Shown here piece after piece: positions 1-64,000 of a DNA stretch of 64,000 bases (positions are counted from its first letter, which is position 1; each line of letters begins with the position of its first letter). The translations under genes and the position numbers were made by a program. The notes under the pieces were generated by a model that was not told where the DNA came from, searched no databases, and saw only the letters and a program-made list of their open reading frames with translations. The stretch spans positions 395,797 to 459,796 of the forward strand of contig JADJEH010000001.1 of the NCBI GenBank assembly GCA_016702305.1. Direction: 5' to 3'. The DNA is from a bacterium. GTDB taxonomy: Bacteria > Electryoneota > RPQS01.

Positions 1-1431
1 CGCTCGGCAGGTTGATTCGGCTCGGGCGGAAGTCTGAACGCCGAAAACTGACCGTCAATTCTCTGCGTGATCTGGTAGAACCGCGATACAGGTGCGGTCG
101 GATTCTCAGTATCCGTGTAAGTCCGCAAAGTCGTCGAATCAATCACAGCATACGGTCCGTTCGTACTTGCCGCCCGATGGATGTAGTACATTGAACTGCT
201 GTCCGATTGCCAGTTGAGCAGGGGTGGGTTGGCAGGTAGGATCGTAAGGAGCGGCAGCACAGTAAAGGTGTCCACTATCATAGAGCCCCAGACACCGCGC
301 TCATCCTCGAAGCGGACTGCGATCCAGTATTTGCCCCCGGGAATGTGTTCAATGCTGTCCGTGATCGTTTCAAACGCACTATCCCAGTTACCGTCCGTTG
401 GAAGCGGAATCGGCACACCGGCACCCGGGCCCGGATCGTAGTTTAGGAAATACTCGGCAGCAACCAGCGTGTTCCCCGCAGCCGCTTGAATCGGGGAGAC
501 GACATAAAATAGTCGCGCTTCCGACGGCCCCCAAACATCGCGGTTATCCTTGAATCGAATCCCGACTTGATGCAAACCGACACTGAGCGCATTGAACGGC
601 AAATCCACATCCACAATGGGCGACGCACCAGACTCGACAGCTATGCTTGTCCCGTTCCCTGCACCCGGATCCGTGTCAAGCCAGTATTCCGCGGCCACGA
701 TGTCATTGGCTGTGGTATTCCCAAGAACGTAAAACAGGCGCACTTCACTCGAGCCCCAAATATTCCGGTCATCCTTGAATCGCACGCCCAATGCGTGAAG
801 ACCAATGCCAAGCGCTTCAAACGGCAGGCTGACGGCAATATTGGGTGACGGTCCCGGTGCCACTATGAACGGCGATCCGTTTCCCGCGCCGGGATCAGAA
901 TCAAGCCAATACTCGCCAGCGGTAACATTGACGGCCTCGGCATTCGAAAGGACATAGAACAAGCGCACTTCATTGAGCCCCAGATATTCCGGTCATCCTT
1001 GAACCGCACACCCAAGGTGTGCAGACCAATGCCAAGCGCTTCAAACGGCAGGCTCACGGCAATATTCGGGGATGGTCCTGGTGTGACGGTAAACGTTGTT
1101 CCGTTTCCGGCACCGGGATCTGTGTCAAGCCAGTACTCACCGGCACTGACATCTGTGGCAATGGTCCCCGCGAGTACATAGTAAAGCCGCACTTCGGATG
1201 AACTCCATAGGTTCCGGTCATCGCGAAACCTCGTGCCGATGGTGTGTAAACCAATCGGCAAGGCGCTGGCATCAACAGTCCCCGAGAACGTGGGCTCACT
1301 TCCCGGGACAACCGTCAGCGGATTACCGTTCCCTGCGCCGGGATCCGTGTCAATCCAATACTCACCGAGTTAATCTGTTGCGCCCATGCTGCCGAGGCAA
1401 CAAACAGAAGAGTAAACAAAACGCGCCGCAT
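1..1431 (-). pseudogene. Secreted tandem-repeat surface protein (75-aa EYWxDxDPGAGNG repeats plus Fn3-like tail); 3' end runs off the window; frame broken twice
   Basis: Minus-strand ATG at 1431-1429 opens a signal peptide (MRRVLFTLLFVASAAWAQQ). Downstream, 4-5 tandem repeats (GEYWLDTDPGAGNG..LPFEALGIGLHTLGVRFKDDRNIWGSSEVRLFYVL) and a tail (LLNWQSDSSSMYYIHRAASTNGPYAVIDSTTLRTYTD) stay open to position 1. This needs 1 nt restored near 1366 and near 974 (GGCTCA-ATGAAGTG at 974 versus GGCTCGAGTGAAGTG in the next copy). The ORF track lists only the piece 863..1261. Confidence 0.6.
255..1366 (-). repeat. Tandem in-frame coding repeat, about 225-nt (75-aa) period, four clear copies plus a degenerate fifth
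   Basis: Copies begin (minus strand) at 1366, 1141, 917 and 692 at the GEYW/AEYW codons. Copies 2 and 3 are also near-identical at DNA level: accaatgccaagcgcttcaaacggcagg occurs at 801 and 1025, spaced 224 nt because of the 1-nt gap near 974. A diverged fifth copy (AEYFLNYDPGPGAG) starts near 458. Confidence 0.75.
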
Positions 1432-2517
1432 CAGTACCCCGCACCAATTCTGCCGGTTGCTTGAATTGGCAACTGTTGGCCTGCGGTCATAGAGGAAGGC
1501 ACATCAAACGCTATCGTAAATGGATAGTTCGGTGCACCGCCATCCACATGCGGTGTCGGGCCGCCGTAGATACCCATGTCGGAACGTGAGCCATCTACTA
1601 AGTCAAGTATTGCAGGATCACCTGCGTCAATACACGGAGAACCGGCGGCAAGTTGGAGATCACTAACGCCGTAAATGTAGTTGGCCGTTTCGTCGTAGTT
1701 CACAAAGGGATCACCCGTAAGCAAAATGCCGTTTGCACCCGGAGGTGCGATTGTGGATGACGCGTTGTACGACCAGCCCGTACCGCCCCCCGGGAAGGTG
1801 CCCCATGTCGGACTGGACTTCCAATCATACGCAACTACATTTCGAATCACTAGAGAAAGCGGATTATGGAAATCCAAGAACACGTTCCAACCAACTGCGC
1901 AAGAGTTCTCCATTGAGAATGACTGAGGAGTACCGGTAGCAACGTAGTTGTTACTTCCTACCGACGATGGCGACGTCAAAGGCAATTGGCAACTTCCACT
2001 TCATCACCTTGAAAGTTGAACGCAACCCCGATGCCAGATGGGCGGGATTCAAAAATGCAACTTTCGATTTTCAGATGTCCTCCCGCAGTTGCGTTCCGGT
2101 AGATACAATAAGTATATACGGAATTGCCGGTGTATTGGTTAATCACATAGCACCGCCGGATGCTAATCAGATCAACCGATCCGGCCAAATTCAGTACGCC
2201 CCCGCTGCTGTTACTATTTATGAACCCAAGCCCTCGACTCTAGTCCCACTTGATCCAGCATTGAGAATCAGGCGTCCATTAACCGTACAAATAACATACC
2301 CCGCACCCAACCAATGCAAACTCTTCGTGGACGTGATCGTCTCCGAATAGACTCCAGGCGAAATCAACAGAGTGTCTCCATTGACTGCCGCAGTATATGC
2401 CGCGCTCAAGGTCGTGTAAATCTGATTCAACCCCACGCGCCGGATGCCCGCTGAGGCGTCGCTGGAACAAAGTGCAACTACAAACAAGATTAGTGCGTAG
2501 ACTCTTAGCCGTTTCAT
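1431..2517 (-). pseudogene. Secreted right-handed beta-helix (pectin-lyase-fold-like) protein, split into three ORFs by two 1-nt deletions
   Basis: ATG at 2517 with GGAGA just upstream gives the signal peptide MKRLRVYALILFVVALCSSDASAG. ORFs 2218..2595, 1976..2188 and 1431..1985 are consecutive pieces, each shifted by one frame. Restoring a T near 2223 (GGTTCA to GGTTTCA) and a C near 1981 (TGCCTTT to TGCCCTTT) gives continuous ..TRVEGLGFINSNSSGG.. and ..VEVANCPLTSPSS... The C-terminal part carries LQLAAGSPCIDAGDP..DGSRSDMGIYGG, typical of beta-helix proteins. The stop overlaps the next gene's ATG (TGATG at 1433-1429). Confidence 0.6.
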
Positions 2518-2822
2518 GGATTCTCCATTGTGATAATAGTGGTGTCCCGTGCCGATGCCAAGTTCCATCTTAGCAAGAAAAATACGCGAATTCAAGCATT
2601 TTTGAGTCCAAATAAATATGGATAAGTTAAGTACACTAAGATCGCTGTGAGAATAATGTTAATCAGAGCCTTTCAACAAGAACCGCTGGAGCTTCGGGAG
2701 GACGTTCAGCTATGCTATTCCCCCAAGTTGATTTTCCCCCAAAATTCCCCCATATTACCTCCGAACGCATGACCTGCGCCGCCTCTGGGCGGCGCTGTTA
2801 TTTCCATAACACGCCTTAACTT

Positions 2823-4599
2823 ATGACCTCCCGTACCCATACCTGCGGAGCACTCCGCAAAGCCGACGACGGCCAAAAAATCGTCCTGCAAGGCTGGGTC
2901 GCCCGCGCCCGCGACCTCGGGGGACTCGTCTTCATTGACCTGCGCGACCGCTACGGCAAGACCCAAGTCGTCGTCGAGCCCGAACAGGCCGCCGTCATCG
3001 CCACCGCGCACGAACTCAAAAACGAGTGGGTCATCGAGGTTCACGGGACCGTGCGCACGCGCCCGGAAGGCATGCGCAACAGCGACCTGCCCACTGGCGA
3101 AATCGAAGTCGTCGCCACCGGGATTGAAGTCCTGAACCGCTGCCCCGAACTCCCGTTCCAAATCGAATCGCACGACAAAGCGTCCGACGAGATTCGCCTG
3201 AAATACCGCTACCTCGACCTGCGCCGCAACGAGCTGCAAGAAGTGCTCATCCTGCGTCACAAAGTCGCCAACATCGCGCGTAACCACTTCAGCGAATTGG
3301 GCTACATCGAAGTCGAAACGCCGATCTTGGTCAAGAGCACACCCGAAGGTGCGCGCGACTATGTCGTCCCCTCGCGCGTCTTCCCGCATCAGTTCTACGC
3401 GCTCCCGCAGTCGCCGCAAATCTACAAACAGATTCTGATGGTCGCGGGCTTCGACAAGTATTTCCAAATCTGCAAATGCTTCCGCGATGAAGACCTGCGC
3501 AGCGACCGCCAGCCCGAGTTCACCCAAATTGACGTGGAGATTTCCTTTGCAACGCGCGACATCGTCTTCAACGTCGTCGAAGAACTCTGGGTCAAAATCC
3601 TCCGCGACGTTTGGGGTGTGGACCTGCCGATTCCGCTGCCACGCTTGGCCTACAATGACTGCCTCGAGCACTACGGTTCCGATAAGCCCGACCTGCGCTA
3701 CGATCTGAAATTCGAGAACCTCACCGAAGTCGTCAAGAGCACCGAGTTCCGCGTCATTCGCGGCGCACTCGATGAGGGTGGCGTCGTCTACGGTTTGCGC
3801 GTACCCGGTCAAGGTGAAATTTCGCGCAAGCAAATCGGCGAAGTAGAAGAACTCGCCAAAGCCAGCGGCCTCGGCGGCATTCTTGCCTGTGAAGATCGGC
3901 GCCGAAGGTTTCAGCGGTGTGCTCGCGGGTAAAGTCGAAGATGCAACGCTGAAAGAGATCGCCGCAAAACTCAAAGGTCAGGCAGGCGATTTGTTGTTAC
4001 TCGGAGTGGGGAAGAAGAGCCAACTCCTGAAAGGCCTCGGCGTTCTCCGCATCAAACTCGCCGAGTATTTCAAGCTTTTCGATCCCGCCGACCATCGCAA
4101 AGTCTCGATGTTCTGGGTCGTGGATTTCCCGCTCTTCGAAAAAGACGAAGAGACCGGCGAAGTCTCACCCGCGCATCACCCCTTCACCGGATTTCATCCC
4201 GACGACGCGCACAAGCTCGACAGCGAGCCGTGGAACGTCCGCAGCACGTCCTACGATTTGGTGATGAATGGCAATGAACTGCTCTCCGGTTCGATTCGTA
4301 TTCACGACCCCGAAATCCAGGCCAAAATCTTCCAAATGCTCGGCATTTCCGACGAAGAAGCCAAGATGCGTTTCGGCTTCCTCGTGGATGCCCTGAAGTA
4401 CGGCGCGCCGCCCATGGGAGGCTTTGCCTTAGGCTTCGACCGGATGATCATGGTCCTGACCAACCGCCCCATCCGGGACGTCATTGCCTTCCCGAAGACG
4501 ACGCTGGCGCAATCCCTGATGGATGGCTGTCCCTCGCCGGTAGATCCTAAGCTCTTGTCAGACTTGAAGATCGGCCTAACGGGGACGCCCGGCCGGTAG
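2823..4599 (+). CDS. aspS: Aspartate--tRNA ligase, interrupted by one frameshift near 3880-3886 (ORFs 2823..3932 and 3883..4599)
   Basis: The N-terminal ORF has the OB-fold anticodon-binding start (GALRKADDGQKIVLQGWVARARDLGGLVFIDLRDRYG) and class II motifs (FYALPQSPQIYKQILM, FRDEDLRSDRQPEFTQID). The second ORF continues with the GAD insertion and the C-terminal catalytic part (HHPFT, GGFALGFDRMIMVL). The junction reads ..KASGLGGIL / PVKIGAEGFSG.. if one nt is removed. AspRS is essential, so a sequence error is at least as likely as true decay. Confidence 0.85.
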
Positions 4600-4672
4600 A
4601 GCGTTAAGCCTGGGGATGGGGGGCCATTTCTGTTGCGCAACTCATACATTTACAGTATCCTAACCGAACTGG

Positions 4673-4708
4673 CGCGCGCTGGAGAAATAATATTCCGGCG
4701 CGCGTTTT
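4673..4708 (+). terminator. Rho-independent terminator after aspS
   Basis: An 11-bp stem (cgcgcgctgga at 4673-4683 pairing with tccggcgcgcg at 4694-4704, one G-U pair), a 10-nt loop, then TTTT at 4705-4708. Confidence 0.65.
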
Positions 4709-4917
4709 ATTGACAAGAGGCCTGTTTTTTGTTACCTTTAATCAGGTGGACCGTTGTATGAAGGGAAATTTCGGGAATTTTTCGCCCGCACTGAGTGGAT
4801 AAGCCCAAACAGATATTGGATCGAGTGTGATTAGGGTACCTCCGTGGGCGCATGCGCCACACGCGAGGTATTTTTTGTGCGATGAACCAAAGGAGATGAA
4901 CTCTGAGCCACCGACCA

Positions 4918-6006
4918 TTGGCCGCTGATCCGCAGAGCCCGCAGGATTTCATCGAGATCGTCGAACTCCCCGTTGAGGAGGGAGTCCTGCGGCCGTTCCT
5001 GGGTCCCAACGATGACAACCTGCGCTACCTGCAGCGCCACATTGCTTCGAAAGTAACAGCGCGGCGCGAAAAGGTGTTGATTCGCGGCACGCAGAACGAC
5101 AACCTTGAAGCCGTCGAGATTATCATGGAACTCGTCGGCATCACGCGCAAAAACGGACAGCTGCAGCGCGGCGATATTGACCGCATTCTGAATCTCAACG
5201 GCAGCGCCGCGGCGCGCGAACTGCACGCCGATACGGATGCGCCGTTTGCCGCGATGTTCCGCGCGGGCGACCGCGCTTTTAAGCCGCGCACGAGCGGACA
5301 AAACGAGTATTGGGAAGCGATCCAGCGCAACGACATCACGTTTGCCTTCGGACCGGCGGGAACCGGCAAGACGTTTATCGCCGTGGTCTGCGCCGTGCAG
5401 ATGTTTCAAGCCGGGAAGTTCGACCGCATCGTGCTGGTGCGGCCAGTTGTGGAAGCAGGCGAGAGCCTGGGCTTCCTGCCGGGCGACGTGCGCGAAAAAG
5501 TTGATCCATATTTCCGACCCTTGTACGACGCGCTGATGAAGATGATTCCCGGCGACCGGCTGCGCAAACTGCTCGACCGGCAGATCATCGAAATCGCGCC
5601 GCTGGCGTACATGCGCGGACGCACACTCGACAATGCGTTTCTGATTATGGACGAAGCGCAGAACACGACAGCCGGACAGATGAAGATGTTTCTGACGCGT
5701 TTGGGCGAAGGCTCGAAGGCCGTTATCACCGGCGATCTGACGCAGATTGACCTGCCGCGCCGAAATGAAAGCGGCTTATTGGGCATCGAACACATCCTGC
5801 TGAACATCGAAGGCATCGAATTCGTTAAATTGAAAAACTCCGACGTCGTGCGCCATCCGCTCGTGGCGCGCATCGTGGGAGCGTATGACCGTTTTCTGAA
5901 GCCGAACACTGACGCGAGCGGCGTCGCAACCTCCGAACAAGGCGAAGCTCTCGGCCGATTGCCGGAACATCCGCGCACTCCGTCGTCCTCCACCTCCGAT
6001 GACTGA
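4918..6006 (+). CDS. phoH: PhoH-like ATPase (YbeZ family)
   Basis: Walker A GPAGTGKTFIAV, LVRPVVEAGESLGFLPGD, LIMDEAQNTT, AVITGDLTQIDLP. It sits in the conserved phoH-ybeY-corC order. The start (TTG 4918) is uncertain. Confidence 0.85.
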   Translation: MAADPQSPQDFIEIVELPVEEGVLRPFLGPNDDNLRYLQRHIASKVTARREKVLIRGTQNDNLEAVEIIMELVGITRKNGQLQRGDIDRILNLNGSAAARELHADTDAPFAAMFRAGDRAFKPRTSGQNEYWEAIQRNDITFAFGPAGTGKTFIAVVCAVQMFQAGKFDRIVLVRPVVEAGESLGFLPGDVREKVDPYFRPLYDALMKMIPGDRLRKLLDRQIIEIAPLAYMRGRTLDNAFLIMDEAQNTTAGQMKMFLTRLGEGSKAVITGDLTQIDLPRRNESGLLGIEHILLNIEGIEFVKLKNSDVVRHPLVARIVGAYDRFLKPNTDASGVATSEQGEALGRLPEHPRTPSSSTSDD

Positions 6007-6457
6007 TCAACCTCCCCCGCGCAGGCGCGCGCGAGGCACTCTCGAATTCTATTCTGAGATTCCCCGCGCGCGCGTGCGCAAACAGTACGCGCTGGACTGC
6101 GCCGGCAGCGCCACGCGCCGCATCACCCAATCCGTCGGCACTATTCGATTCGTGCTTGTGAATGATCGCAGGATGGCGAAGCTCCATCGCGATTTTCTCA
6201 GTACACCGGGTACGACCGACGTTATTACCTTCAACCTCACCGATCCCGGCGCGGCGCTGGAAGGCGAGATCTACATCTGTCTCGATCAGGCTCGACGGCA
6301 GGCGCGCCAGTATCGCGTGCCGCTGTACCAGGAGATCGCGCGGCTGGCGACGCATGGCGTCTTGCATTTGGCGGGGCTCGATGACGCAACGCCGCGAGAG
6401 CGCGCCGCGATGCGCAAGCTCGAAGACCGCGCGCTCGGACTGCGAGGCCGAACATGA
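5999..6457 (+). CDS. ybeY: rRNA maturation endoribonuclease YbeY
   Basis: 152 aa, with metal-site motif THGVLHLAGLDD (canonical form is HGxLHLxGxDH) and the position after phoH. The ATG overlaps the phoH 3' end. Confidence 0.8.
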   Translation: MTDQPPPRRRARGTLEFYSEIPRARVRKQYALDCAGSATRRITQSVGTIRFVLVNDRRMAKLHRDFLSTPGTTDVITFNLTDPGAALEGEIYICLDQARRQARQYRVPLYQEIARLATHGVLHLAGLDDATPRERAAMRKLEDRALGLRGRT

Positions 6458-7752
6458 TTGACGCCTACGTGTTGTGGAGTGTCGTCGTATTCTTCCTGCT
6501 GCAAATTGTGGCGGCGTTCTTCTCGCTGGCTGAGACCGCGCTGCTGTCGCTGACGCGCTCCCAGATTAGCGAAATCAAGGAGCTGGCGGAAGAAAACGTG
6601 CATGCCGCGCGGCTCGACAGGCTGCTCGGTGATCCGCGCCGGTTCCTGATTTTCATTTTGGCGGGCAACACGGTTGTGAACGTGCTGTCGGCCACCGTGG
6701 CGGCTTTGGCGACATCGCATATCCTTGAGGGAAACAGCGACCTTGAATGGATCATCTACGTCGTCCAGGGCGTGGCCGTGGCGGCGGTGCTGCTGATCAT
6801 GGGCGAGATTCTGCCGAAATTCACGGCCGTGCGCAATCCTTACGCTTGGTCGCTGCGTATCGCCACGCCGCTGGCGTTCTTCAACACGCTTCTGTGGCCG
6901 GTCACGGCGCTGATGGTGCCGGTGGCGGAGTGGGTGGCGCGCGCGTTAGGAGTCGAGAAAAAGAAGTTGTGGATCTCGGAAGAAGAGATCAAGACGCTGT
7001 TGGAAGTCGGCGAAGAGCGCGGCACGCTTGAAAAGGCCGAGCGCGACATGATCCATTCAATTTTTGAATTGGGCGAGATCACGGTGCGCGAAATCATGGT
7101 CCCGCGCACCGATATGATTGCGATTGACGTGTCGAGTCCGTTGACCAAAGTTCTGGACGTCTCGCGCACGAGCGGCCATTCGCGTCTGCCGGTATTCGAG
7201 GAGCGGATTGACAACGTCATCGGTATTCTGCACGTCAAGGACCTAATGCAATTCTATCCGTTTGACAAAGAGGTGGATTTGCGCAAGGTCCTGCGGCCCG
7301 CGCAGTTTGTGCCGGAGGCCAAGACGATTGACGAGCTGCTCAAGCAGTTTCAAGAGCAGCGGATTCACATGTCCATCGCGGTGGACGAATACGGCGGCAC
7401 GGCGGGGCTGGTGACACTCGAAGACGTGATTGAAGAAATCGTCGGCGAGATACAGGACGAGCACGACGCCGAACGCGCGCTGTGGACGCGGATTGATGAA
7501 GAGACCGTGCTGATTGACGCGAAGGTGGACGTGGAGACGGTCAACGAGGTGCTGGGTGAGGACGTGATTCCGATTGACGACGACTTTGACACGCTGGGCG
7601 GATTCTTGTTATCCGAACTCGGCGATTTCCCGCTGGCGCAGACGCGCATCGAATTTCACAACTATGAGTTCGTGGTCGAAGAGGTGCGCCACCATCGGTT
7701 GGGCCGCATCCGCGTGATCCGACGCACGGCCATCGAAGATACAGACGCATGA
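6454..7752 (+). CDS. Hemolysin/CorC-family membrane protein (DUF21/CNNM TM domain + CBS pair + CorC_HlyC domain)
   Basis: Hydrophobic N-terminal third, a CBS-pair region (VREIMVPRTDMIAIDV.., GILHVKDL), and a C-terminal transporter-associated domain (GGFLLSELGDFP..FHNYEFVVEEVRHHRLGRIRV). It overlaps ybeY by 4 nt. Confidence 0.8.
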   Translation: MIDAYVLWSVVVFFLLQIVAAFFSLAETALLSLTRSQISEIKELAEENVHAARLDRLLGDPRRFLIFILAGNTVVNVLSATVAALATSHILEGNSDLEWIIYVVQGVAVAAVLLIMGEILPKFTAVRNPYAWSLRIATPLAFFNTLLWPVTALMVPVAEWVARALGVEKKKLWISEEEIKTLLEVGEERGTLEKAERDMIHSIFELGEITVREIMVPRTDMIAIDVSSPLTKVLDVSRTSGHSRLPVFEERIDNVIGILHVKDLMQFYPFDKEVDLRKVLRPAQFVPEAKTIDELLKQFQEQRIHMSIAVDEYGGTAGLVTLEDVIEEIVGEIQDEHDAERALWTRIDEETVLIDAKVDVETVNEVLGEDVIPIDDDFDTLGGFLLSELGDFPLAQTRIEFHNYEFVVEEVRHHRLGRIRVIRRTAIEDTDA

Positions 7753-8270
7753 CGATAAAAGAGAGAATCGGCTGGAAGCTCCTGCAGTGGCGCAAGCATG
7801 AGCCGCCCGACGGGCGCATATCGCTGCCGCACGCCGCGAAGGATGCGCGCTCGGCGTGTATTATTCTGCCCGCCAATTTCGACGACTTTGACGTCGTGCG
7901 CACGATTCTGCCTGAGCTGCTGATCCGCCTGATTGACGCGAAGACGACGATCTGGGTGCGGGAAAATTTCCGCAGTTGGCTGATCATCAACGAATCGTGC
8001 ACCGTGATCAACTATGATCCGGCCGATGCGACGCGGTTTGGTTTGCCGGACGCGGGGACGCTGCGGCATGCGCGGGCCCAGGAGTTCGATCTGTTGCTGG
8101 ATTTATCGCTGACGCCGGACCTGTACGTCGCGGCGCTGGTCAACGAAGCGCGTGCGACGACTAAGGTCGCGCTGGCGCATCCGAACACGCAGAGCCTCTA
8201 CAATCTGTTGGTCGAGAGCCAATCGGAAGACCGCGGGCGGCGAGTGCTGGCGCTGTTGAATTATTTGTAA
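7749..8270 (+). CDS. Hypothetical protein (173 aa), translationally coupled to the corC-like gene
   Basis: Open frame with a 4-nt overlap (ATGA) on the upstream stop. I recognise no motif. Confidence 0.5.
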   Translation: MTIKERIGWKLLQWRKHEPPDGRISLPHAAKDARSACIILPANFDDFDVVRTILPELLIRLIDAKTTIWVRENFRSWLIINESCTVINYDPADATRFGLPDAGTLRHARAQEFDLLLDLSLTPDLYVAALVNEARATTKVALAHPNTQSLYNLLVESQSEDRGRRVLALLNYL

Positions 8271-8540
8271 GCAGGGGAGAGGGGGCACCCGCAGCGGGTG
8301 CCGCCGCGGGAAAACATGCGGTGCCTGTTTCGCATGCTGCGCTTATCATCTTGTTTTTGTTCGGTTTTCGGAAGATCCATGCGGTCTCTTCTTTGACGAC
8401 GATTCCCAATGTTTGATCTCCTAAACTTGGCTGCCGGATTATCCAATTGGGTTCATGCCGCGACATCCACAAAAGCAAACTTTTGTTGACGCTTGTGTCG
8501 TGGGCTTCGTGATTTCGTTTACCCCTGTAAGTTGAGTACC

Positions 8541-9263
8541 ATGGTTGGCTTAAACGATTCAATTGAAGTCCGCGCCCGCGTTGTCAACGCAAGTTCAAGC
8601 CCTCTCGTAATCACGAGTTTGAACATTGAGTCATGGTTCCGCTGTGCAGTTTTCGAAATTGGCGACAAGATTGAAACGTCCATTCCACTTGCGAGTGCGC
8701 CATTTGTCAATTGGCGCGTCCGTCGTTGGCAGGACATTGAAGGCGAATTGGGTCGCCCCGATACAATCAAAGCCGACCAAGAGTACATGATGATCCTCGA
8801 CGTCTGGGACGTCCCCGAAGGAAAGTACCAACTCGGCATTCTCGGTACCGATTCGGTGCCGTCGTGGTTCGACGTCATGCCGTCGAGCGGATTCTATCAT
8901 CTTTTGCCCGCGCAAGACCTCGCCGACTCGATCAATGCCTGGGCGACCATCGCCGAGCGCGTCATGGCGGATGGCAATCCCGGAGGTGCCGCGCAGTGGC
9001 TTGATTCGATCTTTACCCACGACAGCAAGTCACTGGTCGGCTACTACCAACAAGCGAAGTACTGTTGGGCCAAAGAGGACAGCGTCAACACCGTCGCCTC
9101 TTTTGATTCCGTGCTGCAACGCATCAAGAACTGGGACGACCCCGCGCTGCCAGACACAACCGACCCGATCTACGACAACATATATCTGAAGTGGAAACAC
9201 TTCATGCACGACCTGACCACCCGCGAACGAGAGATCTACATCAATTGCCCGGAGTTGAGGTAG
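8541..9263 (+). CDS. Hypothetical protein
   Basis: The ORF track gives 8493..9263. I prefer ATG 8541 (MVGLNDSIEV..) because 8493-8540 follows a long AT-richer non-coding stretch. No signal peptide or recognisable family. Confidence 0.45.
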   Translation: MVGLNDSIEVRARVVNASSSPLVITSLNIESWFRCAVFEIGDKIETSIPLASAPFVNWRVRRWQDIEGELGRPDTIKADQEYMMILDVWDVPEGKYQLGILGTDSVPSWFDVMPSSGFYHLLPAQDLADSINAWATIAERVMADGNPGGAAQWLDSIFTHDSKSLVGYYQQAKYCWAKEDSVNTVASFDSVLQRIKNWDDPALPDTTDPIYDNIYLKWKHFMHDLTTREREIYINCPELR

Positions 9264-9327
9264 ACGAGGCCGCCCTTCGTCCCCCTGATTCCGCAGCCGG
9301 ACTTGGGGGATAGCAGAATAGAATGCA

Positions 9328-10146
9328 ATGCACGACAAACTAAAACCATCACCGCTTTCTGACCAAGCCGCCGCGGAGTTCGCGCGGCTTGTGCGTATTA
9401 TGGCGGCGCTGCGCGCACCCGACGGCTGTCCGTGGGATCGCGAGCAGACGCACGAATCGCTGCGGCCATATCTGATCGAAGAGACCTATGAGGTGCTCGA
9501 TTCGATTGACCGGAAGGCCTATGCCGAACTCAAGAAGGAGCTGGGTGATCTGCTCTTGCATATTGTCTTTCATGCGCAGTTGGCCGACGAAGAGCAGCTG
9601 TTTAATGTTGCTGACGTGCTGCGGGAGATTTCCGAGAAGCTGATCCGGCGGCATCCGCACGTGTTCGGCGACGCGACGGTGAACTCGACAGACGACGTGA
9701 ATAAGCAATGGGAGCAGATCAAGCTCAACGAAGACCATAAGCCAAACCTGCTGTCGGGCGTGCCGAAGCACCAGCCCGCGCTGAACCGGGCCTACCGGGT
9801 CCAGGAAAAGGCGGCGGCGGTGGGTTTTGACTGGCCGTCGGATGAACCGGTGTGGGCGAAACTGACCGAGGAGATTGCCGAACTCAAGCACGAACTTGAA
9901 CAGGGCGATCGGGCAAAGGCGGAAGCCGAATTCGGAGACCTGTTGTTTACGATGGTCAATCTGGGCCGCAAGCTGAACATCCACCCGGAAGAAGCGCTGC
10001 GCGGCACGATTCAGAAATTTACCGACCGCTTCTTGCAAATCGAGTTACGATTGAGCGAAGCGGGTATCCCGGTTCACGAAGCCGGGTTGGAGAAGATGGA
10101 CGACCTGTGGAATCAGGTCAAGGCCGAGGAGCACGCGCGCGCATGA
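9328..10146 (+). CDS. mazG: Nucleoside triphosphate pyrophosphohydrolase MazG
   Basis: Two MazG repeats: CPWDREQTHESLRPYLIEETYEVLD, RRHPHVF and EEIAELKHE..EFGDLLFTMVNLGR. Confidence 0.85.
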   Translation: MHDKLKPSPLSDQAAAEFARLVRIMAALRAPDGCPWDREQTHESLRPYLIEETYEVLDSIDRKAYAELKKELGDLLLHIVFHAQLADEEQLFNVADVLREISEKLIRRHPHVFGDATVNSTDDVNKQWEQIKLNEDHKPNLLSGVPKHQPALNRAYRVQEKAAAVGFDWPSDEPVWAKLTEEIAELKHELEQGDRAKAEAEFGDLLFTMVNLGRKLNIHPEEALRGTIQKFTDRFLQIELRLSEAGIPVHEAGLEKMDDLWNQVKAEEHARA

Positions 10147-11528
10147 GTCAAAGTAAGAAGAAGAGCGGACGGTCCATGGGGTTTGACCGGCTGAGCATCG
10201 AGGACGCATCGCAGGGCGCGGCTCAGGATGCGACGGCACCGAAACCCGAACGGGTGATGCTGATCGGAATCTGCAAGCCGGGCGAAAGCCCGGCGGTGGC
10301 CCAGGAGCATCTGGAAGAGCTGGCCATGCTGGCCGAAACGGCGGGGGCCGAGATCGTCGAGCGTGAACTCGTCAAACTGCGCCAGATTGACTCCGCGCTC
10401 TATATGGGGAAGGGCAAGGCCGCGGAACTGGCCGGGTATATTGCCGAATTGAATATCGAATTGGCCATTATTGACGAAGATCCGGCTCCCGCGCAGACGC
10501 GCAATCTGGAACGCGAAATGAAGTGCCGGCTGCTGGATCGGTCGGGGTTGATTCTTGACATCTTTGCCAAGCGGGCGCAGACCCGGGAAGCGCGGACACA
10601 GGTCGAGTTGGCGCAGCTTCAATATATGTTACCGCGGCTAACCGGCGCGTGGACGCACCTCGAACGGCAGCGCGGCGGTATCGGCATGCGCGGCCCCGGT
10701 GAAACGCAGATCGAAACCGACCGCCGGATTATTCGCACCCGCATCCGCAAACTGGAAGACGACTTGGGGCTGATCGAGAAGCAGCATAAGACGCAGCGCG
10801 GCAAGCGACAGGACGTATTCCGGTTTTCGCTGGCAGGGTATACGAATGTGGGCAAGTCCACGCTCATGAATGTGCTGACACAGGCCGGGGTCTACGAAGA
10901 AAACCTGCTCTTCGCGACGCTGGACTCGACGACGCGGATGCTGCCGTTAGGGCAAGGAATCCGCGCTGTGCTGTCCGACACCGTTGGGTTCATTCGTAAG
11001 CTGCCGCCGGGACTGGTCGCGAGTTTTCGCTCGACCTTGGCCGAGATTGCCGAAGCGGATTGCATTGTCCACGTTATTGATGTGGCCTCTGTCACCTATC
11101 GGGAGCAGATGGATACAGTGCAAAAGATTCTGACGGAGATGGGACTTTCTGACATACCCGTCATTGAAGTTTTTAACAAGGTGGATGCCCTCGATGATCC
11201 GTCCGTCCTGCGGTGGGTCAAGGAAGAGCGGCCCACTGCCGTGCTGATCAGCGCACGAACGGGGGTCGGTCTCGACCAATTGCGCGAGCGCATGCGGGAA
11301 GTAATGGAGCGGGGGAAGGTCGTGCTCGATATTTCGCTGGATCCGGCGGATGGCAAGCTGTGGCAGGAACTCTATAGGGTCGGGGAGGTCCAGAGTACCG
11401 AAGCAGATGGCGACCGGGTGCATGTGCGGGTCCAGCTTGACCGGGTGGATGCAGGACGGCTGGGTTTGCTGGAGCCTGCTAAGTCGGATCCGTGGCGCCG
11501 GGGTCAGGGACCGGAAGAGGGTGATTAG
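10143..11528 (+). CDS. hflX: GTPase HflX
   Basis: HflX N-domain (ELAQLQYMLPRL.., GGIGMRGPGETQIETDRR) and G-domain (LAGYTNVGKSTL, SDTVGFI, NKVD). I chose ATG 10143 (MSQSKKK), which overlaps the mazG stop as ATGA, over the track start 10107. Confidence 0.85.
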   Translation: MSQSKKKSGRSMGFDRLSIEDASQGAAQDATAPKPERVMLIGICKPGESPAVAQEHLEELAMLAETAGAEIVERELVKLRQIDSALYMGKGKAAELAGYIAELNIELAIIDEDPAPAQTRNLEREMKCRLLDRSGLILDIFAKRAQTREARTQVELAQLQYMLPRLTGAWTHLERQRGGIGMRGPGETQIETDRRIIRTRIRKLEDDLGLIEKQHKTQRGKRQDVFRFSLAGYTNVGKSTLMNVLTQAGVYEENLLFATLDSTTRMLPLGQGIRAVLSDTVGFIRKLPPGLVASFRSTLAEIAEADCIVHVIDVASVTYREQMDTVQKILTEMGLSDIPVIEVFNKVDALDDPSVLRWVKEERPTAVLISARTGVGLDQLRERMREVMERGKVVLDISLDPADGKLWQELYRVGEVQSTEADGDRVHVRVQLDRVDAGRLGLLEPAKSDPWRRGQGPEEGD

Positions 11529-11612
11529 GGCGGACTTTGGGGGGATCTGAGTAGGCCGGTCGCGGCGCAAACCGGGTAGTTTTTCACGGTTCGCGACCCC
11601 ATTCTGAGTAGT

Positions 11613-11641
11613 AAAAGAGGAGTTCGGCTCCTCTTTTTTTT
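11613..11641 (+). terminator. Rho-independent terminator after hflX
   Basis: aaaaGAGGAG-ttcgg-CTCCTCtttttttt: a 6-bp GC stem extendable by A/U pairs, followed by a run of 8 T. Confidence 0.7.
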
Positions 11642-11806
11642 CAAGGATTTGCGCGACGGTTTAGACCGGTAAGGTCGTTTGGAACGATTTCGTGTACCCG
11701 TTAACCTACCTAAATACCTTGATATATTAAACTTTCGCGTCCTAACATTTGATGATTAGGTGCTGGAAAGCCACGAGGTTAGCAAGTACGTGGGTTGGAA
11801 CCGGTC

Positions 11807-11837
11807 TTGACAAGTCTTGGTTTTCTTGGTATATTTG
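11807..11837 (+). promoter_or_regulatory. Sigma70-like promoter upstream of the XRE/cupin regulator
   Basis: TTGACA (11807-11812), an exact 17-nt spacer, then TATATTTG (11830-11837). Confidence 0.55.
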
Positions 11838-11856
11838 CCACACTTTATTGAACAAG

Positions 11857-11871
11857 AAGTTTAATAAACTT
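11857..11871 (+). promoter_or_regulatory. Perfect 7-1-7 inverted repeat, candidate operator between promoter and regulator start
   Basis: AAGTTTA-A-TAAACTT lies about 20 nt downstream of the -10 box and just before the regulator start codon. Confidence 0.4.
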
Positions 11872-11884
11872 GGAAGGCAGAGCC

Positions 11885-12421
11885 GTGGAAATCGGGGCAA
11901 AGATCAAGAACCTCCGACTGGCCCGGGATCTGACCCAAGAAGAGCTGGCTGAGCGCGCCGACCTCACGAAGGGGTTTATTTCACAATTAGAGCGCGACCA
12001 AACCAGTATTTCCGTGGATAGCTTGATGGCTATCCTCAAAGTCCTCGATGTCCGAATCGCGGACTTCTTCACAGAGACACAGACCGCGCAGGTCGTGTTC
12101 ACGAAGGCCGAGCGGATTTCGCTCACCGATACCGGCGCTGAAAAGTTTGAGCTGCTGATACCCGGTGGAGCGGATCGCGAGATGGAAGCGGCGCTGGTGA
12201 CTCTGGAAGAAGGCCAACAGACGTATCCGACCAAACCGTACCAAGGGGAAGCCTTCGGCTTCGTGTTGGCGGGAACGATCCAGATGACTTTCGGCAACGA
12301 GACCTTCTCGGCTCAGGCCGGTTCCAGTTTCTATTTTTCGGGAGACCGTGAGCACTTCATCCTGAACACAGGGAAGCGCACCGCGGAGTTTATCTGGGTT
12401 ACAACGCCGCCCACGTTTTAA
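11885..12421 (+). CDS. XRE-family HTH transcriptional regulator with C-terminal cupin domain (PuuR-like architecture)
   Basis: HTH_3 signature [45 protein letters not shown]. The C-terminal cupin reads [32 protein letters not shown] prefer GTG 11885 (GGAAGG 7 nt upstream); the track start is TTG 11870. Confidence 0.8.
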
Positions 12422-12470
12422 GTCGCGTTGGTTTTTTTACCTTTCACCCTTTTGGGTAGGAGAACCTGAA

Positions 12471-12881
12471 TTGAAGTCTTTGGGACAGCAAATTGTGGTA
12501 GATTACCACAAGTGTAATCCTGAAATCCTCAATGACGTGGCCGCTGTCAAGCGGGCCATGCGCGAGGCAGCTCTCAAGGCCGGCGCGACGATTGTCACGG
12601 AAGCCTTCCACCTGTTCAACCCGCACGGTGTGTCGGGTGCGATCATCATTGCTGAATCGCACCTCGCCATTCACACGTGGCCCGAATTCGGCTATGCCGC
12701 GGTTGATCTGTTTACGTGCGGTGAAGATGTTGATCCGGCCGTGGCCTTTGAGCACCTGAAGCAGGCGCTGGGCGCGGACGAATTCACGGCGATGGAAATG
12801 AAGCGCGGGATCCTCGATTCGCACGGACTCCGCTTCAACTCTCACAAGCCCGTGCAGCATCTGGCGGCGGCTGTCGCCTGA
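12471..12881 (+). CDS. speH: S-adenosylmethionine decarboxylase proenzyme, small pyruvoyl type (SpeH, also called SpeD)
   Basis: [11 protein letters not shown].., self-cleavage motif [27 protein letters not shown] start with GGTAGGAG upstream. Confidence 0.85.
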
Positions 12882-13348
12882 TGGTCATTAAGACCCCCGA
12901 CAAGTATTTCCTCGTCAAAGGATTTGCCGAGGGCGACACGGAACTGAATGCCTTCGACAACGCGCTGTTGGCGGCCGGGGTCGGCAACTGCAACCTCGTG
13001 CGGATGAGTTCGATCTTGCCGCCGGCGGCACAGTTGATCGAGCCTGTCAAGCTGCCGTACGGAGCGCTGGTGCCGGTTGCCTATGCGGATGAATGCAGTT
13101 CTGTGCCGGGAACGCAGGTGTGTGCCGGAGTGGCCCTGGGTGTGCCGGATGATCCGACGCTGCCCGGAGTGATCATGGAGCACCACATGACCGGCAGTGA
13201 AGAAGAGTGTCGTAAAATCGTGATCGGCAAGGTCGAGTCGGCCTTCCGGGTCCGTGGCTGGAAACTGACCGACCTGAAGGTGGCGGTCATTTCCGGCAAA
13301 GTGGACAAGATCGGAGCCGCGTTTGCGGGCGTGATCCTCTGGACGTAG
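12881..13348 (+). CDS. pdaD: Pyruvoyl-dependent arginine decarboxylase
   Basis: FLVKGFAEGDTELNAFDNALLAAGVGNCNLVRMSSILPP carries the Ser-Ser processing-site context. The product is 155 aa. The ATG shares one nt with the speH stop (TGATG). Confidence 0.8.
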   Translation: MVIKTPDKYFLVKGFAEGDTELNAFDNALLAAGVGNCNLVRMSSILPPAAQLIEPVKLPYGALVPVAYADECSSVPGTQVCAGVALGVPDDPTLPGVIMEHHMTGSEEECRKIVIGKVESAFRVRGWKLTDLKVAVISGKVDKIGAAFAGVILWT

Positions 13349-13370
13349 CGGTGTTATAGCGTTATAAGAT

Positions 13371-13409
13371 TTTCGGCCTCCCGCTTGGGAGGCCGAAATC
13401 GTTTGGTTT
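13371..13409 (+). terminator. Rho-independent terminator after pdaD
   Basis: A 12-bp perfect stem (tttcggcctccc / gggaggccgaaa) with a GCTT loop, followed by tcgtttggttt. Confidence 0.65.
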
Positions 13410-13455
13410 AACACCTAAGTCTTTATTTTTTGACGAAACTCATAATAGACGGGTG

Positions 13456-13484
13456 TTGAGAATCTGAGAGCTGTTCAGTATCTT
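13456..13484 (+). promoter_or_regulatory. Possible promoter for speE-speB
   Basis: TTGAGA, 17 nt, TATCTT, ending 22 nt before the speE ATG. Confidence 0.35.
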
Positions 13485-13506
13485 CTTCTTTCCCAATTGA
13501 AACATC

Positions 13507-14346
13507 ATGGAACTCTGGCTAACAGAAACATACGGACCCATCCGGGGCGGCTGGAAGGCTGGCGGCGTGCTGTACTCGAAGCAGTCGCAGTATCAGCTCG
13601 TGGAGATCGTCGAGACTGAGCGGTGGGGCAAGACGCTCGTTCTGGACGGCTGCATGATGACCACCGAGCGCGATGAATTCGTTTACCATGAAATGCTGAC
13701 CCATCCGGCGCTGGTGGCTCATCCGGAGCCGAAGAGCGTGTGCGTGGTGGGGGGGGGCGACGGCGGAACGGTGCGCGAAGTGCTGCGCCATCCGAGCGTC
13801 GAGCGGGTGGTGCTTGCGGAAATTGAGGGCGACGTGATTGACGTTTGCCGCAAATATTTTCCACATCACACGTCGAAACTTGATGATCCTCGCGTGGATA
13901 TTCAGGTCGGAGACGGTTTCGCATATTTGCAGGCGCACGCCGGAGAATTCGACGTCATCTTGTCGGACTCGACGGATCCGATCGGTCCCGGTGAGGTGCT
14001 GTTCACGCAAGAATATTTTGCGCTCGCCAAGCGCGCGCTGCGCGCGGGCGGAGTGTTTGTAACGCAATCGCACAGTGCGTGGGATCCGGATTCGCGCCTC
14101 CGGCGGATTCGCGACGTCCTGCTGCAGAATTTTGTGCAGGCCTATTGGTATGGAGCCGTGATTCCGACGTACCCGTACGGGTGGTGGAGCTTCTTCTTCG
14201 CCTCGGATAAGGTGCATCCGCTCGAGTCGGCGGACCTGATGCGGCAGCAGGAGATTACACAGGGCGCGCAGTACTATACCCCTGCGGTTCACGAAGCGGC
14301 GTTCGCGGTGCCGGCCTTTCTGGCGCGCGAATTAGGCCTCTCCTGA
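13507..14346 (+). CDS. speE: Spermidine synthase (polyamine aminopropyltransferase)
   Basis: LVLDGCMMTTERDEFVYHEMLTHPAL and VCVVGGGDGGTVREVLRH, consistent with a PABS fold. Confidence 0.9.
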   Translation: MELWLTETYGPIRGGWKAGGVLYSKQSQYQLVEIVETERWGKTLVLDGCMMTTERDEFVYHEMLTHPALVAHPEPKSVCVVGGGDGGTVREVLRHPSVERVVLAEIEGDVIDVCRKYFPHHTSKLDDPRVDIQVGDGFAYLQAHAGEFDVILSDSTDPIGPGEVLFTQEYFALAKRALRAGGVFVTQSHSAWDPDSRLRRIRDVLLQNFVQAYWYGAVIPTYPYGWWSFFFASDKVHPLESADLMRQQEITQGAQYYTPAVHEAAFAVPAFLARELGLS

Positions 14347-14365
14347 ACGGCACGAGAACGGTCAA

Positions 14366-15229
14366 GTGAGCCTCTCGCTACCGACGACGCGGACGCAAGT
14401 CTTCATGGGCGCGCAGACCTCCCTTGAGGGGGGAGCCAAGTTGGCACTGTTTGGATTGCCGTATGACGGGACGTGTTCGTTTAGGCCGGGGACGCGGTTT
14501 GGTCCGGCGGCGATCCGAAACGTCTCGGACGGCATCGAAACGTACTGCCCGGTGGCTGACCGGGACCTTGACGATGTGCGCTTTGCGGACCTGGGTGACC
14601 TCGTTTTGCCTCCGGGCGACAAGGACGAGGTCCTGGTGCGCATTGAAAGAGCCGCTGGCGAACTTTATAGCACCGGGGTGATTCCGGCGGCGCTCGGGGG
14701 CGAGCATTTGGTCAGCCTTCCGCTCCTTCGTGCGGCGGTAGCACGGCACCCAGACCTGGTGCTGGTGCAGTTCGATGCGCACTTGGACTTGCGTGAAGAT
14801 TACCTCGGGACTCCACTTTCGCACGCGACGGTGATGCGCAGAATTATGGAATTCGTTGATCCGTCACGAATCTTGCAGGTAGGGCCTCGGTCTGGTCCTC
14901 GGGAGGAGTTCGAAATTGCTAAGAAATTTGGAACTTACCGTCCGGCGACCCTGACACCAGCCGATTTGGTCTCGTGGATTGCAAAACGGCCGGTGTACGT
15001 CACTTTGGACCTTGATGTCCTTGATCCGTCTGTACTTCCGGGTACGGGCACGCCGGAACCCGGGGGGGTCAGTTTTGCCACCTTGCAAGGCTGGATAGCG
15101 GCACTTTGTGACGTTGAGTGGGTCGGTTGGGATATGGTTGAGCTTTCGCCGGACTACGATTCAAGTCATGTATCTTCAATTGTTTCCGCTAAATTAGTCC
15201 GCTCGATGATTCTATCTTCCGTGCAATGA
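14366..15229 (+). CDS. speB: Agmatinase (ureohydrolase family)
   Basis: Mn-site motifs GGEHLVS, QFDAHLDLRED and TLDLDVLDPSVLPGTGTPEPGG. Confidence 0.85.
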   Translation: MSLSLPTTRTQVFMGAQTSLEGGAKLALFGLPYDGTCSFRPGTRFGPAAIRNVSDGIETYCPVADRDLDDVRFADLGDLVLPPGDKDEVLVRIERAAGELYSTGVIPAALGGEHLVSLPLLRAAVARHPDLVLVQFDAHLDLREDYLGTPLSHATVMRRIMEFVDPSRILQVGPRSGPREEFEIAKKFGTYRPATLTPADLVSWIAKRPVYVTLDLDVLDPSVLPGTGTPEPGGVSFATLQGWIAALCDVEWVGWDMVELSPDYDSSHVSSIVSAKLVRSMILSSVQ

Positions 15230-15424
15230 CTTGCGAATTGGCTTGCATTTTGCCACGGCAAGCTCCATAGGCATGCAGTTTCAAGTGCTATAAGCTCTAT
15301 AAGAAACATTGAGATAGACAGTTGGTAGCCCCTGAGGGTCTGTGTTCATTGCGAAGCGCTTGAGGAACAAAGACTTTCGTTTTGCCGGGGGTTGAGAATG
15401 TTAAAAATAGGCAAAACATTTTCC

Positions 15425-15455
15425 TTGACAAGTTGATTCTGAATGACTATATTTG
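15425..15455 (+). promoter_or_regulatory. Near-consensus promoter about 350 nt upstream of the giant ORF
   Basis: TTGACA (15425-15430), an exact 17-nt spacer, then TATATTTG (15448-15455), inside a 575-bp AT-richer non-coding region. Confidence 0.55.
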
Positions 15456-15804
15456 GGGAACTTTGACCAGCATAAGACTTTTTTGAACTTAGGTCAGACC
15501 CAATTTTATAAGTTCTTGATTTCCAGCATAGCCAAAGCACAGCCGCTCCCGCAAGCAGATGCTATTGCATTCTGCAAAACGGGGAGCTTGTGTTTTTTTC
15601 CTCAAGCTGGTTTGATTAACGACGGATGCGTTCATGCCAGATTCTAATCCCCCTTTCGATTTGAACAATCAGTTCATGACCACGCAAGTTATCCACAATG
15701 CCCACAGGGTGAACAACCCGCTGAGTGGGCATTCGGCATGCGTATCCGACGCAGCCCCTTCCCCACGGACTAAGAAGATTTCCCATATTCAGGAGAATCA
15801 CAGA

Positions 15805-15891
15805 ATGAGGTCCAAGACTCTTTTTGTGTGGCTGGTGAGTTCCATCAGCTTGATGCTCTGCCTGCTGACGCCCCAAATGGCATCGGCGCAG
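15805..15891 (+). other. Signal peptide of the giant protein
   Basis: MRSK, a hydrophobic core LFVWLVSSISLMLCLL, and A-S-A at the cleavage region. Confidence 0.7.
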
Positions 15892-18800
15892 ATCAACGTT
15901 GACCCCGAGGTTAACGCCTTATGTATCGAAGATCCGGCCCTGCCGTCCAACGGTGTCGTTGACGAGCTGACGGATCGGTTGCAAATCACCGTCCGCGCAG
16001 CGTACTCCGATATCTATTGCGATTCGGTACGCGCCGGTTTGGATCCGAGCCCTCCGGGACTGCCGCCGGGTTTGGAAAACCTCGGTGAGCTGTTGCCGCT
16101 CGTCCCCGTCGCCATCTTTAGCTGCCCGTCCGGTGTGACGGACTTGCTCTATGAGATGACCGTCAACGTGACGCTCGGTCAAGGTCTCAATGGAGCAGCT
16201 CTTGATAGCTGCTTGGTCATTGCTACTCTTACCTTCTTCCCCGGCGGTGCCAATGTGGACGCGGGAGACGTGGTGGGTACCGGTGTGACCTGGCTCGGTT
16301 ACGATGATGACGGCGAAGTCGCGATTCCAACGGTCTGTTTGGACTTCGGCTTCACGTTTATCGCGCCGTGTGACATTCGCTCCGGCTGCGCGCTGATCAA
16401 CTACCGCGAAGGCGGCGGTATCGCGTTTGACGGTATTGTGGCGATCGGCGACACGGTGTGGATGGATTCGACCGTAGCCGCGTCCATTGATACGATGGCT
16501 GCCGGTGACACGCTCGTTTGGGACGGTTCGGCGCTGACCTGTGATATCGCCGACGTCAACCTGTTCTACAACGATACGATTATCGTTGCCGAATGCGCGT
16601 GGGAAAACGGATTAGTGAATGCTTGCCACAACGACACCATCTGGCTGTACTACGTGCAGTGGGATGCAGCCGGCGGCGACGACTTCTTTGACGGTACCGT
16701 GGTGGATTCGGTCCCCTGCGTGCGCCCGATTGACAACTCGCCCCCGACATTGGACCAAGCGTGCATTGACTCCTGTACGATTACTCAGAACAACTATCTC
16801 GATAACGACACCATCGCCGGCTGCGGCGACGTGTTTGTTATCTGGATGAGCACGATTCAGAACGGCTTCCCAACCCGTACCGATCCCGATTGGAACTGCG
16901 ACGGTGACTCGGTGCTGGAAGACGTCTCCTTGGCGACTCCGTGGTATGTTGACTGCGATACCAATTCGCAGAACTTCGACGTATCGTGGATGGCTGTCCG
17001 CCTCCGTGACATCGTCCCGCTGGACAGCTTGTTCCCGATGAACGAAGATTCGATTGACCTGCTGTCGCTGGACAGCGTCTGGGTGTCTGCCCGATTTGGT
17101 ACGACGGCTAACCCCGGTTCGGCCAACGACCTCATGTACATTGAAATTCCCATTGATACCGTTTGGTGGGATTATGTTCAAATGTGCGTTCTGGAAGGCT
17201 TGATTGACGGCGACACCATTTACGTGCACTCCATTGACGACGCCGGCAACGCCTCGAACGCGTCACCGTTTGGTGACTCGGTTGGTACCTTGGTCGGCTG
17301 TGACGCCTGTTTGGACAATGTGCCGCCGGACCTACCGGGCAGCGACATCTATTGGTCGTACGACGGCGTTGACAACTTCTGCAACCAGCGCTTCTCGCCG
17401 TACGACAGTGCGCTGGCTACGTTCTACATTAATCTGTCGCCCGACTCGATCCGCTGGTACTTGGACGCGGTGGATTCGGTCTATGACACCACGAACTATC
17501 TTGATGTCCTTGAAAACGTCTACCTGATCGGTTTTGACGTACGGCAGATTCCTGACGACGATCCGGACACCCCGACGGGCGCTCCGATCACATTGCTGGA
17601 CTATTTCCACCCGATGGCCAAGCCGGATTCGATCAACTGGGATTGGCGTTCGCCGTACGTCCCGGGCATTGACTCGAGCGCCTGCTTCACCTGGTATGGT
17701 AAGGACGGTCCGGACAGTCTTGATCCTGATTTTGACTTCTTGTCTGACTACTGCCCGTGGGGTATGCTGGTCGGTATCACTGAAGCGCGTTATATGGACG
17801 CCGGTGGTTGTAACGCAGTCCTGGGCTCGGACCACGACGGCAGCACCAGCATCCTGGACGGCTACACGCAGCTGAATGCCCTGTATTCGGTTGTGGATTC
17901 CTGCTTCCCGACGACGACGATCACCTTTGATCTCGATACGCTGGAAGGCCCGGCGTTGGGCCTTGGCCCGGACTACGGTTCTGTTAATGATCCGTACCTG
18001 TGGACGAACGGCGAGAACTACCCGTTCTTGAAGTTCAAGGCGCGCCGCTTCTACACGCAGGGTATGATTGACACGTGCCTGGCTGAGCAGCTTTGCTACA
18101 CCGTCAAGATTGACTCGCTGTACACGCAAGGCCCTTGGCCGTTCGCTGCGGACTCCTTCTATATTAATGAGGACGACGCGATCAATGGTGGATCGGATAC
18201 CCGCACGTGCCGTCCGATCGAGTTCTTCTTTAATGACATCAACTCGGATACGATCAGCTTCGAATGGGAGTTTGACGGGCCGGGTGACACCGAGATTCCG
18301 GACGGTCTGTATTGCCTGTCGCTCGAACTTCAGGACAATGCCGGCAACGTCTTCGTCGGTGACACGATCTGCATCTGGAAGAACGGCCTGGGCCCGGCGA
18401 TTGACTCCGTGGCCGTGGTCAACGACAATCTCGATTGCACAACGAACTTCTTCATTGGCGAGTCGCTGTGCGTCTGGATTCAGACGGACACGACGGCTAC
18501 GGAAGTTCTGTTCGACTTCTCATGTATTCTGAACATTGACAGCGTGGCGCCGGATCAGGACACGGTCCTTGTGACGACCCCGTACGCGGCCACCAACACG
18601 TTTAAGCGTTGGTACGCTTGCCTGCTGATCCAGCCGGGTATGGTGGATTCGTCGAATACCGACCTGAACGACTACCGCATTAATCCGTACGAACCGGATT
18701 GCGAAGATGCGGGCGAGTACGGTATCATCAGTGTAATCGCCTATGACTCGGATGGCAATTCGACCGAAGCTACGCAAGATGACGGCACGTGCGTGATCGC

Positions 18801-21800
18801 CCTGCTCGGACCGAGCCGCTGCCCGCGCATTGTTGGCCCGATCGAGTTCTGGTACTACGATCCGGATACGGTGTTCTCGCTGGAAGCGGACATCAACGCC
18901 AACTACACCGATATTTTCAATTTCGACAATTTCGGCCCGATGCCTGATTGGAACGCATTCTCCCCGGGTTCGGTTGACTCGGCCGGTGCGTACAATTCGA
19001 TGACCAATCCGGCTCATGATCAGGTCCATGACTCGATCTGGGTGCGTTTGCTGATTGACACCCTGTCCATCACGCAGGCTGACAACTTCGGCGACCCGTT
19101 CGACGATGACGTTTACCATGATACCCTGGTGGTCGAGTTCCGTAATCCGGACAACTCGCGTTCGCGTTACGTGCGCAAGCCGTTGTTCCGCCCGGGTCCG
19201 ACGTGTACGAATTATGACGGCATCCCGCCCTGCCAGGATCCGCCGGACAACACGATCTACGACGGCCGTCTTGAACTGGACGAGCATGTCCAGGCCCTGG
19301 CCGAGTTCCGCTATATGTGGAACGGCACGTGGTTCGTGAATGCCGGTGCTGACAGCCAGATGCTGGTGCCGATCACTGGTCAGGACACAATCATTGTGGC
19401 CGCCTGGACGGTTGACGGCGACTCGATGGTGGATTCGATTTCGGTTGACTCGATCTTCTTCCTGGTCTGCGACACGACGTTTGCGGAGCTGGACGTTGAC
19501 AACGAAAATCCGGAATTCCTCGAATGGACCGGCATTGCGGCCGGCGTTCGCGAAGAAGATACGCATAGCACAGCTACGGTAGATAATATCGGCTGGGACG
19601 GCGATTGCGGTTTCCGCTACGCAGAAGGCGACACCTTCCAGCTCGTTGTGCGTGCCAGTGAACAGGTTCACTACGATTCGTTGGCCTATCCAAATACTGA
19701 CGGCTCCGACTATGGTGTCGGCGGTATCGGTGACTGGATTGAAACGGGTCAATGGCAGATCTCGCTTGTGGATAGCACGGCTGGTCTGCTGATTGAGAAT
19801 CCCGACAATCCGGGTACCTACGTTACGGTCGAATTGCTCTCGGTGACGCCGGATAGTCTGGCCAACAACGAGTGGCAGTACACCTTGGTGGGTACGCTGT
19901 CGAATCTGCCGGTTGATACATTCATCTATAATGCATGTTTCGTGATCCGCGGCGCGTGGGACCAGGGTGGTAACCCGGGTCGCTACAACGAGCCGTCGTT
20001 CAGCGATGCATTTGAAGATGACAGCTTCGAAGATACAACCTTCTGTCTGCATTTGATTCCGTGTGATCCGTGGGCGGCCGGTTGTCCGGACGTCTATGGG
20101 CCGGACAATATCCTGGGTTGGATCGCGCCGGAAGATACGAACATCACGGTTTGCGCGACGATTATCGAAACGTGCGAACTGACGATGTGCACGCCGGGCG
20201 TGCGTGAGGATTCGCTGCGCGTGGTCGAAGGCGACTTCCAGCGTATCACGGACGACCCGAATCCGTGGATTCTCCCGGATTCAGTCGGCGACTGGTTCAT
20301 CTACTATGGTCCGTTCGGCGACAGCCTCGGCTGGGCCCGTATGTACTATTGGCAGTTGCGCGCTGACTCCTCGGATCTGGCCACTATCTGGTGCGACGGC
20401 GACTTCCTCGACTTCGAGATTCGCTTCGTCAGCTGGGAAGGTGTTCGCGATTCGATGACGTTTGACGAATGCGTGCAGGTTGACGTGAACGAGCCGCGCT
20501 GGGTTGAGTGGAATCTGTATGACAGCACGGGCACGATCCTTGATGAATTGGACGGCGCGCTGCCGTGCGCTCAGCCTGACCAGACGATGACCCTGATGGG
20601 TTGCGTGTGGGATAGCGGTGTTGATTGCGAAGACGGTGAAGGTATCGGCGTTGACACGTCCATGATCTGGGCTGACCTGTCCCAGTTGCTGCAAGACGCG
20701 GCCGCTGACTCGGTCGAGCCGGATTGCGTGGTTGTCCAGGGTATCTACACAGGCGTCTATCCGTATGTCGGACCGCCGGTGCAGATTTTCGACAATAGCA
20801 CGTCAACCGCGGAAATTAATGACCCAGATGCTGGTGACATTCTCGATGTCAATGTGACGATCGGCGATCTCCAGCATACCTACGTCGGTGACTTGGCCCT
20901 TATCCTTGAGAGCCCGAATGGAACGCAAGTAACCCTCGTGAACGATGAAGGTGGCGACGGCAATAACTTTGTCGGTGTGATCTTTGATGACGAAGCGGCT
21001 ACTGATATTACGTCCATCAGCGCTTCGGATGATCCGTTTACTGGTTCGTACTATCCGGAAGGTTCGCTCAGTGACTTCGACGGTGAGAATCCCAACGGTG
21101 TTTGGACGCTCTATGTCAATGACGACACTGGTGTGGATGAAGGCTTCCTCAATAGCTGGTCGCTTGAGATCACCTATCAGAACGGACCGGAACTCAAGGT
21201 TCAGGCGTTCTGGACGTTCGTACCCGACTCGCAGTTCTTCTGTATCAATACGGTGGATCCGTGGTTCCGCTTCCATGCGGCCCATGACATCATCGGTCAC
21301 CATGACCGTGAGCTGTACATGCAGGATACGCTGAACTTCTGCAGCGACTGCGTTCCGCCGTACATCTATAATGCCGAAGTCTACTGTGAATGCGACACGT
21401 TGCTCGCCGGTGTGGATCCGGAAGAGGAACAGGGCGACCTGCACTTCTTGAGCACGGGCTCAGATGTCCGCATGGTGGTCAACATCGCCGACGTGGACAG
21501 CGATTCGAGCCTCGGCTTGGCCTACGACTTCATGTGGGCAGACCTGTCGTCCATTGACACGACACTTAGCTGGGAGCAGGGTGCCTGCTTCTGGTCAACT
21601 GAGACCGAAGCTGGTGACACGACCGTCGTGATTTGGGGTGATGTGACTGACTGTGCCGCGCCGGGCTTCTGCGCGGGCAACACGCCGATCGAATTGAACG
21701 CGGTCTATAACAATGGCGAAACGATCTATGTCCGCTTTGCCTTGGCCGACAGTGCCGGCAATGTTGACACCGTGTTGTATGCGGTCGGTGTTTACGACTC

Positions 21801-24800
21801 GCTGCCGCCGATTGTTGACTTTATCTACACGATTGGTGATGACTCGATCCGCGGCTATGTGTCGCCGGGCGATGATCACATTCATGTCTTCGCAGACATC
21901 AACGGTTACGCCGCTGACCTCGTCAGTGCGCCGGAACATGTTTGGGCTGACTTCTCGCAGTTCCAGTGCGACTCGGCGTCGAAGTCCTGGTATGACACGG
22001 TCTATGCCAACTACGTCGAAGACCTCGGCGGCGGCAACTTCCGTGCATGGTGGGGCTGGTACCCGGGCAGCTGGACTGGCGATCCGTTCGATCTGACCTA
22101 TTTGATCCCGGGCGACACGACGTCGCTGCCGTGGGATACGCTGTCGGCCTGCGAATCCTGCTCAACGTGGGAGATCGGCGCCGAAGGTACCTATGACTCG
22201 CTGTGGGTCTACGTAACTGACGCTGCTTGCAACGCCGGTCAGCACTTCAATGTCTGGGAAGCGTCGGGTTGCGACTCGACCACTCCGGGTCTGGACAGCG
22301 TCTGGGTTTGGGGTAACAACTGTGAAGTCGGCTGGATTTCGTCCACGCCGCTCGACAGTGGTCACATCGAAGTCTGGGCTTGGATGGACACAACGTTCAA
22401 CGAGCTGATTGACACGTTGATGATTGACTCGCTCCAAGTAAATCTGATTCAGCTTGGTTCGCCGCGCTGGGATCACACCAACTGGTCCACGCCGGAGTTC
22501 TTCGGTGGTTGGCCGGTCTATGGCACGGATCCGACGCCGGACTCGACCAAGTGGGAGATCATTGAAGTTGACGGCCGCAACCGCCTGGTCGGGAAGTGGC
22601 TGTGGTTGACCGCGGACGGTATGGGCGACTGCGAGCAGGTTATCGTTCCGGTGAAGTCTATTCGCCAGACGGGCCTGGGCGGTTCGCACGGATATTATAT
22701 GGATGTCGAATACGGCTACGCCCGTGTTGACACCACGCGTCCGGTCATCTATGATATGCGCGTCCACTCGAACACGACGACGATTGCCGAAACGACGTGG
22801 GTGACGCCGAACTATCCGCTGTGCGTGGAGTTCTGGGCTTACGATACCTCGTGCGATCCGGAAGAAACCGATCATATCGGCTTCGACCTGACGCATGGTG
22901 AAGGCGGCCCCGGACCGTGGATCTCTTTCCAGTGCGGTGGCATTCTGGATTCGCTGTGGACGTGGGACACGACCGCGTTCGAAGTGACCTGGTACAACGG
23001 CTGGAACGGCGTGGATCCGATCGACCTTGATTCGGCTTCGCGTGCGGACAGCATCTGCATTAAGTTCACGGGTCAGCCGGTCTATGACGACTCGTGCAAC
23101 GCGATTGATTTGGATGATCTCGAAGGCTGCGTCACCGCGTACATCGAAGACTGTCTGTCGAACCCGGCCGTCCCGGTTACGAAGACTGTCACGACGGACG
23201 ACCGTCCGCCGATGTTCGTCAACAGCTTGCCGTGGGGTGATTACACGATCGCGACGGGCTTCCCCGGCGATCCGGACATCAACGGCATTGACTCGGTGCT
23301 GGTTCTGCAGAATTCGAACTACGGTCTGGACTGGGATAGCACGATGTTCGTCTACGTCATCGTAGACAACGCTCCGGGCGACACGCTGATGTCGTGGGAG
23401 AAGACGTACATTGACTTCACGGGCTTCATGAATGACGCCCTGCAGTATCCGGACTCAATCTACTACAACATTGATGGCAACCACCGCGACTCGATCCTGT
23501 GGGTTATCCCGCTGTACGACGACATGGGCGGCGGAGCGCTGTTCAATACGAATATCGTCTCGGATCGCTACTGGTGGCATCTGTACCTGAGCGACTCGCT
23601 GTGCAACCGTGCATCGTTCTACTGCATGGACCTCGACAGCGCAGTCTCGTTCACGATCCAGAACTGGACGTCGCCGACGACCGGTATGCTGCTGCTGTGC
23701 GATTCGAATACGGTGGCCGGCTCGGACACGGACTTTGTTGACATGTTCAACATGGATCTGTGGAATAACGAAAAGGTCTCGCCGGACGAAGCGAAGGAAA
23801 ATCTCTACAAGATCTGGTACAGCGATGACAGCGGCTTCTGGAACTGGTACTCGCATGAAGATGTGAACCAAACGCGCTTCTTCGTGTTTGTCGAAGACAC
23901 GGTCCTCCAGAGCGACGACATTGACAACGACAACGACGGTCTCTTTGACGAAACAGGCGAAGGTGTGGACTTCTACACCGCCGACCTGCGCATCAACGAG
24001 TTCCCGCAAGTTGGCCACGTTGACTCGATGAACGTTGAAGGCGTGTGGATTAACTACCTGTGGTTCGCTGATAACTTCAGTGAAGGCCGCTATGATGTGA
24101 AGCTGTACATCAGCGACATCTATGGCCACCGCGACACGCTGGCGTGTGGCGACTTCGCACTGACGTTCTATGAAGACGAAACCTGCCCGTACGGTACCGA
24201 TATCTATGCGTATGACGCGGACGAGACCGATACCAACCTCGTAACCTGGTGCTGGAACGGCGCGTTTACGGGAAGTGTGTCCCCGAATGGATTCACGGCA
24301 GACGACAGTATCTTCGTCGGTGACGACTTTGATTCGTTGGTCGTCTTCCTCTACGATCCGATAATTCTTGACCAATACGCGCGTGGTTCGGGTGTGGACT
24401 TTGACACCACGACCACCGTGGACAGCACGAACTGGAACGCCGGTCTGGCGTCTTCGGTCCGCTTGCTTGATCCGAATGGCGCAGAAGTGGCCTTCGTACA
24501 GGTCTATGACACGTCGGATGGTTTCGCTTACGACTCCAAGCCGATCTACCTGATTGACCCGACCGGCAACGCGTTGGAAGGTCATCCGGACGGCGAGTAC
24601 ACGATCAACGTGGTCGCCCTCGACAATATGGGCAACAGCTGCGAGTACAACTGGACATTCGTCCTTGATCGCACCTGCCCGGATATCGCCGACTTCTTTG
24701 TGACGCATCCTGGCCAGATCGTTCCGCAGGCTGACCTGTTCACTTCGTGGGACTATGTCGAGCTGCGCGCGAACGTCTTTGACTCTCTGGGCGTCTTTGA

Positions 24801-27800
24801 GAACGTCCGCTTTGACTATGCCTTCGACGCCAACCGTGACGGCGAGGTGGATGCCTACACCTACTGGCAGACGCGTAACATCTGGGTTAGCGGAAGCTCG
24901 TCGGAAGATGGTCATCCGGAATGGCCGTACGCGGCTTACTGGAATATCCGTAACCTGACATGGAACAGCGAAGACACGCTCGGCCTGCCGCCGGTCAATC
25001 CGGACAGCTGTCTGAACACGTGGTTCGTGCGCGTCCATGCGTGGGACAAGTTCGGTAACTACTGTGCTGACACGATTACGGTTCACATTACTGACGATAT
25101 CGCCCCGCTGGCTTATATCAGCAATGTGGATGGTGACGATACTCCGCAGAGTGCATTGATTGAGTGCTTCGAGCCGAACGTTGATACCGATTCGCTCGTT
25201 GAACTGCGTGCCTTTGACTTCCAGGGTGGTCTCTATGATCCGCTGCCGGGCGACACGACGTTTGCCGTGTTCTCGTACAGCAACCCCGAAACCGACCTCT
25301 ACTTTGACAGCAGTGATCCCTATGAAACGACGATTCAGGTCACCGAAGACTTCTCGCTGCTTGACGTAAACGTCGTCCTCGAGAACCTGGATGGTCCCTA
25401 TCAGGGTTGCCTCTATGTCGAGTTGGAAAGCCCGAATGGTACCATTGTTACCCTGATGGACGATCAAGGTGAGTGGTACTGGGAATGGACGGAAGCTGAC
25501 ATCGTCCTCGACGACGAAGCGTTCATGGGTATGGAATTCTACGGCGATGAGTTTGCGGACAACGACGCATACTGGCCGTACGAAAACCTGTCTGTGTTCG
25601 ATGGCGAAAGCTCCCTGGGTACGTGGACCCTCCGCGTTTGGGATGACTGTGGTTATTCGGGTGAGCTGGGTGGTTGGGGCCTTGTCCTGACCGAGCGCCC
25701 GATTGGTGGTTTGGCGACGTATCAGTGGTTCGATCTGGCCAAGGGTATGTTCCAGTTCAAGTACTTCGAAGCGCCGGGCGTTTATACGCCGGGCAATGCT
25801 GATCCGGCCACCGGCTGGGTGACCATCCAGACCCCGGGTCAGGATTCGGTGACCTACCGTCAACCGGGCAGCGAAGACTTCGTCGCGATGTGGAACATTG
25901 CCGGTCTGCAGAGCCATCAGTACAACCTGCGCTTCTTGTCCGCCGACGTTTGCGATAACGTCGACGCTCTGAACACGCCGGTGATCACGGTGCGCATCGA
26001 ATGCGATACCACCGCGCCGCTTGCTCTGATTTGCTTCCCGACGCCTGATCTGTGTGTGACGAACATGCACTGTGACACCACTGCGTGGGTCCCGGTTCAG
26101 TCCACCGCCCCGATCATGTCGGATGTTGATTCGATTGCCTACTTCTTCGTCGACTCGCTTTCGGTTCCGGGCCTGGGTATCCACCAGTTCATCGGCGGAA
26201 CGAATAGCGCGGACAGCGTCGTGAGCGGCTGGGCGTACTACCACTCGACGGCTTGGAACACCGACAACTTGTTGTCCGGTTGGTACTGGCTGTATGCAGT
26301 GGCCTATGATGACGCCGGCTTGTATGACACCGATCCGATTTGGACCCGCGTCTTCGTGGACAACACGGCGCCGATGGTTACCGAATGCTGGATTGGCGAC
26401 TACAACAGTGGTGATATGTTCGCCTCGATTCAGACGGTGGGCGAAGGTAACTACTTCTATCTGCGCGCCAACGCTGAAGACAATATCGGCCTTGACCACA
26501 ACTGTGGCATCTCGGGTGTTCAGTTCCAGTTCCTGGATCGCTTCGGCAACTGGAAGAACCTCGAATCTGCGAACGATTGGTACGAAGCTTGGGGTGCTGA
26601 CGTCTATTGTGACTGGAACTACGGCTTCGTCTACGAGCCGAGCAGTAATGGTTACTACGAACTCGGCGTGTACTTCCAGGACTTCGGCAATAGCCCGCTG
26701 GACAGTGTTCGCTTCCGTGCCTACGCCATTGACAACATCGAAGGCGAAGGCTGGGGCCAGAACAATACGCAGGGTGATGCGAACCGTGACTGCAACCTGG
26801 ATCGTGATCTGACCTGTGGCGAAGAAATCTGCTGCAGTGCCATCGAGATCCGTGACGCTCTGCCGGAAGGCACGAATCTGTGGTGCTTCAACCACGCGTG
26901 GTTCCAGTGGGGTCTGCCGCAGTACAGCGCGCCGACGACGCCGATCTTTGACGGCGACAAGTTCTCTGTCTGCAACTACCAGACGCCGCTTGACACGATG
27001 CTCTTCGTGGCCAATGTCCATGAAGATGTCGAAGACGAATGGCTGATGTACTTCAAGTACTGGCGTGCTGACGGCAGCACCGACACGTTCGACATCCCGA
27101 ACGACTTCACCCTGAACCCGGCTCTGCCGCGCAACGCTGATGGCGCCGTCGTTCTGGAAAGCACGTGGGATAGCGTCTATGTCGTGTGGACCGGCGCGCG
27201 CGCCTGGTTGGATTCGGCTGACGCCGCTGACGGTCTTGAGTACGCGCGTTGGGACTTCGTCGCTTATGTCGAAGACCTGACGGGTAATCAGGAGCCGTGG
27301 TGGAGCCAGAACACTTGCTTCATCAACACCTTCTGCCCGCCGAACACGCCGATTACGGATGTTACCTACGTCACGAACGACGTGGCCGATCCGGAAAACC
27401 GGGTGCGCGTGACTGAAGAAGTCTCGTGGCAGGATGATGTGACGGATACGGTTGAGGTTCTCTACAACCGCACGACGGATTATGGTTCTAACGATCCAGA
27501 AGCGCTGGTCCAGTTCTATGTGGACGCCGACGCTATCCGTAACTGCCACGCTGACAGCTTCGATGTCTTCAACGTCGAACTCTGGCAGCTTGCCGACAAC
27601 GGCGAACTCGAAGCGCTGTGCGATGAAGGCGAACTGGTTGACTTTGACTACTTCAGTTCCTTCAAGGCATGGGATCAGTTCCCGCCGGATATGGGTACCG
27701 AGCAGTATGAATTCGGAGTTTACTTCGACAATTCGTACGCGCCGGGCACGTATAACTTCGCGGTGGTTGTCAACTGGGTCGGCTACGACGGCGTTGAGCT

Positions 27801-30800
27801 TGACACGCTGAACGAAGGCGACACTGACTGCGACGGCAGCGTGGAAGAATCCGACTTCACGCGTATTGACCTTGTTGTCCGTATCGTGAACGTCAACGAG
27901 CCGCAGGTTGTGTTCTGTTACCCGAACTACGGCGATGTATGCGGTGCGCACAACACCGTTCCGCTGTCGGCTAACGACGTGTCCGATCCGAACTACTTCT
28001 CGGGCGACATTGACACCGTGTGGTTCCAGCGCTGGGATGGCGATTCGTGGGTGGCTGTCACCGACGCGATCACCGGCCGCTCGTACGACACGCAGCCGGG
28101 CACTGCCACCGTGCGCTTCGAACTCGATGAGAAGGAAGTGCCTGGTATGGCCGGCTGGTACTACAACATGAGCGGGAACAACACGGACCCGGTGTACTCA
28201 TGGTACGCCGACCGCGACCTGTTCCCCGACGTGGCTGTGTATATTTGGGAACTCGACCAGTTCTTCCCGATGGCCGACGGCGGCGCGGGCTTCTGGACGG
28301 CCGACATCTACCTGAACCACGGCGACGACGCGTGTTACAACTACTCGTTCGTCATTGACGCCAACGACAATAACATCTGGGAAAATCCCGGCACCGACCG
28401 CTGGGTTGACGATCCGCGTAATCTCGATTGGGAAGACCAGGATCCGATTGCCTACGACCGCTGCTCCGATGACCAACTTGATTCGTACGAAAGCTACGAG
28501 ACTGCATTCTCGACGCTGTGTCTGTGCGAATACGTTATTAACTTCAACAGTATCACCGTCGGCGACGGTCACCACGAGTTCCGCACTGTGGTCGGCTGGC
28601 ACGACGATGTGGCCTACCATGTGATCGAAAACCCGGCGCCGGGCGACTCGCTGCACGTGTTCTTCGTGGATAACGATGAGCCGGGTGCGACGCACGACAT
28701 CGAGTTCGATAACTTCTGGTTGAATGGTGGCCGCTGCGACACTGAAGACTTTGCCTACTTCGTGACCGACATTCAGCCGGTGGATGGCGACTACAGACTC
28801 GTGGTCGAAGACATCTGCGCGGTCATCTATCAGGTTTCGCTGACTTCGAATCCGCAGCAGGATTCGAGCTGGCGCAACGTGTACACGGTGTACTCGAATG
28901 ACGACATGGGTTGGACCGAGGCTTGGCCGGGCGAATGGGAAGCCTACAACCCGCTCGAAGACGATATTGACAACGACGGCGACGGCCTCGTGGACGAAAC
29001 CTACGACGTTCAGGCCGGTGATGGCCGCGGCGAAGAGAACACGCTGTTCTGGAGCCGTTCGATCGTAACCGACCATTGCGGCAACACGTACTGCACGAAT
29101 GCCGAAAGTCTGTGGGTGGACGTCAGCGAGCCGCGTGCCTGCGTCGAATTGATCGGTGGTATTGAGCCCGGCGTGAACGGTAACGATGTCATCATCGTTC
29201 CGGACAGCCGTGATCTCGAAATCGTCGCGGTCAATCAGGATTATGCGGGCTTCGATCCGTCTATCCTGGGCGTCTTCCAGTACCGTACGCTGAACCCGAT
29301 CGGCCCGTGGACGAACATCCAGGCTGACGAGGCGAGCAATGACACCACGCGTCACGACGGCGACACGCTGCGCGCGACGTGGGACCTGTTGACCTACTTT
29401 GAAGAGACCGGCAACGATCCGGAAGGCTGGTACCAGCTGCGCGTCATCGCCATTGACACGGTGAACAACACCGATATGTGCGATAACGACGTCTGCTACG
29501 TCACCATCCGCCTGAACGATAATCAGCCGGCTGCTCGCATCGCGATCCACCAGATCATCAGCGAAGGCGAGGAAGTAGCGAGCTCGTGCACGACTGATTC
29601 CTCTTACTACATGCAGACGGCGGATGACCCGTACTGTATCCAGGCCGTGTTCGCCCCGACGAACATTGATACCGGTTTGGCTTCGATTACCTTCCAGTAT
29701 GCCGAAGTCAGCGGTGATGTGGTCTCGAACTGGCGCAACATCGAAACGATCTATGATCCGATCAATAACGGCCTTAACGGCGACACCACGCAGTGCGTGT
29801 ACTTCCAGCCGCAGCCTGAAGACGTCGGTGATCAGGAGATCTTCTGGATCCGCGCCATCGTGGAAGACTACAATGGCAACGATACGTCCGACGCTGTGGT
29901 TCTGTACATTGACGCTCTGCCGCCGACCGGTGCCGGTACGGCCGTAACGACGGCTGAAGTGGCCACCGCTTGCGGCGACCGCTGCTGGCTCGACATTACG
30001 CCGGGCGCGGCCATGATCAACATGCTGTTCGACGCGGATGAACTGTCCGGCGAATTTAACGAAGACGAAGTCTGGCTGACCGCGGTACGCGAAGACAGCA
30101 ACTACTGGTACAACTTCGGCGCGATGACTCGTTCCGACGACGACGAGTGGTACTTCGACTTTGGTGGTGACCTGTGTGATTACTGGCGCGACCGCCAGGG
30201 CGACGCTGGCCTTGACTACGGTTGCTACATCTTCACGGTGCACTTCACGGATTGCCAGGGCAACGAAGACAGCGTGCAAGTGTCTACGACCTGTGACGGT
30301 CAGACTACGAACCTCGTTTGCATCGATTGCTACCCGGCCGTTCCGGAGCACACTGATATTCAGTCGCTGTCCTTCCAAGGTTACGACTGTGTTGAGGAAG
30401 ACTGGACGACGTTGTACGACAATATCCTTGACGGCACCACTGAAATCGGCGGCGAACAGGCTGTCTCGGTGGCCGGTGTGATTCCGTCCTACGAACAGGA
30501 TATCTGGTACATGGTGCTGTATGTTGAATCGGAAGATGCCGGCGTGGCCGCCACTGCGGTGGACACGTTCTGGTGGAACCCGACCTACAACTCGCACGAA
30601 TACCCGGGCTGGAATATCAGCTGGAACCTCGCTGATACGACGGATGAAGGCGCTGCCATGTACCCGAGCGGTTACTACCGTGTCTGGGCCCGTGCGCACG
30701 ACGCCATCTGCCAGATCGAACCGATCGAAATGCTCGATGAATTCTGGGTGCACGTTGACCACGCTGAACCTGTGGCCGACATCACCGAAGTCAACGGCGA

Positions 30801-33800
30801 GCCGGTGACCGAAGAGAACACCTGGATCGAAATCAACGCCGGCGAAGACAACCCCGCCACGTTGTGGATCGAGTGGACCGATGGTCTCAACCCGGATGAC
30901 TCGACGCAGACCAATAACATCGTCGAACTCTGGTGCAAGAATATCTGGCACCCGAACCAAGCTGACGCGTGGACGCAGTGCGGCACCATTCCGAGCCCGT
31001 GCAACCCGCATTATGCCGAGCTTGACCTGACCAACATCACTTGCGGCGATTCCCTGCACGTCATTGCGATTGCCCAGGATCGTTGGGAGAACGGTGACCT
31101 TGACGTCGAACGCGTCATGAGCGCCTTTGATGAAGGTCACGCGATTAATATCTACATCTTCGATACGACCCCGCCGTCCTCGATGGTTTGGTCGGTCGGT
31201 CTCACCGAAGAACCGTGGTGTGATGATGACCGCGACCAGGGCGTTAACGGCCTGTGGATCGTGGATCAGCAGACCAACACGGTCAGCGTCGGCGCACTGG
31301 GTGACATTCATGACATCTGGCTGCAGGCCTTCACGACGATCGGTGACGATTGGCCGAGCATCAACGGCGACGTCGAGCGCGTGTACTTCGAGTACAGCTT
31401 CGACGGGACGACGTGGTTTGAAATCGGTGTTGACGAGGAAGACAGCGAACCGTGCGCGTGGGAAGGCGAACAGCCGAACCCGTGGTGGGACGGTGTTGAC
31501 CATGACATCTTCTGGTCTGTGGTCTGGGATGTTTCCGGCATGGCCGGCGACGTCTGGGTCCGCAGCTGGGCGCAGGACGAGTGCGGCAATTCGGAGGAAA
31601 TGGAAAGCTACATCGTGTCGTTCGACGTGATGGCTCCGATGGCCCAAGTCTTCGTCTGGGAAAATGGCGTCAACGTTGATCAGCTGGAAACCTGTGATAA
31701 CTGGACCGAGCCGCAGATTGGCGACAGCGTCGAACGCTTCACCATGCTGACGGTGGGTGCTTGTGCCGATGAAGTCGAAGGCGACGCCTACGGTGCGCAT
31801 TGGTTCATCAAGCGCGCTGAAGATCACCCGCTCGAAATGTGGAGCTGGTGCTACTTCGGCGACGATTCGACCGGTCCGTTCTCGGTGAACAATGTTGACC
31901 TGTGGCACAACGACTGCCCGGCGCCGCAACCCGGCCTGTGGTATGACGTTGCAGTGCTGACAACCGATCAGGCCGGCAACGAGCTGACCTGGACGCAGTT
32001 CCTGAACTACGGTCAGGGCATGACGGTCGAAGAAAAGTGGGCGTGGTTGATGGCCAACGGTTATGTCAAGCGCTTCTATGTTGCTGACACGCAGGCCCCG
32101 ACCGCTCACGACCTGCAGGCCACGCCGGATTGCACGCCTGATTCTTCGGTTATCTTCCTCCACGGCGACATTACGCTGACGGCGGAAGTGGATGACGAAG
32201 ATGTCGAAGCCGTTACGTTTGCCTTCCTCGAAGTCGGTTCGAACGGCCCGTGGACGGTGATCGAACGCGCATCGCGTGAACATGGCATCCAGTCCATCCA
32301 AGGTCCGAACGGCGAGTTTGTACTGGCCGAAGGCACTTGGAATACGGAACTGCTGAATGGTACCTACTGGCTCGGCGCGTTCGCGGAAGACAACTTCGGT
32401 AACATGGACGGTGATCTGTCCATGGGTGCTGAAGGTCGCCCGGCGCAGGCCCTGTGGCAGGTGAACATTGATAACGAAGCTCCGGAAGCCCTGATCGTCG
32501 AAGTCTGGCGTGACGGCGTCCCGGTGACGAATATTGAACGCGGCGCTGAACACACCTTTGTGATCAACGCTTCCGATAACTTCGGTCTGCGTCAGGTCCA
32601 GCTCTACTACCGTGCACAAAACGGTGAACCTGCAGCTCTGGCCCTGATTGACACCGATGGAAACTTCCCGTACAGCTTCAACTGGACGGCGCCGACCACG
32701 ATGGTGGTGACCTGGCAGTACGACTTCCTCGCCGTGGCGACTGACCTCTGCGAATGGACGGACATGTACGATGCCCAGGGCAGCTACCTGGTGGATTGGA
32801 CCGCGACGGTGGTGGATGAAGAGGCTAACCTGTCGATCACCACGATCGGCGGCTACCCGGCCGAAGAAACCCCGCACGTCAACGGTGAAAATGTTTGCAT
32901 CGAAGTGTCGAGCGAGCCGAACCTTGATTACGTTCGCTTCGTCTGGATCCGCGGTGGCGACACTACGGAAATCGAGACGATTCAAAACCCGGTTGGCACG
33001 ATCTACTGGAACCTGTGCGGTTGGGATGTGACGACGATTGACGAAGGTCCTGCGCAGCTGTGCGCGATCGGTTCCGCCGACCTCGGCGGTGACCTGGTCA
33101 CCATGGCCCAAGACTGCCGCAACATCGTCATTGATCACAGTCTGACCTGGACGTTGACGGACAATATGCCGGATTCGCATGGCTTGGTGGGCGGCTACTG
33201 CTCGCTTACCCGACCGCTGGCGATTGACGGTAATCCGGATGACATCTGGGTGCGTTTCAACAACCAGCTTACCGATGCTGGTCTTGACACGGTGTGGTTC
33301 GAATGGAAGAACGCTGCTGATCCGAACGACGATACGTTCTGGTCAGGAATCGGCTACGCCTATCAGGATGCCGGTGTGACAGGCAATTGGATCTACTCGT
33401 GGGATGCCTACGACTACTTCGAAGGTTCCTGCCTTACGATCAGCCTGCGCGCGGTCCTGAGCGACAACGCCGTCCCGACCTCGAACCTTGCCTACGTGCT
33501 GTTTGCTGACAGCGTCCGCGTAGATAACTGCCCGCCGGATGTCCAGTTCACCAACGTGAACGGTGACATGTCACCGGAAGGTACGGTTGTCCCGTGGGGC
33601 GAAATTGTCAACATGGTCGCTACGGCCCAAGACATCTTTGGTAACGGCGGCAACAGTGATGTGGACAGCGTCTGCTTCTACGGCGGCAATACCGTTGACG
33701 AAGTTGACCTGATTTCGTGCGACACGCAAGGCCCGCTGTGGTCGGCGCAAGTGGCGACGACCGATATCGGCCCGAACAACAACTACTACCTCCGTGTGGT

Positions 33801-36800
33801 GGCTTGGGACGAGGCCGGAAACTGCAGCGAACATGCGATCACGATCTATGTGGAAGACTCGCAGTTCCAGCGCGCTTGCATCGTTGGCTTCGACGCCGAC
33901 AATGAATTCGCTTGCAACGACTACCTGTACGCCGTGACCGACGACTGCGATACGAACTGGACCGCTCAGGTGCAGTTCCAGATCTCGCTGAACCAGGGCG
34001 GATCGTGGATCCCGCTGGCTGACGCGGTGAACACCCGTGTTGACCAGTGCAACGAATGGCTCGGTTGGCACCTGTGGCAGATCACCCTCGAATTCGACGA
34101 ATACCCGGCCAATGCATGGTTCCGTGCCGTCGCCTGGGATGAAAGCGGCAACGTGGATCCGAACGCGGCGATCTGGCGTCGTCAAGACGTCACCGTCACG
34201 GAAGAAGTCCAGATCTGGACGCCGGACTGGGTGCGTGTCCCGAGCAACGGTGAACAGCAGCCGTGGGTCCTGACCACGTTGGAAGACTATACCGAAAACT
34301 GCCTGATCGAGGCTGGTGTGGTGTGCATCGAGCCGGAGGCTGGTTCCAGCTTCTACGCCGGTGAACTGCCGCTGAACACCAGACCGTGCCAGCTGGAAGA
34401 CGAAGATGGTCAAATCACGGTCTTCACCTCGAACAAGGTGCAGCAGGGTGATAACATCTTCACGCAGATCACGACCTACTCCATGGATATCCATGAAGCC
34501 AATTACCAGGGTGGTTCGAACGGCACGCTCGTCAGCGAAGACGGCGCCCTCGAAGTGACCATCCCGGCATGGGGCACCGGCTGGGCCGGCTCCCTGTGGT
34601 TCGAGTCGTATCTGCCGTCGCAGTCGCACAGCCTCGTGCCGGCTTACCAGTACTACTACACTCTGATCTCGAACGTTGTGGAAATCCAGAGCGACGACCT
34701 TGACGATCTGGATATCGTCCAGCCCGCGTCGTCCTTCCGTATGCACTTCGACAACAGCCTGCTTCCGGAAAATGCGGAAGAATGGCAGGTGGTCGTGGCC
34801 TACTGGAACTGGGATGATGAAGATGAATCCGGCCAGTACAACGGTATGTGGCAGGAGTGGGGCATCACCTACAACGACCGCGATCTTGAAAACGGCATCG
34901 TTGACTTCCAGTGGACGCCGGATTGGGATGTATCCGATCTGACGAGCGTTTGCCCGGATCGTGCGCGCTTTGCGGTGTTCATCACCTCGATTCGCCCGAT
35001 CAGTGAAAACGTCCATCTGAACAACGGTGGCGACTGCGACCCGTCCTACGACGAATCCGGTCTCAACTACTACAACGGCGTGCCGGTCACTGACTGCAAC
35101 CCGCAGTGGTGGGTGGTCCTCGGCCAGGGCGAATACCCGCCGACGCCGGACCGTGTGGACGTGTGGCTTGATGGTATCCGCATCGTGAACGATGGCGAGC
35201 CGGCGTACACGGAAGGCTGGTACGAAGAGAATCAGTGCGACGGCTATGACGTCTTCATCATCGACTACGACGAAATCACGGGCATCATGGCCGTGTCGTT
35301 CAACCCCGATGCGAATTCGTGCGGCCCGTGGTTCGGTTGCCTGACGCAAGGCACCCACACCATCCAGTACTACCTGGATGACCGCCCGACTAACGTGACG
35401 CCGTTCTACGTGGATCTTACGCCGCCGACCGCGCATACCGAACCGACCTACATTGGTGATGTCAGCATCACGCTGTGGGCCGACCTGGTGGACCGCGAAT
35501 CCGGTATTGATACCGTGAGCGTTTACCTTGACCTCGCCAACTGCGGCGTCGAGAACAGCCAATACGTGCACGAAGTGACAGCTGAAGCCATGACCTTCGA
35601 GCCCATCTATGAAGACGAAGCCCTGATCGGTTACCGCGCCTCTGTGACTGTGCAGTGGGACGGCCTGATTGACAACATCTTCTACGATTGGTACGACGAA
35701 GAGACAGGCTACTACTTCGGTACGGATTGCCCGCTGACGCTGTGCGCTCACTGGCACGTCTACAACAACGTCTGCAACTACAACGATGAGACCCAGGATT
35801 ATCGTTACACGGTGGACATCGTGCCGCCGGTCATCACGCCTGTGTCGCCGATTGGCGCCGCAATTGACGATGACGGCGACGGTACGCCGAACGAAGATCC
35901 GGTGGACTGCTCGAATAATGACGGCGACTTCTTCTGGACCCATGATTGGGGCTGGTCGGATCGCTACGACGAAGATCCGATCAACTTCGCGGCTGACACG
36001 TTCAACTGTGGCGAGCGTCTGCCGATCCAGGGTTCGATCAGCGATTGGGGCCGCTGCTGCTACGGAGCCGCCGGCGTCAACCTGAGTGGTGTCCAGTTCG
36101 TCATTGACGGTGTCGCCTTCACGGCCGCCGACACGACGAATGAAGGCCTGAACTTCTTCATCAACTCGCCTGGCCAGAATGACTTCGTCTTCAACTTCGG
36201 CGGTCCGACCTCCGGTGAAGCCGCGGACATGTTCTACACGCCTGGACCGCACAGTGTCGCGATGTTTGTCCCGGATAACGCGGGTAACATCGGTACGACG
36301 GACGCCCAGTCCATCACGTGGAACTACTACGTGGCCTGCCCGGGACCGGCTGTTGACTTCAACGAAGGTGCCTGTGGTACGTGGTTCAATCCGGAATACG
36401 ATTCGGAGAACCCGGTCGAGTTCAACTTCATCGTGACGACGGTGGCGAGCGCCCCGATCGCGCCGAACGGTATTAGCTACACGGTCTCGACTGTTCCTGA
36501 TGGCATCGTCGTCAGCGGTCCGACCACGGTTGATCCGGCCGGTGAAGACACGGTGGAAGTCGAAGTGATGTTGGACGGTTCGTTCCCGGATGGTCAGACC
36601 GGCTTGGCCGTGACCGTCGAGACGCGTAATATTCACTTCGTTGCCGGCGGCGACAATAACGGTTACAACATGTCGGCCCAGACCTATACGGCAGACGGTT
36701 GCGAGCCGGTTGAGACCGCGCACTTCCCGGCCACTGACGACAGTGTCCAGAATGAAGGCAACGTGGTGGTCGAAGTTCAATACAACGATGATTGCAACGG

Positions 36801-39024
36801 CGTGCTGTTCAACATCGGCGATGGCAACCAGACCCTGACCAAGGGTATGTCCGCCGCGTCGCGTGTAACGGGCAAGGGCAACGTTGCTTCCAAGAATGAA
36901 GCCTCGATCGGCCGCGATGAGCGCGAGACGCTGGACGACAACGGTTCAGGTATCATTACCGACCGCGTGTGGTTCGTCGTCGTCCCGCCGCGTGGCGAGG
37001 TCCTGCGCTACGAAGACGAAGAAGACTTCATCGAACGTACACGCTCCAGCGCCAAGGTCGTCCTTGTGGATCCGATCGCCGGCGTGTGGACTGTGAACGC
37101 GTACGCTGAAGACTGCGTGGGCAACCTGGCCACGTGGACCTGGACATTCCGCGTCCTGAGCACCGGCCCGATCGTTGAGTTCGGCACGGTGGAAGACGGC
37201 AGCTGCCAGTACAATGGCTTCTGGAACCCCGACTTCCCGCTGGACTTCACGGCCACGGTTCAGGAGAACGACGGCGCCAACGTCCGCAACGGCGACATCG
37301 CCGCGCACTTCGTCGGCCTCTATGACAATGACGGTCAGATCACCGAATACGATCTGACGGCGAACGTATCGCTCGACATCAACCCGGCGTACGACAACGG
37401 TAATACGAACCAGACGTTCACGGTGAACGGCACAGCGACCTTCGGTGACTTCGGCGGTCATGGTACCCCGAATGACATCCGCATCGTCCTGACCGCCGGT
37501 GACCAGTACGGCATGGTTACGGAAATCGTGCAGACGTGGGTCGTGGACGAGACGGCCCCGGTGGTTCAGGTCATCAGCCCGCTGGATAGCAGCGTGGTCA
37601 ACGGTGATCTGCCTGTGACGATCAGTGCCCACTTCTTCGACGACGAAGAATTCAGCGCCGTCGGCATGCCGGGCAACGACATGCTGCTCGATAAGAACGT
37701 CACTCCGGCGACGGGCTTCATCGGTACCGGCAACAAGGGTGAGAAGGGCGATAAGGTCAGCACGATCAGCACCACCAAGCTAGACCTTGGCGCCTGGCGT
37801 GATGCGCTGTCCCGCGGCTTCTCGAGCCTTGACGGCAACAGCGGCGTGGATCCGCAGTGTATCGAGATGTTCCTCCACAATCACTCGACGGGTGTTCGCA
37901 CTGAGCTGACGCCGGAATCGGTGATCAATGGCGGCATCATTACCTGGTCTGGCAACCTTGAAGACGGTGCCTACAGCGTCATCCTGACGGTCTGTGACTA
38001 CGTCTGCAACACGAGCAGCAAGGTCTGGAGCTTCCAGGTCGTTGGCTTCGAAGGCTGCCTGAGCGAAATCTACTTCCTCGAACCGTTCCATGTGTCGGCC
38101 ATGCCGCATTGCTTCGAAGCCAGCTTCGAATGTGATCAGGTTGACCGCAGCACGGTGACGATGACGCTGGAAGGTGCCATGCTGGTGGACGACCAGCTTG
38201 TCTGGGCCCCGATCGTGGTGGAAGCGCCGGTCACCTTCAGTGAAGGCGTCGCTTCCTACTGCGCTAACTTTGACCTCACTGGTCTGCAGAGCATCCGCGC
38301 CACGTTGAACGGTTCGTTCAGCGGTGGTGCCCCGATGGCGCCGATCACACAGGTCTATACGGTAGACACCGGTGCCCCGATCTTCACGAATGTTGATCCG
38401 GCTTCCGATCCGGATAACCCGCTGGCCATTGGTGAAGCCCTCAACTTCCGAGTTGACTTTGCTGAAGTCGGTACGGTTGGTCTGGATCCGGAAAGCATCC
38501 GCATCTGGTGGACGACTGAAGATGGTGGCGCGATTGAGGGTACGTCGAACGTCAGCATCGCCGGCAACGGCCTGACGGGCTACGCAACCCTGGCCCTCGG
38601 CCCGCAGACAGCTGGCGTGTACTACCTGCACGCAGACGTGAGCGACCTGGCCGGCAACCGTGCGACCGAGCAGTGGATGTACCGTGTCGGTCACGAGCAG
38701 ATCAATCTTGGTGGCGAAACGTACAACTATCCGAATCCGTTCACGAAGGAAGACGGTCACACGACCTTCGTCCTGCCGATCGAACCGGGTTCCGGTGACG
38801 GTGCGTACGTCAGCATCATGATCTACGACTTCTCGGGCCGCTTCGTCGCGAAGGTGTTCGATGGCGTACTTGCCGATAACAACGCGTCCATTACGTGGGC
38901 CGGTACCAACGACAAGGGCGAAGAAGTCGCCAACGGCGTGTACCTTGCCAACGTTAAGGTCACGGGCGATGGCGTCACCTTGAACAACATCGTGAAGGTC
39001 GCCTACAAAAAGGCGAGCAACTAA
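15805..39024 (+). CDS. Giant secreted surface protein (about 7,739 aa) with T9SS-type C-terminal sorting domain
   Basis: The frame is uninterrupted from 15634 to 39024 (track: 7796 aa). I place the start at ATG 15805 because AGGAG lies 9 nt upstream and the N-terminus MRSKTLFVWLVSSISLMLCLLTPQMASAQ is a signal peptide. Inside are two P-domains, at least 24 D-x-x-x-P module boundaries paired with D-x-A-G-N motifs, D-x-D-x-D-G loops, and a C-terminal Por-tail/FlgD-Ig-like domain. Confidence 0.9.
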   Translation: MRSKTLFVWLVSSISLMLCLLTPQMASAQINVDPEVNALCIEDPALPSNGVVDELTDRLQITVRAAYSDIYCDSVRAGLDPSPPGLPPGLENLGELLPLVPVAIFSCPSGVTDLLYEMTVNVTLGQGLNGAALDSCLVIATLTFFPGGANVDAGDVVGTGVTWLGYDDDGEVAIPTVCLDFGFTFIAPCDIRSGCALINYREGGGIAFDGIVAIGDTVWMDSTVAASIDTMAAGDTLVWDGSALTCDIADVNLFYNDTIIVAECAWENGLVNACHNDTIWLYYVQWDAAGGDDFFDGTVVDSVPCVRPIDNSPPTLDQACIDSCTITQNNYLDNDTIAGCGDVFVIWMSTIQNGFPTRTDPDWNCDGDSVLEDVSLATPWYVDCDTNSQNFDVSWMAVRLRDIVPLDSLFPMNEDSIDLLSLDSVWVSARFGTTANPGSANDLMYIEIPIDTVWWDYVQMCVLEGLIDGDTIYVHSIDDAGNASNASPFGDSVGTLVGCDACLDNVPPDLPGSDIYWSYDGVDNFCNQRFSPYDSALATFYINLSPDSIRWYLDAVDSVYDTTNYLDVLENVYLIGFDVRQIPDDDPDTPTGAPITLLDYFHPMAKPDSINWDWRSPYVPGIDSSACFTWYGKDGPDSLDPDFDFLSDYCPWGMLVGITEARYMDAGGCNAVLGSDHDGSTSILDGYTQLNALYSVVDSCFPTTTITFDLDTLEGPALGLGPDYGSVNDPYLWTNGENYPFLKFKARRFYTQGMIDTCLAEQLCYTVKIDSLYTQGPWPFAADSFYINEDDAINGGSDTRTCRPIEFFFNDINSDTISFEWEFDGPGDTEIPDGLYCLSLELQDNAGNVFVGDTICIWKNGLGPAIDSVAVVNDNLDCTTNFFIGESLCVWIQTDTTATEVLFDFSCILNIDSVAPDQDTVLVTTPYAATNTFKRWYACLLIQPGMVDSSNTDLNDYRINPYEPDCEDAGEYGIISVIAYDSDGNSTEATQDDGTCVIALLGPSRCPRIVGPIEFWYYDPDTVFSLEADINANYTDIFNFDNFGPMPDWNAFSPGSVDSAGAYNSMTNPAHDQVHDSIWVRLLIDTLSITQADNFGDPFDDDVYHDTLVVEFRNPDNSRSRYVRKPLFRPGPTCTNYDGIPPCQDPPDNTIYDGRLELDEHVQALAEFRYMWNGTWFVNAGADSQMLVPITGQDTIIVAAWTVDGDSMVDSISVDSIFFLVCDTTFAELDVDNENPEFLEWTGIAAGVREEDTHSTATVDNIGWDGDCGFRYAEGDTFQLVVRASEQVHYDSLAYPNTDGSDYGVGGIGDWIETGQWQISLVDSTAGLLIENPDNPGTYVTVELLSVTPDSLANNEWQYTLVGTLSNLPVDTFIYNACFVIRGAWDQGGNPGRYNEPSFSDAFEDDSFEDTTFCLHLIPCDPWAAGCPDVYGPDNILGWIAPEDTNITVCATIIETCELTMCTPGVREDSLRVVEGDFQRITDDPNPWILPDSVGDWFIYYGPFGDSLGWARMYYWQLRADSSDLATIWCDGDFLDFEIRFVSWEGVRDSMTFDECVQVDVNEPRWVEWNLYDSTGTILDELDGALPCAQPDQTMTLMGCVWDSGVDCEDGEGIGVDTSMIWADLSQLLQDAAADSVEPDCVVVQGIYTGVYPYVGPPVQIFDNSTSTAEINDPDAGDILDVNVTIGDLQHTYVGDLALILESPNGTQVTLVNDEGGDGNNFVGVIFDDEAATDITSISASDDPFTGSYYPEGSLSDFDGENPNGVWTLYVNDDTGVDEGFLNSWSLEITYQNGPELKVQAFWTFVPDSQFFCINTVDPWFRFHAAHDIIGHHDRELYMQDTLNFCSDCVPPYIYNAEVYCECDTLLAGVDPEEEQGDLHFLSTGSDVRMVVNIADVDSDSSLGLAYDFMWADLSSIDTTLSWEQGACFWSTETEAGDTTVVIWGDVTDCAAPGFCAGNTPIELNAVYNNGETIYVRFALADSAGNVDTVLYAVGVYDSLPPIVDFIYTIGDDSIRGYVSPGDDHIHVFADINGYAADLVSAPEHVWADFSQFQCDSASKSWYDTVYANYVEDLGGGNFRAWWGWYPGSWTGDPFDLTYLIPGDTTSLPWDTLSACESCSTWEIGAEGTYDSLWVYVTDAACNAGQHFNVWEASGCDSTTPGLDSVWVWGNNCEVGWISSTPLDSGHIEVWAWMDTTFNELIDTLMIDSLQVNLIQLGSPRWDHTNWSTPEFFGGWPVYGTDPTPDSTKWEIIEVDGRNRLVGKWLWLTADGMGDCEQVIVPVKSIRQTGLGGSHGYYMDVEYGYARVDTTRPVIYDMRVHSNTTTIAETTWVTPNYPLCVEFWAYDTSCDPEETDHIGFDLTHGEGGPGPWISFQCGGILDSLWTWDTTAFEVTWYNGWNGVDPIDLDSASRADSICIKFTGQPVYDDSCNAIDLDDLEGCVTAYIEDCLSNPAVPVTKTVTTDDRPPMFVNSLPWGDYTIATGFPGDPDINGIDSVLVLQNSNYGLDWDSTMFVYVIVDNAPGDTLMSWEKTYIDFTGFMNDALQYPDSIYYNIDGNHRDSILWVIPLYDDMGGGALFNTNIVSDRYWWHLYLSDSLCNRASFYCMDLDSAVSFTIQNWTSPTTGMLLLCDSNTVAGSDTDFVDMFNMDLWNNEKVSPDEAKENLYKIWYSDDSGFWNWYSHEDVNQTRFFVFVEDTVLQSDDIDNDNDGLFDETGEGVDFYTADLRINEFPQVGHVDSMNVEGVWINYLWFADNFSEGRYDVKLYISDIYGHRDTLACGDFALTFYEDETCPYGTDIYAYDADETDTNLVTWCWNGAFTGSVSPNGFTADDSIFVGDDFDSLVVFLYDPIILDQYARGSGVDFDTTTTVDSTNWNAGLASSVRLLDPNGAEVAFVQVYDTSDGFAYDSKPIYLIDPTGNALEGHPDGEYTINVVALDNMGNSCEYNWTFVLDRTCPDIADFFVTHPGQIVPQADLFTSWDYVELRANVFDSLGVFENVRFDYAFDANRDGEVDAYTYWQTRNIWVSGSSSEDGHPEWPYAAYWNIRNLTWNSEDTLGLPPVNPDSCLNTWFVRVHAWDKFGNYCADTITVHITDDIAPLAYISNVDGDDTPQSALIECFEPNVDTDSLVELRAFDFQGGLYDPLPGDTTFAVFSYSNPETDLYFDSSDPYETTIQVTEDFSLLDVNVVLENLDGPYQGCLYVELESPNGTIVTLMDDQGEWYWEWTEADIVLDDEAFMGMEFYGDEFADNDAYWPYENLSVFDGESSLGTWTLRVWDDCGYSGELGGWGLVLTERPIGGLATYQWFDLAKGMFQFKYFEAPGVYTPGNADPATGWVTIQTPGQDSVTYRQPGSEDFVAMWNIAGLQSHQYNLRFLSADVCDNVDALNTPVITVRIECDTTAPLALICFPTPDLCVTNMHCDTTAWVPVQSTAPIMSDVDSIAYFFVDSLSVPGLGIHQFIGGTNSADSVVSGWAYYHSTAWNTDNLLSGWYWLYAVAYDDAGLYDTDPIWTRVFVDNTAPMVTECWIGDYNSGDMFASIQTVGEGNYFYLRANAEDNIGLDHNCGISGVQFQFLDRFGNWKNLESANDWYEAWGADVYCDWNYGFVYEPSSNGYYELGVYFQDFGNSPLDSVRFRAYAIDNIEGEGWGQNNTQGDANRDCNLDRDLTCGEEICCSAIEIRDALPEGTNLWCFNHAWFQWGLPQYSAPTTPIFDGDKFSVCNYQTPLDTMLFVANVHEDVEDEWLMYFKYWRADGSTDTFDIPNDFTLNPALPRNADGAVVLESTWDSVYVVWTGARAWLDSADAADGLEYARWDFVAYVEDLTGNQEPWWSQNTCFINTFCPPNTPITDVTYVTNDVADPENRVRVTEEVSWQDDVTDTVEVLYNRTTDYGSNDPEALVQFYVDADAIRNCHADSFDVFNVELWQLADNGELEALCDEGELVDFDYFSSFKAWDQFPPDMGTEQYEFGVYFDNSYAPGTYNFAVVVNWVGYDGVELDTLNEGDTDCDGSVEESDFTRIDLVVRIVNVNEPQVVFCYPNYGDVCGAHNTVPLSANDVSDPNYFSGDIDTVWFQRWDGDSWVAVTDAITGRSYDTQPGTATVRFELDEKEVPGMAGWYYNMSGNNTDPVYSWYADRDLFPDVAVYIWELDQFFPMADGGAGFWTADIYLNHGDDACYNYSFVIDANDNNIWENPGTDRWVDDPRNLDWEDQDPIAYDRCSDDQLDSYESYETAFSTLCLCEYVINFNSITVGDGHHEFRTVVGWHDDVAYHVIENPAPGDSLHVFFVDNDEPGATHDIEFDNFWLNGGRCDTEDFAYFVTDIQPVDGDYRLVVEDICAVIYQVSLTSNPQQDSSWRNVYTVYSNDDMGWTEAWPGEWEAYNPLEDDIDNDGDGLVDETYDVQAGDGRGEENTLFWSRSIVTDHCGNTYCTNAESLWVDVSEPRACVELIGGIEPGVNGNDVIIVPDSRDLEIVAVNQDYAGFDPSILGVFQYRTLNPIGPWTNIQADEASNDTTRHDGDTLRATWDLLTYFEETGNDPEGWYQLRVIAIDTVNNTDMCDNDVCYVTIRLNDNQPAARIAIHQIISEGEEVASSCTTDSSYYMQTADDPYCIQAVFAPTNIDTGLASITFQYAEVSGDVVSNWRNIETIYDPINNGLNGDTTQCVYFQPQPEDVGDQEIFWIRAIVEDYNGNDTSDAVVLYIDALPPTGAGTAVTTAEVATACGDRCWLDITPGAAMINMLFDADELSGEFNEDEVWLTAVREDSNYWYNFGAMTRSDDDEWYFDFGGDLCDYWRDRQGDAGLDYGCYIFTVHFTDCQGNEDSVQVSTTCDGQTTNLVCIDCYPAVPEHTDIQSLSFQGYDCVEEDWTTLYDNILDGTTEIGGEQAVSVAGVIPSYEQDIWYMVLYVESEDAGVAATAVDTFWWNPTYNSHEYPGWNISWNLADTTDEGAAMYPSGYYRVWARAHDAICQIEPIEMLDEFWVHVDHAEPVADITEVNGEPVTEENTWIEINAGEDNPATLWIEWTDGLNPDDSTQTNNIVELWCKNIWHPNQADAWTQCGTIPSPCNPHYAELDLTNITCGDSLHVIAIAQDRWENGDLDVERVMSAFDEGHAINIYIFDTTPPSSMVWSVGLTEEPWCDDDRDQGVNGLWIVDQQTNTVSVGALGDIHDIWLQAFTTIGDDWPSINGDVERVYFEYSFDGTTWFEIGVDEEDSEPCAWEGEQPNPWWDGVDHDIFWSVVWDVSGMAGDVWVRSWAQDECGNSEEMESYIVSFDVMAPMAQVFVWENGVNVDQLETCDNWTEPQIGDSVERFTMLTVGACADEVEGDAYGAHWFIKRAEDHPLEMWSWCYFGDDSTGPFSVNNVDLWHNDCPAPQPGLWYDVAVLTTDQAGNELTWTQFLNYGQGMTVEEKWAWLMANGYVKRFYVADTQAPTAHDLQATPDCTPDSSVIFLHGDITLTAEVDDEDVEAVTFAFLEVGSNGPWTVIERASREHGIQSIQGPNGEFVLAEGTWNTELLNGTYWLGAFAEDNFGNMDGDLSMGAEGRPAQALWQVNIDNEAPEALIVEVWRDGVPVTNIERGAEHTFVINASDNFGLRQVQLYYRAQNGEPAALALIDTDGNFPYSFNWTAPTTMVVTWQYDFLAVATDLCEWTDMYDAQGSYLVDWTATVVDEEANLSITTIGGYPAEETPHVNGENVCIEVSSEPNLDYVRFVWIRGGDTTEIETIQNPVGTIYWNLCGWDVTTIDEGPAQLCAIGSADLGGDLVTMAQDCRNIVIDHSLTWTLTDNMPDSHGLVGGYCSLTRPLAIDGNPDDIWVRFNNQLTDAGLDTVWFEWKNAADPNDDTFWSGIGYAYQDAGVTGNWIYSWDAYDYFEGSCLTISLRAVLSDNAVPTSNLAYVLFADSVRVDNCPPDVQFTNVNGDMSPEGTVVPWGEIVNMVATAQDIFGNGGNSDVDSVCFYGGNTVDEVDLISCDTQGPLWSAQVATTDIGPNNNYYLRVVAWDEAGNCSEHAITIYVEDSQFQRACIVGFDADNEFACNDYLYAVTDDCDTNWTAQVQFQISLNQGGSWIPLADAVNTRVDQCNEWLGWHLWQITLEFDEYPANAWFRAVAWDESGNVDPNAAIWRRQDVTVTEEVQIWTPDWVRVPSNGEQQPWVLTTLEDYTENCLIEAGVVCIEPEAGSSFYAGELPLNTRPCQLEDEDGQITVFTSNKVQQGDNIFTQITTYSMDIHEANYQGGSNGTLVSEDGALEVTIPAWGTGWAGSLWFESYLPSQSHSLVPAYQYYYTLISNVVEIQSDDLDDLDIVQPASSFRMHFDNSLLPENAEEWQVVVAYWNWDDEDESGQYNGMWQEWGITYNDRDLENGIVDFQWTPDWDVSDLTSVCPDRARFAVFITSIRPISENVHLNNGGDCDPSYDESGLNYYNGVPVTDCNPQWWVVLGQGEYPPTPDRVDVWLDGIRIVNDGEPAYTEGWYEENQCDGYDVFIIDYDEITGIMAVSFNPDANSCGPWFGCLTQGTHTIQYYLDDRPTNVTPFYVDLTPPTAHTEPTYIGDVSITLWADLVDRESGIDTVSVYLDLANCGVENSQYVHEVTAEAMTFEPIYEDEALIGYRASVTVQWDGLIDNIFYDWYDEETGYYFGTDCPLTLCAHWHVYNNVCNYNDETQDYRYTVDIVPPVITPVSPIGAAIDDDGDGTPNEDPVDCSNNDGDFFWTHDWGWSDRYDEDPINFAADTFNCGERLPIQGSISDWGRCCYGAAGVNLSGVQFVIDGVAFTAADTTNEGLNFFINSPGQNDFVFNFGGPTSGEAADMFYTPGPHSVAMFVPDNAGNIGTTDAQSITWNYYVACPGPAVDFNEGACGTWFNPEYDSENPVEFNFIVTTVASAPIAPNGISYTVSTVPDGIVVSGPTTVDPAGEDTVEVEVMLDGSFPDGQTGLAVTVETRNIHFVAGGDNNGYNMSAQTYTADGCEPVETAHFPATDDSVQNEGNVVVEVQYNDDCNGVLFNIGDGNQTLTKGMSAASRVTGKGNVASKNEASIGRDERETLDDNGSGIITDRVWFVVVPPRGEVLRYEDEEDFIERTRSSAKVVLVDPIAGVWTVNAYAEDCVGNLATWTWTFRVLSTGPIVEFGTVEDGSCQYNGFWNPDFPLDFTATVQENDGANVRNGDIAAHFVGLYDNDGQITEYDLTANVSLDINPAYDNGNTNQTFTVNGTATFGDFGGHGTPNDIRIVLTAGDQYGMVTEIVQTWVVDETAPVVQVISPLDSSVVNGDLPVTISAHFFDDEEFSAVGMPGNDMLLDKNVTPATGFIGTGNKGEKGDKVSTISTTKLDLGAWRDALSRGFSSLDGNSGVDPQCIEMFLHNHSTGVRTELTPESVINGGIITWSGNLEDGAYSVILTVCDYVCNTSSKVWSFQVVGFEGCLSEIYFLEPFHVSAMPHCFEASFECDQVDRSTVTMTLEGAMLVDDQLVWAPIVVEAPVTFSEGVASYCANFDLTGLQSIRATLNGSFSGGAPMAPITQVYTVDTGAPIFTNVDPASDPDNPLAIGEALNFRVDFAEVGTVGLDPESIRIWWTTEDGGAIEGTSNVSIAGNGLTGYATLALGPQTAGVYYLHADVSDLAGNRATEQWMYRVGHEQINLGGETYNYPNPFTKEDGHTTFVLPIEPGSGDGAYVSIMIYDFSGRFVAKVFDGVLADNNASITWAGTNDKGEEVANGVYLANVKVTGDGVTLNNIVKVAYKKASN
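20782..21180 (+). other. Proprotein-convertase P-domain 1 (no adjacent subtilase domain)
   Basis: ILDVNVTIGDLQHTYVGDLALILESPNGTQVTLVNDEGG...FDGENPNGVWTLYVNDDTGVDEGFLNSWSLEITY follows the PF01483 pattern as I remember it. Confidence 0.75.
23914..23964 (+). other. Acidic D-x-D-x-D-G calcium-loop-like motif 1
   Basis: DDIDNDNDGLFDETGEG. Confidence 0.5.
25327..25701 (+). other. Proprotein-convertase P-domain 2 (divergent)
   Basis: LLDVNVVLENLDGPYQGCLYVELESPNGTIVTLMDDQG...VFDGESSLGTWTLRVWDDCGYSGELGGWGLVLTERP. Confidence 0.65.
28957..29007 (+). other. Acidic D-x-D-x-D-G calcium-loop-like motif 2
   Basis: EDDIDNDGDGLVDETYD, nearly the same as motif 1. Confidence 0.5.
35866..35928 (+). other. Acidic D-x-D-x-D-G calcium-loop-like motif 3
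   Basis: DDDGDGTPNEDPVDCSNNDGD. Confidence 0.45.
38722..39021 (+). other. T9SS C-terminal sorting domain (Por-tail / FlgD-Ig-like beta-sandwich) of the giant protein
   Basis: YNYPNPFTKEDGHTTFVLP...YVSIMIYDFSGRFVAKVF...ITWAGTNDKGEEVANGVYLANVKV...VKVAYKK. Confidence 0.75.
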
Positions 39025-39037
39025 TCAATAACCCGGT

Positions 39038-39074
39038 GGGTGGGGAAGGGCAACCTTCCCCACCCCTGAGTTTT
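39038..39074 (+). terminator. Strong hairpin after the giant ORF; possibly a leaky terminator or RNA-stabilising element
   Basis: A 12-bp perfect GC-rich stem (gggtggggaagg / ccttccccaccc) with a GCAA loop. The TTTT run starts only 5 nt after the stem, so it is not a textbook terminator. Confidence 0.4.
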
Positions 39075-39130
39075 CCCAATTCCGGAAGATGAAATACTTG
39101 AGAATAGCCGATAGGACAGGAGGAAGGGAT

Positions 39131-40576
39131 ATGACATCCCGAATTCGCAATACGGCGCTGGGCCTGTGCATGCTGATGCTGTTCGGTGTCTCTGCCGCCA
39201 ACGCGCAAAACTACGCCGCACCGTTCCTGCGGATGGGCGTCGGGGCGCGAGCGATGGCGATGGGTACCGCCCAAACCGCCGTTGCCAAGGACGCGACCGC
39301 GGCTTACTGGAACCCGGCGGCGCTACATTGGCTCCACAAATTTGAAGTGGCGCTGATGTACACTGGCGGTCTGGAAGCCGATCGAAACTACAATTACATC
39401 GGTGCATCGCTGTGCGCGGAGAAGATTGGTACCTTCGGCCTTTCTTGGCTCAACGCAGGCATCACCGGAATCGGTCAGTATGACGAAACCGGGGCCAAGA
39501 CCGGCAGCTTCGACGTGGGCGAAAACGCCTTCCAGTTGAGCTACGCACGTGGCCTCGGCAAGGGCTTCTCGCTCGGTTTGAGCGCGAAGTACTTGCAGGA
39601 AGACCTTGCCGATAACGACGGCTGGGGTCTCGATGCAGGCTTGCTGTTCCGCGCGTACGACGAACTGCAGTTCGGTTTTATGATGCGTGACGCCGCCGGT
39701 GAATACGGCGACGACAACGTGCCTTATGAAGCCCGCTTCGGTGTCGGCGTGAACCCGTGGAAGGGTGTGACTCTGACGAGTGACATCAACAAGATCGAAG
39801 ACGAAGACGCTTCGCTCGACCTCGGAGGCGCGTACGATTTCGAAGTCAGCGACAACGTGAGCTTCTATCTGGCCGCCGGTGTCAACGATATCGTTGAGAC
39901 GGATCAGGCCAATAGCGGTATCACAGCCGGCTTCGGTTTCGGATTCAAGAGCTTCGGCATTCAGTATGCCTACGTGGAAGAGCCGCAGGCGTTCTTGAAT
40001 GAGAATCACCGCATCTCGCTGAATTTCTTCTTCCAGGAGTGCAACGAGCTGACGAGCGCGATGGGTACGCTGAAGCGCGCCCGCCGCGAAGAAGCTATGG
40101 TGTGCAAGAACGACGGCCCGAAGGAATTCGTGCATCGTTACATCTTCGAAGGCAATCCGTCGCTGAAGCTCTCGCTTGAGCTGCTGCGTCCGGAACAGAA
40201 GGATTCGATGGAAACCGTGTGGATGGAAACGGGCGGCGTCGTTAGCTTCCCGGGTATCAATTTCGCCACGGGTTCCGCGGAAATCACCGACGAGTTCGCA
40301 CGCGTGCTCGACGGTGCTTCCAAGCTCATCAACGAGCATCCTGAAATCCAGCTTCTCGAAGTCCAAGGCCACACTGATAACACCGGTTCGGATGCGATCA
40401 ACAATCCGTTGTCGCAGGCCCGTGCCGATGCGGTGCGCAACTACTTGATCTCGCGCGGTGTTGATCCCAGCCGACTGGTGGCCAAGGGATATGGTTCGAC
40501 CAAGCCTGTTGCCAGCAATGCCAACGAGCAGGGCCGTTACCAGAACCGCCGTATTGACCTCGTGCGCATTCGGTAA
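39131..40576 (+). CDS. PorV/PorQ-family outer-membrane beta-barrel fused to a C-terminal OmpA-like peptidoglycan-binding domain
   Basis: ATG 39131 has GGAGGAAGGG upstream and gives the signal peptide MTSRIRNTALGLCMLMLFGVSAANAQ. The N-terminal FLRMGVGARAMAMGTAQTAVAKDATAAYWNPAAL matches my memory of the PorV/PorQ (UPF0164-like) signature, and an amphipathic strand pattern runs to about aa 300. The C-terminus INFATGSAEITDEF..LEVQGHTDNTGSDAINNPLSQARADAVRNYLISRGV..AKGYGSTKPVASN..NRRIDLV is a classic OmpA_C motif. Confidence 0.75.
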   Translation: MTSRIRNTALGLCMLMLFGVSAANAQNYAAPFLRMGVGARAMAMGTAQTAVAKDATAAYWNPAALHWLHKFEVALMYTGGLEADRNYNYIGASLCAEKIGTFGLSWLNAGITGIGQYDETGAKTGSFDVGENAFQLSYARGLGKGFSLGLSAKYLQEDLADNDGWGLDAGLLFRAYDELQFGFMMRDAAGEYGDDNVPYEARFGVGVNPWKGVTLTSDINKIEDEDASLDLGGAYDFEVSDNVSFYLAAGVNDIVETDQANSGITAGFGFGFKSFGIQYAYVEEPQAFLNENHRISLNFFFQECNELTSAMGTLKRARREEAMVCKNDGPKEFVHRYIFEGNPSLKLSLELLRPEQKDSMETVWMETGGVVSFPGINFATGSAEITDEFARVLDGASKLINEHPEIQLLEVQGHTDNTGSDAINNPLSQARADAVRNYLISRGVDPSRLVAKGYGSTKPVASNANEQGRYQNRRIDLVRIR

Positions 40577-40598
40577 GCGTTACTACCTTTGATACTGT

Positions 40599-40637
40599 GT
40601 CGAGGAGTGTTGCGGAAACCGTCCGCCACTCCTCGAC
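40599..40637 (+). terminator. Extended hairpin after the PorV-OmpA gene, no T-tract
   Basis: gtcgaggagtg..(gcgga-aaccg-tccgc)..cactcctcgac: an 11-bp outer stem plus a 5-bp inner stem, followed by tcactccatgag rather than a U-run. Confidence 0.3.
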
Positions 40638-40675
40638 TCACTCCATGAGTTCTCGTTTTAACCTGTGAGCAGGCC

Positions 40676-42025
40676 ATGAAGAGAATCGGTTATGTGTTAA
40701 TCTCCGCTGTCGCGGTGCTGGCGGTTTATGCACTGTCACTTGCGCAGTTGGAATCACGCAATGCTTCGGCTAAGTATCTCTTGCGTGTCATGGACGGCCC
40801 TGATGCGCGGGCTTACTTTGGTTCCGCGGTTGAAGGCGCCTATGCCTGGACCGGCGGCAACAAGCTGTATGCTGTGTCGTACACGGGCGAAAACGCCGGA
40901 CCCGTGTCGCGCGGCGCCGTGCATTTCTATGACGGTCTGCTGGCCAATGATCCCGTGCTGACCATCCGCGGACAGGAAGACGGCGAACTGTTCGGCTCTT
41001 CGATGTCCACCGGCGATTTCAACGGTGACGGTACTCCCGACTTGGCGATTGCCGCTGAGGGTGGCCAGGGCACCGGGAGCAAGCCGGCCGGTAAAGTCTA
41101 TCTTTATCTTGGCGGCGCGAACTTCGGATCGGCTGCCGCGGTCATCACCGTCGGCGAGAGCAAAGACTCGTTCGGCCGTTCGATTGACATGACGCGCGAC
41201 GTGAACGGCGACAGCTTTGCCGACCTCGTCGTGGGAGCTCCGCACTCCGCCAAGAACGGTGCGACTGCGGGTCGGGTCTACGTGTATTTCGGCAATGCGA
41301 ACGGCACGGCCAAGAGCCCCGATCTCGAAAGCAAGCTTGGTACGCTGAATGATCTTTATGGGACCTCGGTCTCAAGCGGTGATATTACCGGCGATGGCCA
41401 AGCTGATATCGTTGTTGGCGCTCCGCATTACGGCACGGAAGCGACGTATTACGGCGCTGTGTACGTTTTCAAGGGCGGCAAGGGCATAGATGTATCCAAG
41501 CCTACAAGGCTCTACAAGGGCGAACTGACCAGCTTCCAGGACCAGTATGGTTGGTCCACGGCAATCGTCGCGGATCAGACCGGTGACGGCGTGGCGGAAT
41601 TGGTCGTGGGCGCGCCTCAGTTCACCAGCGGTGGCAAGCAGTTGGGAAAAGTCTACGTGTATCACGGTGGCGCGACTCTGCCGGACAACGCCAACGCGAC
41701 ATTCACAGGTGGGGTAGAAGCCGGGCGCTATGGCGAACGCGTGTTTGCGCTGGGCGACCTGAACGGCGACGGGAAGGGTGACTGGGCGGCGCAGGCGGCG
41801 AATGCTAATCAGGCACGCGGCGTGGTCTATTTCTACTATGGTGGCTGGGAGACGGACTTCTACCAGTTCTCGGGTGAGAACATCGCTGATGCGGCCGGGA
41901 ATAGCGTCTCGTCGTTCGGCGACTTAGACGGCAATGGAGCGCCCGATCTGGGCGTTGGGGGCCGCTGGTGGGATCAGGATGTCATGGAAAATGTCGGGCG
42001 TGTTTATCTGCTTAGCGTTCAGTAG
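40676..42025 (+). CDS. Secreted FG-GAP repeat (integrin-alpha-like seven-blade beta-propeller) protein
   Basis: Signal peptide/TM MKRIGYVLISAVAVLAVYALSLAQ. Repeated blades: FGSSMSTGDFNGDGTPDLAIAA, FGRSIDMTRDVNGDSFADLVVGAP, YGTSVSSGDITGDGQADIVVGAP, YGWSTAIVADQTGDGVAELVVGAP, YGERVFALGDLNGDGKGDWA, AGNSVSSFGDLDGNGAPDLGVGG. Confidence 0.85.
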   Translation: MKRIGYVLISAVAVLAVYALSLAQLESRNASAKYLLRVMDGPDARAYFGSAVEGAYAWTGGNKLYAVSYTGENAGPVSRGAVHFYDGLLANDPVLTIRGQEDGELFGSSMSTGDFNGDGTPDLAIAAEGGQGTGSKPAGKVYLYLGGANFGSAAAVITVGESKDSFGRSIDMTRDVNGDSFADLVVGAPHSAKNGATAGRVYVYFGNANGTAKSPDLESKLGTLNDLYGTSVSSGDITGDGQADIVVGAPHYGTEATYYGAVYVFKGGKGIDVSKPTRLYKGELTSFQDQYGWSTAIVADQTGDGVAELVVGAPQFTSGGKQLGKVYVYHGGATLPDNANATFTGGVEAGRYGERVFALGDLNGDGKGDWAAQAANANQARGVVYFYYGGWETDFYQFSGENIADAAGNSVSSFGDLDGNGAPDLGVGGRWWDQDVMENVGRVYLLSVQ

Positions 42026-42070
42026 GCGGCCTGCTGGAATACGAAGTCCGAATTTAGAATTTGGATATTG

Positions 42071-42096
42071 GCGCGGCTCCTCGGGGTCGCGCTTTT
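42071..42096 (+). terminator. Rho-independent terminator after the FG-GAP gene
   Basis: gcgcggctcc-tc-ggggtcgcgc forms a stem of about 9 bp (two G-U pairs) followed by TTTTCTATT. Confidence 0.6.
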
Positions 42097-42194
42097 CTAT
42101 TGTAGAATTTTGGGCTGGAAGGTGGGAATGACGAACGCGGGAACGGCTGGCGGTTCTCGTAGCTCGAACCGTCGCTACCCTTCGTTCGATTAGA

Positions 42195-42575
42195 GTGCGC
42201 GCGACACGAGCTTGCAAATTTGGTCAGTTGATTCACGTTGATCACTTGCAAGGCGGATCGCGCTACTTCCGCTGGAATCCGCTCGATGCAGAAGAAGATC
42301 ATCCGAGTGTACCTGAGAAATTCTCCCTCTCCGCCTACCCCAACCCCTTCAACCCCACAACTACCCTCTCCTTCACGCTGCCGCGCAGCGCGGAGGTGGC
42401 GCTGACGATTCGCAATGTGCTGGGGCAAGAGGTTGAGAGCGTGAGCATGGGAAGAATGAACGCAGGCGAACACCGTTGTGCCGTCAACGCCGAGCGCTGG
42501 GCCTCGGGCATCTACTTTGCCTCCGTCGCGGCGGGGGAGTGGGTGCAAACGGTCAAGGTAGTCGTGCTGAAATGA
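42195..42575 (+). pseudogene. Orphan T9SS C-terminal sorting domain (gene remnant or stand-alone CTD)
   Basis: The last ~85 codons (from about 42312) read SLSAYPNPFNPTTTLSFTLPRSAEVALTIRNVLGQEV..NAGEHRCAVNAERWASGIYFASVAAGEWVQTVKVVVLK, a textbook Por-tail. The preceding ~40 codons have no signal peptide or SD and look non-protein-like. Confidence 0.6.
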
Positions 42576-42813
42576 CAGGTGATTAATACGGGACGATTCG
42601 GATTGTCAGGCCGGACTTGACGCATATTCTCCCCAGCAAGCTGAGCGCTCCGGCGAAAAGCGAGGAGGTACCGGCCACAGAAACGCGACCCCGTCGTCGT
42701 TTCGATGGCCACTTGTTCAGAAACTTCCGAGGGTCTCTTCTGTTGAACATGTTGAAGTGCGTATAACTTGTCATATCGCAAATACAGGTATAACAATTGC
42801 AAAGCATCTTACA

Positions 42814-42837
42814 GGGGGCAACGGGCAGCCCCTTTTT
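42814..42837 (+). terminator. Short GC hairpin plus T-run
   Basis: ggggc-aacgggca-gcccc followed by TTTTT. It sits immediately before the glycan-cluster promoter. Confidence 0.45.
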
Positions 42838-42839
42838 CA

Positions 42840-42870
42840 TTGCTTTTCTGCCCTCCTCTTTGTATATTTA
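42840..42870 (+). promoter_or_regulatory. Candidate promoter of the glycan cluster
   Basis: TTGCTT, an exact 17-nt spacer, then TATATTTA. It has the same -10 flavour as the promoters at 11830 and 15448. Confidence 0.45.
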
Positions 42871-42906
42871 GAGTCACCGATTTTCGGTAAGGACACCAAG
42901 AACTTT

Positions 42907-44214
42907 ATGATTCTGAACGAGTTAAAAAAGAAGGCCCAGGACCGGACGCTGAAAGTCGGCGTCGTAGGACTGGGTTACGTCGGGCTACCGCTCGCCGTTC
43001 AGTTCGCCGCCAAGGGCATTTCTGTCACCGGCATTGATATCACCCAGGGTAAGGTTGACCGGATCAATGCGGGCGACAATTACATCCTTGACGTGGATAG
43101 CAAGGTGCTGGCCGAGTGCGTCAAAAAAGGCACGCTCAAGGCCACCAGCGATTACGCCGTTATCCGCGAGCTCGATGCTATTTCGATCTGCGTGCCGACG
43201 CCGCTGCGCAAAACGGGCGATCCGGATATCTCGTACATTCTCGCCGCGCGCGACGAGATTCTCAAGTACGCGCATCCCGGTCTCTTGATCGTGCTGGAGA
43301 GCACGACCTATCCCGGCACCACCGACGAATTGATGGTCCCCGCATTCGAGGAAATGGGCCTCAAGGTCGGACAGGACGTGTTCATCGCGTTCTCGCCCGA
43401 GCGCGTTGATCCGGGCAACGAGAAATACGGCACGCACAATACGCCGAAAGTTATCGGCGGGTCCACACCCGCCTGCATGGAAGTGGCTGAAGCGATTTAC
43501 GGGCTGGTCATCGAACAGATCGTGCCCGTGTCGAGTACACAGGCCGCCGAAATGGTCAAGCTGCTTGAAAACACGTTCCGCTCGATTAACATCGGACTCG
43601 TGAACGAGCTCGCAATCATGTGCAAGATTCTCGGCGTGGACGTGTGGGAAGTGATTCGCGCAGCCTCCACGAAGCCGTTCGGCTTCATGCCGTTCTATCC
43701 GGGACCTGGTCTCGGCGGTCACTGCATCCCGATTGATCCGATCTACCTTTCGTGGAAGCTCAAGACGCTGAAATACCGCGCGCGTTTCATCGAATTAGCC
43801 GACGACATCAACACCAAGATGCCGGATTACGTCACGGAACGCGTGGCCGAAGCGCTGAATGATCTCGGGAAGTCGGTCAAGGGCACGAAAATCCTGGTGA
43901 TGGGCGTGGCCTATAAGCGCGACATTGACGACGTACGCGAATCGCCGTCGCTCGACATCATTGAACTGTTTATCAAACGCGGCGCGACCGTGGATTATCA
44001 CGATCCGTTCATCGCCGAGGTAGAGACGGCCAATCACAAGCATAAGTCGGTGCCGTTCACACCGGAACAGCTCAAAAAGTATGACGCCGCCGTGATCTGC
44101 ACGGATCACCGCGTTATTGACTACGACATGTTGACGAACAGTGTGCCGCTGGTGTTCGATGCGCGCAACGCGACGGCCAAATTGGGCCGCCGTGACAACG
44201 TGGTCAAACTCTAA
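42907..44214 (+). CDS. UDP-N-acetyl-hexosamine 6-dehydrogenase (WecC/WbpA/TviB-type nucleotide-sugar dehydrogenase)
   Basis: KVGVVGLGYVGLPLAVQFAAKG is a Rossmann motif, GGHCIPIDP carries the catalytic Cys, and the C-terminal UDP-binding domain is present. I chose ATG 42907 over the track start 42757. Confidence 0.8.
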   Translation: MILNELKKKAQDRTLKVGVVGLGYVGLPLAVQFAAKGISVTGIDITQGKVDRINAGDNYILDVDSKVLAECVKKGTLKATSDYAVIRELDAISICVPTPLRKTGDPDISYILAARDEILKYAHPGLLIVLESTTYPGTTDELMVPAFEEMGLKVGQDVFIAFSPERVDPGNEKYGTHNTPKVIGGSTPACMEVAEAIYGLVIEQIVPVSSTQAAEMVKLLENTFRSINIGLVNELAIMCKILGVDVWEVIRAASTKPFGFMPFYPGPGLGGHCIPIDPIYLSWKLKTLKYRARFIELADDINTKMPDYVTERVAEALNDLGKSVKGTKILVMGVAYKRDIDDVRESPSLDIIELFIKRGATVDYHDPFIAEVETANHKHKSVPFTPEQLKKYDAAVICTDHRVIDYDMLTNSVPLVFDARNATAKLGRRDNVVKL

Positions 44215-44226
44215 ACGCGGGCGTAC

Positions 44227-45129
44227 GTGAACCGCCTGTCCGCCATTATCGAATTGCTGCGCCCGGCGCAGTGGTCGAAGAACATGATTCTCTTCGCCGC
44301 GGTGCTGTTCTCGCCCGCGCGCGTTGTGCTCAGTAATCCTGAAGTGATCCTGCAGGCGCTGGAGGGCTTTGCGGTCTTCTGCATGCTCTCGAGCGCGGTC
44401 TATGCGCTGAACGATCTGCTCGACTTACAGGCTGATCGCGAGCATCCCAAGAAAAAGAACAGACCGATCGCCTCCGGGCGCGTGTCGCCGGCGATGGCCG
44501 GAGCATTGTCGGTGGCGTTAGGCGGGATCGCCGTTGCGTGGGCGTTCTATCTTGACAAGTTCTTCGGCATGGTCGGCATCGCCTACCTGGCCGCGAATCT
44601 CGCATACTCGCTGGGATTGAAGCGCGCCGTGATTCTTGACGTGCTCATCTTGTCACTCGGCTTCGTGCTGCGCGCAGTTGGCGGTGTGGCGATTGTTCGC
44701 GCGATATTGCCCGAAGTGTATCTTTCCTACTGGCTGATTCTGTGCGCGTTCCTGCTCTCCCTGTTTCTGGCGTTGGCCAAACGGCGGCATGAAATCGCGC
44801 TGTTGGGCGAAGCTGCGGCGTCGCATCGCCCGAGTTTGGCGGCCTATAACCTGCACTTCATTGACCAGATGATCGCCGCGCTGTCCGCGGCGACGCTGGT
44901 GGCCTACAGCCTCTACACGATTTCCGACGACACGGTGAGCCGCTACGGCACGCACGCGCTGTTTTGGACGCTGCCGTTCGTCGTCTATGGCATCTTTCGC
45001 TACCTCTACCTGATCTACACACGCGGCGAAGGCGGCGATCCGTCCAAGCTGCTCGTGCGGGATCGCGCCACCTTGCTGAATGTGGCCATGTGGGCGTTGA
45101 CCACGGCCGCGATCGTCTATTGGAATTGA
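44227..45129 (+). CDS. UbiA-family prenyltransferase, decaprenyl-phosphate phosphoribosyltransferase-like
   Basis: Multi-pass membrane protein with NDLLDLQADREHPKKKNRPIASGRVS, the first Asp-rich UbiA motif. Confidence 0.7.
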   Translation: MNRLSAIIELLRPAQWSKNMILFAAVLFSPARVVLSNPEVILQALEGFAVFCMLSSAVYALNDLLDLQADREHPKKKNRPIASGRVSPAMAGALSVALGGIAVAWAFYLDKFFGMVGIAYLAANLAYSLGLKRAVILDVLILSLGFVLRAVGGVAIVRAILPEVYLSYWLILCAFLLSLFLALAKRRHEIALLGEAAASHRPSLAAYNLHFIDQMIAALSAATLVAYSLYTISDDTVSRYGTHALFWTLPFVVYGIFRYLYLIYTRGEGGDPSKLLVRDRATLLNVAMWALTTAAIVYWN

Positions 45130-45137
45130 AAGCAAGA

Positions 45138-46628
45138 ATGAAGAGCGATTTTCGTCTGACGGCACTCCTGAGCATTTTGATTTACGCTCTGCTGCTCATC
45201 TCCTGCAAAGGAGAGGACGACAGCCAGAGCGGTATCGTGGGCCGTGTGACCGCAGCAGAAGGCGGCGGCGGTGGTGCGATCGTAAAGCTGATCAAGGCAC
45301 CCAATCCGGAAGACGACTCGTCCATCTGGTCGGTGAACGACGACGAACCGCAATTGGGTTTTCCGTATGCCCTCGAATTCACATTTGACCATCGCCCGTT
45401 GACCACGGAACAGGTTGATACGGCCAACGGCAGCGGTGAATTTCGCTTTGAACAGGTGGTCGCCGGCGACTACGTCATAATCGCCGAGAAACCCGGTCAT
45501 GGCTGGTCGGTTCCGAAAAAACTCTCTACGTCCGGCGGCGACGTGGATGTCGGCGAGTTACGATTGCCGCTCGAAGTCGTGATCGAAGAGCAATTCGTCA
45601 TCACTGAGAACACGACGTGGGAATCCGGCGTACATTACGTCGTGAAAGATAACTTTCTGGTCGTAGACGATGGCGTGACGCTAACGATCGAACCGGGCGC
45701 AATTGTACGCATCGTCGGCGCCGGATCAATTGAGGTAGACGGCACGTTAATCGCCCGCGGCGAGCCTGACAACTTCGTACGGTTCATGGCCAATGAGTAT
45801 GTCGGACGCCGCGCGGATCGCTGGATATACGTGAAGTTCAACGATGGCGCAACGCCGCCCGATCTCGAGTACTGCGCGTTCCGCGACGGTTCGACGGCAC
45901 TCGACCTTGAAACGAACGGCGGCACGGTAGACCATTGCTACTTCAATGGCATTACTGCGGAGGGCGTCAACGCGCGATTCCAACCGCCGACGGTGACGAA
46001 TTGTGTGTTTGAAGGCGTCGGCACGGGCGTGTTCAATTCGTCCACGACGGGATTGGAGGTGCAGCGTTCGATATTCCAGGGATGTGACCCGTTTGCGATC
46101 GTGCTGAAAAGCATGACGGACGTAGACATCTACTGCAACTGGTTTCGCGACTGCGGCGGAACGGACACCAGCGGCAGCGGAGACCGCGGCGTTATAAAGC
46201 TTGACATCGTCAACACGTCGCAATTCCGCAATAACGTGTTCGAGACCTCGTGGTACGCCTTTCAGATCGGCTCGTTCGTGGACTCGACGACGCGAATTCA
46301 TCACAACAACTTCGCCCGCATGAACTCGGTGATGAACATCGGCGTCACTGAAGACGAACGTGGCCCGTCGTTTCCGAATCTAATTTACAACTGTTTCTCC
46401 AGCGTAGACTTTTTCGTGGTCTTCTTTAACTGCAATCAGCACAACACCGAAGACATGAACGCCACGCGCAATTCCTGGGGAACATCCAGTCTATTTGAAA
46501 TCTATGACAGATATGTTCATGATCGCGACGACGACGGCACGTGCCCGACTGTTAACGTCTCACCGATCATGACTAGCTGCTCAGCCATCCAGACCGAAAC
46601 CGGCGTACCGGCCGGCATCTGCCCATAA
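45138..46628 (+). CDS. Lipoprotein with carboxypeptidase-regulatory-like domain and right-handed beta-helix repeats
   Basis: ATG 45138 gives MKSDFRLTALLSILIYALLLISC (lipobox LISC). GRVTAAEGGGGGAIVKLI..FRFEQVVAGDYVIIAEKPGH resembles a CarboxypepD_reg domain. The C-terminal half has repeated beta-helix turns (HCYFNGITAEGVN, NCVFEGVGTGVFN, IFQGCDPFAIVL). The track start 44964 overlaps the UbiA gene. Confidence 0.65.
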   Translation: MKSDFRLTALLSILIYALLLISCKGEDDSQSGIVGRVTAAEGGGGGAIVKLIKAPNPEDDSSIWSVNDDEPQLGFPYALEFTFDHRPLTTEQVDTANGSGEFRFEQVVAGDYVIIAEKPGHGWSVPKKLSTSGGDVDVGELRLPLEVVIEEQFVITENTTWESGVHYVVKDNFLVVDDGVTLTIEPGAIVRIVGAGSIEVDGTLIARGEPDNFVRFMANEYVGRRADRWIYVKFNDGATPPDLEYCAFRDGSTALDLETNGGTVDHCYFNGITAEGVNARFQPPTVTNCVFEGVGTGVFNSSTTGLEVQRSIFQGCDPFAIVLKSMTDVDIYCNWFRDCGGTDTSGSGDRGVIKLDIVNTSQFRNNVFETSWYAFQIGSFVDSTTRIHHNNFARMNSVMNIGVTEDERGPSFPNLIYNCFSSVDFFVVFFNCNQHNTEDMNATRNSWGTSSLFEIYDRYVHDRDDDGTCPTVNVSPIMTSCSAIQTETGVPAGICP

Positions 46629-46631
46629 TCC

Positions 46632-48038
46632 TTGCAATACGTCGGTAAAGACATTGTTACGCGCGGCTCGCTGCTGCACCTCAATCGCGAGGTGGCGTGG
46701 CGCGAGTTGCGCTCGCGCGCTAAGCAGGGTATCCGCAAAGCGCAGAACGCGGGCATCCGCGTTGAAGAGAGCCGCGACCTGTCGCTCATGGCGCAGCTTT
46801 GGTATGATCCCGAAACGCTCACGCCCGCGCTTGAGGCGGAGCAGCATCTCTATCTTGCCTATGTCGGCGAGGAATTGGTGGGCGGGATTATCGTCACGCC
46901 GGTCACTCCGAACACACTGTTCTATCACTACGGCGGCACAAATGAAAAAGGGCGCGAGATAGAAGCGAACGCCTATTTGTTCTGGCATGTCGTGTGTGTG
47001 TTTGAGAACAGCGAGTTTCAGTACCTGGACGTCGGCGTCAGTTTCCGTAACGAGTTGCAGCACTACTTCCAGAAGTACTGCACGCAGCCCTACCCGATTC
47101 TGTTTCGCAGCCCGCCTGAAGAAGCCCGGCCCCGGATTCGCATTGAGCCGTTCGGCGGTGAGGATTTCGATGCGCCCGAAGAGCAGGTGATCGCGATTAA
47201 CACCCAGCTCGCGGAGTTTCTCGAAGCCGAGTTCACATACATGCCGTCGTGGCCCTTTGCGCTGCAATCCGCGTTGCGCGCGGCGGATGTTGCAAAAGGC
47301 GCGCACGTGGGAGTTTGGGCGGCGATTGGTGAAGCGTCCTACATTGAGCAGTTGCGCGAACTATTCGGCGATCAGTGGCAATTCAGTGCGCGTCCTGAGA
47401 CATGCGCGGCCCGGATCGCCTGTCATCGGTGGGGCTACTATTGCCCCGAGGCCGAAGAGCTCAGTCTAAGACCTGAACCGCTGATTGAAGACTGCCGCGA
47501 TGTGATGCTCACGAATGATCATTCGCCGCGCTGCGGCGCCTTTGGGGCGTTCGCGGTGTTCGATTTCGCCCGATGGCTGCCGCTGCCGTTCGGCGCGGTG
47601 CTGGCCGGCGCGCACTTCGCGGACAAGCAAGTGTGGGATAAGTTTCATTGCCTTGACGTAACGAAACGCAATCGCGTGCGCGAAGGCCTGCAAGTGCATT
47701 GGCGGAGGCGCGGCGATGAACATTCACGGCGCACTGGCAACTTGAACGAACTCAAGCGGCTGTTCGGTCTGACAGGTATGCATGCCGCGCAGTCGGGGCA
47801 AATTGCACCGGCGTGCTATGTGTTCAGATCGGCCGAGCCGTATGGCGTGCGCGCGATTCATGAGCGCCTGCTGACGTTCGGCGTCGCGACGGAATGCGAT
47901 GAAGCATCGTCATTGTTGGCCCTGCCATGTCACGCGCGACTCGGGAACGGCCAGTTGGAATATATGTTCGCCGCGATCCGCGGCATGATTAACCCGTGTT
48001 ATACATTCGTGCGGCCCGATCCGGACAAGAAAGCCTAA
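46632..48038 (+). CDS. FemAB-like (GNAT-fold) acyltransferase domain fused to a DegT-like C-terminal region
   Basis: The N-half (RSRAKQGIRKAQNAGIRVEE..HLYLAYVGEELVGGIIV..LFYHYGGTNEKGREIEANAYLFWHVV..QYLDVGVS) follows the FemAB/Acetyltransf_6 pattern. The C-half ends LALPCHARLGNGQLEYMFAAIRGMI, like the tail of DegT-fold enzymes, but I saw no PLP-lysine motif. Confidence 0.5.
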   Translation: MQYVGKDIVTRGSLLHLNREVAWRELRSRAKQGIRKAQNAGIRVEESRDLSLMAQLWYDPETLTPALEAEQHLYLAYVGEELVGGIIVTPVTPNTLFYHYGGTNEKGREIEANAYLFWHVVCVFENSEFQYLDVGVSFRNELQHYFQKYCTQPYPILFRSPPEEARPRIRIEPFGGEDFDAPEEQVIAINTQLAEFLEAEFTYMPSWPFALQSALRAADVAKGAHVGVWAAIGEASYIEQLRELFGDQWQFSARPETCAARIACHRWGYYCPEAEELSLRPEPLIEDCRDVMLTNDHSPRCGAFGAFAVFDFARWLPLPFGAVLAGAHFADKQVWDKFHCLDVTKRNRVREGLQVHWRRRGDEHSRRTGNLNELKRLFGLTGMHAAQSGQIAPACYVFRSAEPYGVRAIHERLLTFGVATECDEASSLLALPCHARLGNGQLEYMFAAIRGMINPCYTFVRPDPDKKA

Positions 48039-48039
48039 C

Positions 48040-48987
48040 GTGAGTTCTCGCTATCTCATCACCGGCGGCGCCGGATTTATCGGTTCAAATCTCGTTGAAG
48101 AACTGCTGCGCCGCGGTCAGAACGTGCGTGTGTTTGATAACCTCGCGACTGGCAGGCGCTCGAATCTCAAAGAGTTTGAACACGATATCGAGTTCATTGA
48201 AGGCGATTTACGCGACGAGGCGGCGATCCGCGCCGCGACGCAAGGCTGTGAGTTTGTGCTCCATCAGGCCGCATTGGGCTCGGTACCGCGCTCAATTGAC
48301 GATCCAATCACGACGAATGAAGTCAATATTCGCGGCACATTAAATGCTCTGATGGCGGCGCGCGACGCTGGCGTGCGGCGATTCGTCGCGGCGTCGAGTT
48401 CATCCGTCTACGGCAACACGCCTGTGCTGCCGAAAGTCGAAAGCATGACGATGCTGCCGCGTTCGCCGTATGCCGTAAGCAAGTTGGCGACGGAGAAATA
48501 CTGTCAGGCGTTTCACGCGGTGTATGGGCTGGAAACGGTCGCACTGCGCTACTTCAATATCTTCGGGCCTCGGCAGGATCCGCAGTCACAGTACGCGGCC
48601 GTCGTTCCGCTGTTCATTACGCGCGCAATGGCGGGCGTGCCGCCCATCGTGCACGGTGACGGTTTGCAGTCGCGCGATTTCACATACGTGGAAAATGCCA
48701 TCAGCGCAAATCTATTGGCTTGCGAAGCGCCCGCCGAGCAAGTGGCCGGCGAGTTCTTCAACGTCGCCTGCGGTGCGCGCTACTCGCTGCTCGATATATT
48801 GAAAGGCGTCGGGAAGGCGCTGGGAAAAGAGATCGCGCTTCAGCATGAGCCGACGCGGGCGGGAGACGTCCGCGACTCTCTGGCCGACATCAACAAGATA
48901 CAATCCGCCATGGGCTATCAGGTGCTTGTCCCCATGGAAGAAGGTTTACGACGCACCGTCGAATATTATTTACGGGTGGCCGCATGA
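48040..48987 (+). CDS. NAD-dependent epimerase/dehydratase (UDP-hexose/HexNAc 4-epimerase-like SDR)
   Basis: ITGGAGFIGSNLVEELL, YAVSKLATEKY (YxxxK), GDGLQSRDFTYVEN. Confidence 0.8.
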   Translation: MSSRYLITGGAGFIGSNLVEELLRRGQNVRVFDNLATGRRSNLKEFEHDIEFIEGDLRDEAAIRAATQGCEFVLHQAALGSVPRSIDDPITTNEVNIRGTLNALMAARDAGVRRFVAASSSSVYGNTPVLPKVESMTMLPRSPYAVSKLATEKYCQAFHAVYGLETVALRYFNIFGPRQDPQSQYAAVVPLFITRAMAGVPPIVHGDGLQSRDFTYVENAISANLLACEAPAEQVAGEFFNVACGARYSLLDILKGVGKALGKEIALQHEPTRAGDVRDSLADINKIQSAMGYQVLVPMEEGLRRTVEYYLRVAA

Positions 48988-50087
48988 GTGTCGGCATGTT
49001 GAATCTGCAAAAGCAGTTCAAACAAATCGGTTCGGAAGTTCTGGCCGATATACAGAATATTTTTGAAACACAGGCGTTTATTTTGGGCAGCCGCGGCAAG
49101 GCGCTGGAAGAAGCGATGGCCAAGTTGTCCGGTGTGAAGCACGGCATCGGCGTATCGTCCGGCACGGACGCGTTGCTGTTGTCGGTCATGGCGTTGAAAC
49201 CCAAGCCCGGCGATGAAGTCATTACTACGCCGTACACGTTCTTCGCGACGGCAAGTTCAATTGTACGCGGCGGCGCGCGGGCGGTGTTCGTGGACGTTGA
49301 TGAAAATACGTTTAACGCCCGCGCTGATTTGCTTGAAGCCGCAATAACGCCGCGGACGAGAGCGCTAATGCCTGTGCATCTGTTTGGTCAGATGGTGAAC
49401 CCGGCGGCCTGGATGGCCGTGGCGAAGAAACACAACCTGTTGATCATCGAGGATGCCGCACAGGCCGTTGGGGCGCGCTACAACGATGTTGTTTCCGGCG
49501 GATTCGGTGATTTGAATTGCTTCTCGTTTTATCCGACCAAGAACCTCGGCGGTGCGGGAGACGGAGGCATGGTGCTGGCCAACGATGATGCGTTGGCGCA
49601 CGATGTTCGCATTAACCGTGTGCATGGCGGCAAGGATCGTTATTTCCATGATCAAATCGGCATCTGCGGGCGCTTAGATGAATTGCAAGCGGCGGTGCTG
49701 GTGATCAAGTTCAAGCACCTCAACGAGTGGAATGAACGGCGCCGCGACTTGGCCCGGCAGTATAATGAGCAGTTGGCCGGTACGCCTGTGACCACGCCGG
49801 TCGAAGTGCCGGGCGCGTATCACACCTATCATCAGTATTGTCTGCGGGCGCCGCGCCGCGACGAGTTGATGGAGCACCTGAAAAGTAAGGGCATTGGCAG
49901 CATGATCTACTACCCTGTGCCACTGCATTTGCAGAAGTGTTTTGATTTCCTCGGCTATAAAGCAGGCGATTTCCCGGTGGCCGAGCGGCTGGCCAAGGAG
50001 GCCGTTGCACTGCCGATGTCCGCGGAATTGACGAATGATGAAGTGGCGGAAGTCTGTGATGCGATCCGCGGTTTCTACGGCGCATAG
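48984..50087 (+). CDS. DegT/DnrJ/EryC1/StrS-family sugar aminotransferase
   Basis: GTDALLLSVMAL and FSFYPTKNLGGAGDGGMV (PLP lysine context). The product is 367 aa. Confidence 0.85.
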   Translation: MSVGMLNLQKQFKQIGSEVLADIQNIFETQAFILGSRGKALEEAMAKLSGVKHGIGVSSGTDALLLSVMALKPKPGDEVITTPYTFFATASSIVRGGARAVFVDVDENTFNARADLLEAAITPRTRALMPVHLFGQMVNPAAWMAVAKKHNLLIIEDAAQAVGARYNDVVSGGFGDLNCFSFYPTKNLGGAGDGGMVLANDDALAHDVRINRVHGGKDRYFHDQIGICGRLDELQAAVLVIKFKHLNEWNERRRDLARQYNEQLAGTPVTTPVEVPGAYHTYHQYCLRAPRRDELMEHLKSKGIGSMIYYPVPLHLQKCFDFLGYKAGDFPVAERLAKEAVALPMSAELTNDEVAEVCDAIRGFYGA

Positions 50088-50122
50088 ATCCGTCTTTTGA
50101 TGAACTGAATTAGCGAACCCGT

Positions 50123-51553
50123 ATGCCGAAGAGTATCGAACGAAATTTGTGGCTGCGCATTTTCCACCTGATGGTGGATTTGCTCATGACTGCCGCGTCG
50201 TTTGTTGTGGCTTTTGCGTTGCGTACGGAGATCCGCAAATTTTATTTCTTCGGCAGTGCGCAGTCCGTGCACAGCTACTACGAGGTCGGCTTCCTTGTGG
50301 TGCTCATCTGGTGGCTGCTGCTGGATTTACAGCGCGCTCACCACGATATGGTGCCGAGCAGCGTGTGGCATGATTTCAAGCTCTCGGCACGGACGGCCAT
50401 TTTCGGCACGGTCTGCCTCTTTGCCGCAGCCTACGTTCTGCGTATTGAATTGCCGCCGCGTTCAACGATTACGTTGTTCGCGGTGACCAACGCCGCGCTC
50501 CTGACGATCAATCGCGTCTTTTTCCGCAGCCTGCGTGAGCATATGCGCAGCGGCGGCGGAATGAGTAAACGGTTTCTCGTGATCGGCACGACGGAAAAAG
50601 CGCAGCGTTTCCTGACGACTATCGGCGAACATCCGTTGTGGGCTTTGTCGCTTGTCGGGTTTGTGGACACGGATCGCAAGGAAGCGGCGGCGATGCCCGC
50701 TGAACTGCAATATCTTGGAACACCCGATGACCTCGCGAGCATTCTGCATACGCACACGATTGACGAAGTTGTGTTCGCAGTCCCGACGCGGCAAATCGCC
50801 GACTGCACGGACATGCTGGCCTTATGCGAGCAGGAGGGCGTGCGGGCCGTGATCCTGTCGAACTGGTTTTCAAGTCTCGTGGCCCATGTGTCCACAGACA
50901 TCCAGTACGATCAGCCAGTTCTGATCTACACGTCGCTGCGGCACAAGGAGTGGCAGATTCTTGTCAAGCGGCTGTTCGATATCGGCTTCTCCGCGGGACT
51001 GCTGCTGGTGCTCGGGCCCATGCTTCTTCTGATCGCCTTTCTGATCAAGATTCACGATCGCGGACCGATTTTTTACCGCTGGAAGGTTGTGGGCTTCAAC
51101 AAAGAGAAGTTTACAGGCTACAAATTCCGGACGATGGTTGTTGATGCGGACCGCTTGAAAGCGCAGCTTGAAGCGCAAAATGAGATGAAGGGCGCCGTCT
51201 TCAAGATTCGTAACGATCCGCGCATCACACCGATTGGCCGCCTGCTGCGCAAATTCAGTTTGGATGAGTTGCCGCAACTATGGAGCGTGCTCAAGGGCGA
51301 TATGTCCATCGTCGGTCCGCGTCCGCCGCTCGAAACGGAGTTGCCGCGTTTTGACAGTTGGCATCGTCGCAAACTGTCGGTGAAGCCAGGCCTCACGTGT
51401 CTGTGGCAGATCTCAGGCCGCAGCAATATTACCGATTTTGACGAGTGGGTGAAGCTCGATTTGGCCTACATTGACAACTGGACCTTGTGGCTGGATTTCA
51501 AAATCTTGATGAAGACCATTCCCGCCGTGCTGCTCGGGCGCGGCGCACATTAA
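50123..51553 (+). CDS. Polyprenyl-phosphate sugar phosphotransferase (WbaP/WcaJ-type initiating enzyme)
   Basis: N-terminal TM helices and a central Rossmann-like region. The C-terminal bacterial sugar-transferase domain reads KRLFDIGFS..GPIFYRWKVVGFNKEKFTGYKFRTM..DPRITPIGRLLRKFSLDELPQLWSVLKGDMSIVGPRPP. Confidence 0.85.
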   Translation: MPKSIERNLWLRIFHLMVDLLMTAASFVVAFALRTEIRKFYFFGSAQSVHSYYEVGFLVVLIWWLLLDLQRAHHDMVPSSVWHDFKLSARTAIFGTVCLFAAAYVLRIELPPRSTITLFAVTNAALLTINRVFFRSLREHMRSGGGMSKRFLVIGTTEKAQRFLTTIGEHPLWALSLVGFVDTDRKEAAAMPAELQYLGTPDDLASILHTHTIDEVVFAVPTRQIADCTDMLALCEQEGVRAVILSNWFSSLVAHVSTDIQYDQPVLIYTSLRHKEWQILVKRLFDIGFSAGLLLVLGPMLLLIAFLIKIHDRGPIFYRWKVVGFNKEKFTGYKFRTMVVDADRLKAQLEAQNEMKGAVFKIRNDPRITPIGRLLRKFSLDELPQLWSVLKGDMSIVGPRPPLETELPRFDSWHRRKLSVKPGLTCLWQISGRSNITDFDEWVKLDLAYIDNWTLWLDFKILMKTIPAVLLGRGAH

Positions 51554-51566
51554 CAGGAAATCACTC

Positions 51567-52691
51567 TTGCGCGTTCTTGTCACCGGCGGCGCCGGTTTTA
51601 TCGGATCACATACGACGGATGAATTGCTGCGTCGCGGATACGATGTGACAATTCTTGACAGTCTCGAAAAGCCGGTGCACCTCAAGGGCAAACCGTCCTA
51701 CATTCCCGCCAAAGTGCGTTTCATTGAAGGCGATGTTCGTGACCGCGCGAAAATGCTCGAAGCGCTGGAGGGCGTCGAGGCGGTCTATCACTTTGCCGCC
51801 TATCAAGACTACTTGCCGGATTTTTCGAAGTTCTTTCACGTGAACAGCGTCGGCACAGCGCTGATCTATGAATTGATTGTCGAGAAGAAGCTGCCGGTAA
51901 AGAAAGTCGTCGTGGCATCGTCACAAGCGGTGGCCGGCGAAGGACGCTACGCGGCCGCCGACGGGACTATCTACCATCCTGAACTGCGTCCGCTGCCGCA
52001 GCTTGATTCGGGACAGTGGGAGTTCCGCGATCCGCGCACGAATGCTGTGCTGAGTTGGCAGCCGACGCCGGAGACGGACGCCAAGCCGCTCAATCAATAC
52101 GCGTTGTCGAAGTACTCGCAGGAGATGATGACGCTGGCTTTCGGCAAGCGTTACGACATCCCGTCCGTGGCTATGCGCTTCTCGATTGTGCAGGGTCCGC
52201 GCCAGAGCTTCTACAACAATTACTCGGGCGCGTGCCGTATTTTCTCACTGAGCTACTTTTTTAACCGCGCGCCGCTGATCTACGAAGACGGCGAACAGGT
52301 GCGCGACTTCGTGAATATTCACGACGTTGTGCAAGCGAACCTAAAGGTACTCGAAGATGATCGCGCCAACTATGAGATGTTTAACGTTGGCGGCGGCCGA
52401 GCCTATACGGTTACAGAGTTTTGCGAAATAGTGGCCAAGGTGTTCGGCAAAGACGGGCTGGCGCCGCGCATTCCGGGACTCTACCGCTTTGGCGACACAC
52501 GCCACATCATATCTGACATATCAAAACTGAAGTCATTGGGTTGGTCGCCGACGCGCACCGCTGAAGATTCCGTGCGTGAATATCGCGGCTATCTTGAAGA
52601 GCAAACTGACATTGACGACATCATGGATTTCGCCGAGCAGAAAATGCAGAGCTTGAACGTGGTGCGTCCGGCCAAGGGAGCAACGGCATAA
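51567..52691 (+). CDS. NAD-dependent epimerase/dehydratase family SDR (374 aa)
   Basis: VLVTGGAGFIGSHTTDELL and YALSKYSQEMM (YxxxK). TTG start. Confidence 0.75.
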   Translation: MRVLVTGGAGFIGSHTTDELLRRGYDVTILDSLEKPVHLKGKPSYIPAKVRFIEGDVRDRAKMLEALEGVEAVYHFAAYQDYLPDFSKFFHVNSVGTALIYELIVEKKLPVKKVVVASSQAVAGEGRYAAADGTIYHPELRPLPQLDSGQWEFRDPRTNAVLSWQPTPETDAKPLNQYALSKYSQEMMTLAFGKRYDIPSVAMRFSIVQGPRQSFYNNYSGACRIFSLSYFFNRAPLIYEDGEQVRDFVNIHDVVQANLKVLEDDRANYEMFNVGGGRAYTVTEFCEIVAKVFGKDGLAPRIPGLYRFGDTRHIISDISKLKSLGWSPTRTAEDSVREYRGYLEEQTDIDDIMDFAEQKMQSLNVVRPAKGATA

Positions 52692-53635
52692 TGCGTATTC
52701 TCGTTACGGGTGGAGCGGGGTTTGTCGGATCACATGTCGCGGACGGGTTTATCGCGGCGGGACATGAAGTTGCCGTGCTGGACAATTTGGCCACGGGATT
52801 CAGACATAACATCCCCAAAGACGCGACGTTTTTCGAAGTGGATGTGCGCGACGCGGCCGCAATTGAGAAGATCTTCACGGCGTTCCGCCCCGACGTGATT
52901 GATCATCACGCGGCGCAGATGGACGTACGCAAGTCCCTGCTGGATCCGGTGTTCGACGCCGAGTGCAATATCATTGGCTCGATTAACCTCATCGCCGCCG
53001 CCCAGCGGCACGGCGTCAAGAAGTTCATCTACATCTCGACCGGCGGCGCGGTCTACGGCGAGGCGCCGGTGCTGCCCGCTAACGAGCAGACGCCCGTTCA
53101 TCCCGAGTGCGCGTATGGCATATCGAAACACACCGTAGAGCATTATCTTGAACTCTACCGGCTGCTCTACGGTCAGCGGTACACAGTCCTGCGCTATCCT
53201 AATGTGTTCGGACCGCGCCAGAATCCGCACGGCGAAGCCGGTGTCATAGCGATTTTCGCGGGGCTGATGCTGGATGGCAAAACGCCGACGATTTACGGTG
53301 ACGGCGAGCAGTTGCGCGATTACGTTTATGTTTCGGACTGCGTGCGTGCCAATATTCTGGCCCTCGATGCTGGTGACGGAGAGATCATCAACATCGGTTC
53401 GGGAATGGGAACATCGGTGAACACACTGTATAAGTACCTTGCTGAGTTTGCCGATTTCCCGAATGAGCCGATTTACGCCGCGGAGCGCACGGGCGAAATT
53501 CAGGCAATCTACCTCGATGCTACACGAGCCGGCGCGATCCTTAAGTGGAAGCAGGAAGTGACGCTGGCCGACGGATTGCGCAAGACGTTTGATTGGAATC
53601 GCGCGCAGCGCGAGCGGAGCACGGCGACGGCGTGA
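52691..53635 (+). CDS. NAD-dependent epimerase (GalE-like SDR)
   Basis: MRILVTGGAGFVGSHVADGF, YGISKHTVEHY, GDGEQLRDYVYVSD. The start overlaps the previous stop. Confidence 0.8.
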   Translation: MRILVTGGAGFVGSHVADGFIAAGHEVAVLDNLATGFRHNIPKDATFFEVDVRDAAAIEKIFTAFRPDVIDHHAAQMDVRKSLLDPVFDAECNIIGSINLIAAAQRHGVKKFIYISTGGAVYGEAPVLPANEQTPVHPECAYGISKHTVEHYLELYRLLYGQRYTVLRYPNVFGPRQNPHGEAGVIAIFAGLMLDGKTPTIYGDGEQLRDYVYVSDCVRANILALDAGDGEIINIGSGMGTSVNTLYKYLAEFADFPNEPIYAAERTGEIQAIYLDATRAGAILKWKQEVTLADGLRKTFDWNRAQRERSTATA

Positions 53636-54327
53636 AAGCTCTTGTGCTGGCTGCGGGCATTGGCAGCCGTTTGGGTGATCTGACGCGGGACACGCCGAAG
53701 TGCTTGTTACCTGTAGCGGGGCGACCGTTGTTGGACTATTGGTGCGAGACGCTGGCACAGGCGGCGGTCACGGACGTGTATATCAACACGCATCATCACG
53801 CCGATCAAGTACGCGAGTTCATCGGCACGCGTCCGCACGGCTTGCAGTTCGTGGAAGGCTATGAGAAGACGTTGCTGGGCAGCGCGGGAACTCTGCGCAT
53901 GGCCCACAATTTTCTCTGCGAGGAGCAGAGTTTCTTCATTATCTATGCCGACAATTACGTCGAGTTGAATTTAGGCCGGCTGAAGGACTTTCATGACGCC
54001 AGCGGCCGACCGCCCTTGGCGCTGGTCGCTTATCCGACGGATCAGCCGCAGCGTTGCGGAATTCTCGAACTCGCCCCGGATGGCCGCGTGACTTCGTTTG
54101 AAGAAAAGCCCGCGCAGCCTCGGACAAACTTTGCCAATTCAGGTATTCACGTCGCGACGCCGGAGTTGTTTCGCTGGGTTCCCGAACTTGCGCCTTCGGA
54201 TATCGGATTTCACGTGCTGCCGCGGCTGGTCGGCACAATGTATGGGTATGTAACGAACGAGTACATTCAAGACATCGGAACTCCTGATGCGTACGCGGCT
54301 GTCCGCGCGCGGCGGGAACGCAACTAA
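53632..54327 (+). CDS. hddC: Sugar-1-phosphate nucleotidyltransferase (HddC-like heptose-1-phosphate guanylyltransferase)
   Basis: VKALVLAAGIGSRLGDLTRDTPKCLLPVAGRPLL is the GxGxRL motif. GTG 53632 overlaps the upstream stop. The gene is adjacent to hddA and gmhA. Confidence 0.65.
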   Translation: MKALVLAAGIGSRLGDLTRDTPKCLLPVAGRPLLDYWCETLAQAAVTDVYINTHHHADQVREFIGTRPHGLQFVEGYEKTLLGSAGTLRMAHNFLCEEQSFFIIYADNYVELNLGRLKDFHDASGRPPLALVAYPTDQPQRCGILELAPDGRVTSFEEKPAQPRTNFANSGIHVATPELFRWVPELAPSDIGFHVLPRLVGTMYGYVTNEYIQDIGTPDAYAAVRARRERN

Positions 54328-54330
54328 CGC

Positions 54331-55320
54331 ATGGTCATTACGCAGACACCCTTGCGGCTGAGCTTCGCCGGCGGCGGCAGTGATTTGGCCGATTACTATT
54401 TGCACGGTGACGGGCAAGTTATCTCGACCGCGATTGACAAGTATATCTTTGTCATCATCAAGGAGCGTTTTGATAACAAGATTGTCCTGAATTACTCGCG
54501 CAATGAAACCGTCGAAGACATTACCGAGATCAAGCACGAACTGATTCGCTCCGCGATGGAGATGACGGGGCTCGGACGAGGAGTGGAGATTTCCACGCTC
54601 GCCGATATTCCGTCGGAAGGCAGCGGCCTTGGATCGTCGTCGTCGCTTGTTGTTGGTCTGCTCAATGCCATGTATTCGTATATCGGCGAGCAGGTGACAG
54701 CGGAGCGGTTGGCGCGGGAGGCGTGTGAGATTGAAATCAATCGCTGCGGCCGCCCGATCGGGAAACAAGATCAATACATCGCGGCGTTCGGCGGATTGCG
54801 GCGCTTCGTGTTTCACGCCAATGACACGGTCTCTGAACGACGCGTCGAATTGCCCGCACAGTCGCTGCGGCTGTTCGGGTCGTATCTGATGCTGTTCTTC
54901 ACCAACCGCACGCGTAAGTCTGCGGAGATTCTCACCGAACAGAAGTCGCAGACGACGTCCAAACGCGATGTGCTCGAAGCGATGATGCCGCTTGTTGACC
55001 AGATCGAGAACGCCCTCGCGGCCCAGGAATTTGAGGAGGTCGGTCGCCTGCTGCACGTGGGTTGGGAGCTGAAGAAACGCATGGCCGCGAAAATATCCGA
55101 CGGCGAGATAGATCACATGTACGAGCGCGCGCTGCGGGCCGGCGCTTTGGGCGGTAAGATCGCGGGTGCGGGCGGCGGCGGTTTCCTGTTACTCTACGTT
55201 CCGCCGTCACACCAGGAAGCCGTGCGGCATGCGCTTGGCGAACTCTACGAGTTGCCGTTCATGCCAGAGCGCGACGGCAGCAAGATCATTTTCAATATCA
55301 AGCGTTATCCGTTTAAATGA
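54331..55320 (+). CDS. hddA: GHMP kinase, D-glycero-alpha-D-manno-heptose-7-phosphate kinase type
   Basis: MVITQTPLRLSFAGGGSDL.. is the N-terminus typical of HddA. The GHMP motif PSEGSGLGSSSSLVVG and GGKIAGAGGGGFLL are present. Confidence 0.75.
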   Translation: MVITQTPLRLSFAGGGSDLADYYLHGDGQVISTAIDKYIFVIIKERFDNKIVLNYSRNETVEDITEIKHELIRSAMEMTGLGRGVEISTLADIPSEGSGLGSSSSLVVGLLNAMYSYIGEQVTAERLAREACEIEINRCGRPIGKQDQYIAAFGGLRRFVFHANDTVSERRVELPAQSLRLFGSYLMLFFTNRTRKSAEILTEQKSQTTSKRDVLEAMMPLVDQIENALAAQEFEEVGRLLHVGWELKKRMAAKISDGEIDHMYERALRAGALGGKIAGAGGGGFLLLYVPPSHQEAVRHALGELYELPFMPERDGSKIIFNIKRYPFK

Positions 55321-55892
55321 TTCCTGACAAGTCTACCCATATTCGATCGTATTTCGATCGCCTTAGAGCCGTTCTGGACAGCGTCAATGTCGCCGACGTC
55401 GAACGTCTGATCGCGATTTTCGAGGATGCGTACAATCGCGATGCCGCCGTCTACGTCTGCGGGAACGGCGGATCGTGGAGCACTGCGTCGCATTGGGTGT
55501 GCGACTTTGCCAAGGGCGCCAGCTCGCCGGGCAAACGCCGCCTGCGGATGTTCGCGCCCGGCGATAATGTGCCGATGCTCACGGCGTACGGCAATGACGT
55601 CAGCTACAACGCGATTTTCGCCGAGCCCCTGCGCGCCTATGCGCGGCCCGGTGACGTCGTCATCTTGATTACCGCTTCGGGCAATTCACCGAACATACTT
55701 GAGGCCGCGACCGTCGCGCGCGAGATCGGCGCGACCATCGTTGGGTTGATCGGCTTCGGCGGCGGCAAACTCGCCGCGATGACCGACCATAACGTCGTCG
55801 TGGCATCCCGCGAATACGGACCCGTCGAAGACCTGCATCTCATTTTGGATCACATCGTCAGTACCTTCCTAAAGGAATTCATCGCGCAATGA
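55317..55892 (+). CDS. gmhA: SIS-domain phosphoheptose isomerase
   Basis: VYVCGNGGSWSTASHWVCDF, VVILITASGNSPN, GLIGFGGG. It overlaps hddA by 4 nt. Confidence 0.75.
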   Translation: MIPDKSTHIRSYFDRLRAVLDSVNVADVERLIAIFEDAYNRDAAVYVCGNGGSWSTASHWVCDFAKGASSPGKRRLRMFAPGDNVPMLTAYGNDVSYNAIFAEPLRAYARPGDVVILITASGNSPNILEAATVAREIGATIVGLIGFGGGKLAAMTDHNVVVASREYGPVEDLHLILDHIVSTFLKEFIAQ

Positions 55893-55936
55893 CGCGATAT
55901 ATTCTGTTTCTTACTACATAACTTCCGACAACACTC

Positions 55937-57238
55937 ATGAAAGTTACCGTTATTGGGACCGGCTACGTGGGCCTCGTCACCGGTACCTGCCTTGCCGAAA
56001 CTGGCAACACCGTCGCGTGTGTGGACACCGATGCGCGCAAAGTTGATATGCTCAAGCGCGGCATCGTGCCCATTTACGAACCCGGCCTGAAAGACTATCT
56101 TGATCGTAACGTGGCTGCGGGCCGCCTGAGCTTCACCACTGATTTGTATTCGGTGATGGACGACTCCGAAGTGCTGATGATTGCCGTCGGCACGCCGCCC
56201 GGCGAAGACGGATCCGCCGATCTGCGCTACGTCCTGCAAGTTGCCGAGCAGATCGGAAAGAACCTTAAGTCGTATAAGGTCATTGTTAACAAGTCCACTG
56301 TGCCTATCGGTTCGGGCGACCTTGTTCGCGAGACGATTGCCAAGCACACCACTGTCGAATTCGATGTCGTATCAAATCCGGAGTTTCTCAAAGAGGGCGA
56401 CGCTGTCAGTGACTTCATGAAGCCCGACAGAATCGTAATCGGCGTGTCGAGCAAGCGCGCCGAGGAGATCATGAAGCATTTATACGCGCCGTTTCATCGC
56501 ACGGGCTATCGCGTCGTTTCCATGGACGTTCGGTCGGCGGAAATGACCAAGTACGCGGCCAACGCGATGCTTGCGACCAAGATCACGTTCATGAATGAAA
56601 TCGCAAATTTGTGCGAAGCGTGCGGGGCTGACATCAACAATGTGCGCTACGGCATCGGCAGTGACAAACGTATCGGACCGCATTTCCTGTTCGCGGGTAT
56701 CGGCTACGGCGGTTCGTGTTTTCCCAAAGATGTGTCGGCGTTGATTCGCATCGGCCGCCAGTATGACAATGAACTGAAGATCCTCAACGCGGTTGACGAG
56801 GTTAACGTGCGCCAGCGCACGCGGCTTGTGGACAAGGTCGTCAAGCGCTTCGGTGAAGATCTGACGGGTAAACGCTTCGGCATCTGGGGCTTGTCATTCA
56901 AACCGCGCACGGACGATATGCGCGAGGCTCCTTCGATCTACACGATTGAAGCGCTGCACGAACGCGGTGCTAAACTGCAAGTGTACGATCCGCAGGCGAT
57001 GGAGAATGCGCGTCCGATTTTCGGCGACAAGGCGCATTTCCACGATGACTACTACTCTTTGCTGAAGGATTGTGACGCGCTGCTGATCTGCACGGAATGG
57101 CAAGAGTTCCGCGAACCGGATTTTGCCCGCATCAAGGGGCTGCTTAAGCAGCCGATCATCTTCGACGGACGTAATCTTTTCGAACCGGATCATATGCGTG
57201 AACTCGGTTACGAGTATCACTGTATTGGCCGCCATTAA
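55937..57238 (+). CDS. ugd: UDP-glucose 6-dehydrogenase
   Basis: MKVTVIGTGYVGLVTGTCLAETGN, GGSCFPKD (catalytic Cys), LSFKPRTDDMREAP. Confidence 0.9.
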   Translation: MKVTVIGTGYVGLVTGTCLAETGNTVACVDTDARKVDMLKRGIVPIYEPGLKDYLDRNVAAGRLSFTTDLYSVMDDSEVLMIAVGTPPGEDGSADLRYVLQVAEQIGKNLKSYKVIVNKSTVPIGSGDLVRETIAKHTTVEFDVVSNPEFLKEGDAVSDFMKPDRIVIGVSSKRAEEIMKHLYAPFHRTGYRVVSMDVRSAEMTKYAANAMLATKITFMNEIANLCEACGADINNVRYGIGSDKRIGPHFLFAGIGYGGSCFPKDVSALIRIGRQYDNELKILNAVDEVNVRQRTRLVDKVVKRFGEDLTGKRFGIWGLSFKPRTDDMREAPSIYTIEALHERGAKLQVYDPQAMENARPIFGDKAHFHDDYYSLLKDCDALLICTEWQEFREPDFARIKGLLKQPIIFDGRNLFEPDHMRELGYEYHCIGRH

Positions 57239-58856
57239 GTCCGTACTGCTCGCCGCGGCGCTCATGCTCGCACTCGGATCGTGTGCGCGCATGGCGCCGC
57301 CGCCGGGCGGACCCGAGGATAAGACAGCGCCCGAGATTGCACGCAGCGCTCCCGCACATGATGCGGTAAACGTGGCACGCGAGTCGGATGTCTTTATCGA
57401 GTTTTCCGAGCCGGTCAATCGTCCGTCCGTGGAAGCGTCACTCTACATGTCGCCTGAACCCGGGCGGCGTTTGCGTTATCGGTGGTCGGGCAAACGACTG
57501 ACGCTCGACTATCTTGATCCGCTGCCTGAAAATCGCACTGTGGTCGTGACCGTCGGAGCGCAGGCGAAGGACATGCAGGGTAATCCGCTCGAGAGCAGTC
57601 AAACTGTGGCCTTCAGCACGGGTGATCACATTGATCGCGGCAAAGTGGAAGGCCGCGCGCAATTGCCCGAAGGCACACGCACGCTGACAATCACGGCTTA
57701 TCTATTCAGCGATTCGCTGCCGGATCCGATGCGCGATGCGCCGGACTATCGCATGCAGACGTCGCCTGATGGCAGTTTCGAGTTAGGCTATCTTGCACCC
57801 GGACGCTATCGGTTGTTTGCGCTGGATGATCGCAACTTGGACGGATTGTGGATGCCAGCCGGCGAGTGGATCGGGAGCGCCAATCAGGATGTCACGGTAT
57901 CTGAGCTGACCGGACCACGCGTGACATTTGTTCCGACAGAGCAGGATACTAGTCCGGCGATGTTCCTGCGCGCACGACAGGTGCATGCAAGCATGCTTGA
58001 AGTGCGGCTGAACCGTGACGATGCGCCGATGATGTTTAGCGTGTCGGATAGCGCGGGCGCACAGACCGCGCTTTATCATGTTGAAGACACGACAGCGAGC
58101 GGCAGTTGGCGGCTCTATCTGGATCGCGAACTATTCGGCGACAGCGCCGTGGCAGTCGCCGAATTGCTAAACGGTGAGCGGCCGGGGCTGCGGTTTGCCG
58201 TACAGACGAAGCCCGACACATCGCGGCCACACCTGCGTGAAACGCTCCCCGGGCATCGTTCAATAACGCGCGAAATCCCGCGGGAGCTTGTGATAATTTT
58301 TGACGAGCCGATCATGCTGCGCGACGATACGCTGCAAGCGGATCTGCGCGAAGACACGACGCACATCGATTTCACGCTTGAGCAGACGGATCCCGCCGCC
58401 CTCACCGTGATTCCTGCGAGGCCGCTTCGCACAGGTGCCAAGTACAACTTCACCCTGCCGAATTCCCGAGTCTCCGACCGGGCGGGAAATCTGTTCGCTG
58501 ATTCGCTCTTGACAGTTTCCTGGAGCAGTTTTCCGCCAGACTCGCTCGGTAATATTCACGGTGTGATTCGCGCACCCGACAGTGGGCCGTGGCTCGTCGA
58601 ATTGTATCGCGTGAAGGATAGGAAGCCGACGGCGACTGCCTTTGCGAGCGCGCAATTTGACTTCATGGGCTATCCGCAAGGCGACTATCTTGTGCGTGTC
58701 ATTCGCGATGCCAACGCCAATCAACGGTTTGACGCCGGCAGCGTGAATCCCTTCACCTTTTCCGAACCCTTCCAATGGCATCCCGATACGCTCACGATAC
58801 GCGCCCGCTGGACCGCCGACGTTGATTTTCTCTGGACGACTGTAACCCAACAATAA
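57225..58856 (+). CDS. Lipoprotein with SbsA/Big_5-type Ig-like domain
   Basis: TTG 57225 gives MAAIKSVLLAAALMLALGSC (lipobox-like). KTAPEIARSAPAHDAVNVARESDVFIEFSEPVN..VGAQAKDMQGNPL fits the Big_5 pattern. It overlaps the ugd 3' end by 14 nt; the track start 57123 lies deep inside ugd. Confidence 0.6.
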   Translation: MAAIKSVLLAAALMLALGSCARMAPPPGGPEDKTAPEIARSAPAHDAVNVARESDVFIEFSEPVNRPSVEASLYMSPEPGRRLRYRWSGKRLTLDYLDPLPENRTVVVTVGAQAKDMQGNPLESSQTVAFSTGDHIDRGKVEGRAQLPEGTRTLTITAYLFSDSLPDPMRDAPDYRMQTSPDGSFELGYLAPGRYRLFALDDRNLDGLWMPAGEWIGSANQDVTVSELTGPRVTFVPTEQDTSPAMFLRARQVHASMLEVRLNRDDAPMMFSVSDSAGAQTALYHVEDTTASGSWRLYLDRELFGDSAVAVAELLNGERPGLRFAVQTKPDTSRPHLRETLPGHRSITREIPRELVIIFDEPIMLRDDTLQADLREDTTHIDFTLEQTDPAALTVIPARPLRTGAKYNFTLPNSRVSDRAGNLFADSLLTVSWSSFPPDSLGNIHGVIRAPDSGPWLVELYRVKDRKPTATAFASAQFDFMGYPQGDYLVRVIRDANANQRFDAGSVNPFTFSEPFQWHPDTLTIRARWTADVDFLWTTVTQQ

Positions 58857-58857
58857 T

Positions 58858-59928
58858 ATGCTCCATGCAGTGATTATGGCCGGCGGTGTCGGCGCGCGCT
58901 TCTGGCCGCTGTCGCGCCGGAATCGTCCGAAACAGTTGATTGACCTCACGGGCGAAGGGACGATGCTTGAACAGACAATGCTGCGCCTCGATGGACTGGT
59001 CGGGCGCGACAATGTGTGGATCGTGACCAATGCCGATCAAGCCGCCTTGATTCGCGAGATCATGCCGGACTTCCGCCAGGACCGGTTCATCATCGAACCG
59101 CTCGGCCGCAACACCGCACCCGCGATCGGTTTGGCCGCCGTGCACCTGCACAAACAGGATCCCGACGCGGTGATGATTGTGCTGCCCGCCGACCATCGCA
59201 TTACGAATCTTGAGCAGTTCCATTTCTGCTTGCATTCCGCGGTGGAAGTTGTGCACGACTCGGAGCTGCTGGCCACAATCGGAATCGAACCCACGCGGCC
59301 CGAGACGGGCTATGGCTACATTCAGATGGACACAAGCGGCATTCGCCTGCGCGACAATGTCTATCCGGTCAAGACGTTTGCCGAGAAACCGAACTTGGGC
59401 ACGGCCCGGCTGTTCCTGCAAAGCGGAGAGTTTTTGTGGAATAGCGGCATGTTCGTGTGGCGCGCGGATTCAATCTTGAAACAGATCGTCGAGCAGCTCC
59501 CGCTGTGGGGCGTCGCCTTCAAGGAGATCGAAGCGGCAATCGGAACGCCCACTGAACAGGCGGTAACGCGCCGCGTGTTTGAAGCGGGCAAAGGGATTTC
59601 GATCGACTACGGCGTGATGGAAAAAGCACCGCGCGTCGGCGTCGTGCGCGGTACGTTCGACTGGAACGATGTCGGCAGCTGGGACGAAGTGTGGCGGCTG
59701 ATGCCGCACGACGAGCATGGCAACGTCACGCGCGGCAACGTCGTGCTCACGCATACGCATCACACCTGCGTGCTGGGCGGCAAAAAGCTGATCGCAGCGG
59801 TGGGCGTGAGCAATCTGATTATCGTGGAAACGGATGACGCGCTGATGATCTGCCCGCTCGACCGTTCCCAAGAGGTCAAGGACCTGGTGGAAAGCCTGAA
59901 AGCGCAGGGAAAGGATGAGGTGCTCTGA
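58858..59928 (+). CDS. manC: Mannose-1-phosphate guanylyltransferase (no PMI domain)
   Basis: MLHAVIMAGGVGARFWPLSRRNRPKQL, VLPADH, GYGYIQ. Confidence 0.85.
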   Translation: MLHAVIMAGGVGARFWPLSRRNRPKQLIDLTGEGTMLEQTMLRLDGLVGRDNVWIVTNADQAALIREIMPDFRQDRFIIEPLGRNTAPAIGLAAVHLHKQDPDAVMIVLPADHRITNLEQFHFCLHSAVEVVHDSELLATIGIEPTRPETGYGYIQMDTSGIRLRDNVYPVKTFAEKPNLGTARLFLQSGEFLWNSGMFVWRADSILKQIVEQLPLWGVAFKEIEAAIGTPTEQAVTRRVFEAGKGISIDYGVMEKAPRVGVVRGTFDWNDVGSWDEVWRLMPHDEHGNVTRGNVVLTHTHHTCVLGGKKLIAAVGVSNLIIVETDDALMICPLDRSQEVKDLVESLKAQGKDEVL

Positions 59929-60233
59929 TGAAGGCGGCCAAGCTCGCGCAACTGCTTAGTGAAGCGCTCGAAAAGCAGGGCTATCGCATTCGCAACGAAA
60001 AAGGCAATTTTCGCGGCGGACGTTGCATCTTTGAAGAAGAGCGGCTGGTCATCATGAACAAACGCTTCGGTGACGAAGAACGCGCCGAAATTCTGGCGCG
60101 CGCGCTGGCTCGCGAGAATCTGGATGCGCTTTATCTGCTGCCGGAAGTGCGCGATTATGTTGAGCGCTACAGCGATTCGCCGCGCGTCGTGGTGGATCTG
60201 ACGACAAGCGATACGGAGACCGCGCCGAAGTGA
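59928..60233 (+). CDS. Hypothetical small protein (101 aa), start and stop overlap both neighbours
   Basis: An open frame coupled to manC (TGATG) and to meaB (GTGA). No motif recognised. Confidence 0.45.
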   Translation: MKAAKLAQLLSEALEKQGYRIRNEKGNFRGGRCIFEEERLVIMNKRFGDEERAEILARALARENLDALYLLPEVRDYVERYSDSPRVVVDLTTSDTETAPK

Positions 60234-61147
60234 CTGTCGTGGCGTTGACGAATGATATGCTGAGCGGTTCGCGTGCGGCGTTGGCGCGAGTGCTGTCACG
60301 GGTCGAAAATTCACCGACGGGCGCGGATGAGGCGCTGCGGGCGATCGGGAATCGCATTGGCAAGGCCGTGCGTATCGGTTTCACCGGACCGCCCGGCGCG
60401 GGGAAGAGTTCGCTGGTGACATGCTACACGAAACTCTTGCGCAAGCAGGGCAAGCAGGTGGCGATCCTGGCCGTTGATCCGACATCGCCGTTTTCCGGCG
60501 GCGCCCTCTTGGGCGACCGTGTGCGCATGAACTCGATCGGGTTGGATCCCGGCGTGTTCGTGCGTTCGTTGGCGACGCGCGGTGATTTGGGCGGGCTGTC
60601 GCAAGCGGCAGGGGACATGGCGGATGTGATGGACGCCGCGGGCTTTGACTTCATCTTGTTTGAAACGGTTGGCGTGGGGCAATCCGAACTCGAAGTGGTG
60701 CAATATGCCGACACGGTGGTCGTCGTGCTCGTGCCGGAGTCCGGCGACGCGATTCAGGGCATGAAGGCCGGTTTAATGGAAGCCGCCGACGTGTTTTGCG
60801 TCAACAAATCCGACCGCGAAGGCGCCGACCGTTTCATCGGTGATTTGCAGGGCGCGATGGGGCTGAAGATGTGGGACACGTGGACGCCGCCGGTCGTTAC
60901 GACCGTGGCCACCCGCGATCAGGGAACACCTGAGCTCGCCGAGCAGATCGAAGCGCATTTGGACACATTGCGCAAGACCGGCGAATTCGAGAAACGCCGT
61001 CACGCGCACGCCCGCCGCAGGATTCAGCGCATGCTCGAGAAGCGCCTTCTGGCGCAATTCTGGACCAAAGAAAAAGCCGCACTAATGGATGCGGCTCTGG
61101 CAAACGGGGAAAGCCCGTACGGGGTGTTGGGGAAGCTCGTCGGTTAG
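60230..61147 (+). CDS. meaB: MeaB/ArgK-family G3E GTPase (methylmalonyl-CoA mutase-associated)
   Basis: GFTGPPGAGKSSLV, LAVDPTSPFSGGALLGDRVRM, FETVGVGQSE, NKSD. Confidence 0.85.
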   Translation: MTVVALTNDMLSGSRAALARVLSRVENSPTGADEALRAIGNRIGKAVRIGFTGPPGAGKSSLVTCYTKLLRKQGKQVAILAVDPTSPFSGGALLGDRVRMNSIGLDPGVFVRSLATRGDLGGLSQAAGDMADVMDAAGFDFILFETVGVGQSELEVVQYADTVVVVLVPESGDAIQGMKAGLMEAADVFCVNKSDREGADRFIGDLQGAMGLKMWDTWTPPVVTTVATRDQGTPELAEQIEAHLDTLRKTGEFEKRRHAHARRRIQRMLEKRLLAQFWTKEKAALMDAALANGESPYGVLGKLVG

Positions 61148-61149
61148 CG

Positions 61150-62223
61150 CTACTCGGTGTCCTTTTCCCAGGCCTTCGCTTTGTTTGGCTTGAACGGTTC
61201 CTGAGTAAACAGCATCCCGCACGCCGCTTCGTCTTCCACGCCGCGCGACTCGCGCAATGTGCAGCGGATGCCGGCGTCCGTGAGCCAGCCCATGAACCGA
61301 TCTATCGCCGCGTCGCTCGAGGGTTTGAGGCCTGATCCCGTAGGATGCAGGCGAATCAAATTCACTTTAGCGGGAATGTTCTTCAGCCAATCTTCAAGGT
61401 TGTCCACATCCTGGCCGCGGTCGTTGAAATCCGCGATCATGATATATTCGAACGTGACATGATCCCTCGTGTAATGCGCGAATCGGCGCAGCGATTTGAA
61501 CAGCATGTCGAGCGGATAGGCCTTGTTGACCGGCATGATCTGCGCGCGGCGTTCGTCGGTCGTCGCATGTAGCGAGATCGCCAACTTGGCCGGAGGATCG
61601 TCCTGCATCCAGCGTTCAATGCCCGGCACCAGCCCAACCGTTGAAACTGTGATGCGCCGAGCGGATAGCCCGACTCCGTTGGGATCGGCCAGCAACCTGA
61701 CTGCCGCCACGACGTTCTCATAGTTATGCAGCGGCTCGCCCATGCCCATAAACACCACGTTCGTGAGCTTGGTCTCGGCGCGCCGCTCGACCTCCAGAAC
61801 CTGCCCGACGATTTCGCCCACCGTCAGATTCCGGAACAGCCCCATCTTGGCCGTGGCGCAAAACTGACAGCCCAGCGCACAGCCCACCTGACTCGAAATG
61901 CACACCGTTTCCCCCGGCGAATCGGGTAGATAGACCGATTCCACCCGCAGGCCGTCAGCCAACGTAAACAGGAATTTCTGCGACCGATCCTGCGTTAGCT
62001 TGACAGGACGGGCCAATTCAAGACCGCCCACTTCCGCCAGTTCGGGCAGTTTAAGCCGCCACGCGGCGGGTAGATCGGTCATCTGGTCAAAGCTCGTTGC
62101 ACGCTTCTGGTAGATCCAGGTGTAAAGCTGGCGCCCGCGGAACTTGGGCTCGCCCTGTTCAACCGCGAAACTTTCCAGTTCCTCGCGCGTTAACCCGATA
62201 AGTATTTTCTTTTTCAATAACAT
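61150..62223 (-). CDS. rlmN: 23S rRNA/tRNA (adenine-C2)-methyltransferase, radical SAM
   Basis: FRGRQLYTWIY, radical-SAM cluster CALGCQFCATAK, MGMGEPLHN, CGML. Confidence 0.9.
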   Translation of the reverse strand: MLLKKKILIGLTREELESFAVEQGEPKFRGRQLYTWIYQKRATSFDQMTDLPAAWRLKLPELAEVGGLELARPVKLTQDRSQKFLFTLADGLRVESVYLPDSPGETVCISSQVGCALGCQFCATAKMGLFRNLTVGEIVGQVLEVERRAETKLTNVVFMGMGEPLHNYENVVAAVRLLADPNGVGLSARRITVSTVGLVPGIERWMQDDPPAKLAISLHATTDERRAQIMPVNKAYPLDMLFKSLRRFAHYTRDHVTFEYIMIADFNDRGQDVDNLEDWLKNIPAKVNLIRLHPTGSGLKPSSDAAIDRFMGWLTDAGIRCTLRESRGVEDEAACGMLFTQEPFKPNKAKAWEKDTE

Positions 62224-62301
62224 GTGGCCTCGTGTCCGGTTGCTTCAATCTACGAAGCCAAACACCGCCGCGCAAGCCCAACTCGAAGGAATCCCTCCGC
62301 T

Positions 62302-63282
<981 letters not shown>

Positions 63283-63286
63283 TTCC

Positions 63287-64000
63287 TTGTCTTCCCCTCT
63301 TTCCTATCTCGACCCCGCCTTCGTCTCGCGGCTGAAGAACATGCAGCTGCGCGCGCGCATGGTCGTCGAAGGGTTCATGGTCGGCTTACACAAGTCGCCC
63401 TATCACGGCTTCTCCGTTGAATTCGCCGAGCATCGTCCCTACATGGACGGTGATCCGCTGCGCAATCTCGACTGGAAGGTCTATGCCAAGACCGACCGCA
63501 TGTACGTCAAGCAGTACGAAGAAGAGACCAATCTCAAATCGTACATTCTGCTCGACGTATCGAATTCGATGAACTATGGCTCGGGCAAGATCACGAAGTT
63601 CCAATATGCGTCATATCTCGCCGCCGCGTTATCGTTCCTGATGATTCAGCAGCGCGATGCCGTCGGATTGGCCGCCTACGACACGGAGCTCAAGACCTAT
63701 CTGCCGCCGCGTTCGGTACACACGTACCTGAACGTGATTCTGGCGCAGCTCGAGAAGCTCCAGCCCAACGCGCAAACGGACATCGGCAAAAATTTGCACC
63801 GCGTCGCCGAACGAATTTCGCGGCGCGGCTTGATTATCGTCTTGTCTGATTTGATGGATGAGCCGGAACAGATTCTCTCAGGCCTGCGCCACTTCCGCCA
63901 CAACGGCCATGAAGTGCTCGTCCTGCAAATCCTGGATCCGCGCGAAGTGGACTTCGCATTCAGCGGCGACGTCAAATTCAAAGATCTCGAAACTGGCGTC
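63287..64000 (+). CDS. DUF58 (vWA-like) protein, partner of MoxR; runs off the window
   Basis: Not in the ORF track because no stop lies within the window. The frame reads SYLDPAFVSRLKNMQLRARMVVEGFMVGLHKSPYHGFSVEFAEHRPYMDGDPLRNLDWKVYAKTDRMYVKQYEEETN..ILLDVSNSM.., the DUF58 signature. The start is uncertain (TTG 63287 or ATG 63341). Confidence 0.8.
   Translation, partial: MSSPLSYLDPAFVSRLKNMQLRARMVVEGFMVGLHKSPYHGFSVEFAEHRPYMDGDPLRNLDWKVYAKTDRMYVKQYEEETNLKSYILLDVSNSMNYGSGKITKFQYASYLAAALSFLMIQQRDAVGLAAYDTELKTYLPPRSVHTYLNVILAQLEKLQPNAQTDIGKNLHRVAERISRRGLIIVLSDLMDEPEQILSGLRHFRHNGHEVLVLQILDPREVDFAFSGDVKFKDLETGV

Follow-up and report, generated by a model that had tools for sequence, protein, structure and literature searches.

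A giant secreted protein gene and an adjacent OmpA_C-tailed PorV/PorQ-family barrel gene as a candidate cargo-plus-anchor pair

How Gram-negative cells could keep a surface protein of near-megadalton size in place against mechanical load is the question raised by a locus in which a very large gene with a type-A-like CTD immediately precedes one that encodes an outer-membrane barrel. The window, i.e., the whole stretch of 64,000 nucleotides that was analysed, contains three + strand genes in a row that encode a giant CTD protein, a PorV/PorQ-family barrel fused to an OmpA_C domain, and an FG-GAP propeller; all coordinates given here refer to the + strand. The features listed in a preliminary description of this DNA are all present with small corrections, and the intergenic gaps are indeed 106 nt (giant/barrel) and 99 nt (barrel/FG-GAP). 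A candidate sigma-70-like promoter at 15425..15453 (TTGACA-17-TATATT, 11 of 12 consensus matches) would give a leader of ~350 nt ahead of the giant gene, in a region where a promoter scan finds 3 sites versus 0.9 expected, and an intrinsic terminator at 42070..42093, with a 10-bp stem followed by TTTTCTATT, closes the barrel/FG-GAP unit. The related MAGs carry the labels Calditrichaeota, KSB1 or AABM5, in agreement with the earlier view that the host is not a classical member of the Bacteroidota.

The giant gene (15805..39024) encodes a secreted protein of 7,739 aa, a length on which public gene calls agree. Its frame is open from 15634 to 39024 (7,796 codons), and translation probably starts from the ATG at 15805, which follows an AGGAGA Shine-Dalgarno sequence and begins a Sec signal peptide, MRSKTLFVWLVSSISLMLCLLTPQMASA, with Q as the next residue. 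Pfam recognises only two P_proprotein domains and weak Big_* matches, covering less than 10% of the protein, self-BLAST finds no internal repeats, and the composition includes 11% D, 3.7% W and 0.7% K. Colinear orthologs in relatives measure 7,452, 7,379 and 2,279 aa, the second of which contains a VWA domain. The domain search finds no Peptidase_C25 domain in the giant, which rules it out as PorU itself.

The C-terminal cassette of the giant (38302..39021) consists of a penultimate Ig-like beta-sandwich and a type-A-like CTD at about 38728..39021. An Ig-like beta-sandwich fold and an N-terminal Sec signal peptide are features that the giant has in common with T9SS type A cargo. Its C-terminus scores 24.2 bits with TIGR04183, a margin of 1.2 bits over the cutoff of 23, and 30.9 bits with FlgD_ig (cutoff 27), and remains under the cutoff of 27 with both Pfam Por_Secre_tail (PF18962, 13.1 bits) and the type B model CHU_C (15.1 bits). 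Neither TIGR04131 nor PorP/SprF occurs in the HMM match lists of cargo and barrel, and these results together with the CHU_C score remove the locus from the type B CTD/PorP-SprF pairs, which it would nevertheless resemble in its mode of action. The cassette matches positions 952-1082 of the NCBIfam PorU model (E 1.4e-12), and its AF2 model (pLDDT 80) contains two sandwiches and has P. gingivalis PorU (6za2, E 3e-9) as its top Foldseek match. By profile and predicted fold, the cassette thus appears most similar to the one in PorU, a protein that keeps its CTD. Across phyla the giants have only this cassette in common (the last ~225 aa), with CTDs of distant giants scoring 24.0-31.4 bits against TIGR04183, and the last 95 aa, comprising the CTD, are the best-conserved stretch within the last 1,000 aa of the giant.

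The barrel gene (39131..40576, with GGAGGA upstream) encodes a 481-aa protein composed of a signal peptide, a 14-strand barrel at about aa 69-304 (nt 39335..40042), a disordered linker of ~50 aa (aa 305-353) and an OmpA_C domain at aa 354-481 (nt 40190..40573). The NCBIfam model PorV_fam (NF033709) is matched at 133.5 bits (cutoff 90) over positions 3-324 of 326 and Pfam PorV at 28.3 bits (cutoff 27), and the AF2 model, with a pLDDT of only 69.6, displays 14 strands, the linker and an OmpA fold. The top Foldseek matches are PorV in the SprA complex (8gl6_F and 6h3i_F, target-normalised TM 0.59-0.62), with FadL at 0.51. These family-level HMM and structure matches bear out the PorV/PorQ-like barrel of the preliminary description and rule out a generic porin or the 8-strand OmpA family. 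The equivalog models all score under their cutoffs, with 59.6 bits for PorV (NF033710, cutoff 250), 74.2 for PorQ (NF033711, cutoff 220) and 93.3 for PorV2 (NF052325, cutoff 325), and the barrel, which forms its own clade in the tree, represents a distinct subfamily of the PorV/PorQ family. The OmpA_C domain, likewise anticipated, passes the OmpA model (PF00691) at 78.7 bits (cutoff 27.2), matches PDB OmpA_C domains by sequence with E down to 5e-25, and carries the usual peptidoglycan-binding residues of the GHTD...R motif, D416 and R431, which are invariant in 20 orthologs. No other part of the locus is as well conserved as this domain (76-97% identity); about 65 full-length orthologs of the barrel protein have 56-95% identity. 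Membership in PorE, a multi-domain lipoprotein with TPR, beta-propeller, CRD and OmpA_C, is rejected, as the NCBIfam model (NF052230) scores 64.2 bits against a cutoff of 600 and covers only the OmpA_C part, and no lipobox is present in the barrel protein.

The third gene (40676..42025) encodes a 449-aa FG-GAP (integrin-alpha-like) beta-propeller (FG-GAP 145.6 bits) that is predicted to be periplasmic, has a Sec signal peptide and neither a lipobox nor a CTD, and retrieves integrin alpha propellers in a PDB sequence search (E 1e-15). Its counterparts in 17 orthologous loci have 43-78% identity, and it is absent from two basal orthologs (L025 and L087) and from every other phylum compared. The FG-GAP gene is therefore a lineage-specific accessory and the conserved core is the pair of giant CTD gene and following barrel gene, so that the triad put forward earlier contracts to two genes. 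Downstream, the preliminary description had counted an orphan CTD as a module component. This ORF (42195..42575, domain about 42333..42566) clearly passes both TIGR04183 (35.1 bits) and PF18962 (36.8 bits), and lacks a signal peptide, an in-frame ATG and a Shine-Dalgarno sequence. No gene is called there in public annotation, other species compared have no counterpart at the locus, and the slot is variable, with a DNA methyltransferase in L028; in a 94% identical strain variant the 5′ boundary is unchanged and the stop codon is lost. The orphan CTD is the species-specific remainder of the 3′ part of a cargo gene with a type-A CTD and lies outside the module.

Both intergenic gaps contain hairpins. 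The giant/barrel hairpin (39038..39065) starts 13 nt past the stop codon of the giant, is GC-rich with a 12-bp stem, a loop of 4 and the tail CTGAGTTTTC, and scores as terminator-like. A hairpin of 11-15 bp occurs at this position in 16 of 16 folded loci, Eisenbacteria-type included, with Z-scores of -2.7 to -9.6 and with stem sequences that are unrelated from locus to locus. The barrel/FG-GAP hairpin (40599..40637) has an 11-bp stem, GTCGAGGAGTG/CACTCCTCGAC, and a 17-nt loop; 10 of 13 relatives preserve the sequence of its stem core, CGAGGAGTG...CACTCCTCG, and in the remaining three a different stem occupies this position. The short gaps speak for the co-transcription proposed earlier, but the hairpin at 39038..39065, like the other one described there as lacking a good U-tract, is itself terminator-like, and co-transcription of giant and barrel is therefore less certain than was implied. 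As this strong hairpin after the stop codon of the giant may end transcription, the genes may belong to more than one operon. The conserved intergenic hairpins probably determine how strongly each of the three genes is expressed relative to the others.

Polysaccharide genes further downstream are as syntenic as the giant-barrel pair within the AABM5-like lineage, and within-lineage synteny alone therefore proves nothing; it is the comparison across phyla that carries the argument. The barrel is preceded by a CTD gene in 19/19 orthologous loci having upstream sequence and in 12/12 distant Eisenbacteria-type loci (L029-L040), where the giants exceed 3,200 aa (5,053 and 3,554 aa in two full public gene calls) and the genes downstream of the pair are unrelated housekeeping genes. 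The pair is also present in L064 and in the Elusimicrobiota loci L042, L058, L063 and L070, whose MAGs carry that label from several independent sources, and an upstream CTD gene accompanies every one of the 37 leaves of the barrel clade. MAGs with the pair come from activated sludge, sediments and groundwater. The giant-barrel linkage suspected earlier is thus reinforced, as the pair is kept in every relative with upstream sequence and in phyla with unrelated flanks. The periplasmic appendage of the barrel varies among OmpA_C, TSP3-OmpA_C, TPR (in Elusimicrobiota) or none, which fits the notion of re-assorted PorE-like parts, and the end motif of the CTD follows the barrel type: KVAYKK with OmpA, KVVLWRE with TSP3-OmpA, KIGV with free barrels and K(L/I)GVIH with TPR. 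The Eisenbacteria MAG JADJQY01 encodes a giant-linked barrel (L036) in addition to a general-type barrel without a CTD neighbour (L059), from which we infer that the giant-linked barrel is probably a dedicated paralog.

The reading favoured here, with a probability of a little under 60%, is a cargo-plus-anchor unit of two genes, to which one lineage has added a third, and in which the CTD is docked on a wall-anchored barrel. The giant is exported by Sec, as the signal peptide at its N-terminus shows; it would then take a CTD-dependent route of T9SS type across the outer membrane and would stay on the surface by docking of its uncleaved cassette on the downstream-encoded barrel, by analogy with PorU-PorV and PorZ-PorQ. 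Cross-phylum conservation, the end motifs and the likeness to PorU all point to the CTD as the probable link between cargo and barrel. The barrel would be a specialised PorV/PorQ paralog with the ~50-residue flexible linker and OmpA_C as its periplasmic tail, and this tail is predicted from the conserved D and R residues to bind peptidoglycan. Such an arrangement would create a load-bearing chain from the cell wall through the outer-membrane barrel and the CTD to a ~0.8 MDa protein, presumably an adhesin. The preliminary description had envisaged a secretion role for the barrel; its fusion to a peptidoglycan anchor favours a stationary anchor, and as a wall-stapled barrel cannot diffuse freely, a fixed docking site is likelier than a mobile shuttle of the PorV kind. 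The likeliest state on these comparisons would be an uncleaved CTD on a stationary, peptidoglycan-stapled PorV paralog, similar to PorZ-PorQ or PG1035-PorP-PorE. The FG-GAP propeller, being periplasmic, may speculatively act on the contact between OmpA_C and peptidoglycan, as the TolB propeller does on Pal.

A different role for the same barrel would be that of the PorV of this lineage, serving all type A cargo and lying beside the giant gene as porV adjoins porU in Bacteroidota. The PorV_fam match, this precedent of adjacency, and the fact that a second PorV-family gene of this genome is not seen among the 76 loci kept are in its favour, but it is an unlikely explanation overall. The barrel falls far under the PorV, PorQ and PorV2 equivalog cutoffs, a peptidoglycan-stapled protein is poorly suited to cargo shuttling, a general-type paralog exists separately in the Eisenbacteria MAG, the tail motif of the CTD changes together with the barrel type, and the giant, without Peptidase_C25, is not a PorU. 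Much further from the evidence is the idea of unrelated neighbours, in which the barrel-OmpA protein is a structural tether or porin, the FG-GAP protein has nothing to do with it, and adjacency is merely inherited gene order. The "OmpA family protein" annotation in the sources, the equal synteny of the polysaccharide genes and the terminator-like hairpin between giant and barrel would suit it, yet adjacency holds across phyla while all other neighbours differ, the 37/37 members of the barrel clade have their upstream CTD gene, and the barrel belongs to the PorV/PorQ family and neither to 8-strand OmpA nor to a porin family, so that this explanation is close to refuted.

Independence from T9SS is a further possibility, in which the pair inserts or holds the giant at the outer membrane alone or with machinery other than SprA/PorKLMN. 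None of the T9SS core genes (SprA/Sov, PorK/L/M/N, PorU, PorZ, PorT) lies within the 64-kb window or adjoins any inspected giant-barrel pair, and the pair occurs in Eisenbacteria and in the Elusimicrobiota-labelled MAGs, while T9SS genes are absent outside FCB phyla according to a review (PMC11285876). Against this, there is no known way for a 14-strand FadL/PorV-type barrel to pass a protein of 2,000-7,700 aa, and the further type A CTD proteins encoded by same-lineage relatives (L088) fit a general CTD sorting system. Such independence is accordingly improbable. If it did apply, the pair could be an ancestral or minimal form behind the shuttle and attachment parts of T9SS, and it is similarly doubtful that the pair represents an ancient self-contained unit for surface anchoring, perhaps also export, that works without SprA/PorKLMN as a T9SS precursor or stripped-down relative across FCB and non-FCB phyla (AABM5-like, Eisenbacteria, Elusimicrobiota).

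The cargo-plus-anchor unit would alter the current view of T9SS. To our knowledge, current models have all type A CTDs share one general shuttle, PorV, and reserve private partners, the PorP/SprF-like barrels, for type B. The present locus and those related to it point to a third possibility, in which a private PorV-family paralog serves a single enormous type-A-like cargo, and they offer a testable answer to the anchoring question posed at the outset. Occurrence of the pair in uncultured phyla including Elusimicrobiota, where T9SS is not described, bears on how far CTD-based sorting reaches beyond Bacteroidota. The findings are also of use for annotation, where these barrels are at present entered only as "OmpA family protein" and the giants as "hypothetical" or "FlgD".

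Among known systems, a giant adhesin gene followed by a wall-anchoring partner is found in Acinetobacter sp. Tol 5, where the AtaA gene precedes that of TpgA, a same-operon partner with an OmpA_C-like peptidoglycan-binding domain that ties the membrane anchor of AtaA to the cell wall. AtaA-TpgA differs in using the type Vc trimeric autotransporter route and has neither a CTD nor a PorV-like barrel. In the T9SS attachment complex of P. gingivalis, PorV holds PorU and PorQ holds PorZ on the cell surface, and the shared feature is a CTD-retaining surface protein held by a 14-strand barrel of the PorV/PorQ family (PMC8545088), although retention is inferred for the present cargo. The cassette of the giant resembles that of PorU by HMM and fold and the barrel is of the same family, whereas the cargo here has 7,739 aa and is neither a sortase nor a carrier of LPS, the barrel has OmpA_C as a fused domain and falls below the PorV/PorQ equivalog cutoffs, and the two genes are strictly adjacent and occur in non-Bacteroidota phyla. 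Cognate shuttle genes lie directly 3′ of their cargo genes (PMC12618676), and SprB-SprF of Flavobacterium johnsoniae likewise has a very large adhesin gene followed by that of its own outer-membrane barrel partner, a barrel known to bind its cargo (PMC12618676, PMC9143113). In contrast to SprB-SprF and other type B pairs, the CTD here is type-A-like (TIGR04183) and the barrel is of the PorV/PorQ and not the PorP/SprF family, and the mobility of SprB on the cell surface contrasts with the fixed adhesin that a wall-stapled barrel implies. For type B cargo the binding partners are cognate PorP-like barrels, and PorP itself attaches to PorE, which binds peptidoglycan (PMC9143113) and has TPR and beta-propeller domains besides OmpA_C (PMC9143113, PMC12773672). 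The PG1035-PorP-PorE system of P. gingivalis thus has the same chain of CTD protein, outer-membrane barrel and OmpA_C peptidoglycan binder, but here OmpA_C is fused to the barrel, Elusimicrobiota relatives have a TPR-fused barrel, and the propeller is a separate, optional FG-GAP protein and not WD40. The wall-linked paralog would accordingly merge in one polypeptide the cargo-holding barrel role of PorP and the wall-anchoring OmpA_C role of PorE, which P. gingivalis splits between two proteins, and the gene pair suggests that several little-known phyla have a built-in means by which a huge adhesin is tied, across the outer membrane, to the wall.

The giant gene, encoding a secreted protein that ends in a type-A-like T9SS sorting domain (CTD), is recovered by ORF scan as a frame of 7,796 codons (15634..39024) and is followed on the same strand by the barrel gene (39131..40576, 481 aa, preceded by GGAGGA), the FG-GAP propeller gene (40676..42025, 449 aa) and a short ORF holding an orphan CTD (42195..42575). 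The gaps between giant and barrel and between barrel and FG-GAP gene are 106 and 99 nt, respectively. A promoter-like site close to consensus (TTGACA-17-TATATT) occupies 15425..15453, and a U-tract-bearing terminator follows the FG-GAP gene at 42070..42093. As the genes, gaps, promoter-like site and terminator of the preliminary description are all found at the locus, its observation is confirmed. The start of the giant is most likely the ATG at 15805, which is preceded by an AGGAGA Shine-Dalgarno sequence and opens the signal peptide MRSKTLFVWLVSSISLMLCLLTPQMASA, followed by Q. The resulting length of 7,739 aa is also that in public gene calls on near-identical contigs, and codons 1-57 of the mechanical ORF (15634-15804) are probably untranslated. 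An AT-rich intergenic region of 575 nt (15230-15804) precedes the giant gene, and the promoter-like site implies a leader of ~350 nt. G+C content is 55-60%, with no break in composition around the locus. At the low-coordinate edge of the window, a gene on the minus strand (3-968) is represented by its N-terminal part only, continues past the edge, contains AGEYWLDSDPGAGN and has no Pfam match.

At the sequence level the giant is largely unannotatable: Pfam matches cover less than 10% of its length and amount to a pair of P_proprotein domains plus several weak hits to Big_* families. Self-BLAST detects no internal repeats (E below 1e-5), and the protein is highly acidic (D 11%, K 0.7%, W 3.7%). 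A bacterial protein of 7,700 aa that has neither BLAST-detectable repeats nor appreciable Pfam coverage is unusual. The giant carries a Sec signal and a C-terminal Ig-like domain/CTD cassette resembling that of PorU. The last ~100 residues narrowly pass TIGR04183 (24.2, cutoff 23) and pass FlgD_ig (30.9, cutoff 27), with the C-terminus falling below the cutoff of Pfam Por_Secre_tail, and the final ~130 residues align with the C-terminal portion of the PorU model in NCBIfam (E 1.4e-12). The predicted structure of the last 240 residues consists of two beta-sandwiches (pLDDT 80) with P. gingivalis PorU as best PDB match (6za2, E 3e-9); this model was built on a shallow 6-sequence alignment because the homology search with the last 240 aa returned only 5 proteins, probably owing to the word prefilter. 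A PorU-type sortase was considered for the giant and rejected, since no Peptidase_C25 or other catalytic domain is detected at E up to 0.5 and the likeness to PorU is confined to the C-terminal cassette. Colinear orthologs in the lineage measure 7,452 aa, 7,379 aa and, in a basal member, 2,279 aa; the VWA domain in the 7,379-aa protein (L086/L014 in the scan for barrel relatives) hints at an adhesive function.

The giant has a private PorV-family barrel with a flexible linker and a predicted peptidoglycan-binding domain. The barrel passes PorV_fam of NCBIfam across the full length of the model (133.5 bits, cutoff 90), as well as Pfam PorV (28.3, cutoff 27) and OmpA (78.7, cutoff 27.2), and lies far under the equivalog cut-offs for PorV, PorQ and "PorV2"; database names for such proteins are "OmpA family protein" or "PorV/PorQ family protein". 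An AlphaFold2 model of moderate confidence (20 orthologs, pLDDT 69.6) places 14 strands in residues 69-304, ends in an OmpA-like domain (354-481) and leaves the linker between them (305-353) disordered. Its top PDB matches are the PorV chains of SprA translocon complexes (8gl6_F and 6h3i_F, target-normalised TM 0.59-0.62), with FadL lower, and the GHTD...R peptidoglycan-binding motif is invariant across 20 orthologs.

The giant and barrel genes are linked across phyla. Within the lineage, full-length orthologs of the barrel, about 65 in number and 56-95% identical, occur in uncultured bacteria labelled Calditrichaeota, KSB1 or plain "bacterium", together with one isolate, HK-STAS-AABM5-4, whose name points to the FCB-group candidate phylum AABM5-125-24. 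A scan for barrel relatives with one genome per species yielded 76 loci (L-numbers), and wherever an orthologous locus includes upstream sequence (19 of 19), the barrel gene is preceded at a distance of ~100-180 nt by the stop of a gene ending in the same CTD. Conservation along the tail of the lineage giants is highest over the last 95 residues (e.g., 81% versus 59-68% upstream of them). Since the downstream sugar genes (nucleotide-sugar dehydrogenase and UbiA homolog) are as syntenic within the lineage as the pair itself, this synteny alone says little, and loci from distant phyla are therefore the informative cases. An Eisenbacteria-type group with barrels 32-40% identical has an ORF with the same kind of CTD directly before the barrel in 12/12 loci; this ORF exceeds the 10-kb flank (>3,200 aa), public gene calls give full lengths of 5,053 and 3,554 aa for two of these giants, and the genes downstream of the barrel are unrelated housekeeping genes. 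The pairing of CTD gene and barrel is also found in several Elusimicrobiota MAGs and at L064, L041, L043 and L044. In these distant giants the CTD scores above the TIGR04183 cutoff (24.0-31.4 bits) and matches the C-terminus of PorU. Giants of different phyla are alike only in their last ~225 residues, and their extreme C-terminal motif varies with the type of barrel. Among the database records, those from "binchicken" co-assembly MAGs (L007, L008, L011-L014, L017, L018, L021, L027) are titled "uncultured Alphaproteobacteria bacterium" and one (L016) Candidatus Puniceispirillum. These titles look wrong given the Calditrichaeota, KSB1 or AABM5 labels on closely related loci, and the Alphaproteobacteria titles were disregarded.

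In a neighbour-joining tree of 65 barrels, the OmpA-fused form of the window lineage, the TSP3-OmpA-fused Eisenbacteria-type form and a free form of 311-320 aa fall into a single clade, and each of its 37 leaves has a CTD gene upstream. Barrels of the Poribacteria type branch separately, in a clade lacking such a neighbour, and a second paralog from an Eisenbacteria MAG (L059) groups there even as the same MAG carries the giant-linked L036. The appendage on the barrel depends on lineage: Eisenbacteria-type barrels (L030, L031, L036 and L040, whose genes start at about 10001) combine thrombospondin type-3 calcium-binding repeats with OmpA_C, those of Elusimicrobiota have a C-terminal TPR domain of about 200 aa in place of OmpA_C, and in further relatives the barrel stands alone, at about 300 aa, and terminates with the beta-signal. 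The variation also extends to L042, L058, L062 and L070.

These features suggest a mechanism in which the giant would traverse the outer membrane by a CTD-dependent route, its uncleaved CTD would then dock on the cognate barrel and so keep the giant attached, and the docking barrel would be stapled to the cell wall. A fixed anchor is favoured over a shuttle for the barrel, as a wall-tethered barrel cannot roam. A less likely reading, prompted by the presence of the giant-barrel pair in Elusimicrobiota, is that the pair acts independently of a T9SS. Pfam and NCBIfam scans of essentially all genes in the 64-kb window reveal no T9SS core genes, the neighbours of the module being housekeeping genes and a polysaccharide cluster. 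Lineage relatives encode other type A CTD proteins, which support a T9SS only indirectly.

The FG-GAP propeller and the stray CTD had been proposed as parts of the same module, and neither assignment is borne out. The FG-GAP protein is an integrin-alpha-like propeller of 449 aa with a Sec signal peptide and neither lipobox nor CTD; its gene, found at 17 orthologous loci, is a lineage-specific accessory, which L025 and L087, the two most divergent orthologs, lack, as do all other phyla. Co-expression with the barrel is probable, as the only clean terminator comes after the FG-GAP gene, and by analogy with TolB and Pal one may speculate that the propeller modulates the contact between OmpA_C and peptidoglycan. 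The orphan CTD is a gene remnant: it has no signal peptide, in-frame ATG or Shine-Dalgarno site, no gene is called for it in the public annotation, and at this locus other species have no counterpart. Related database entries are without exception fragments (88-176 aa) that lack signal peptides and come from short contigs or frameshifted MAGs, and a 94% identical strain variant shares its 5' boundary and no longer has the stop codon. A PorA-like stand-alone protein was rejected, given that the relatives are all fragments and the copy in the window lacks a plausible start. The slot between the FG-GAP and sugar dehydrogenase genes (42026-42906) that contains the orphan CTD spans 880 nt in the window versus 155-300 nt in most relatives, making it roughly 600-700 nt longer, and at L028 the slot (13836-16026) is occupied by a 578-aa DNA methyltransferase instead. 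The barrel gene of L028 is split over three reading frames, reflecting assembly errors or pseudogene decay.

The proposed co-transcription of giant and barrel is less certain in view of the 12-bp hairpin past the giant's stop (39038..39065), which is scored terminator-like. A strong GC-rich hairpin of 11-15 bp lies 5-12 nt past the giant stop in all 16 loci folded (window, L007, L009-L013, L015-L017, L026, L028, L030, L031, L036, L039), including Eisenbacteria-type loci; the stem sequence is unrelated between loci with the structure kept (Z-scores -2.7 to -9.6), poor U-tracts come after it, and the hairpin is probably an attenuator or 3'-end stabiliser. The barrel/FG-GAP hairpin (40599-40637) has a stem core, CGAGGAGTG...CACTCCTCG, that is sequence-conserved in 10/13 relatives, with a 5' arm that looks like a Shine-Dalgarno site, features unusual in a simple terminator. 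Both are most simply viewed as attenuators or 3'-end stabilisers that set expression ratios. An Rfam scan of the whole window matched no family, so neither hairpin belongs to a known RNA family. Ahead of the barrel start (39106-39140) lies a strongly conserved block, CGATAGGACAGGAGGA(A)GGGATATG, and here a small hairpin, GGGAU-AUGNN-AUCCC, holds the start codon in its loop and is kept in most orthologous loci examined; it may function as a translational-control element.

For the sugar cluster downstream, a Wbp/A-LPS-type linking-sugar pathway could not be established, since NCBIfam assigns generic names to its members (nucleotide-sugar dehydrogenase, TviC-like epimerase, PseC-like aminotransferase, EPS priming transferase). 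The UbiA-family gene (44227-45129) scores 256.7 bits (cutoff 234) with the NCBIfam equivalog model of decaprenyl-phosphate phosphoribosyltransferase, an enzyme best known from mycobacteria that catalyses the first step to the lipid-linked arabinofuranose donor. This gene is part of a surface-polysaccharide cluster conserved beside the module in all lineage relatives.

A literature search covering PorV-OmpA fusions, PorV2 and T9SS in AABM5, KSB1, Eisenbacteria and Elusimicrobia found no description of a PorV-family barrel fused to OmpA_C or TPR, or of one paired with a giant type-A-like CTD protein. The proposed mechanism has three precedents: PorV and PorQ hold PorU and PorZ on the surface (PMC8545088), the PorP-like barrels PorP and SprF bind the type B cargo PG1035 and SprB, with the OmpA_C protein PorE bound by PorP (PMC9143113), and cognate shuttle genes lie immediately downstream of their own cargo genes (PMC12618676). 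That a cargo can have its own barrel partner and a wall anchor is already known in principle; what is new is the family of the barrel, the type of CTD, the fusion of barrel and wall anchor and the phyla bearing the pair. The suggestion that parts of PorE are re-assorted here fits the data: PorE combines TPR, beta-propeller, CRD and OmpA_C domains (PMC12773672), whereas the barrel family of the window has OmpA_C or TPR fused to the barrel itself and the propeller encoded by a separate, optional gene.

Follow-up and report, generated by a model that had tools for sequence, protein, structure and literature searches.

Cargo of the T9SS is known to be handed to LPS when it is of type A and to be held by PorP-like barrels when it is of type B. 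SprB-SprF of Flavobacterium johnsoniae and PG1035-PorP-PorE of Porphyromonas gingivalis both place a type B cargo on a cognate PorP-like barrel, and PorE links that type of barrel to peptidoglycan (PMC9143113, PMC10202324). PorP-PorE in this way ties its cargo to peptidoglycan, and non-mobile cargo has been postulated to use PorP-PorE-like pairs (PMC9143113). PorU and PorZ of P. gingivalis are also retained; each stays on its barrel (PorV and PorQ) with the CTD in place, an arrangement that gives non-covalent surface anchoring (PMC5562754). Cognate PorV-like barrels have been proposed to protect CTDs, the genes being clustered (PMC10202324). Very large proteins have also been described in Omnitrophota and other phyla, in a study that reserved the term 'large' for proteins of >10,000 aa and 'giant' for those of at least 30,000 aa; the giant proteins of that study carry many transmembrane regions and SecA-DEAD-like domains (10.1101/2023.11.21.568195).

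We analyzed a 64-kb stretch of DNA (64,000 nucleotides, hereafter the window) that contains a giant gene followed by genes for a PorV/PorQ-family barrel fused to an OmpA-like domain and for an FG-GAP protein. Like SprB (~6,500 aa), the giant protein is a very large predicted T9SS cargo whose gene is clustered with that of a FadL-type 14-strand barrel. Like PorP-PorE, the system combines an OmpA_C-like peptidoglycan-binding domain with a wall-tied cargo that is predicted to be non-mobile, and the anchoring set of both includes a beta-propeller, located within PorE in the known system and in the FG-GAP protein here. In contrast to the SprB and PorP systems, the CTD is type A-like (TIGR04183) rather than type B (CHU_C E 0.056), the barrel is of the PorV/PorQ and not the PorP/SprF family, and the OmpA domain forms one protein with the barrel instead of residing on a separate lipoprotein as in PorE. 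In sequence, the giant protein and SprB are not similar, and the host, an uncultured FCB-group bacterium that is probably Ca. Electryoneota (AABM5-125-24), lies outside Bacteroidota. PorU-PorV and PorZ-PorQ share with the locus the most similar CTDs and the order of CTD protein followed by PorV-family barrel; porU and porV are adjacent in the P. gingivalis genome. Unlike PorU and PorZ, the giant protein lacks C25 peptidase and PorZ-like domains and is seven times larger, and unlike the barrel at this locus, which falls below the PorV and PorQ equivalog cut-offs, neither PorV nor PorQ has an OmpA domain. In Gram-negative bacteria, the Ca2+-stiffened fibrillar adhesins of the LapA, SiiE, MpIBP and BapA type are likewise megadalton and very acidic proteins; they consist of beta-sandwich modules with Ca2+-binding motifs, hold one end in the outer membrane and expose a distal ligand-binding region, and are T1SS substrates with RTX or C-terminal signals and near-identical tandem repeats. 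The giant protein differs from these in having a Sec signal and a T9SS CTD and in lacking RTX or near-identical repeats. With the Omnitrophota genes it has in common a very long single ORF from metagenomic data, a product that is mostly beyond annotation by HMMs and a proposed surface or adhesion role, but at 7,739 aa it falls in the bin of 5-10 thousand aa of that study, and none of the domains reported there were found by Pfam. The giant protein is a new sequence family, and the kind of system to which it belongs is already known.

The plus-strand frame is open from 15634 to 39024 (7,796 codons in the ORF listing of the window), and the giant gene occupies 15805..39024 (+), comprising 7,739 codons and a stop codon and encoding a product of 858.8 kDa with a net charge of approximately -1,030. 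Its start codon is the ATG at 15805, which has an AGGAG 9 nt on its 5' side and agrees with the N-terminal start point of six orthologs (P0003, P0004, P0005, P0009, P0010 and P0064). The 575-nt intergenic region 5' of the gene contains a promoter-like site, TTGACA-17-TATATT (15425..15453, +), defined only by 11/12 consensus matches. A first-pass annotation of this DNA had reported a single giant ORF spanning 36% of the window, and both the 7,739-aa length and the start proved correct. The weight it placed on sheer size was overstated, as cargo in the range of 5-7 thousand aa is familiar for the T9SS, SprB being an example; in some phyla a protein length of 5-10 thousand aa is also unexceptional (10.1101/2023.11.21.568195). 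Analysis of composition against the pooled neighbours revealed enrichment of Asp (11.1 vs 6.0%), Trp (3.7 vs 1.4%), Tyr (4.5 vs 2.8%) and Cys (2.5 vs 1.2%) and depletion of Lys (0.7 vs 4.0%) and Arg (2.5 vs 6.4%), as had been judged by eye, and the acidic bias was even along the protein, each 250 aa carrying a net charge of approximately -16 to -45. The earlier statement that the protein is not built from near-identical repeats also held, with self-BLAST recovering only a pair of P-domains. Within the window, codon bias is most pronounced in the giant gene (ENC 36). An origin by horizontal transfer or as part of an island was unsupported, since GC, GC3 and codon bias equal or exceed those of the neighbours and synteny is kept. 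Long antisense ORFs were rejected as genes; they occupy the codon-aligned antisense frame, and the scarcity of TTA, CTA and TCA codons, which are nearly absent, accounts for them.

An open frame of 23 kb cannot arise by chance, and comparison with other genomes revealed orthologs that are collinear along the full length and lie in the same gene order in approximately 15 independent assemblies built from short and long reads. Two orthologs are intact (7,365 and 7,586 aa), and in five loci (L006, L007, L010, L023 and L025) the 10-11 kb upstream flank is one unbroken frame. BLAST and exhaustive HMMER searches together gave ~17 family members; a word-indexed search that returned a single homolog for the N-terminal 1,650 aa was dismissed on this basis as a sensitivity artefact. 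When compared with seven orthologous loci, dN/dS was 0.06-0.3 in every tile of the whole giant gene, which shows that the entire frame is translated and, together with the collinear orthologs, that the gene is real. Cys and Pro are the joint most conserved residue classes of the family (Cys 0.69 vs a mean of 0.49). The protein evolves faster than its neighbours (80% vs 89-95% identity). In Nanopore-based MAGs the ortholog is broken up by frameshifts, and in fragmented orthologs the amino-acid similarity carries on across the frame switches. Most public MAGs contain a truncated or frameshift-split copy, one of them mis-named 'QueC', and the family is therefore systematically under-annotated.

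The giant protein begins with a Sec signal peptide (aa 1-27, MRSKTLFVWLVSSISLMLCLLTPQMASA followed by Q; 15805..15885, +), assigned by eye from its n-, h- and c-regions and an ASA/Q site. This makes the signal peptide proposed by the first-pass annotation plausible, and it is conserved at the N-termini of the orthologs; by eye it is also the only hydrophobic segment of the protein. It is followed by an N-terminal domain that would form the distal tip (aa 28-195; 15886..16389, +), for which AF2 predicted a beta-sandwich with a pLDDT of 90.6 and a pTM of 0.85. No Pfam model matched this domain, and a Foldseek search of its model against PDB returned nothing at E<=1e-3, the highest TM being 0.38. 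The top Foldseek neighbours, all non-significant, were MSCRAMM adhesins and pilins. Because the PDB search was non-significant, the domain was left unassigned to any fold family beyond 'beta-sandwich'.

Two P-domains were identified by PF01483, at aa ~1647-1804 (20743..21216, +) and aa ~3152-3306 (25258..25722, +). The PF01483 matches (79 bits) covered aa ~1650-1790 and ~3155-3296, and the two copies are 37% identical to each other. The first has the proprotein-convertase P-domain fold and no adjacent protease domain, and no Peptidase_S8 match was found anywhere in the giant protein, so that the P-domains stand alone and the protein does not class as a subtilisin-like proprotein convertase. 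The first P-domain is missing from P0003, P0004, P0005, P0009, P0010, P0064 and P0065, and the second from P0004, P0064 and P0065. The two P-domains noticed at first reading are present, but they are not core features; both are recent, lineage-specific insertions, which the deeper orthologs do not have. Four D-x-D-x-D-G sites were located (aa 2707, 4006, 4387/4389 and 6688), of which three have the form (I)DNDxDGxxDE and are near-invariant across all orthologs, so that the earlier count of three such loops was essentially right. These three are the Ca2+-loop motifs IDNDNDGLFDE (aa ~2705-2718; 23917..23958, +), near-invariant in orthologs, and IDNDGDGLVDE (aa ~4385-4400; 28957..29004, +) and IDDDGDGxxNED (aa ~6686-6700; 35860..35904, +), both from a motif search and ortholog alignment.

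A profile self-scan revealed ~25 very divergent Ig-like units of ~100 aa amid unassigned beta-rich sequence (25726..38703, +). Many of these units close with a D-x-[AFMV]-G-N motif, and the region gave weak Big_7, Big_3_3 and Big_13 matches. It is kept in every family member, including the short variants L005 and L009. One ortholog carries a VWA insertion. More than 90% of the giant protein had no match in Pfam, NCBIfam or PDB, in keeping with the earlier remark that several thousand residues belong to no nameable family; scanning the protein against Pfam as ten ~800-aa tiles at E<=5 brought no additional match, and phmmer against PDB gave nothing meaningful. AF2 modelling of aa 28-1200 from a 7-sequence MSA gave a pLDDT of 37.6, and the Foldseek matches of that model were not meaningful. 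No HemolysinCabind match was present, and the protein therefore does not class as an RTX/T1SS giant repeat adhesin. From its sequence, the giant protein appears to be essentially all-beta, modular, polyanionic and disulfide-rich. With more than 90% of its length devoid of detectable homology and the low AF2 confidence, its description as an all-beta adhesin draws on weak profile signals and composition.

The last 100 aa (aa 7640-7739; 38722..39021, +) form a T9SS type A C-terminal sorting domain, identified by TIGR04183 and by a CTD profile. When these residues were scanned alone, TIGR04183 scored 27.7 bits against a cut-off of 23, and the T9SS/FlgD-Ig tail recognized by the first-pass annotation can accordingly be specified as a type A CTD with an HMM match above cut-off. 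Scanning the whole protein gave borderline scores for this domain (TIGR04183 21.5 vs 23; FlgD_ig 26.4 vs 27) and a match to the PorU C-terminus model at E 1.5e-13. The type A motifs are present, namely a PxP/PNP motif B, a G-x-Y motif D and a C-terminal K-x-x-K motif E, and in the alignment of family CTDs A3, P4, N5, P6, W59, G61, G72 and Y74 are invariant and K92 nearly so. For type B (TIGR04131 / PF13585 CHU_C), the CHU_C model gave E 0.056 and 14 bits against a cut-off of 27, which places the CTD outside that class. A profile of 16 CTDs searched against PDB matched the CTDs of PorU (6za2, 2e-8) and PorZ (5m11, 1.3e-4), which are the closest solved relatives of the giant protein's CTD, ahead of any cleaved CTD in PDB. 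The window contains a second bona fide type A CTD (42195-42575; 35 bits). Given the HMM match of the giant protein's CTD, this second CTD and the PorV/PorQ-family T9SS gene that follows the giant gene, the refuting outcomes named by the first-pass annotation do not apply. None of the T9SS core genes sov/sprA, porK, porL, porM, porN and porU was found within the 64-kb window.

The most informative context of the giant gene is the conserved downstream pair of a PorV::OmpA fusion gene and an FG-GAP gene, which the first-pass annotation had overlooked. The ORF of the fusion opens at 39089, and alignment of orthologs places its likely start at Met15 (39131), which gives the protein its own signal peptide and the gene the coordinates 39131..40576 (+), 65-107 nt downstream of the giant gene. 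A 12-bp G+C-rich hairpin followed by a T-run lies between the two genes (39038..39065, +); by pattern match only, this is a possible attenuator or partial terminator, and co-transcription is therefore not assured. Counted from 39089, the barrel spans aa ~43-313 and the C-terminal OmpA-like peptidoglycan-binding domain aa 392-487. Profile searches matched the barrel to NF033709 (PorV/PorQ family) at 133.5 bits against a cut-off of 90, over profile positions 3-324 of 326, and to PF19572 (PorV) at 28.3 against 27, and matched the OmpA domain to PF00691 at 78.7; no PorP_SprF match was reported for this gene, the PorV/PorQ models being matched instead. The barrel scored below the equivalog cut-offs for PorV (NF033710, 59.6 vs 250), PorQ (NF033711, 74.2 vs 220) and PorV2 (NF052325, 93.3 vs 325) and is therefore a divergent member of the family. 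The named PorV, PorQ and PorV2 equivalogs lack the OmpA fusion. No other PorV-family gene is visible in the window. The third gene of the cassette (40676..42025, +) encodes a secreted FG-GAP protein, an integrin-alpha-like beta-propeller, with PF01839 at 145 bits in four stretches and a signal peptide seen in the sequence; it is kept in L004-L008, L010-L012 and L023-L025 and absent in L009. A terminator-like hairpin, again a pattern match, closes the three-gene cassette (42070..42093, +). Searches of the window for Rfam families and tRNA genes were negative.

In every orthologous locus the barrel gene follows the giant gene, and this includes L005, whose upstream context differs. This pairing extends beyond the family: among the PorV-family barrel loci recovered in the scan, a CTD-bearing gene was located directly upstream on the same strand in 15/15. 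At seven distant loci the gap between CTD gene and barrel gene was approximately -54 to +60 nt, and the upstream protein was often 2,000-3,300 aa or more. The possibility that these upstream proteins are PorU homologs of a porU-porV operon was rejected because they have no C25 domain; Peptidase_C25 (PorU-type) was found in 0/6 scanned CTD proteins of the distant loci and was absent from the giant protein.

Taken together, we favor the reading, at a probability of roughly 60%, that the giant protein is a fibrillar adhesin exported by Sec and the T9SS and held by an uncleaved CTD on a cognate, wall-tied barrel. Export by Sec and then by the T9SS to the cell surface is indicated by the combination of a Sec signal peptide with a type A CTD, by the TIGR04183 match of the CTD scanned alone and by the second type A CTD in the window; the protein would enter the periplasm, fold there and pass through the T9SS translocon. 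Retention of the CTD is predicted from its resemblance to PorU and PorZ and from gene order, and the CTD would stay bound to the PorV/PorQ-family barrel encoded immediately downstream, itself presumably fixed to peptidoglycan through its OmpA-like domain, perhaps with help from the FG-GAP propeller protein. This anchor is supported by a downstream PorV/PorQ-family gene above the family cut-off and with an OmpA domain, by a cassette gene order conserved in differing upstream context, by the pairing of CTD gene and barrel in all 15 loci, and by the fact that the best solved relatives of the CTD, PorU and PorZ, are CTD-retaining proteins. The product would be a non-mobile, cell-wall-anchored fibre of ~65-70 beta-sandwich-sized modules and a few hundred nm in length, which the (I)DNDxDGxxDE loops and the very high Asp content may stiffen by binding Ca2+. 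The tip domain, the Ig-like units and the inserted P-domains (and the VWA domain in one ortholog) could then mediate adhesion to particles, polysaccharide or other cells. An adhesive role is consistent with the Ig-like units and conserved Ca loops, with the VWA insertion in one ortholog, with the non-significant MSCRAMM and pilin neighbours of the tip and with the faster divergence of the protein relative to its neighbours. The borderline CTD scores in the whole-protein scan, the barrel scores below the equivalog cut-offs, the hairpin and T-run between the two genes, the lack of homology along most of the protein and the occurrence of the gene pair in an Elusimicrobia MAG count against the proposal.

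The strongest competing explanation, which we consider unlikely but by no means negligible, is that the giant protein is an ordinary type A cargo from which PorU removes the CTD, leaving the protein covalently joined to anionic LPS or released, and that the barrel is a general PorV shuttle whose gene merely happens to neighbour that of the organism's largest cargo. The CTD is of type A (TIGR04183) and not type B, and in P. gingivalis cleavage and linkage to LPS are the normal fate of type A cargo (PMC5562754, PMC9143113). A polysaccharide/LPS-type biosynthesis cluster downstream of the cassette (42.7-59.9 kb) could supply a glycan anchor, and since the barrel is below the PorV, PorQ and PorV2 equivalog cut-offs and is the single PorV-family gene visible in the window, it could serve the organism as its general PorV shuttle rather than as a dedicated anchor. 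However, diffusion within the outer membrane is required of a general shuttle (PMC5562754), whereas an OmpA fusion tethered to peptidoglycan would be immobile. The distance of the barrel from the PorV equivalog model (59.6 vs 250) also argues against a general shuttle, as does the recurrence of large CTD protein and PorV-like barrel in unrelated lineages with different cargo, and the CTD is nearer to the retained CTDs of PorU and PorZ than to any cleaved CTD in PDB.

It is less probable still that the giant protein is mainly a scaffold, cellulosome- or SGBP-like, that captures or degrades polysaccharide or protein. Such a function would fit its richness in Trp and Tyr and the resemblance of the P-domain fold to a galactose-binding domain. 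The tip domain is also found directly behind the signal peptide in other secreted proteins with Beta_helix, CBM_20 or LTD, and its occurrence in Beta_helix (pectate-lyase-like) and CBM_20 proteins points the same way, as do the many proteolytic enzymes inferred for Ca. Electryoneota (PMC9324843). Against a scaffold, the Pfam scan at E<=5 revealed neither a catalytic domain nor a CBM, cohesin or dockerin along the 7,739 aa, and each Ca loop stands alone, unlike the paired loops of dockerins.

We attach little credence to a third explanation, in which an FlgD-Ig-like domain and a FadL/PorV-like barrel constitute a two-partner display or anchoring system that operates without Sov/PorKLMN in several candidate phyla. 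The CTD profile matches FlgD Ig domains almost as well as PorU, and one of the distant loci with the pairing of CTD protein and PorV-like barrel is that in the Elusimicrobia MAG (L015), a phylum that is not known for the T9SS. Reviews confine the T9SS to Bacteroidota (PMC10202324). These points are outweighed in our assessment by the family CTDs themselves, which match the PorU C-terminal model in 16/16 cases and TIGR04183 (Por_Secre_tail) and PorZ in 14/16 each, by the membership of the barrel in the PorV/PorQ family above cut-off and by the second canonical type A CTD in the window. Moreover, a FadL-type 14-strand barrel cannot, as far as we know, by itself translocate a folded 859-kDa protein. 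Finally, there is next to no chance that the gene is an artefact, whether a product of chimerism or mis-assembly or a pseudogene in decay with its long frame preserved by GC-rich codon usage, as could be supposed from at least one probable indel error in the window (an aspS frameshift), the frameshifted orthologs in Nanopore-based MAGs and a composition that, as the long antisense ORFs show, disfavours stop codons, because this is effectively refuted by orthologs whose frames are intact or unbroken in independent assemblies of short and of long reads, strict collinearity across 7.7 thousand aa, dN/dS of 0.06-0.3 in each tile and conservation of Cys, Trp and the Ca loops.

The anchored fibre that we favor carries a wider proposition, which we put forward tentatively and with some doubt: that the locus represents an undescribed form of T9SS anchoring outside Bacteroidota, in which an unprocessed, megadalton, type A-like cargo is docked on a private PorV-family barrel::OmpA fusion with a propeller partner, that pairs of a large CTD protein and a PorV-like barrel are widespread (Calditrichota, KSB1, Elusimicrobiota and unclassified lineages), and that >7,000 cargo residues, including the tip domain (TM <= 0.38), comprise new folds or families. 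A type A-like CTD on a private PorV-family barrel with its own peptidoglycan-binding domain would add a third arrangement to the two known ones, and the locus lends itself to a direct test of the published proposal that CTDs are shielded from cleavage by cognate barrels. The ~7,000 residues under purifying selection that are invisible to Pfam, NCBIfam and PDB are a compact target for structure determination. The locus carries the T9SS-type logic of cargo and anchor into an uncultured FCB phylum of activated sludge and sediments and, if the wider proposition is true, the pair of CTD protein and PorV-like barrel would be a widespread, unrecognised module of candidate phyla.

The giant gene lies in a plus-strand frame that stays open from 15634 to 39024 (7,796 codons). 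The start chosen by the first-pass annotation, ATG at 15805, was correct: AGGAG precedes it by 9 nt, the N-termini of the orthologs align with it, and it opens on a predicted signal peptide of textbook sequence (MRSKTLFVWLVSSISLMLCLLTPQMASA/Q). The resulting protein (15805-39024) has 7,739 aa and a mass of 858.8 kDa. Its composition is as odd as had been stated by eye, with high D (11.1% vs 6.0% in the pooled neighboring genes), W (3.7% vs 1.4%), Y (4.5% vs 2.8%) and C (2.5% vs 1.2%), and low K (0.7% vs 4.0%) and R (2.5% vs 6.4%); this bias is even over the full length, with a net charge of about -1,030. Self-BLAST likewise bore out the absence of near-identical repeats, the sole clear internal pair being two P-domains with 37% identity. 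Codon bias is stronger in this gene than in any other of the window (ENC 36 vs 39-56), and TTA, CTA and TCA account for only 16 of its 7,739 codons (2.1 per 1000, against 12.4 in the neighbors). Because these codons are so few, long minus-strand ORFs also occur within the gene, at 23455-27951 (1,498 aa), 28198-33180 (1,660 aa) and 33571-36780 (1,069 aa), all three in the codon-aligned antisense frame.

About 15 independent assemblies contain collinear orthologs. N-terminal parts lie behind the same upstream genes (PhoH, YbeY, CorC, DUF6913, MazG, HflX, HTH-cupin, AdoMet decarboxylase, PvlArgDC, SpeE and SpeB) in GCA_020846695.1, GCA_964269355.1 and GCA_018812265.1, and C-terminal parts lie ahead of the same downstream genes in GCA_016721565.1, an ENA contig, seven GTDB representative genomes and three JGI metagenome contigs. 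Among 1.84 billion representative proteins, searched exhaustively with HMMER, there were two intact orthologs (7,365 and 7,586 aa), both ending in the same C-terminal sorting domain (CTD), and at five homologous loci (L006, L007, L010, L023 and L025) the full 10-11 kb upstream flank is a single unbroken frame. In MAGs built from Nanopore data, frame switches break up the ortholog; similarity at the amino-acid level runs on across them, so they are indel errors, not decay. dN/dS was 0.06-0.3 in each tile of the gene against seven loci. An assembly artefact or pseudogene is effectively excluded by the unbroken and intact orthologs, the collinearity and these dN/dS values. Elsewhere in the window the aspartate-tRNA ligase gene (2823-4599) is present as two overlapping ORFs, 2823-3932 and 3883-4599, which match aspS model positions 3-357 and 361-586; the split in this essential gene lies near 3880-3885 at an apparent single-base insertion (gcc-t-gtg) and probably reflects an assembly indel. 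Indel errors are therefore present in the window, and the 23-kb ORF is intact nonetheless. The 4,352-aa truncated ortholog in GCA_018812265.1 (P0003, JAHJDG010000055.1) carries the NCBI name '7-cyano-7-deazaguanine synthase, partial' because its last ~45 aa, at the contig end, resemble QueC; the contig end is probably chimeric and the name misleading.

Against the closest relatives, L025 and L023 (JGI Ga0268298_10000106 and Ga0272412_1000023), compared over window positions 27847-45129, the giant protein showed 80% identity and its neighbors 89-95% (the PorV::OmpA barrel 94.5%, FG-GAP 91%, Ugd 93%, UbiA 89%). The corresponding dN/dS values were 0.06-0.26 and 0.05-0.09; the giant surface protein evolves 2-4 times faster than its neighbors and is still under purifying selection. 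Among distant orthologs, Cys and Pro jointly form the most conserved residue class (0.69 vs 0.49 overall), and the conservation of Cys fits structural disulfides.

More than 90% of the protein's length carries no model, in keeping with the earlier view that thousands of residues belong to no nameable family. The two P-domains were recovered (PF01483, 79 bits), together with weak Pfam matches to Big_7, Big_3_3 and Big_13. Searching ten ~800-aa tiles against Pfam at E<=5 revealed nothing further, and phmmer against all PDB sequences gave no meaningful match. A profile self-scan, based on query-anchored alignments of 5-11 orthologs, revealed a network of ~25 weakly related ~100-aa units, mostly at aa 3300-7650. 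Many of them end in D-x-[AFMV]-G-N, a motif typical of bacterial Ig-like domains. The three D-x-D-x-D-G loops seen at first pass have the form (I)DNDxDGxxDE at aa ~2707, ~4387 and ~6688, with almost no variation in any ortholog; there is also a fourth, weaker site at aa ~4006. Both P-domains are absent in the deeper orthologs P0004, P0064 and P0065, so the sole strongly annotatable modules are recent insertions in an otherwise unannotatable scaffold; P-domain 1 is also absent in P0003, P0005, P0009 and P0010. The 7,365-aa ortholog P0064 carries a von Willebrand factor A-like insertion with a MIDAS-type DxSxS motif, at about window aa 5800, which the giant protein of the window does not have. 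Two loci encode short variants, L005 beginning at ~aa 4236 and L009 lacking ~aa 1420-4777. Domain gain and loss is common in the family (P-domains here, VWA in P0064, big deletions in L005 and L009), and the short variants show the C-terminal ~3,500 aa to be the conserved core.

AlphaFold2 prediction of aa 28-1200 from seven sequences gave nearly all strands at a pLDDT of 37.6, and Foldseek searches with this low-confidence model returned generic beta-sandwich matches only. When the first domain after the signal peptide (aa 28-195, the tip domain) was re-predicted with 17 sequences, a confident beta-sandwich was modeled (pLDDT 90.6, pTM 0.85). Foldseek identified no PDB neighbor of this model at E<=1e-3 (best TM 0.38); the non-significant top matches were ZP-C domains, MSCRAMM adhesins, pilins and an amylase N-domain. 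The same domain stands straight after the signal peptide in other secreted proteins with Beta_helix, CBM_20 or lamin-tail domains, and is therefore a mobile, uncharacterised tip module. Unlike those beta-helix proteins, a lipoprotein-like right-handed beta-helix protein (PF13229) in the window's polysaccharide cluster (44964-46628, plus strand; likely true start near 45141) apparently has no tip domain.

The predicted type IX secretion (T9SS) tail was upheld: the last 100 aa alone pass TIGR04183 (Por_Secre_tail; 27.7 bits, cut-off 23), with FlgD_ig at 26.4 bits on the giant protein (Pfam cut-off 27) and no match to the type B model CHU_C (E 0.056). Among 16 related CTDs, all matched the PorU C-terminal model and 14 each matched Por_Secre_tail and PorZ. 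A profile of the 16 matched the Porphyromonas gingivalis PorU CTD (6za2, E 2e-8), the PorZ CTD (5m11, E 1.3e-4) and FlgD Ig domains; PNP, W-G and G-x-Y are invariant and a C-terminal K nearly so.

The next gene (39131-40576) encodes the barrel and starts 65-107 nt past the giant stop codon, depending on the start codon taken, with a 12-bp G+C hairpin and T-run between. Its barrel part belongs to the PorV/PorQ family (NF033709, 133.5 bits vs 90; Pfam PorV, 28.3 vs 27), reaches none of the PorV, PorQ or PorV2 equivalog cut-offs, and is fused to an OmpA-like peptidoglycan-binding domain (PF00691, 78.7 bits; GHTD...NNPLSQARADAV). The third gene of the cassette (40676-42025) encodes a secreted FG-GAP propeller protein. 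This order holds in every orthologous locus, including L005 with its other upstream context; the FG-GAP gene is absent only in L009. A terminator-like hairpin follows, then an orphan ORF (42195-42575, plus strand, 126 aa), then a polysaccharide biosynthesis cluster. The orphan is little beyond a type A CTD (TIGR04183, 35.1 bits vs 23). It lacks a signal peptide, and the related loci have no ortholog of it; the ORF may be what is left of a decayed cargo gene, and its sequence is independent evidence for type A CTD use by this genome. Directly upstream of the giant gene, a polyamine block (12881-15229; pyruvoyl arginine decarboxylase, spermidine synthase and agmatinase, joined in relatives by AdoMet decarboxylase) is conserved in four genomes (the window and L001-L003).

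At the level of sequence, a Sec signal, a type A T9SS CTD, an adjacent PorV-family barrel with a peptidoglycan-binding domain, synteny and purifying selection are established or strongly indicated. The main rival explanation, which is possible, makes the barrel simply the general PorV shuttle, with a cargo that is cleaved and attached to LPS; a wall-tethered shuttle is hard to square with the shuttle model. We favor retention on the barrel: the giant protein would fold and form disulfides in the periplasm, be exported folded by the T9SS, and keep its CTD docked on the cognate barrel, which the OmpA domain would pin to the cell wall. The outcome would be a fixed fibre of ~65-70 sandwich-sized modules, Ca2+-stiffened and with an adhesive tip. 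PorV and PorQ hold PorU and PorZ, which keep their CTDs (PMC5562754), and cognate PorV-like barrels have been proposed to shield CTDs from cleavage in a review that also describes type B cargo genes clustered with PorP/SprF genes (PMC10202324). PorE (TPR, beta-propeller, CRD, OmpA_C) links PorP to peptidoglycan, SprF binds SprB, and PorP-PorE-like pairs are postulated for non-mobile cargo (PMC9143113). The cassette holds the same functional parts (barrel, propeller and OmpA_C domain), but they are allotted differently and joined to a type A-like CTD.

One syntenic genome is titled 'Calditrichaeota bacterium HK-STAS-AABM5-4', and several others are activated-sludge MAGs from a study reporting four MAGs of AABM5-125-24, which is Ca. 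Electryoneota, a lineage of the FCB superphylum (PMC9324843). A barrel-based genome scan also found distant loci from Calditrichia, KSB1, Elusimicrobia and unclassified MAGs. At all 15 barrel-match loci a gene ending in the same kind of CTD directly precedes the barrel gene on the same strand, with gaps of about -54 to +60 nt at the seven distant loci; two further loci, where the match covered only the OmpA part or else a short piece of the N-terminus, fall outside this set. Many of the upstream CTD proteins reach 2,000-3,300 aa or more, and no PorU-type C25 peptidase domain was found in the six scanned. The OmpA fusion is limited to the giant protein's own clade. At L013-L019 and L021, PorV-family barrel genes without it each directly follow a CTD-bearing gene, mostly large (up to >3,289 aa) and Ig-rich with a FlgD_ig/T9SS-like CTD; one exception is L017 (240 aa), L019 has two barrels in tandem, and the barrel ORF of L018 itself ends in a FlgD_ig-like segment.

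T9SS adhesins of ~6,500 aa are well known. Protein size, called rare at first pass, is no novelty, as 5-10 thousand aa is a routine bin in a giant-gene survey that keeps 'large' for >10,000 aa (10.1101/2023.11.21.568195). New are the sequence family (~17 clusters in a set of 1.84 billion representatives, with no model for >90% of its length), the confidently modeled tip domain without a structural neighbor, and the predicted pairing of a PorV-family::OmpA fusion with type A-like cargo. Also new is the apparent recurrence, outside Bacteroidota, of big CTD proteins paired with private PorV-like barrels, which suggests a widespread module of cargo and private barrel.
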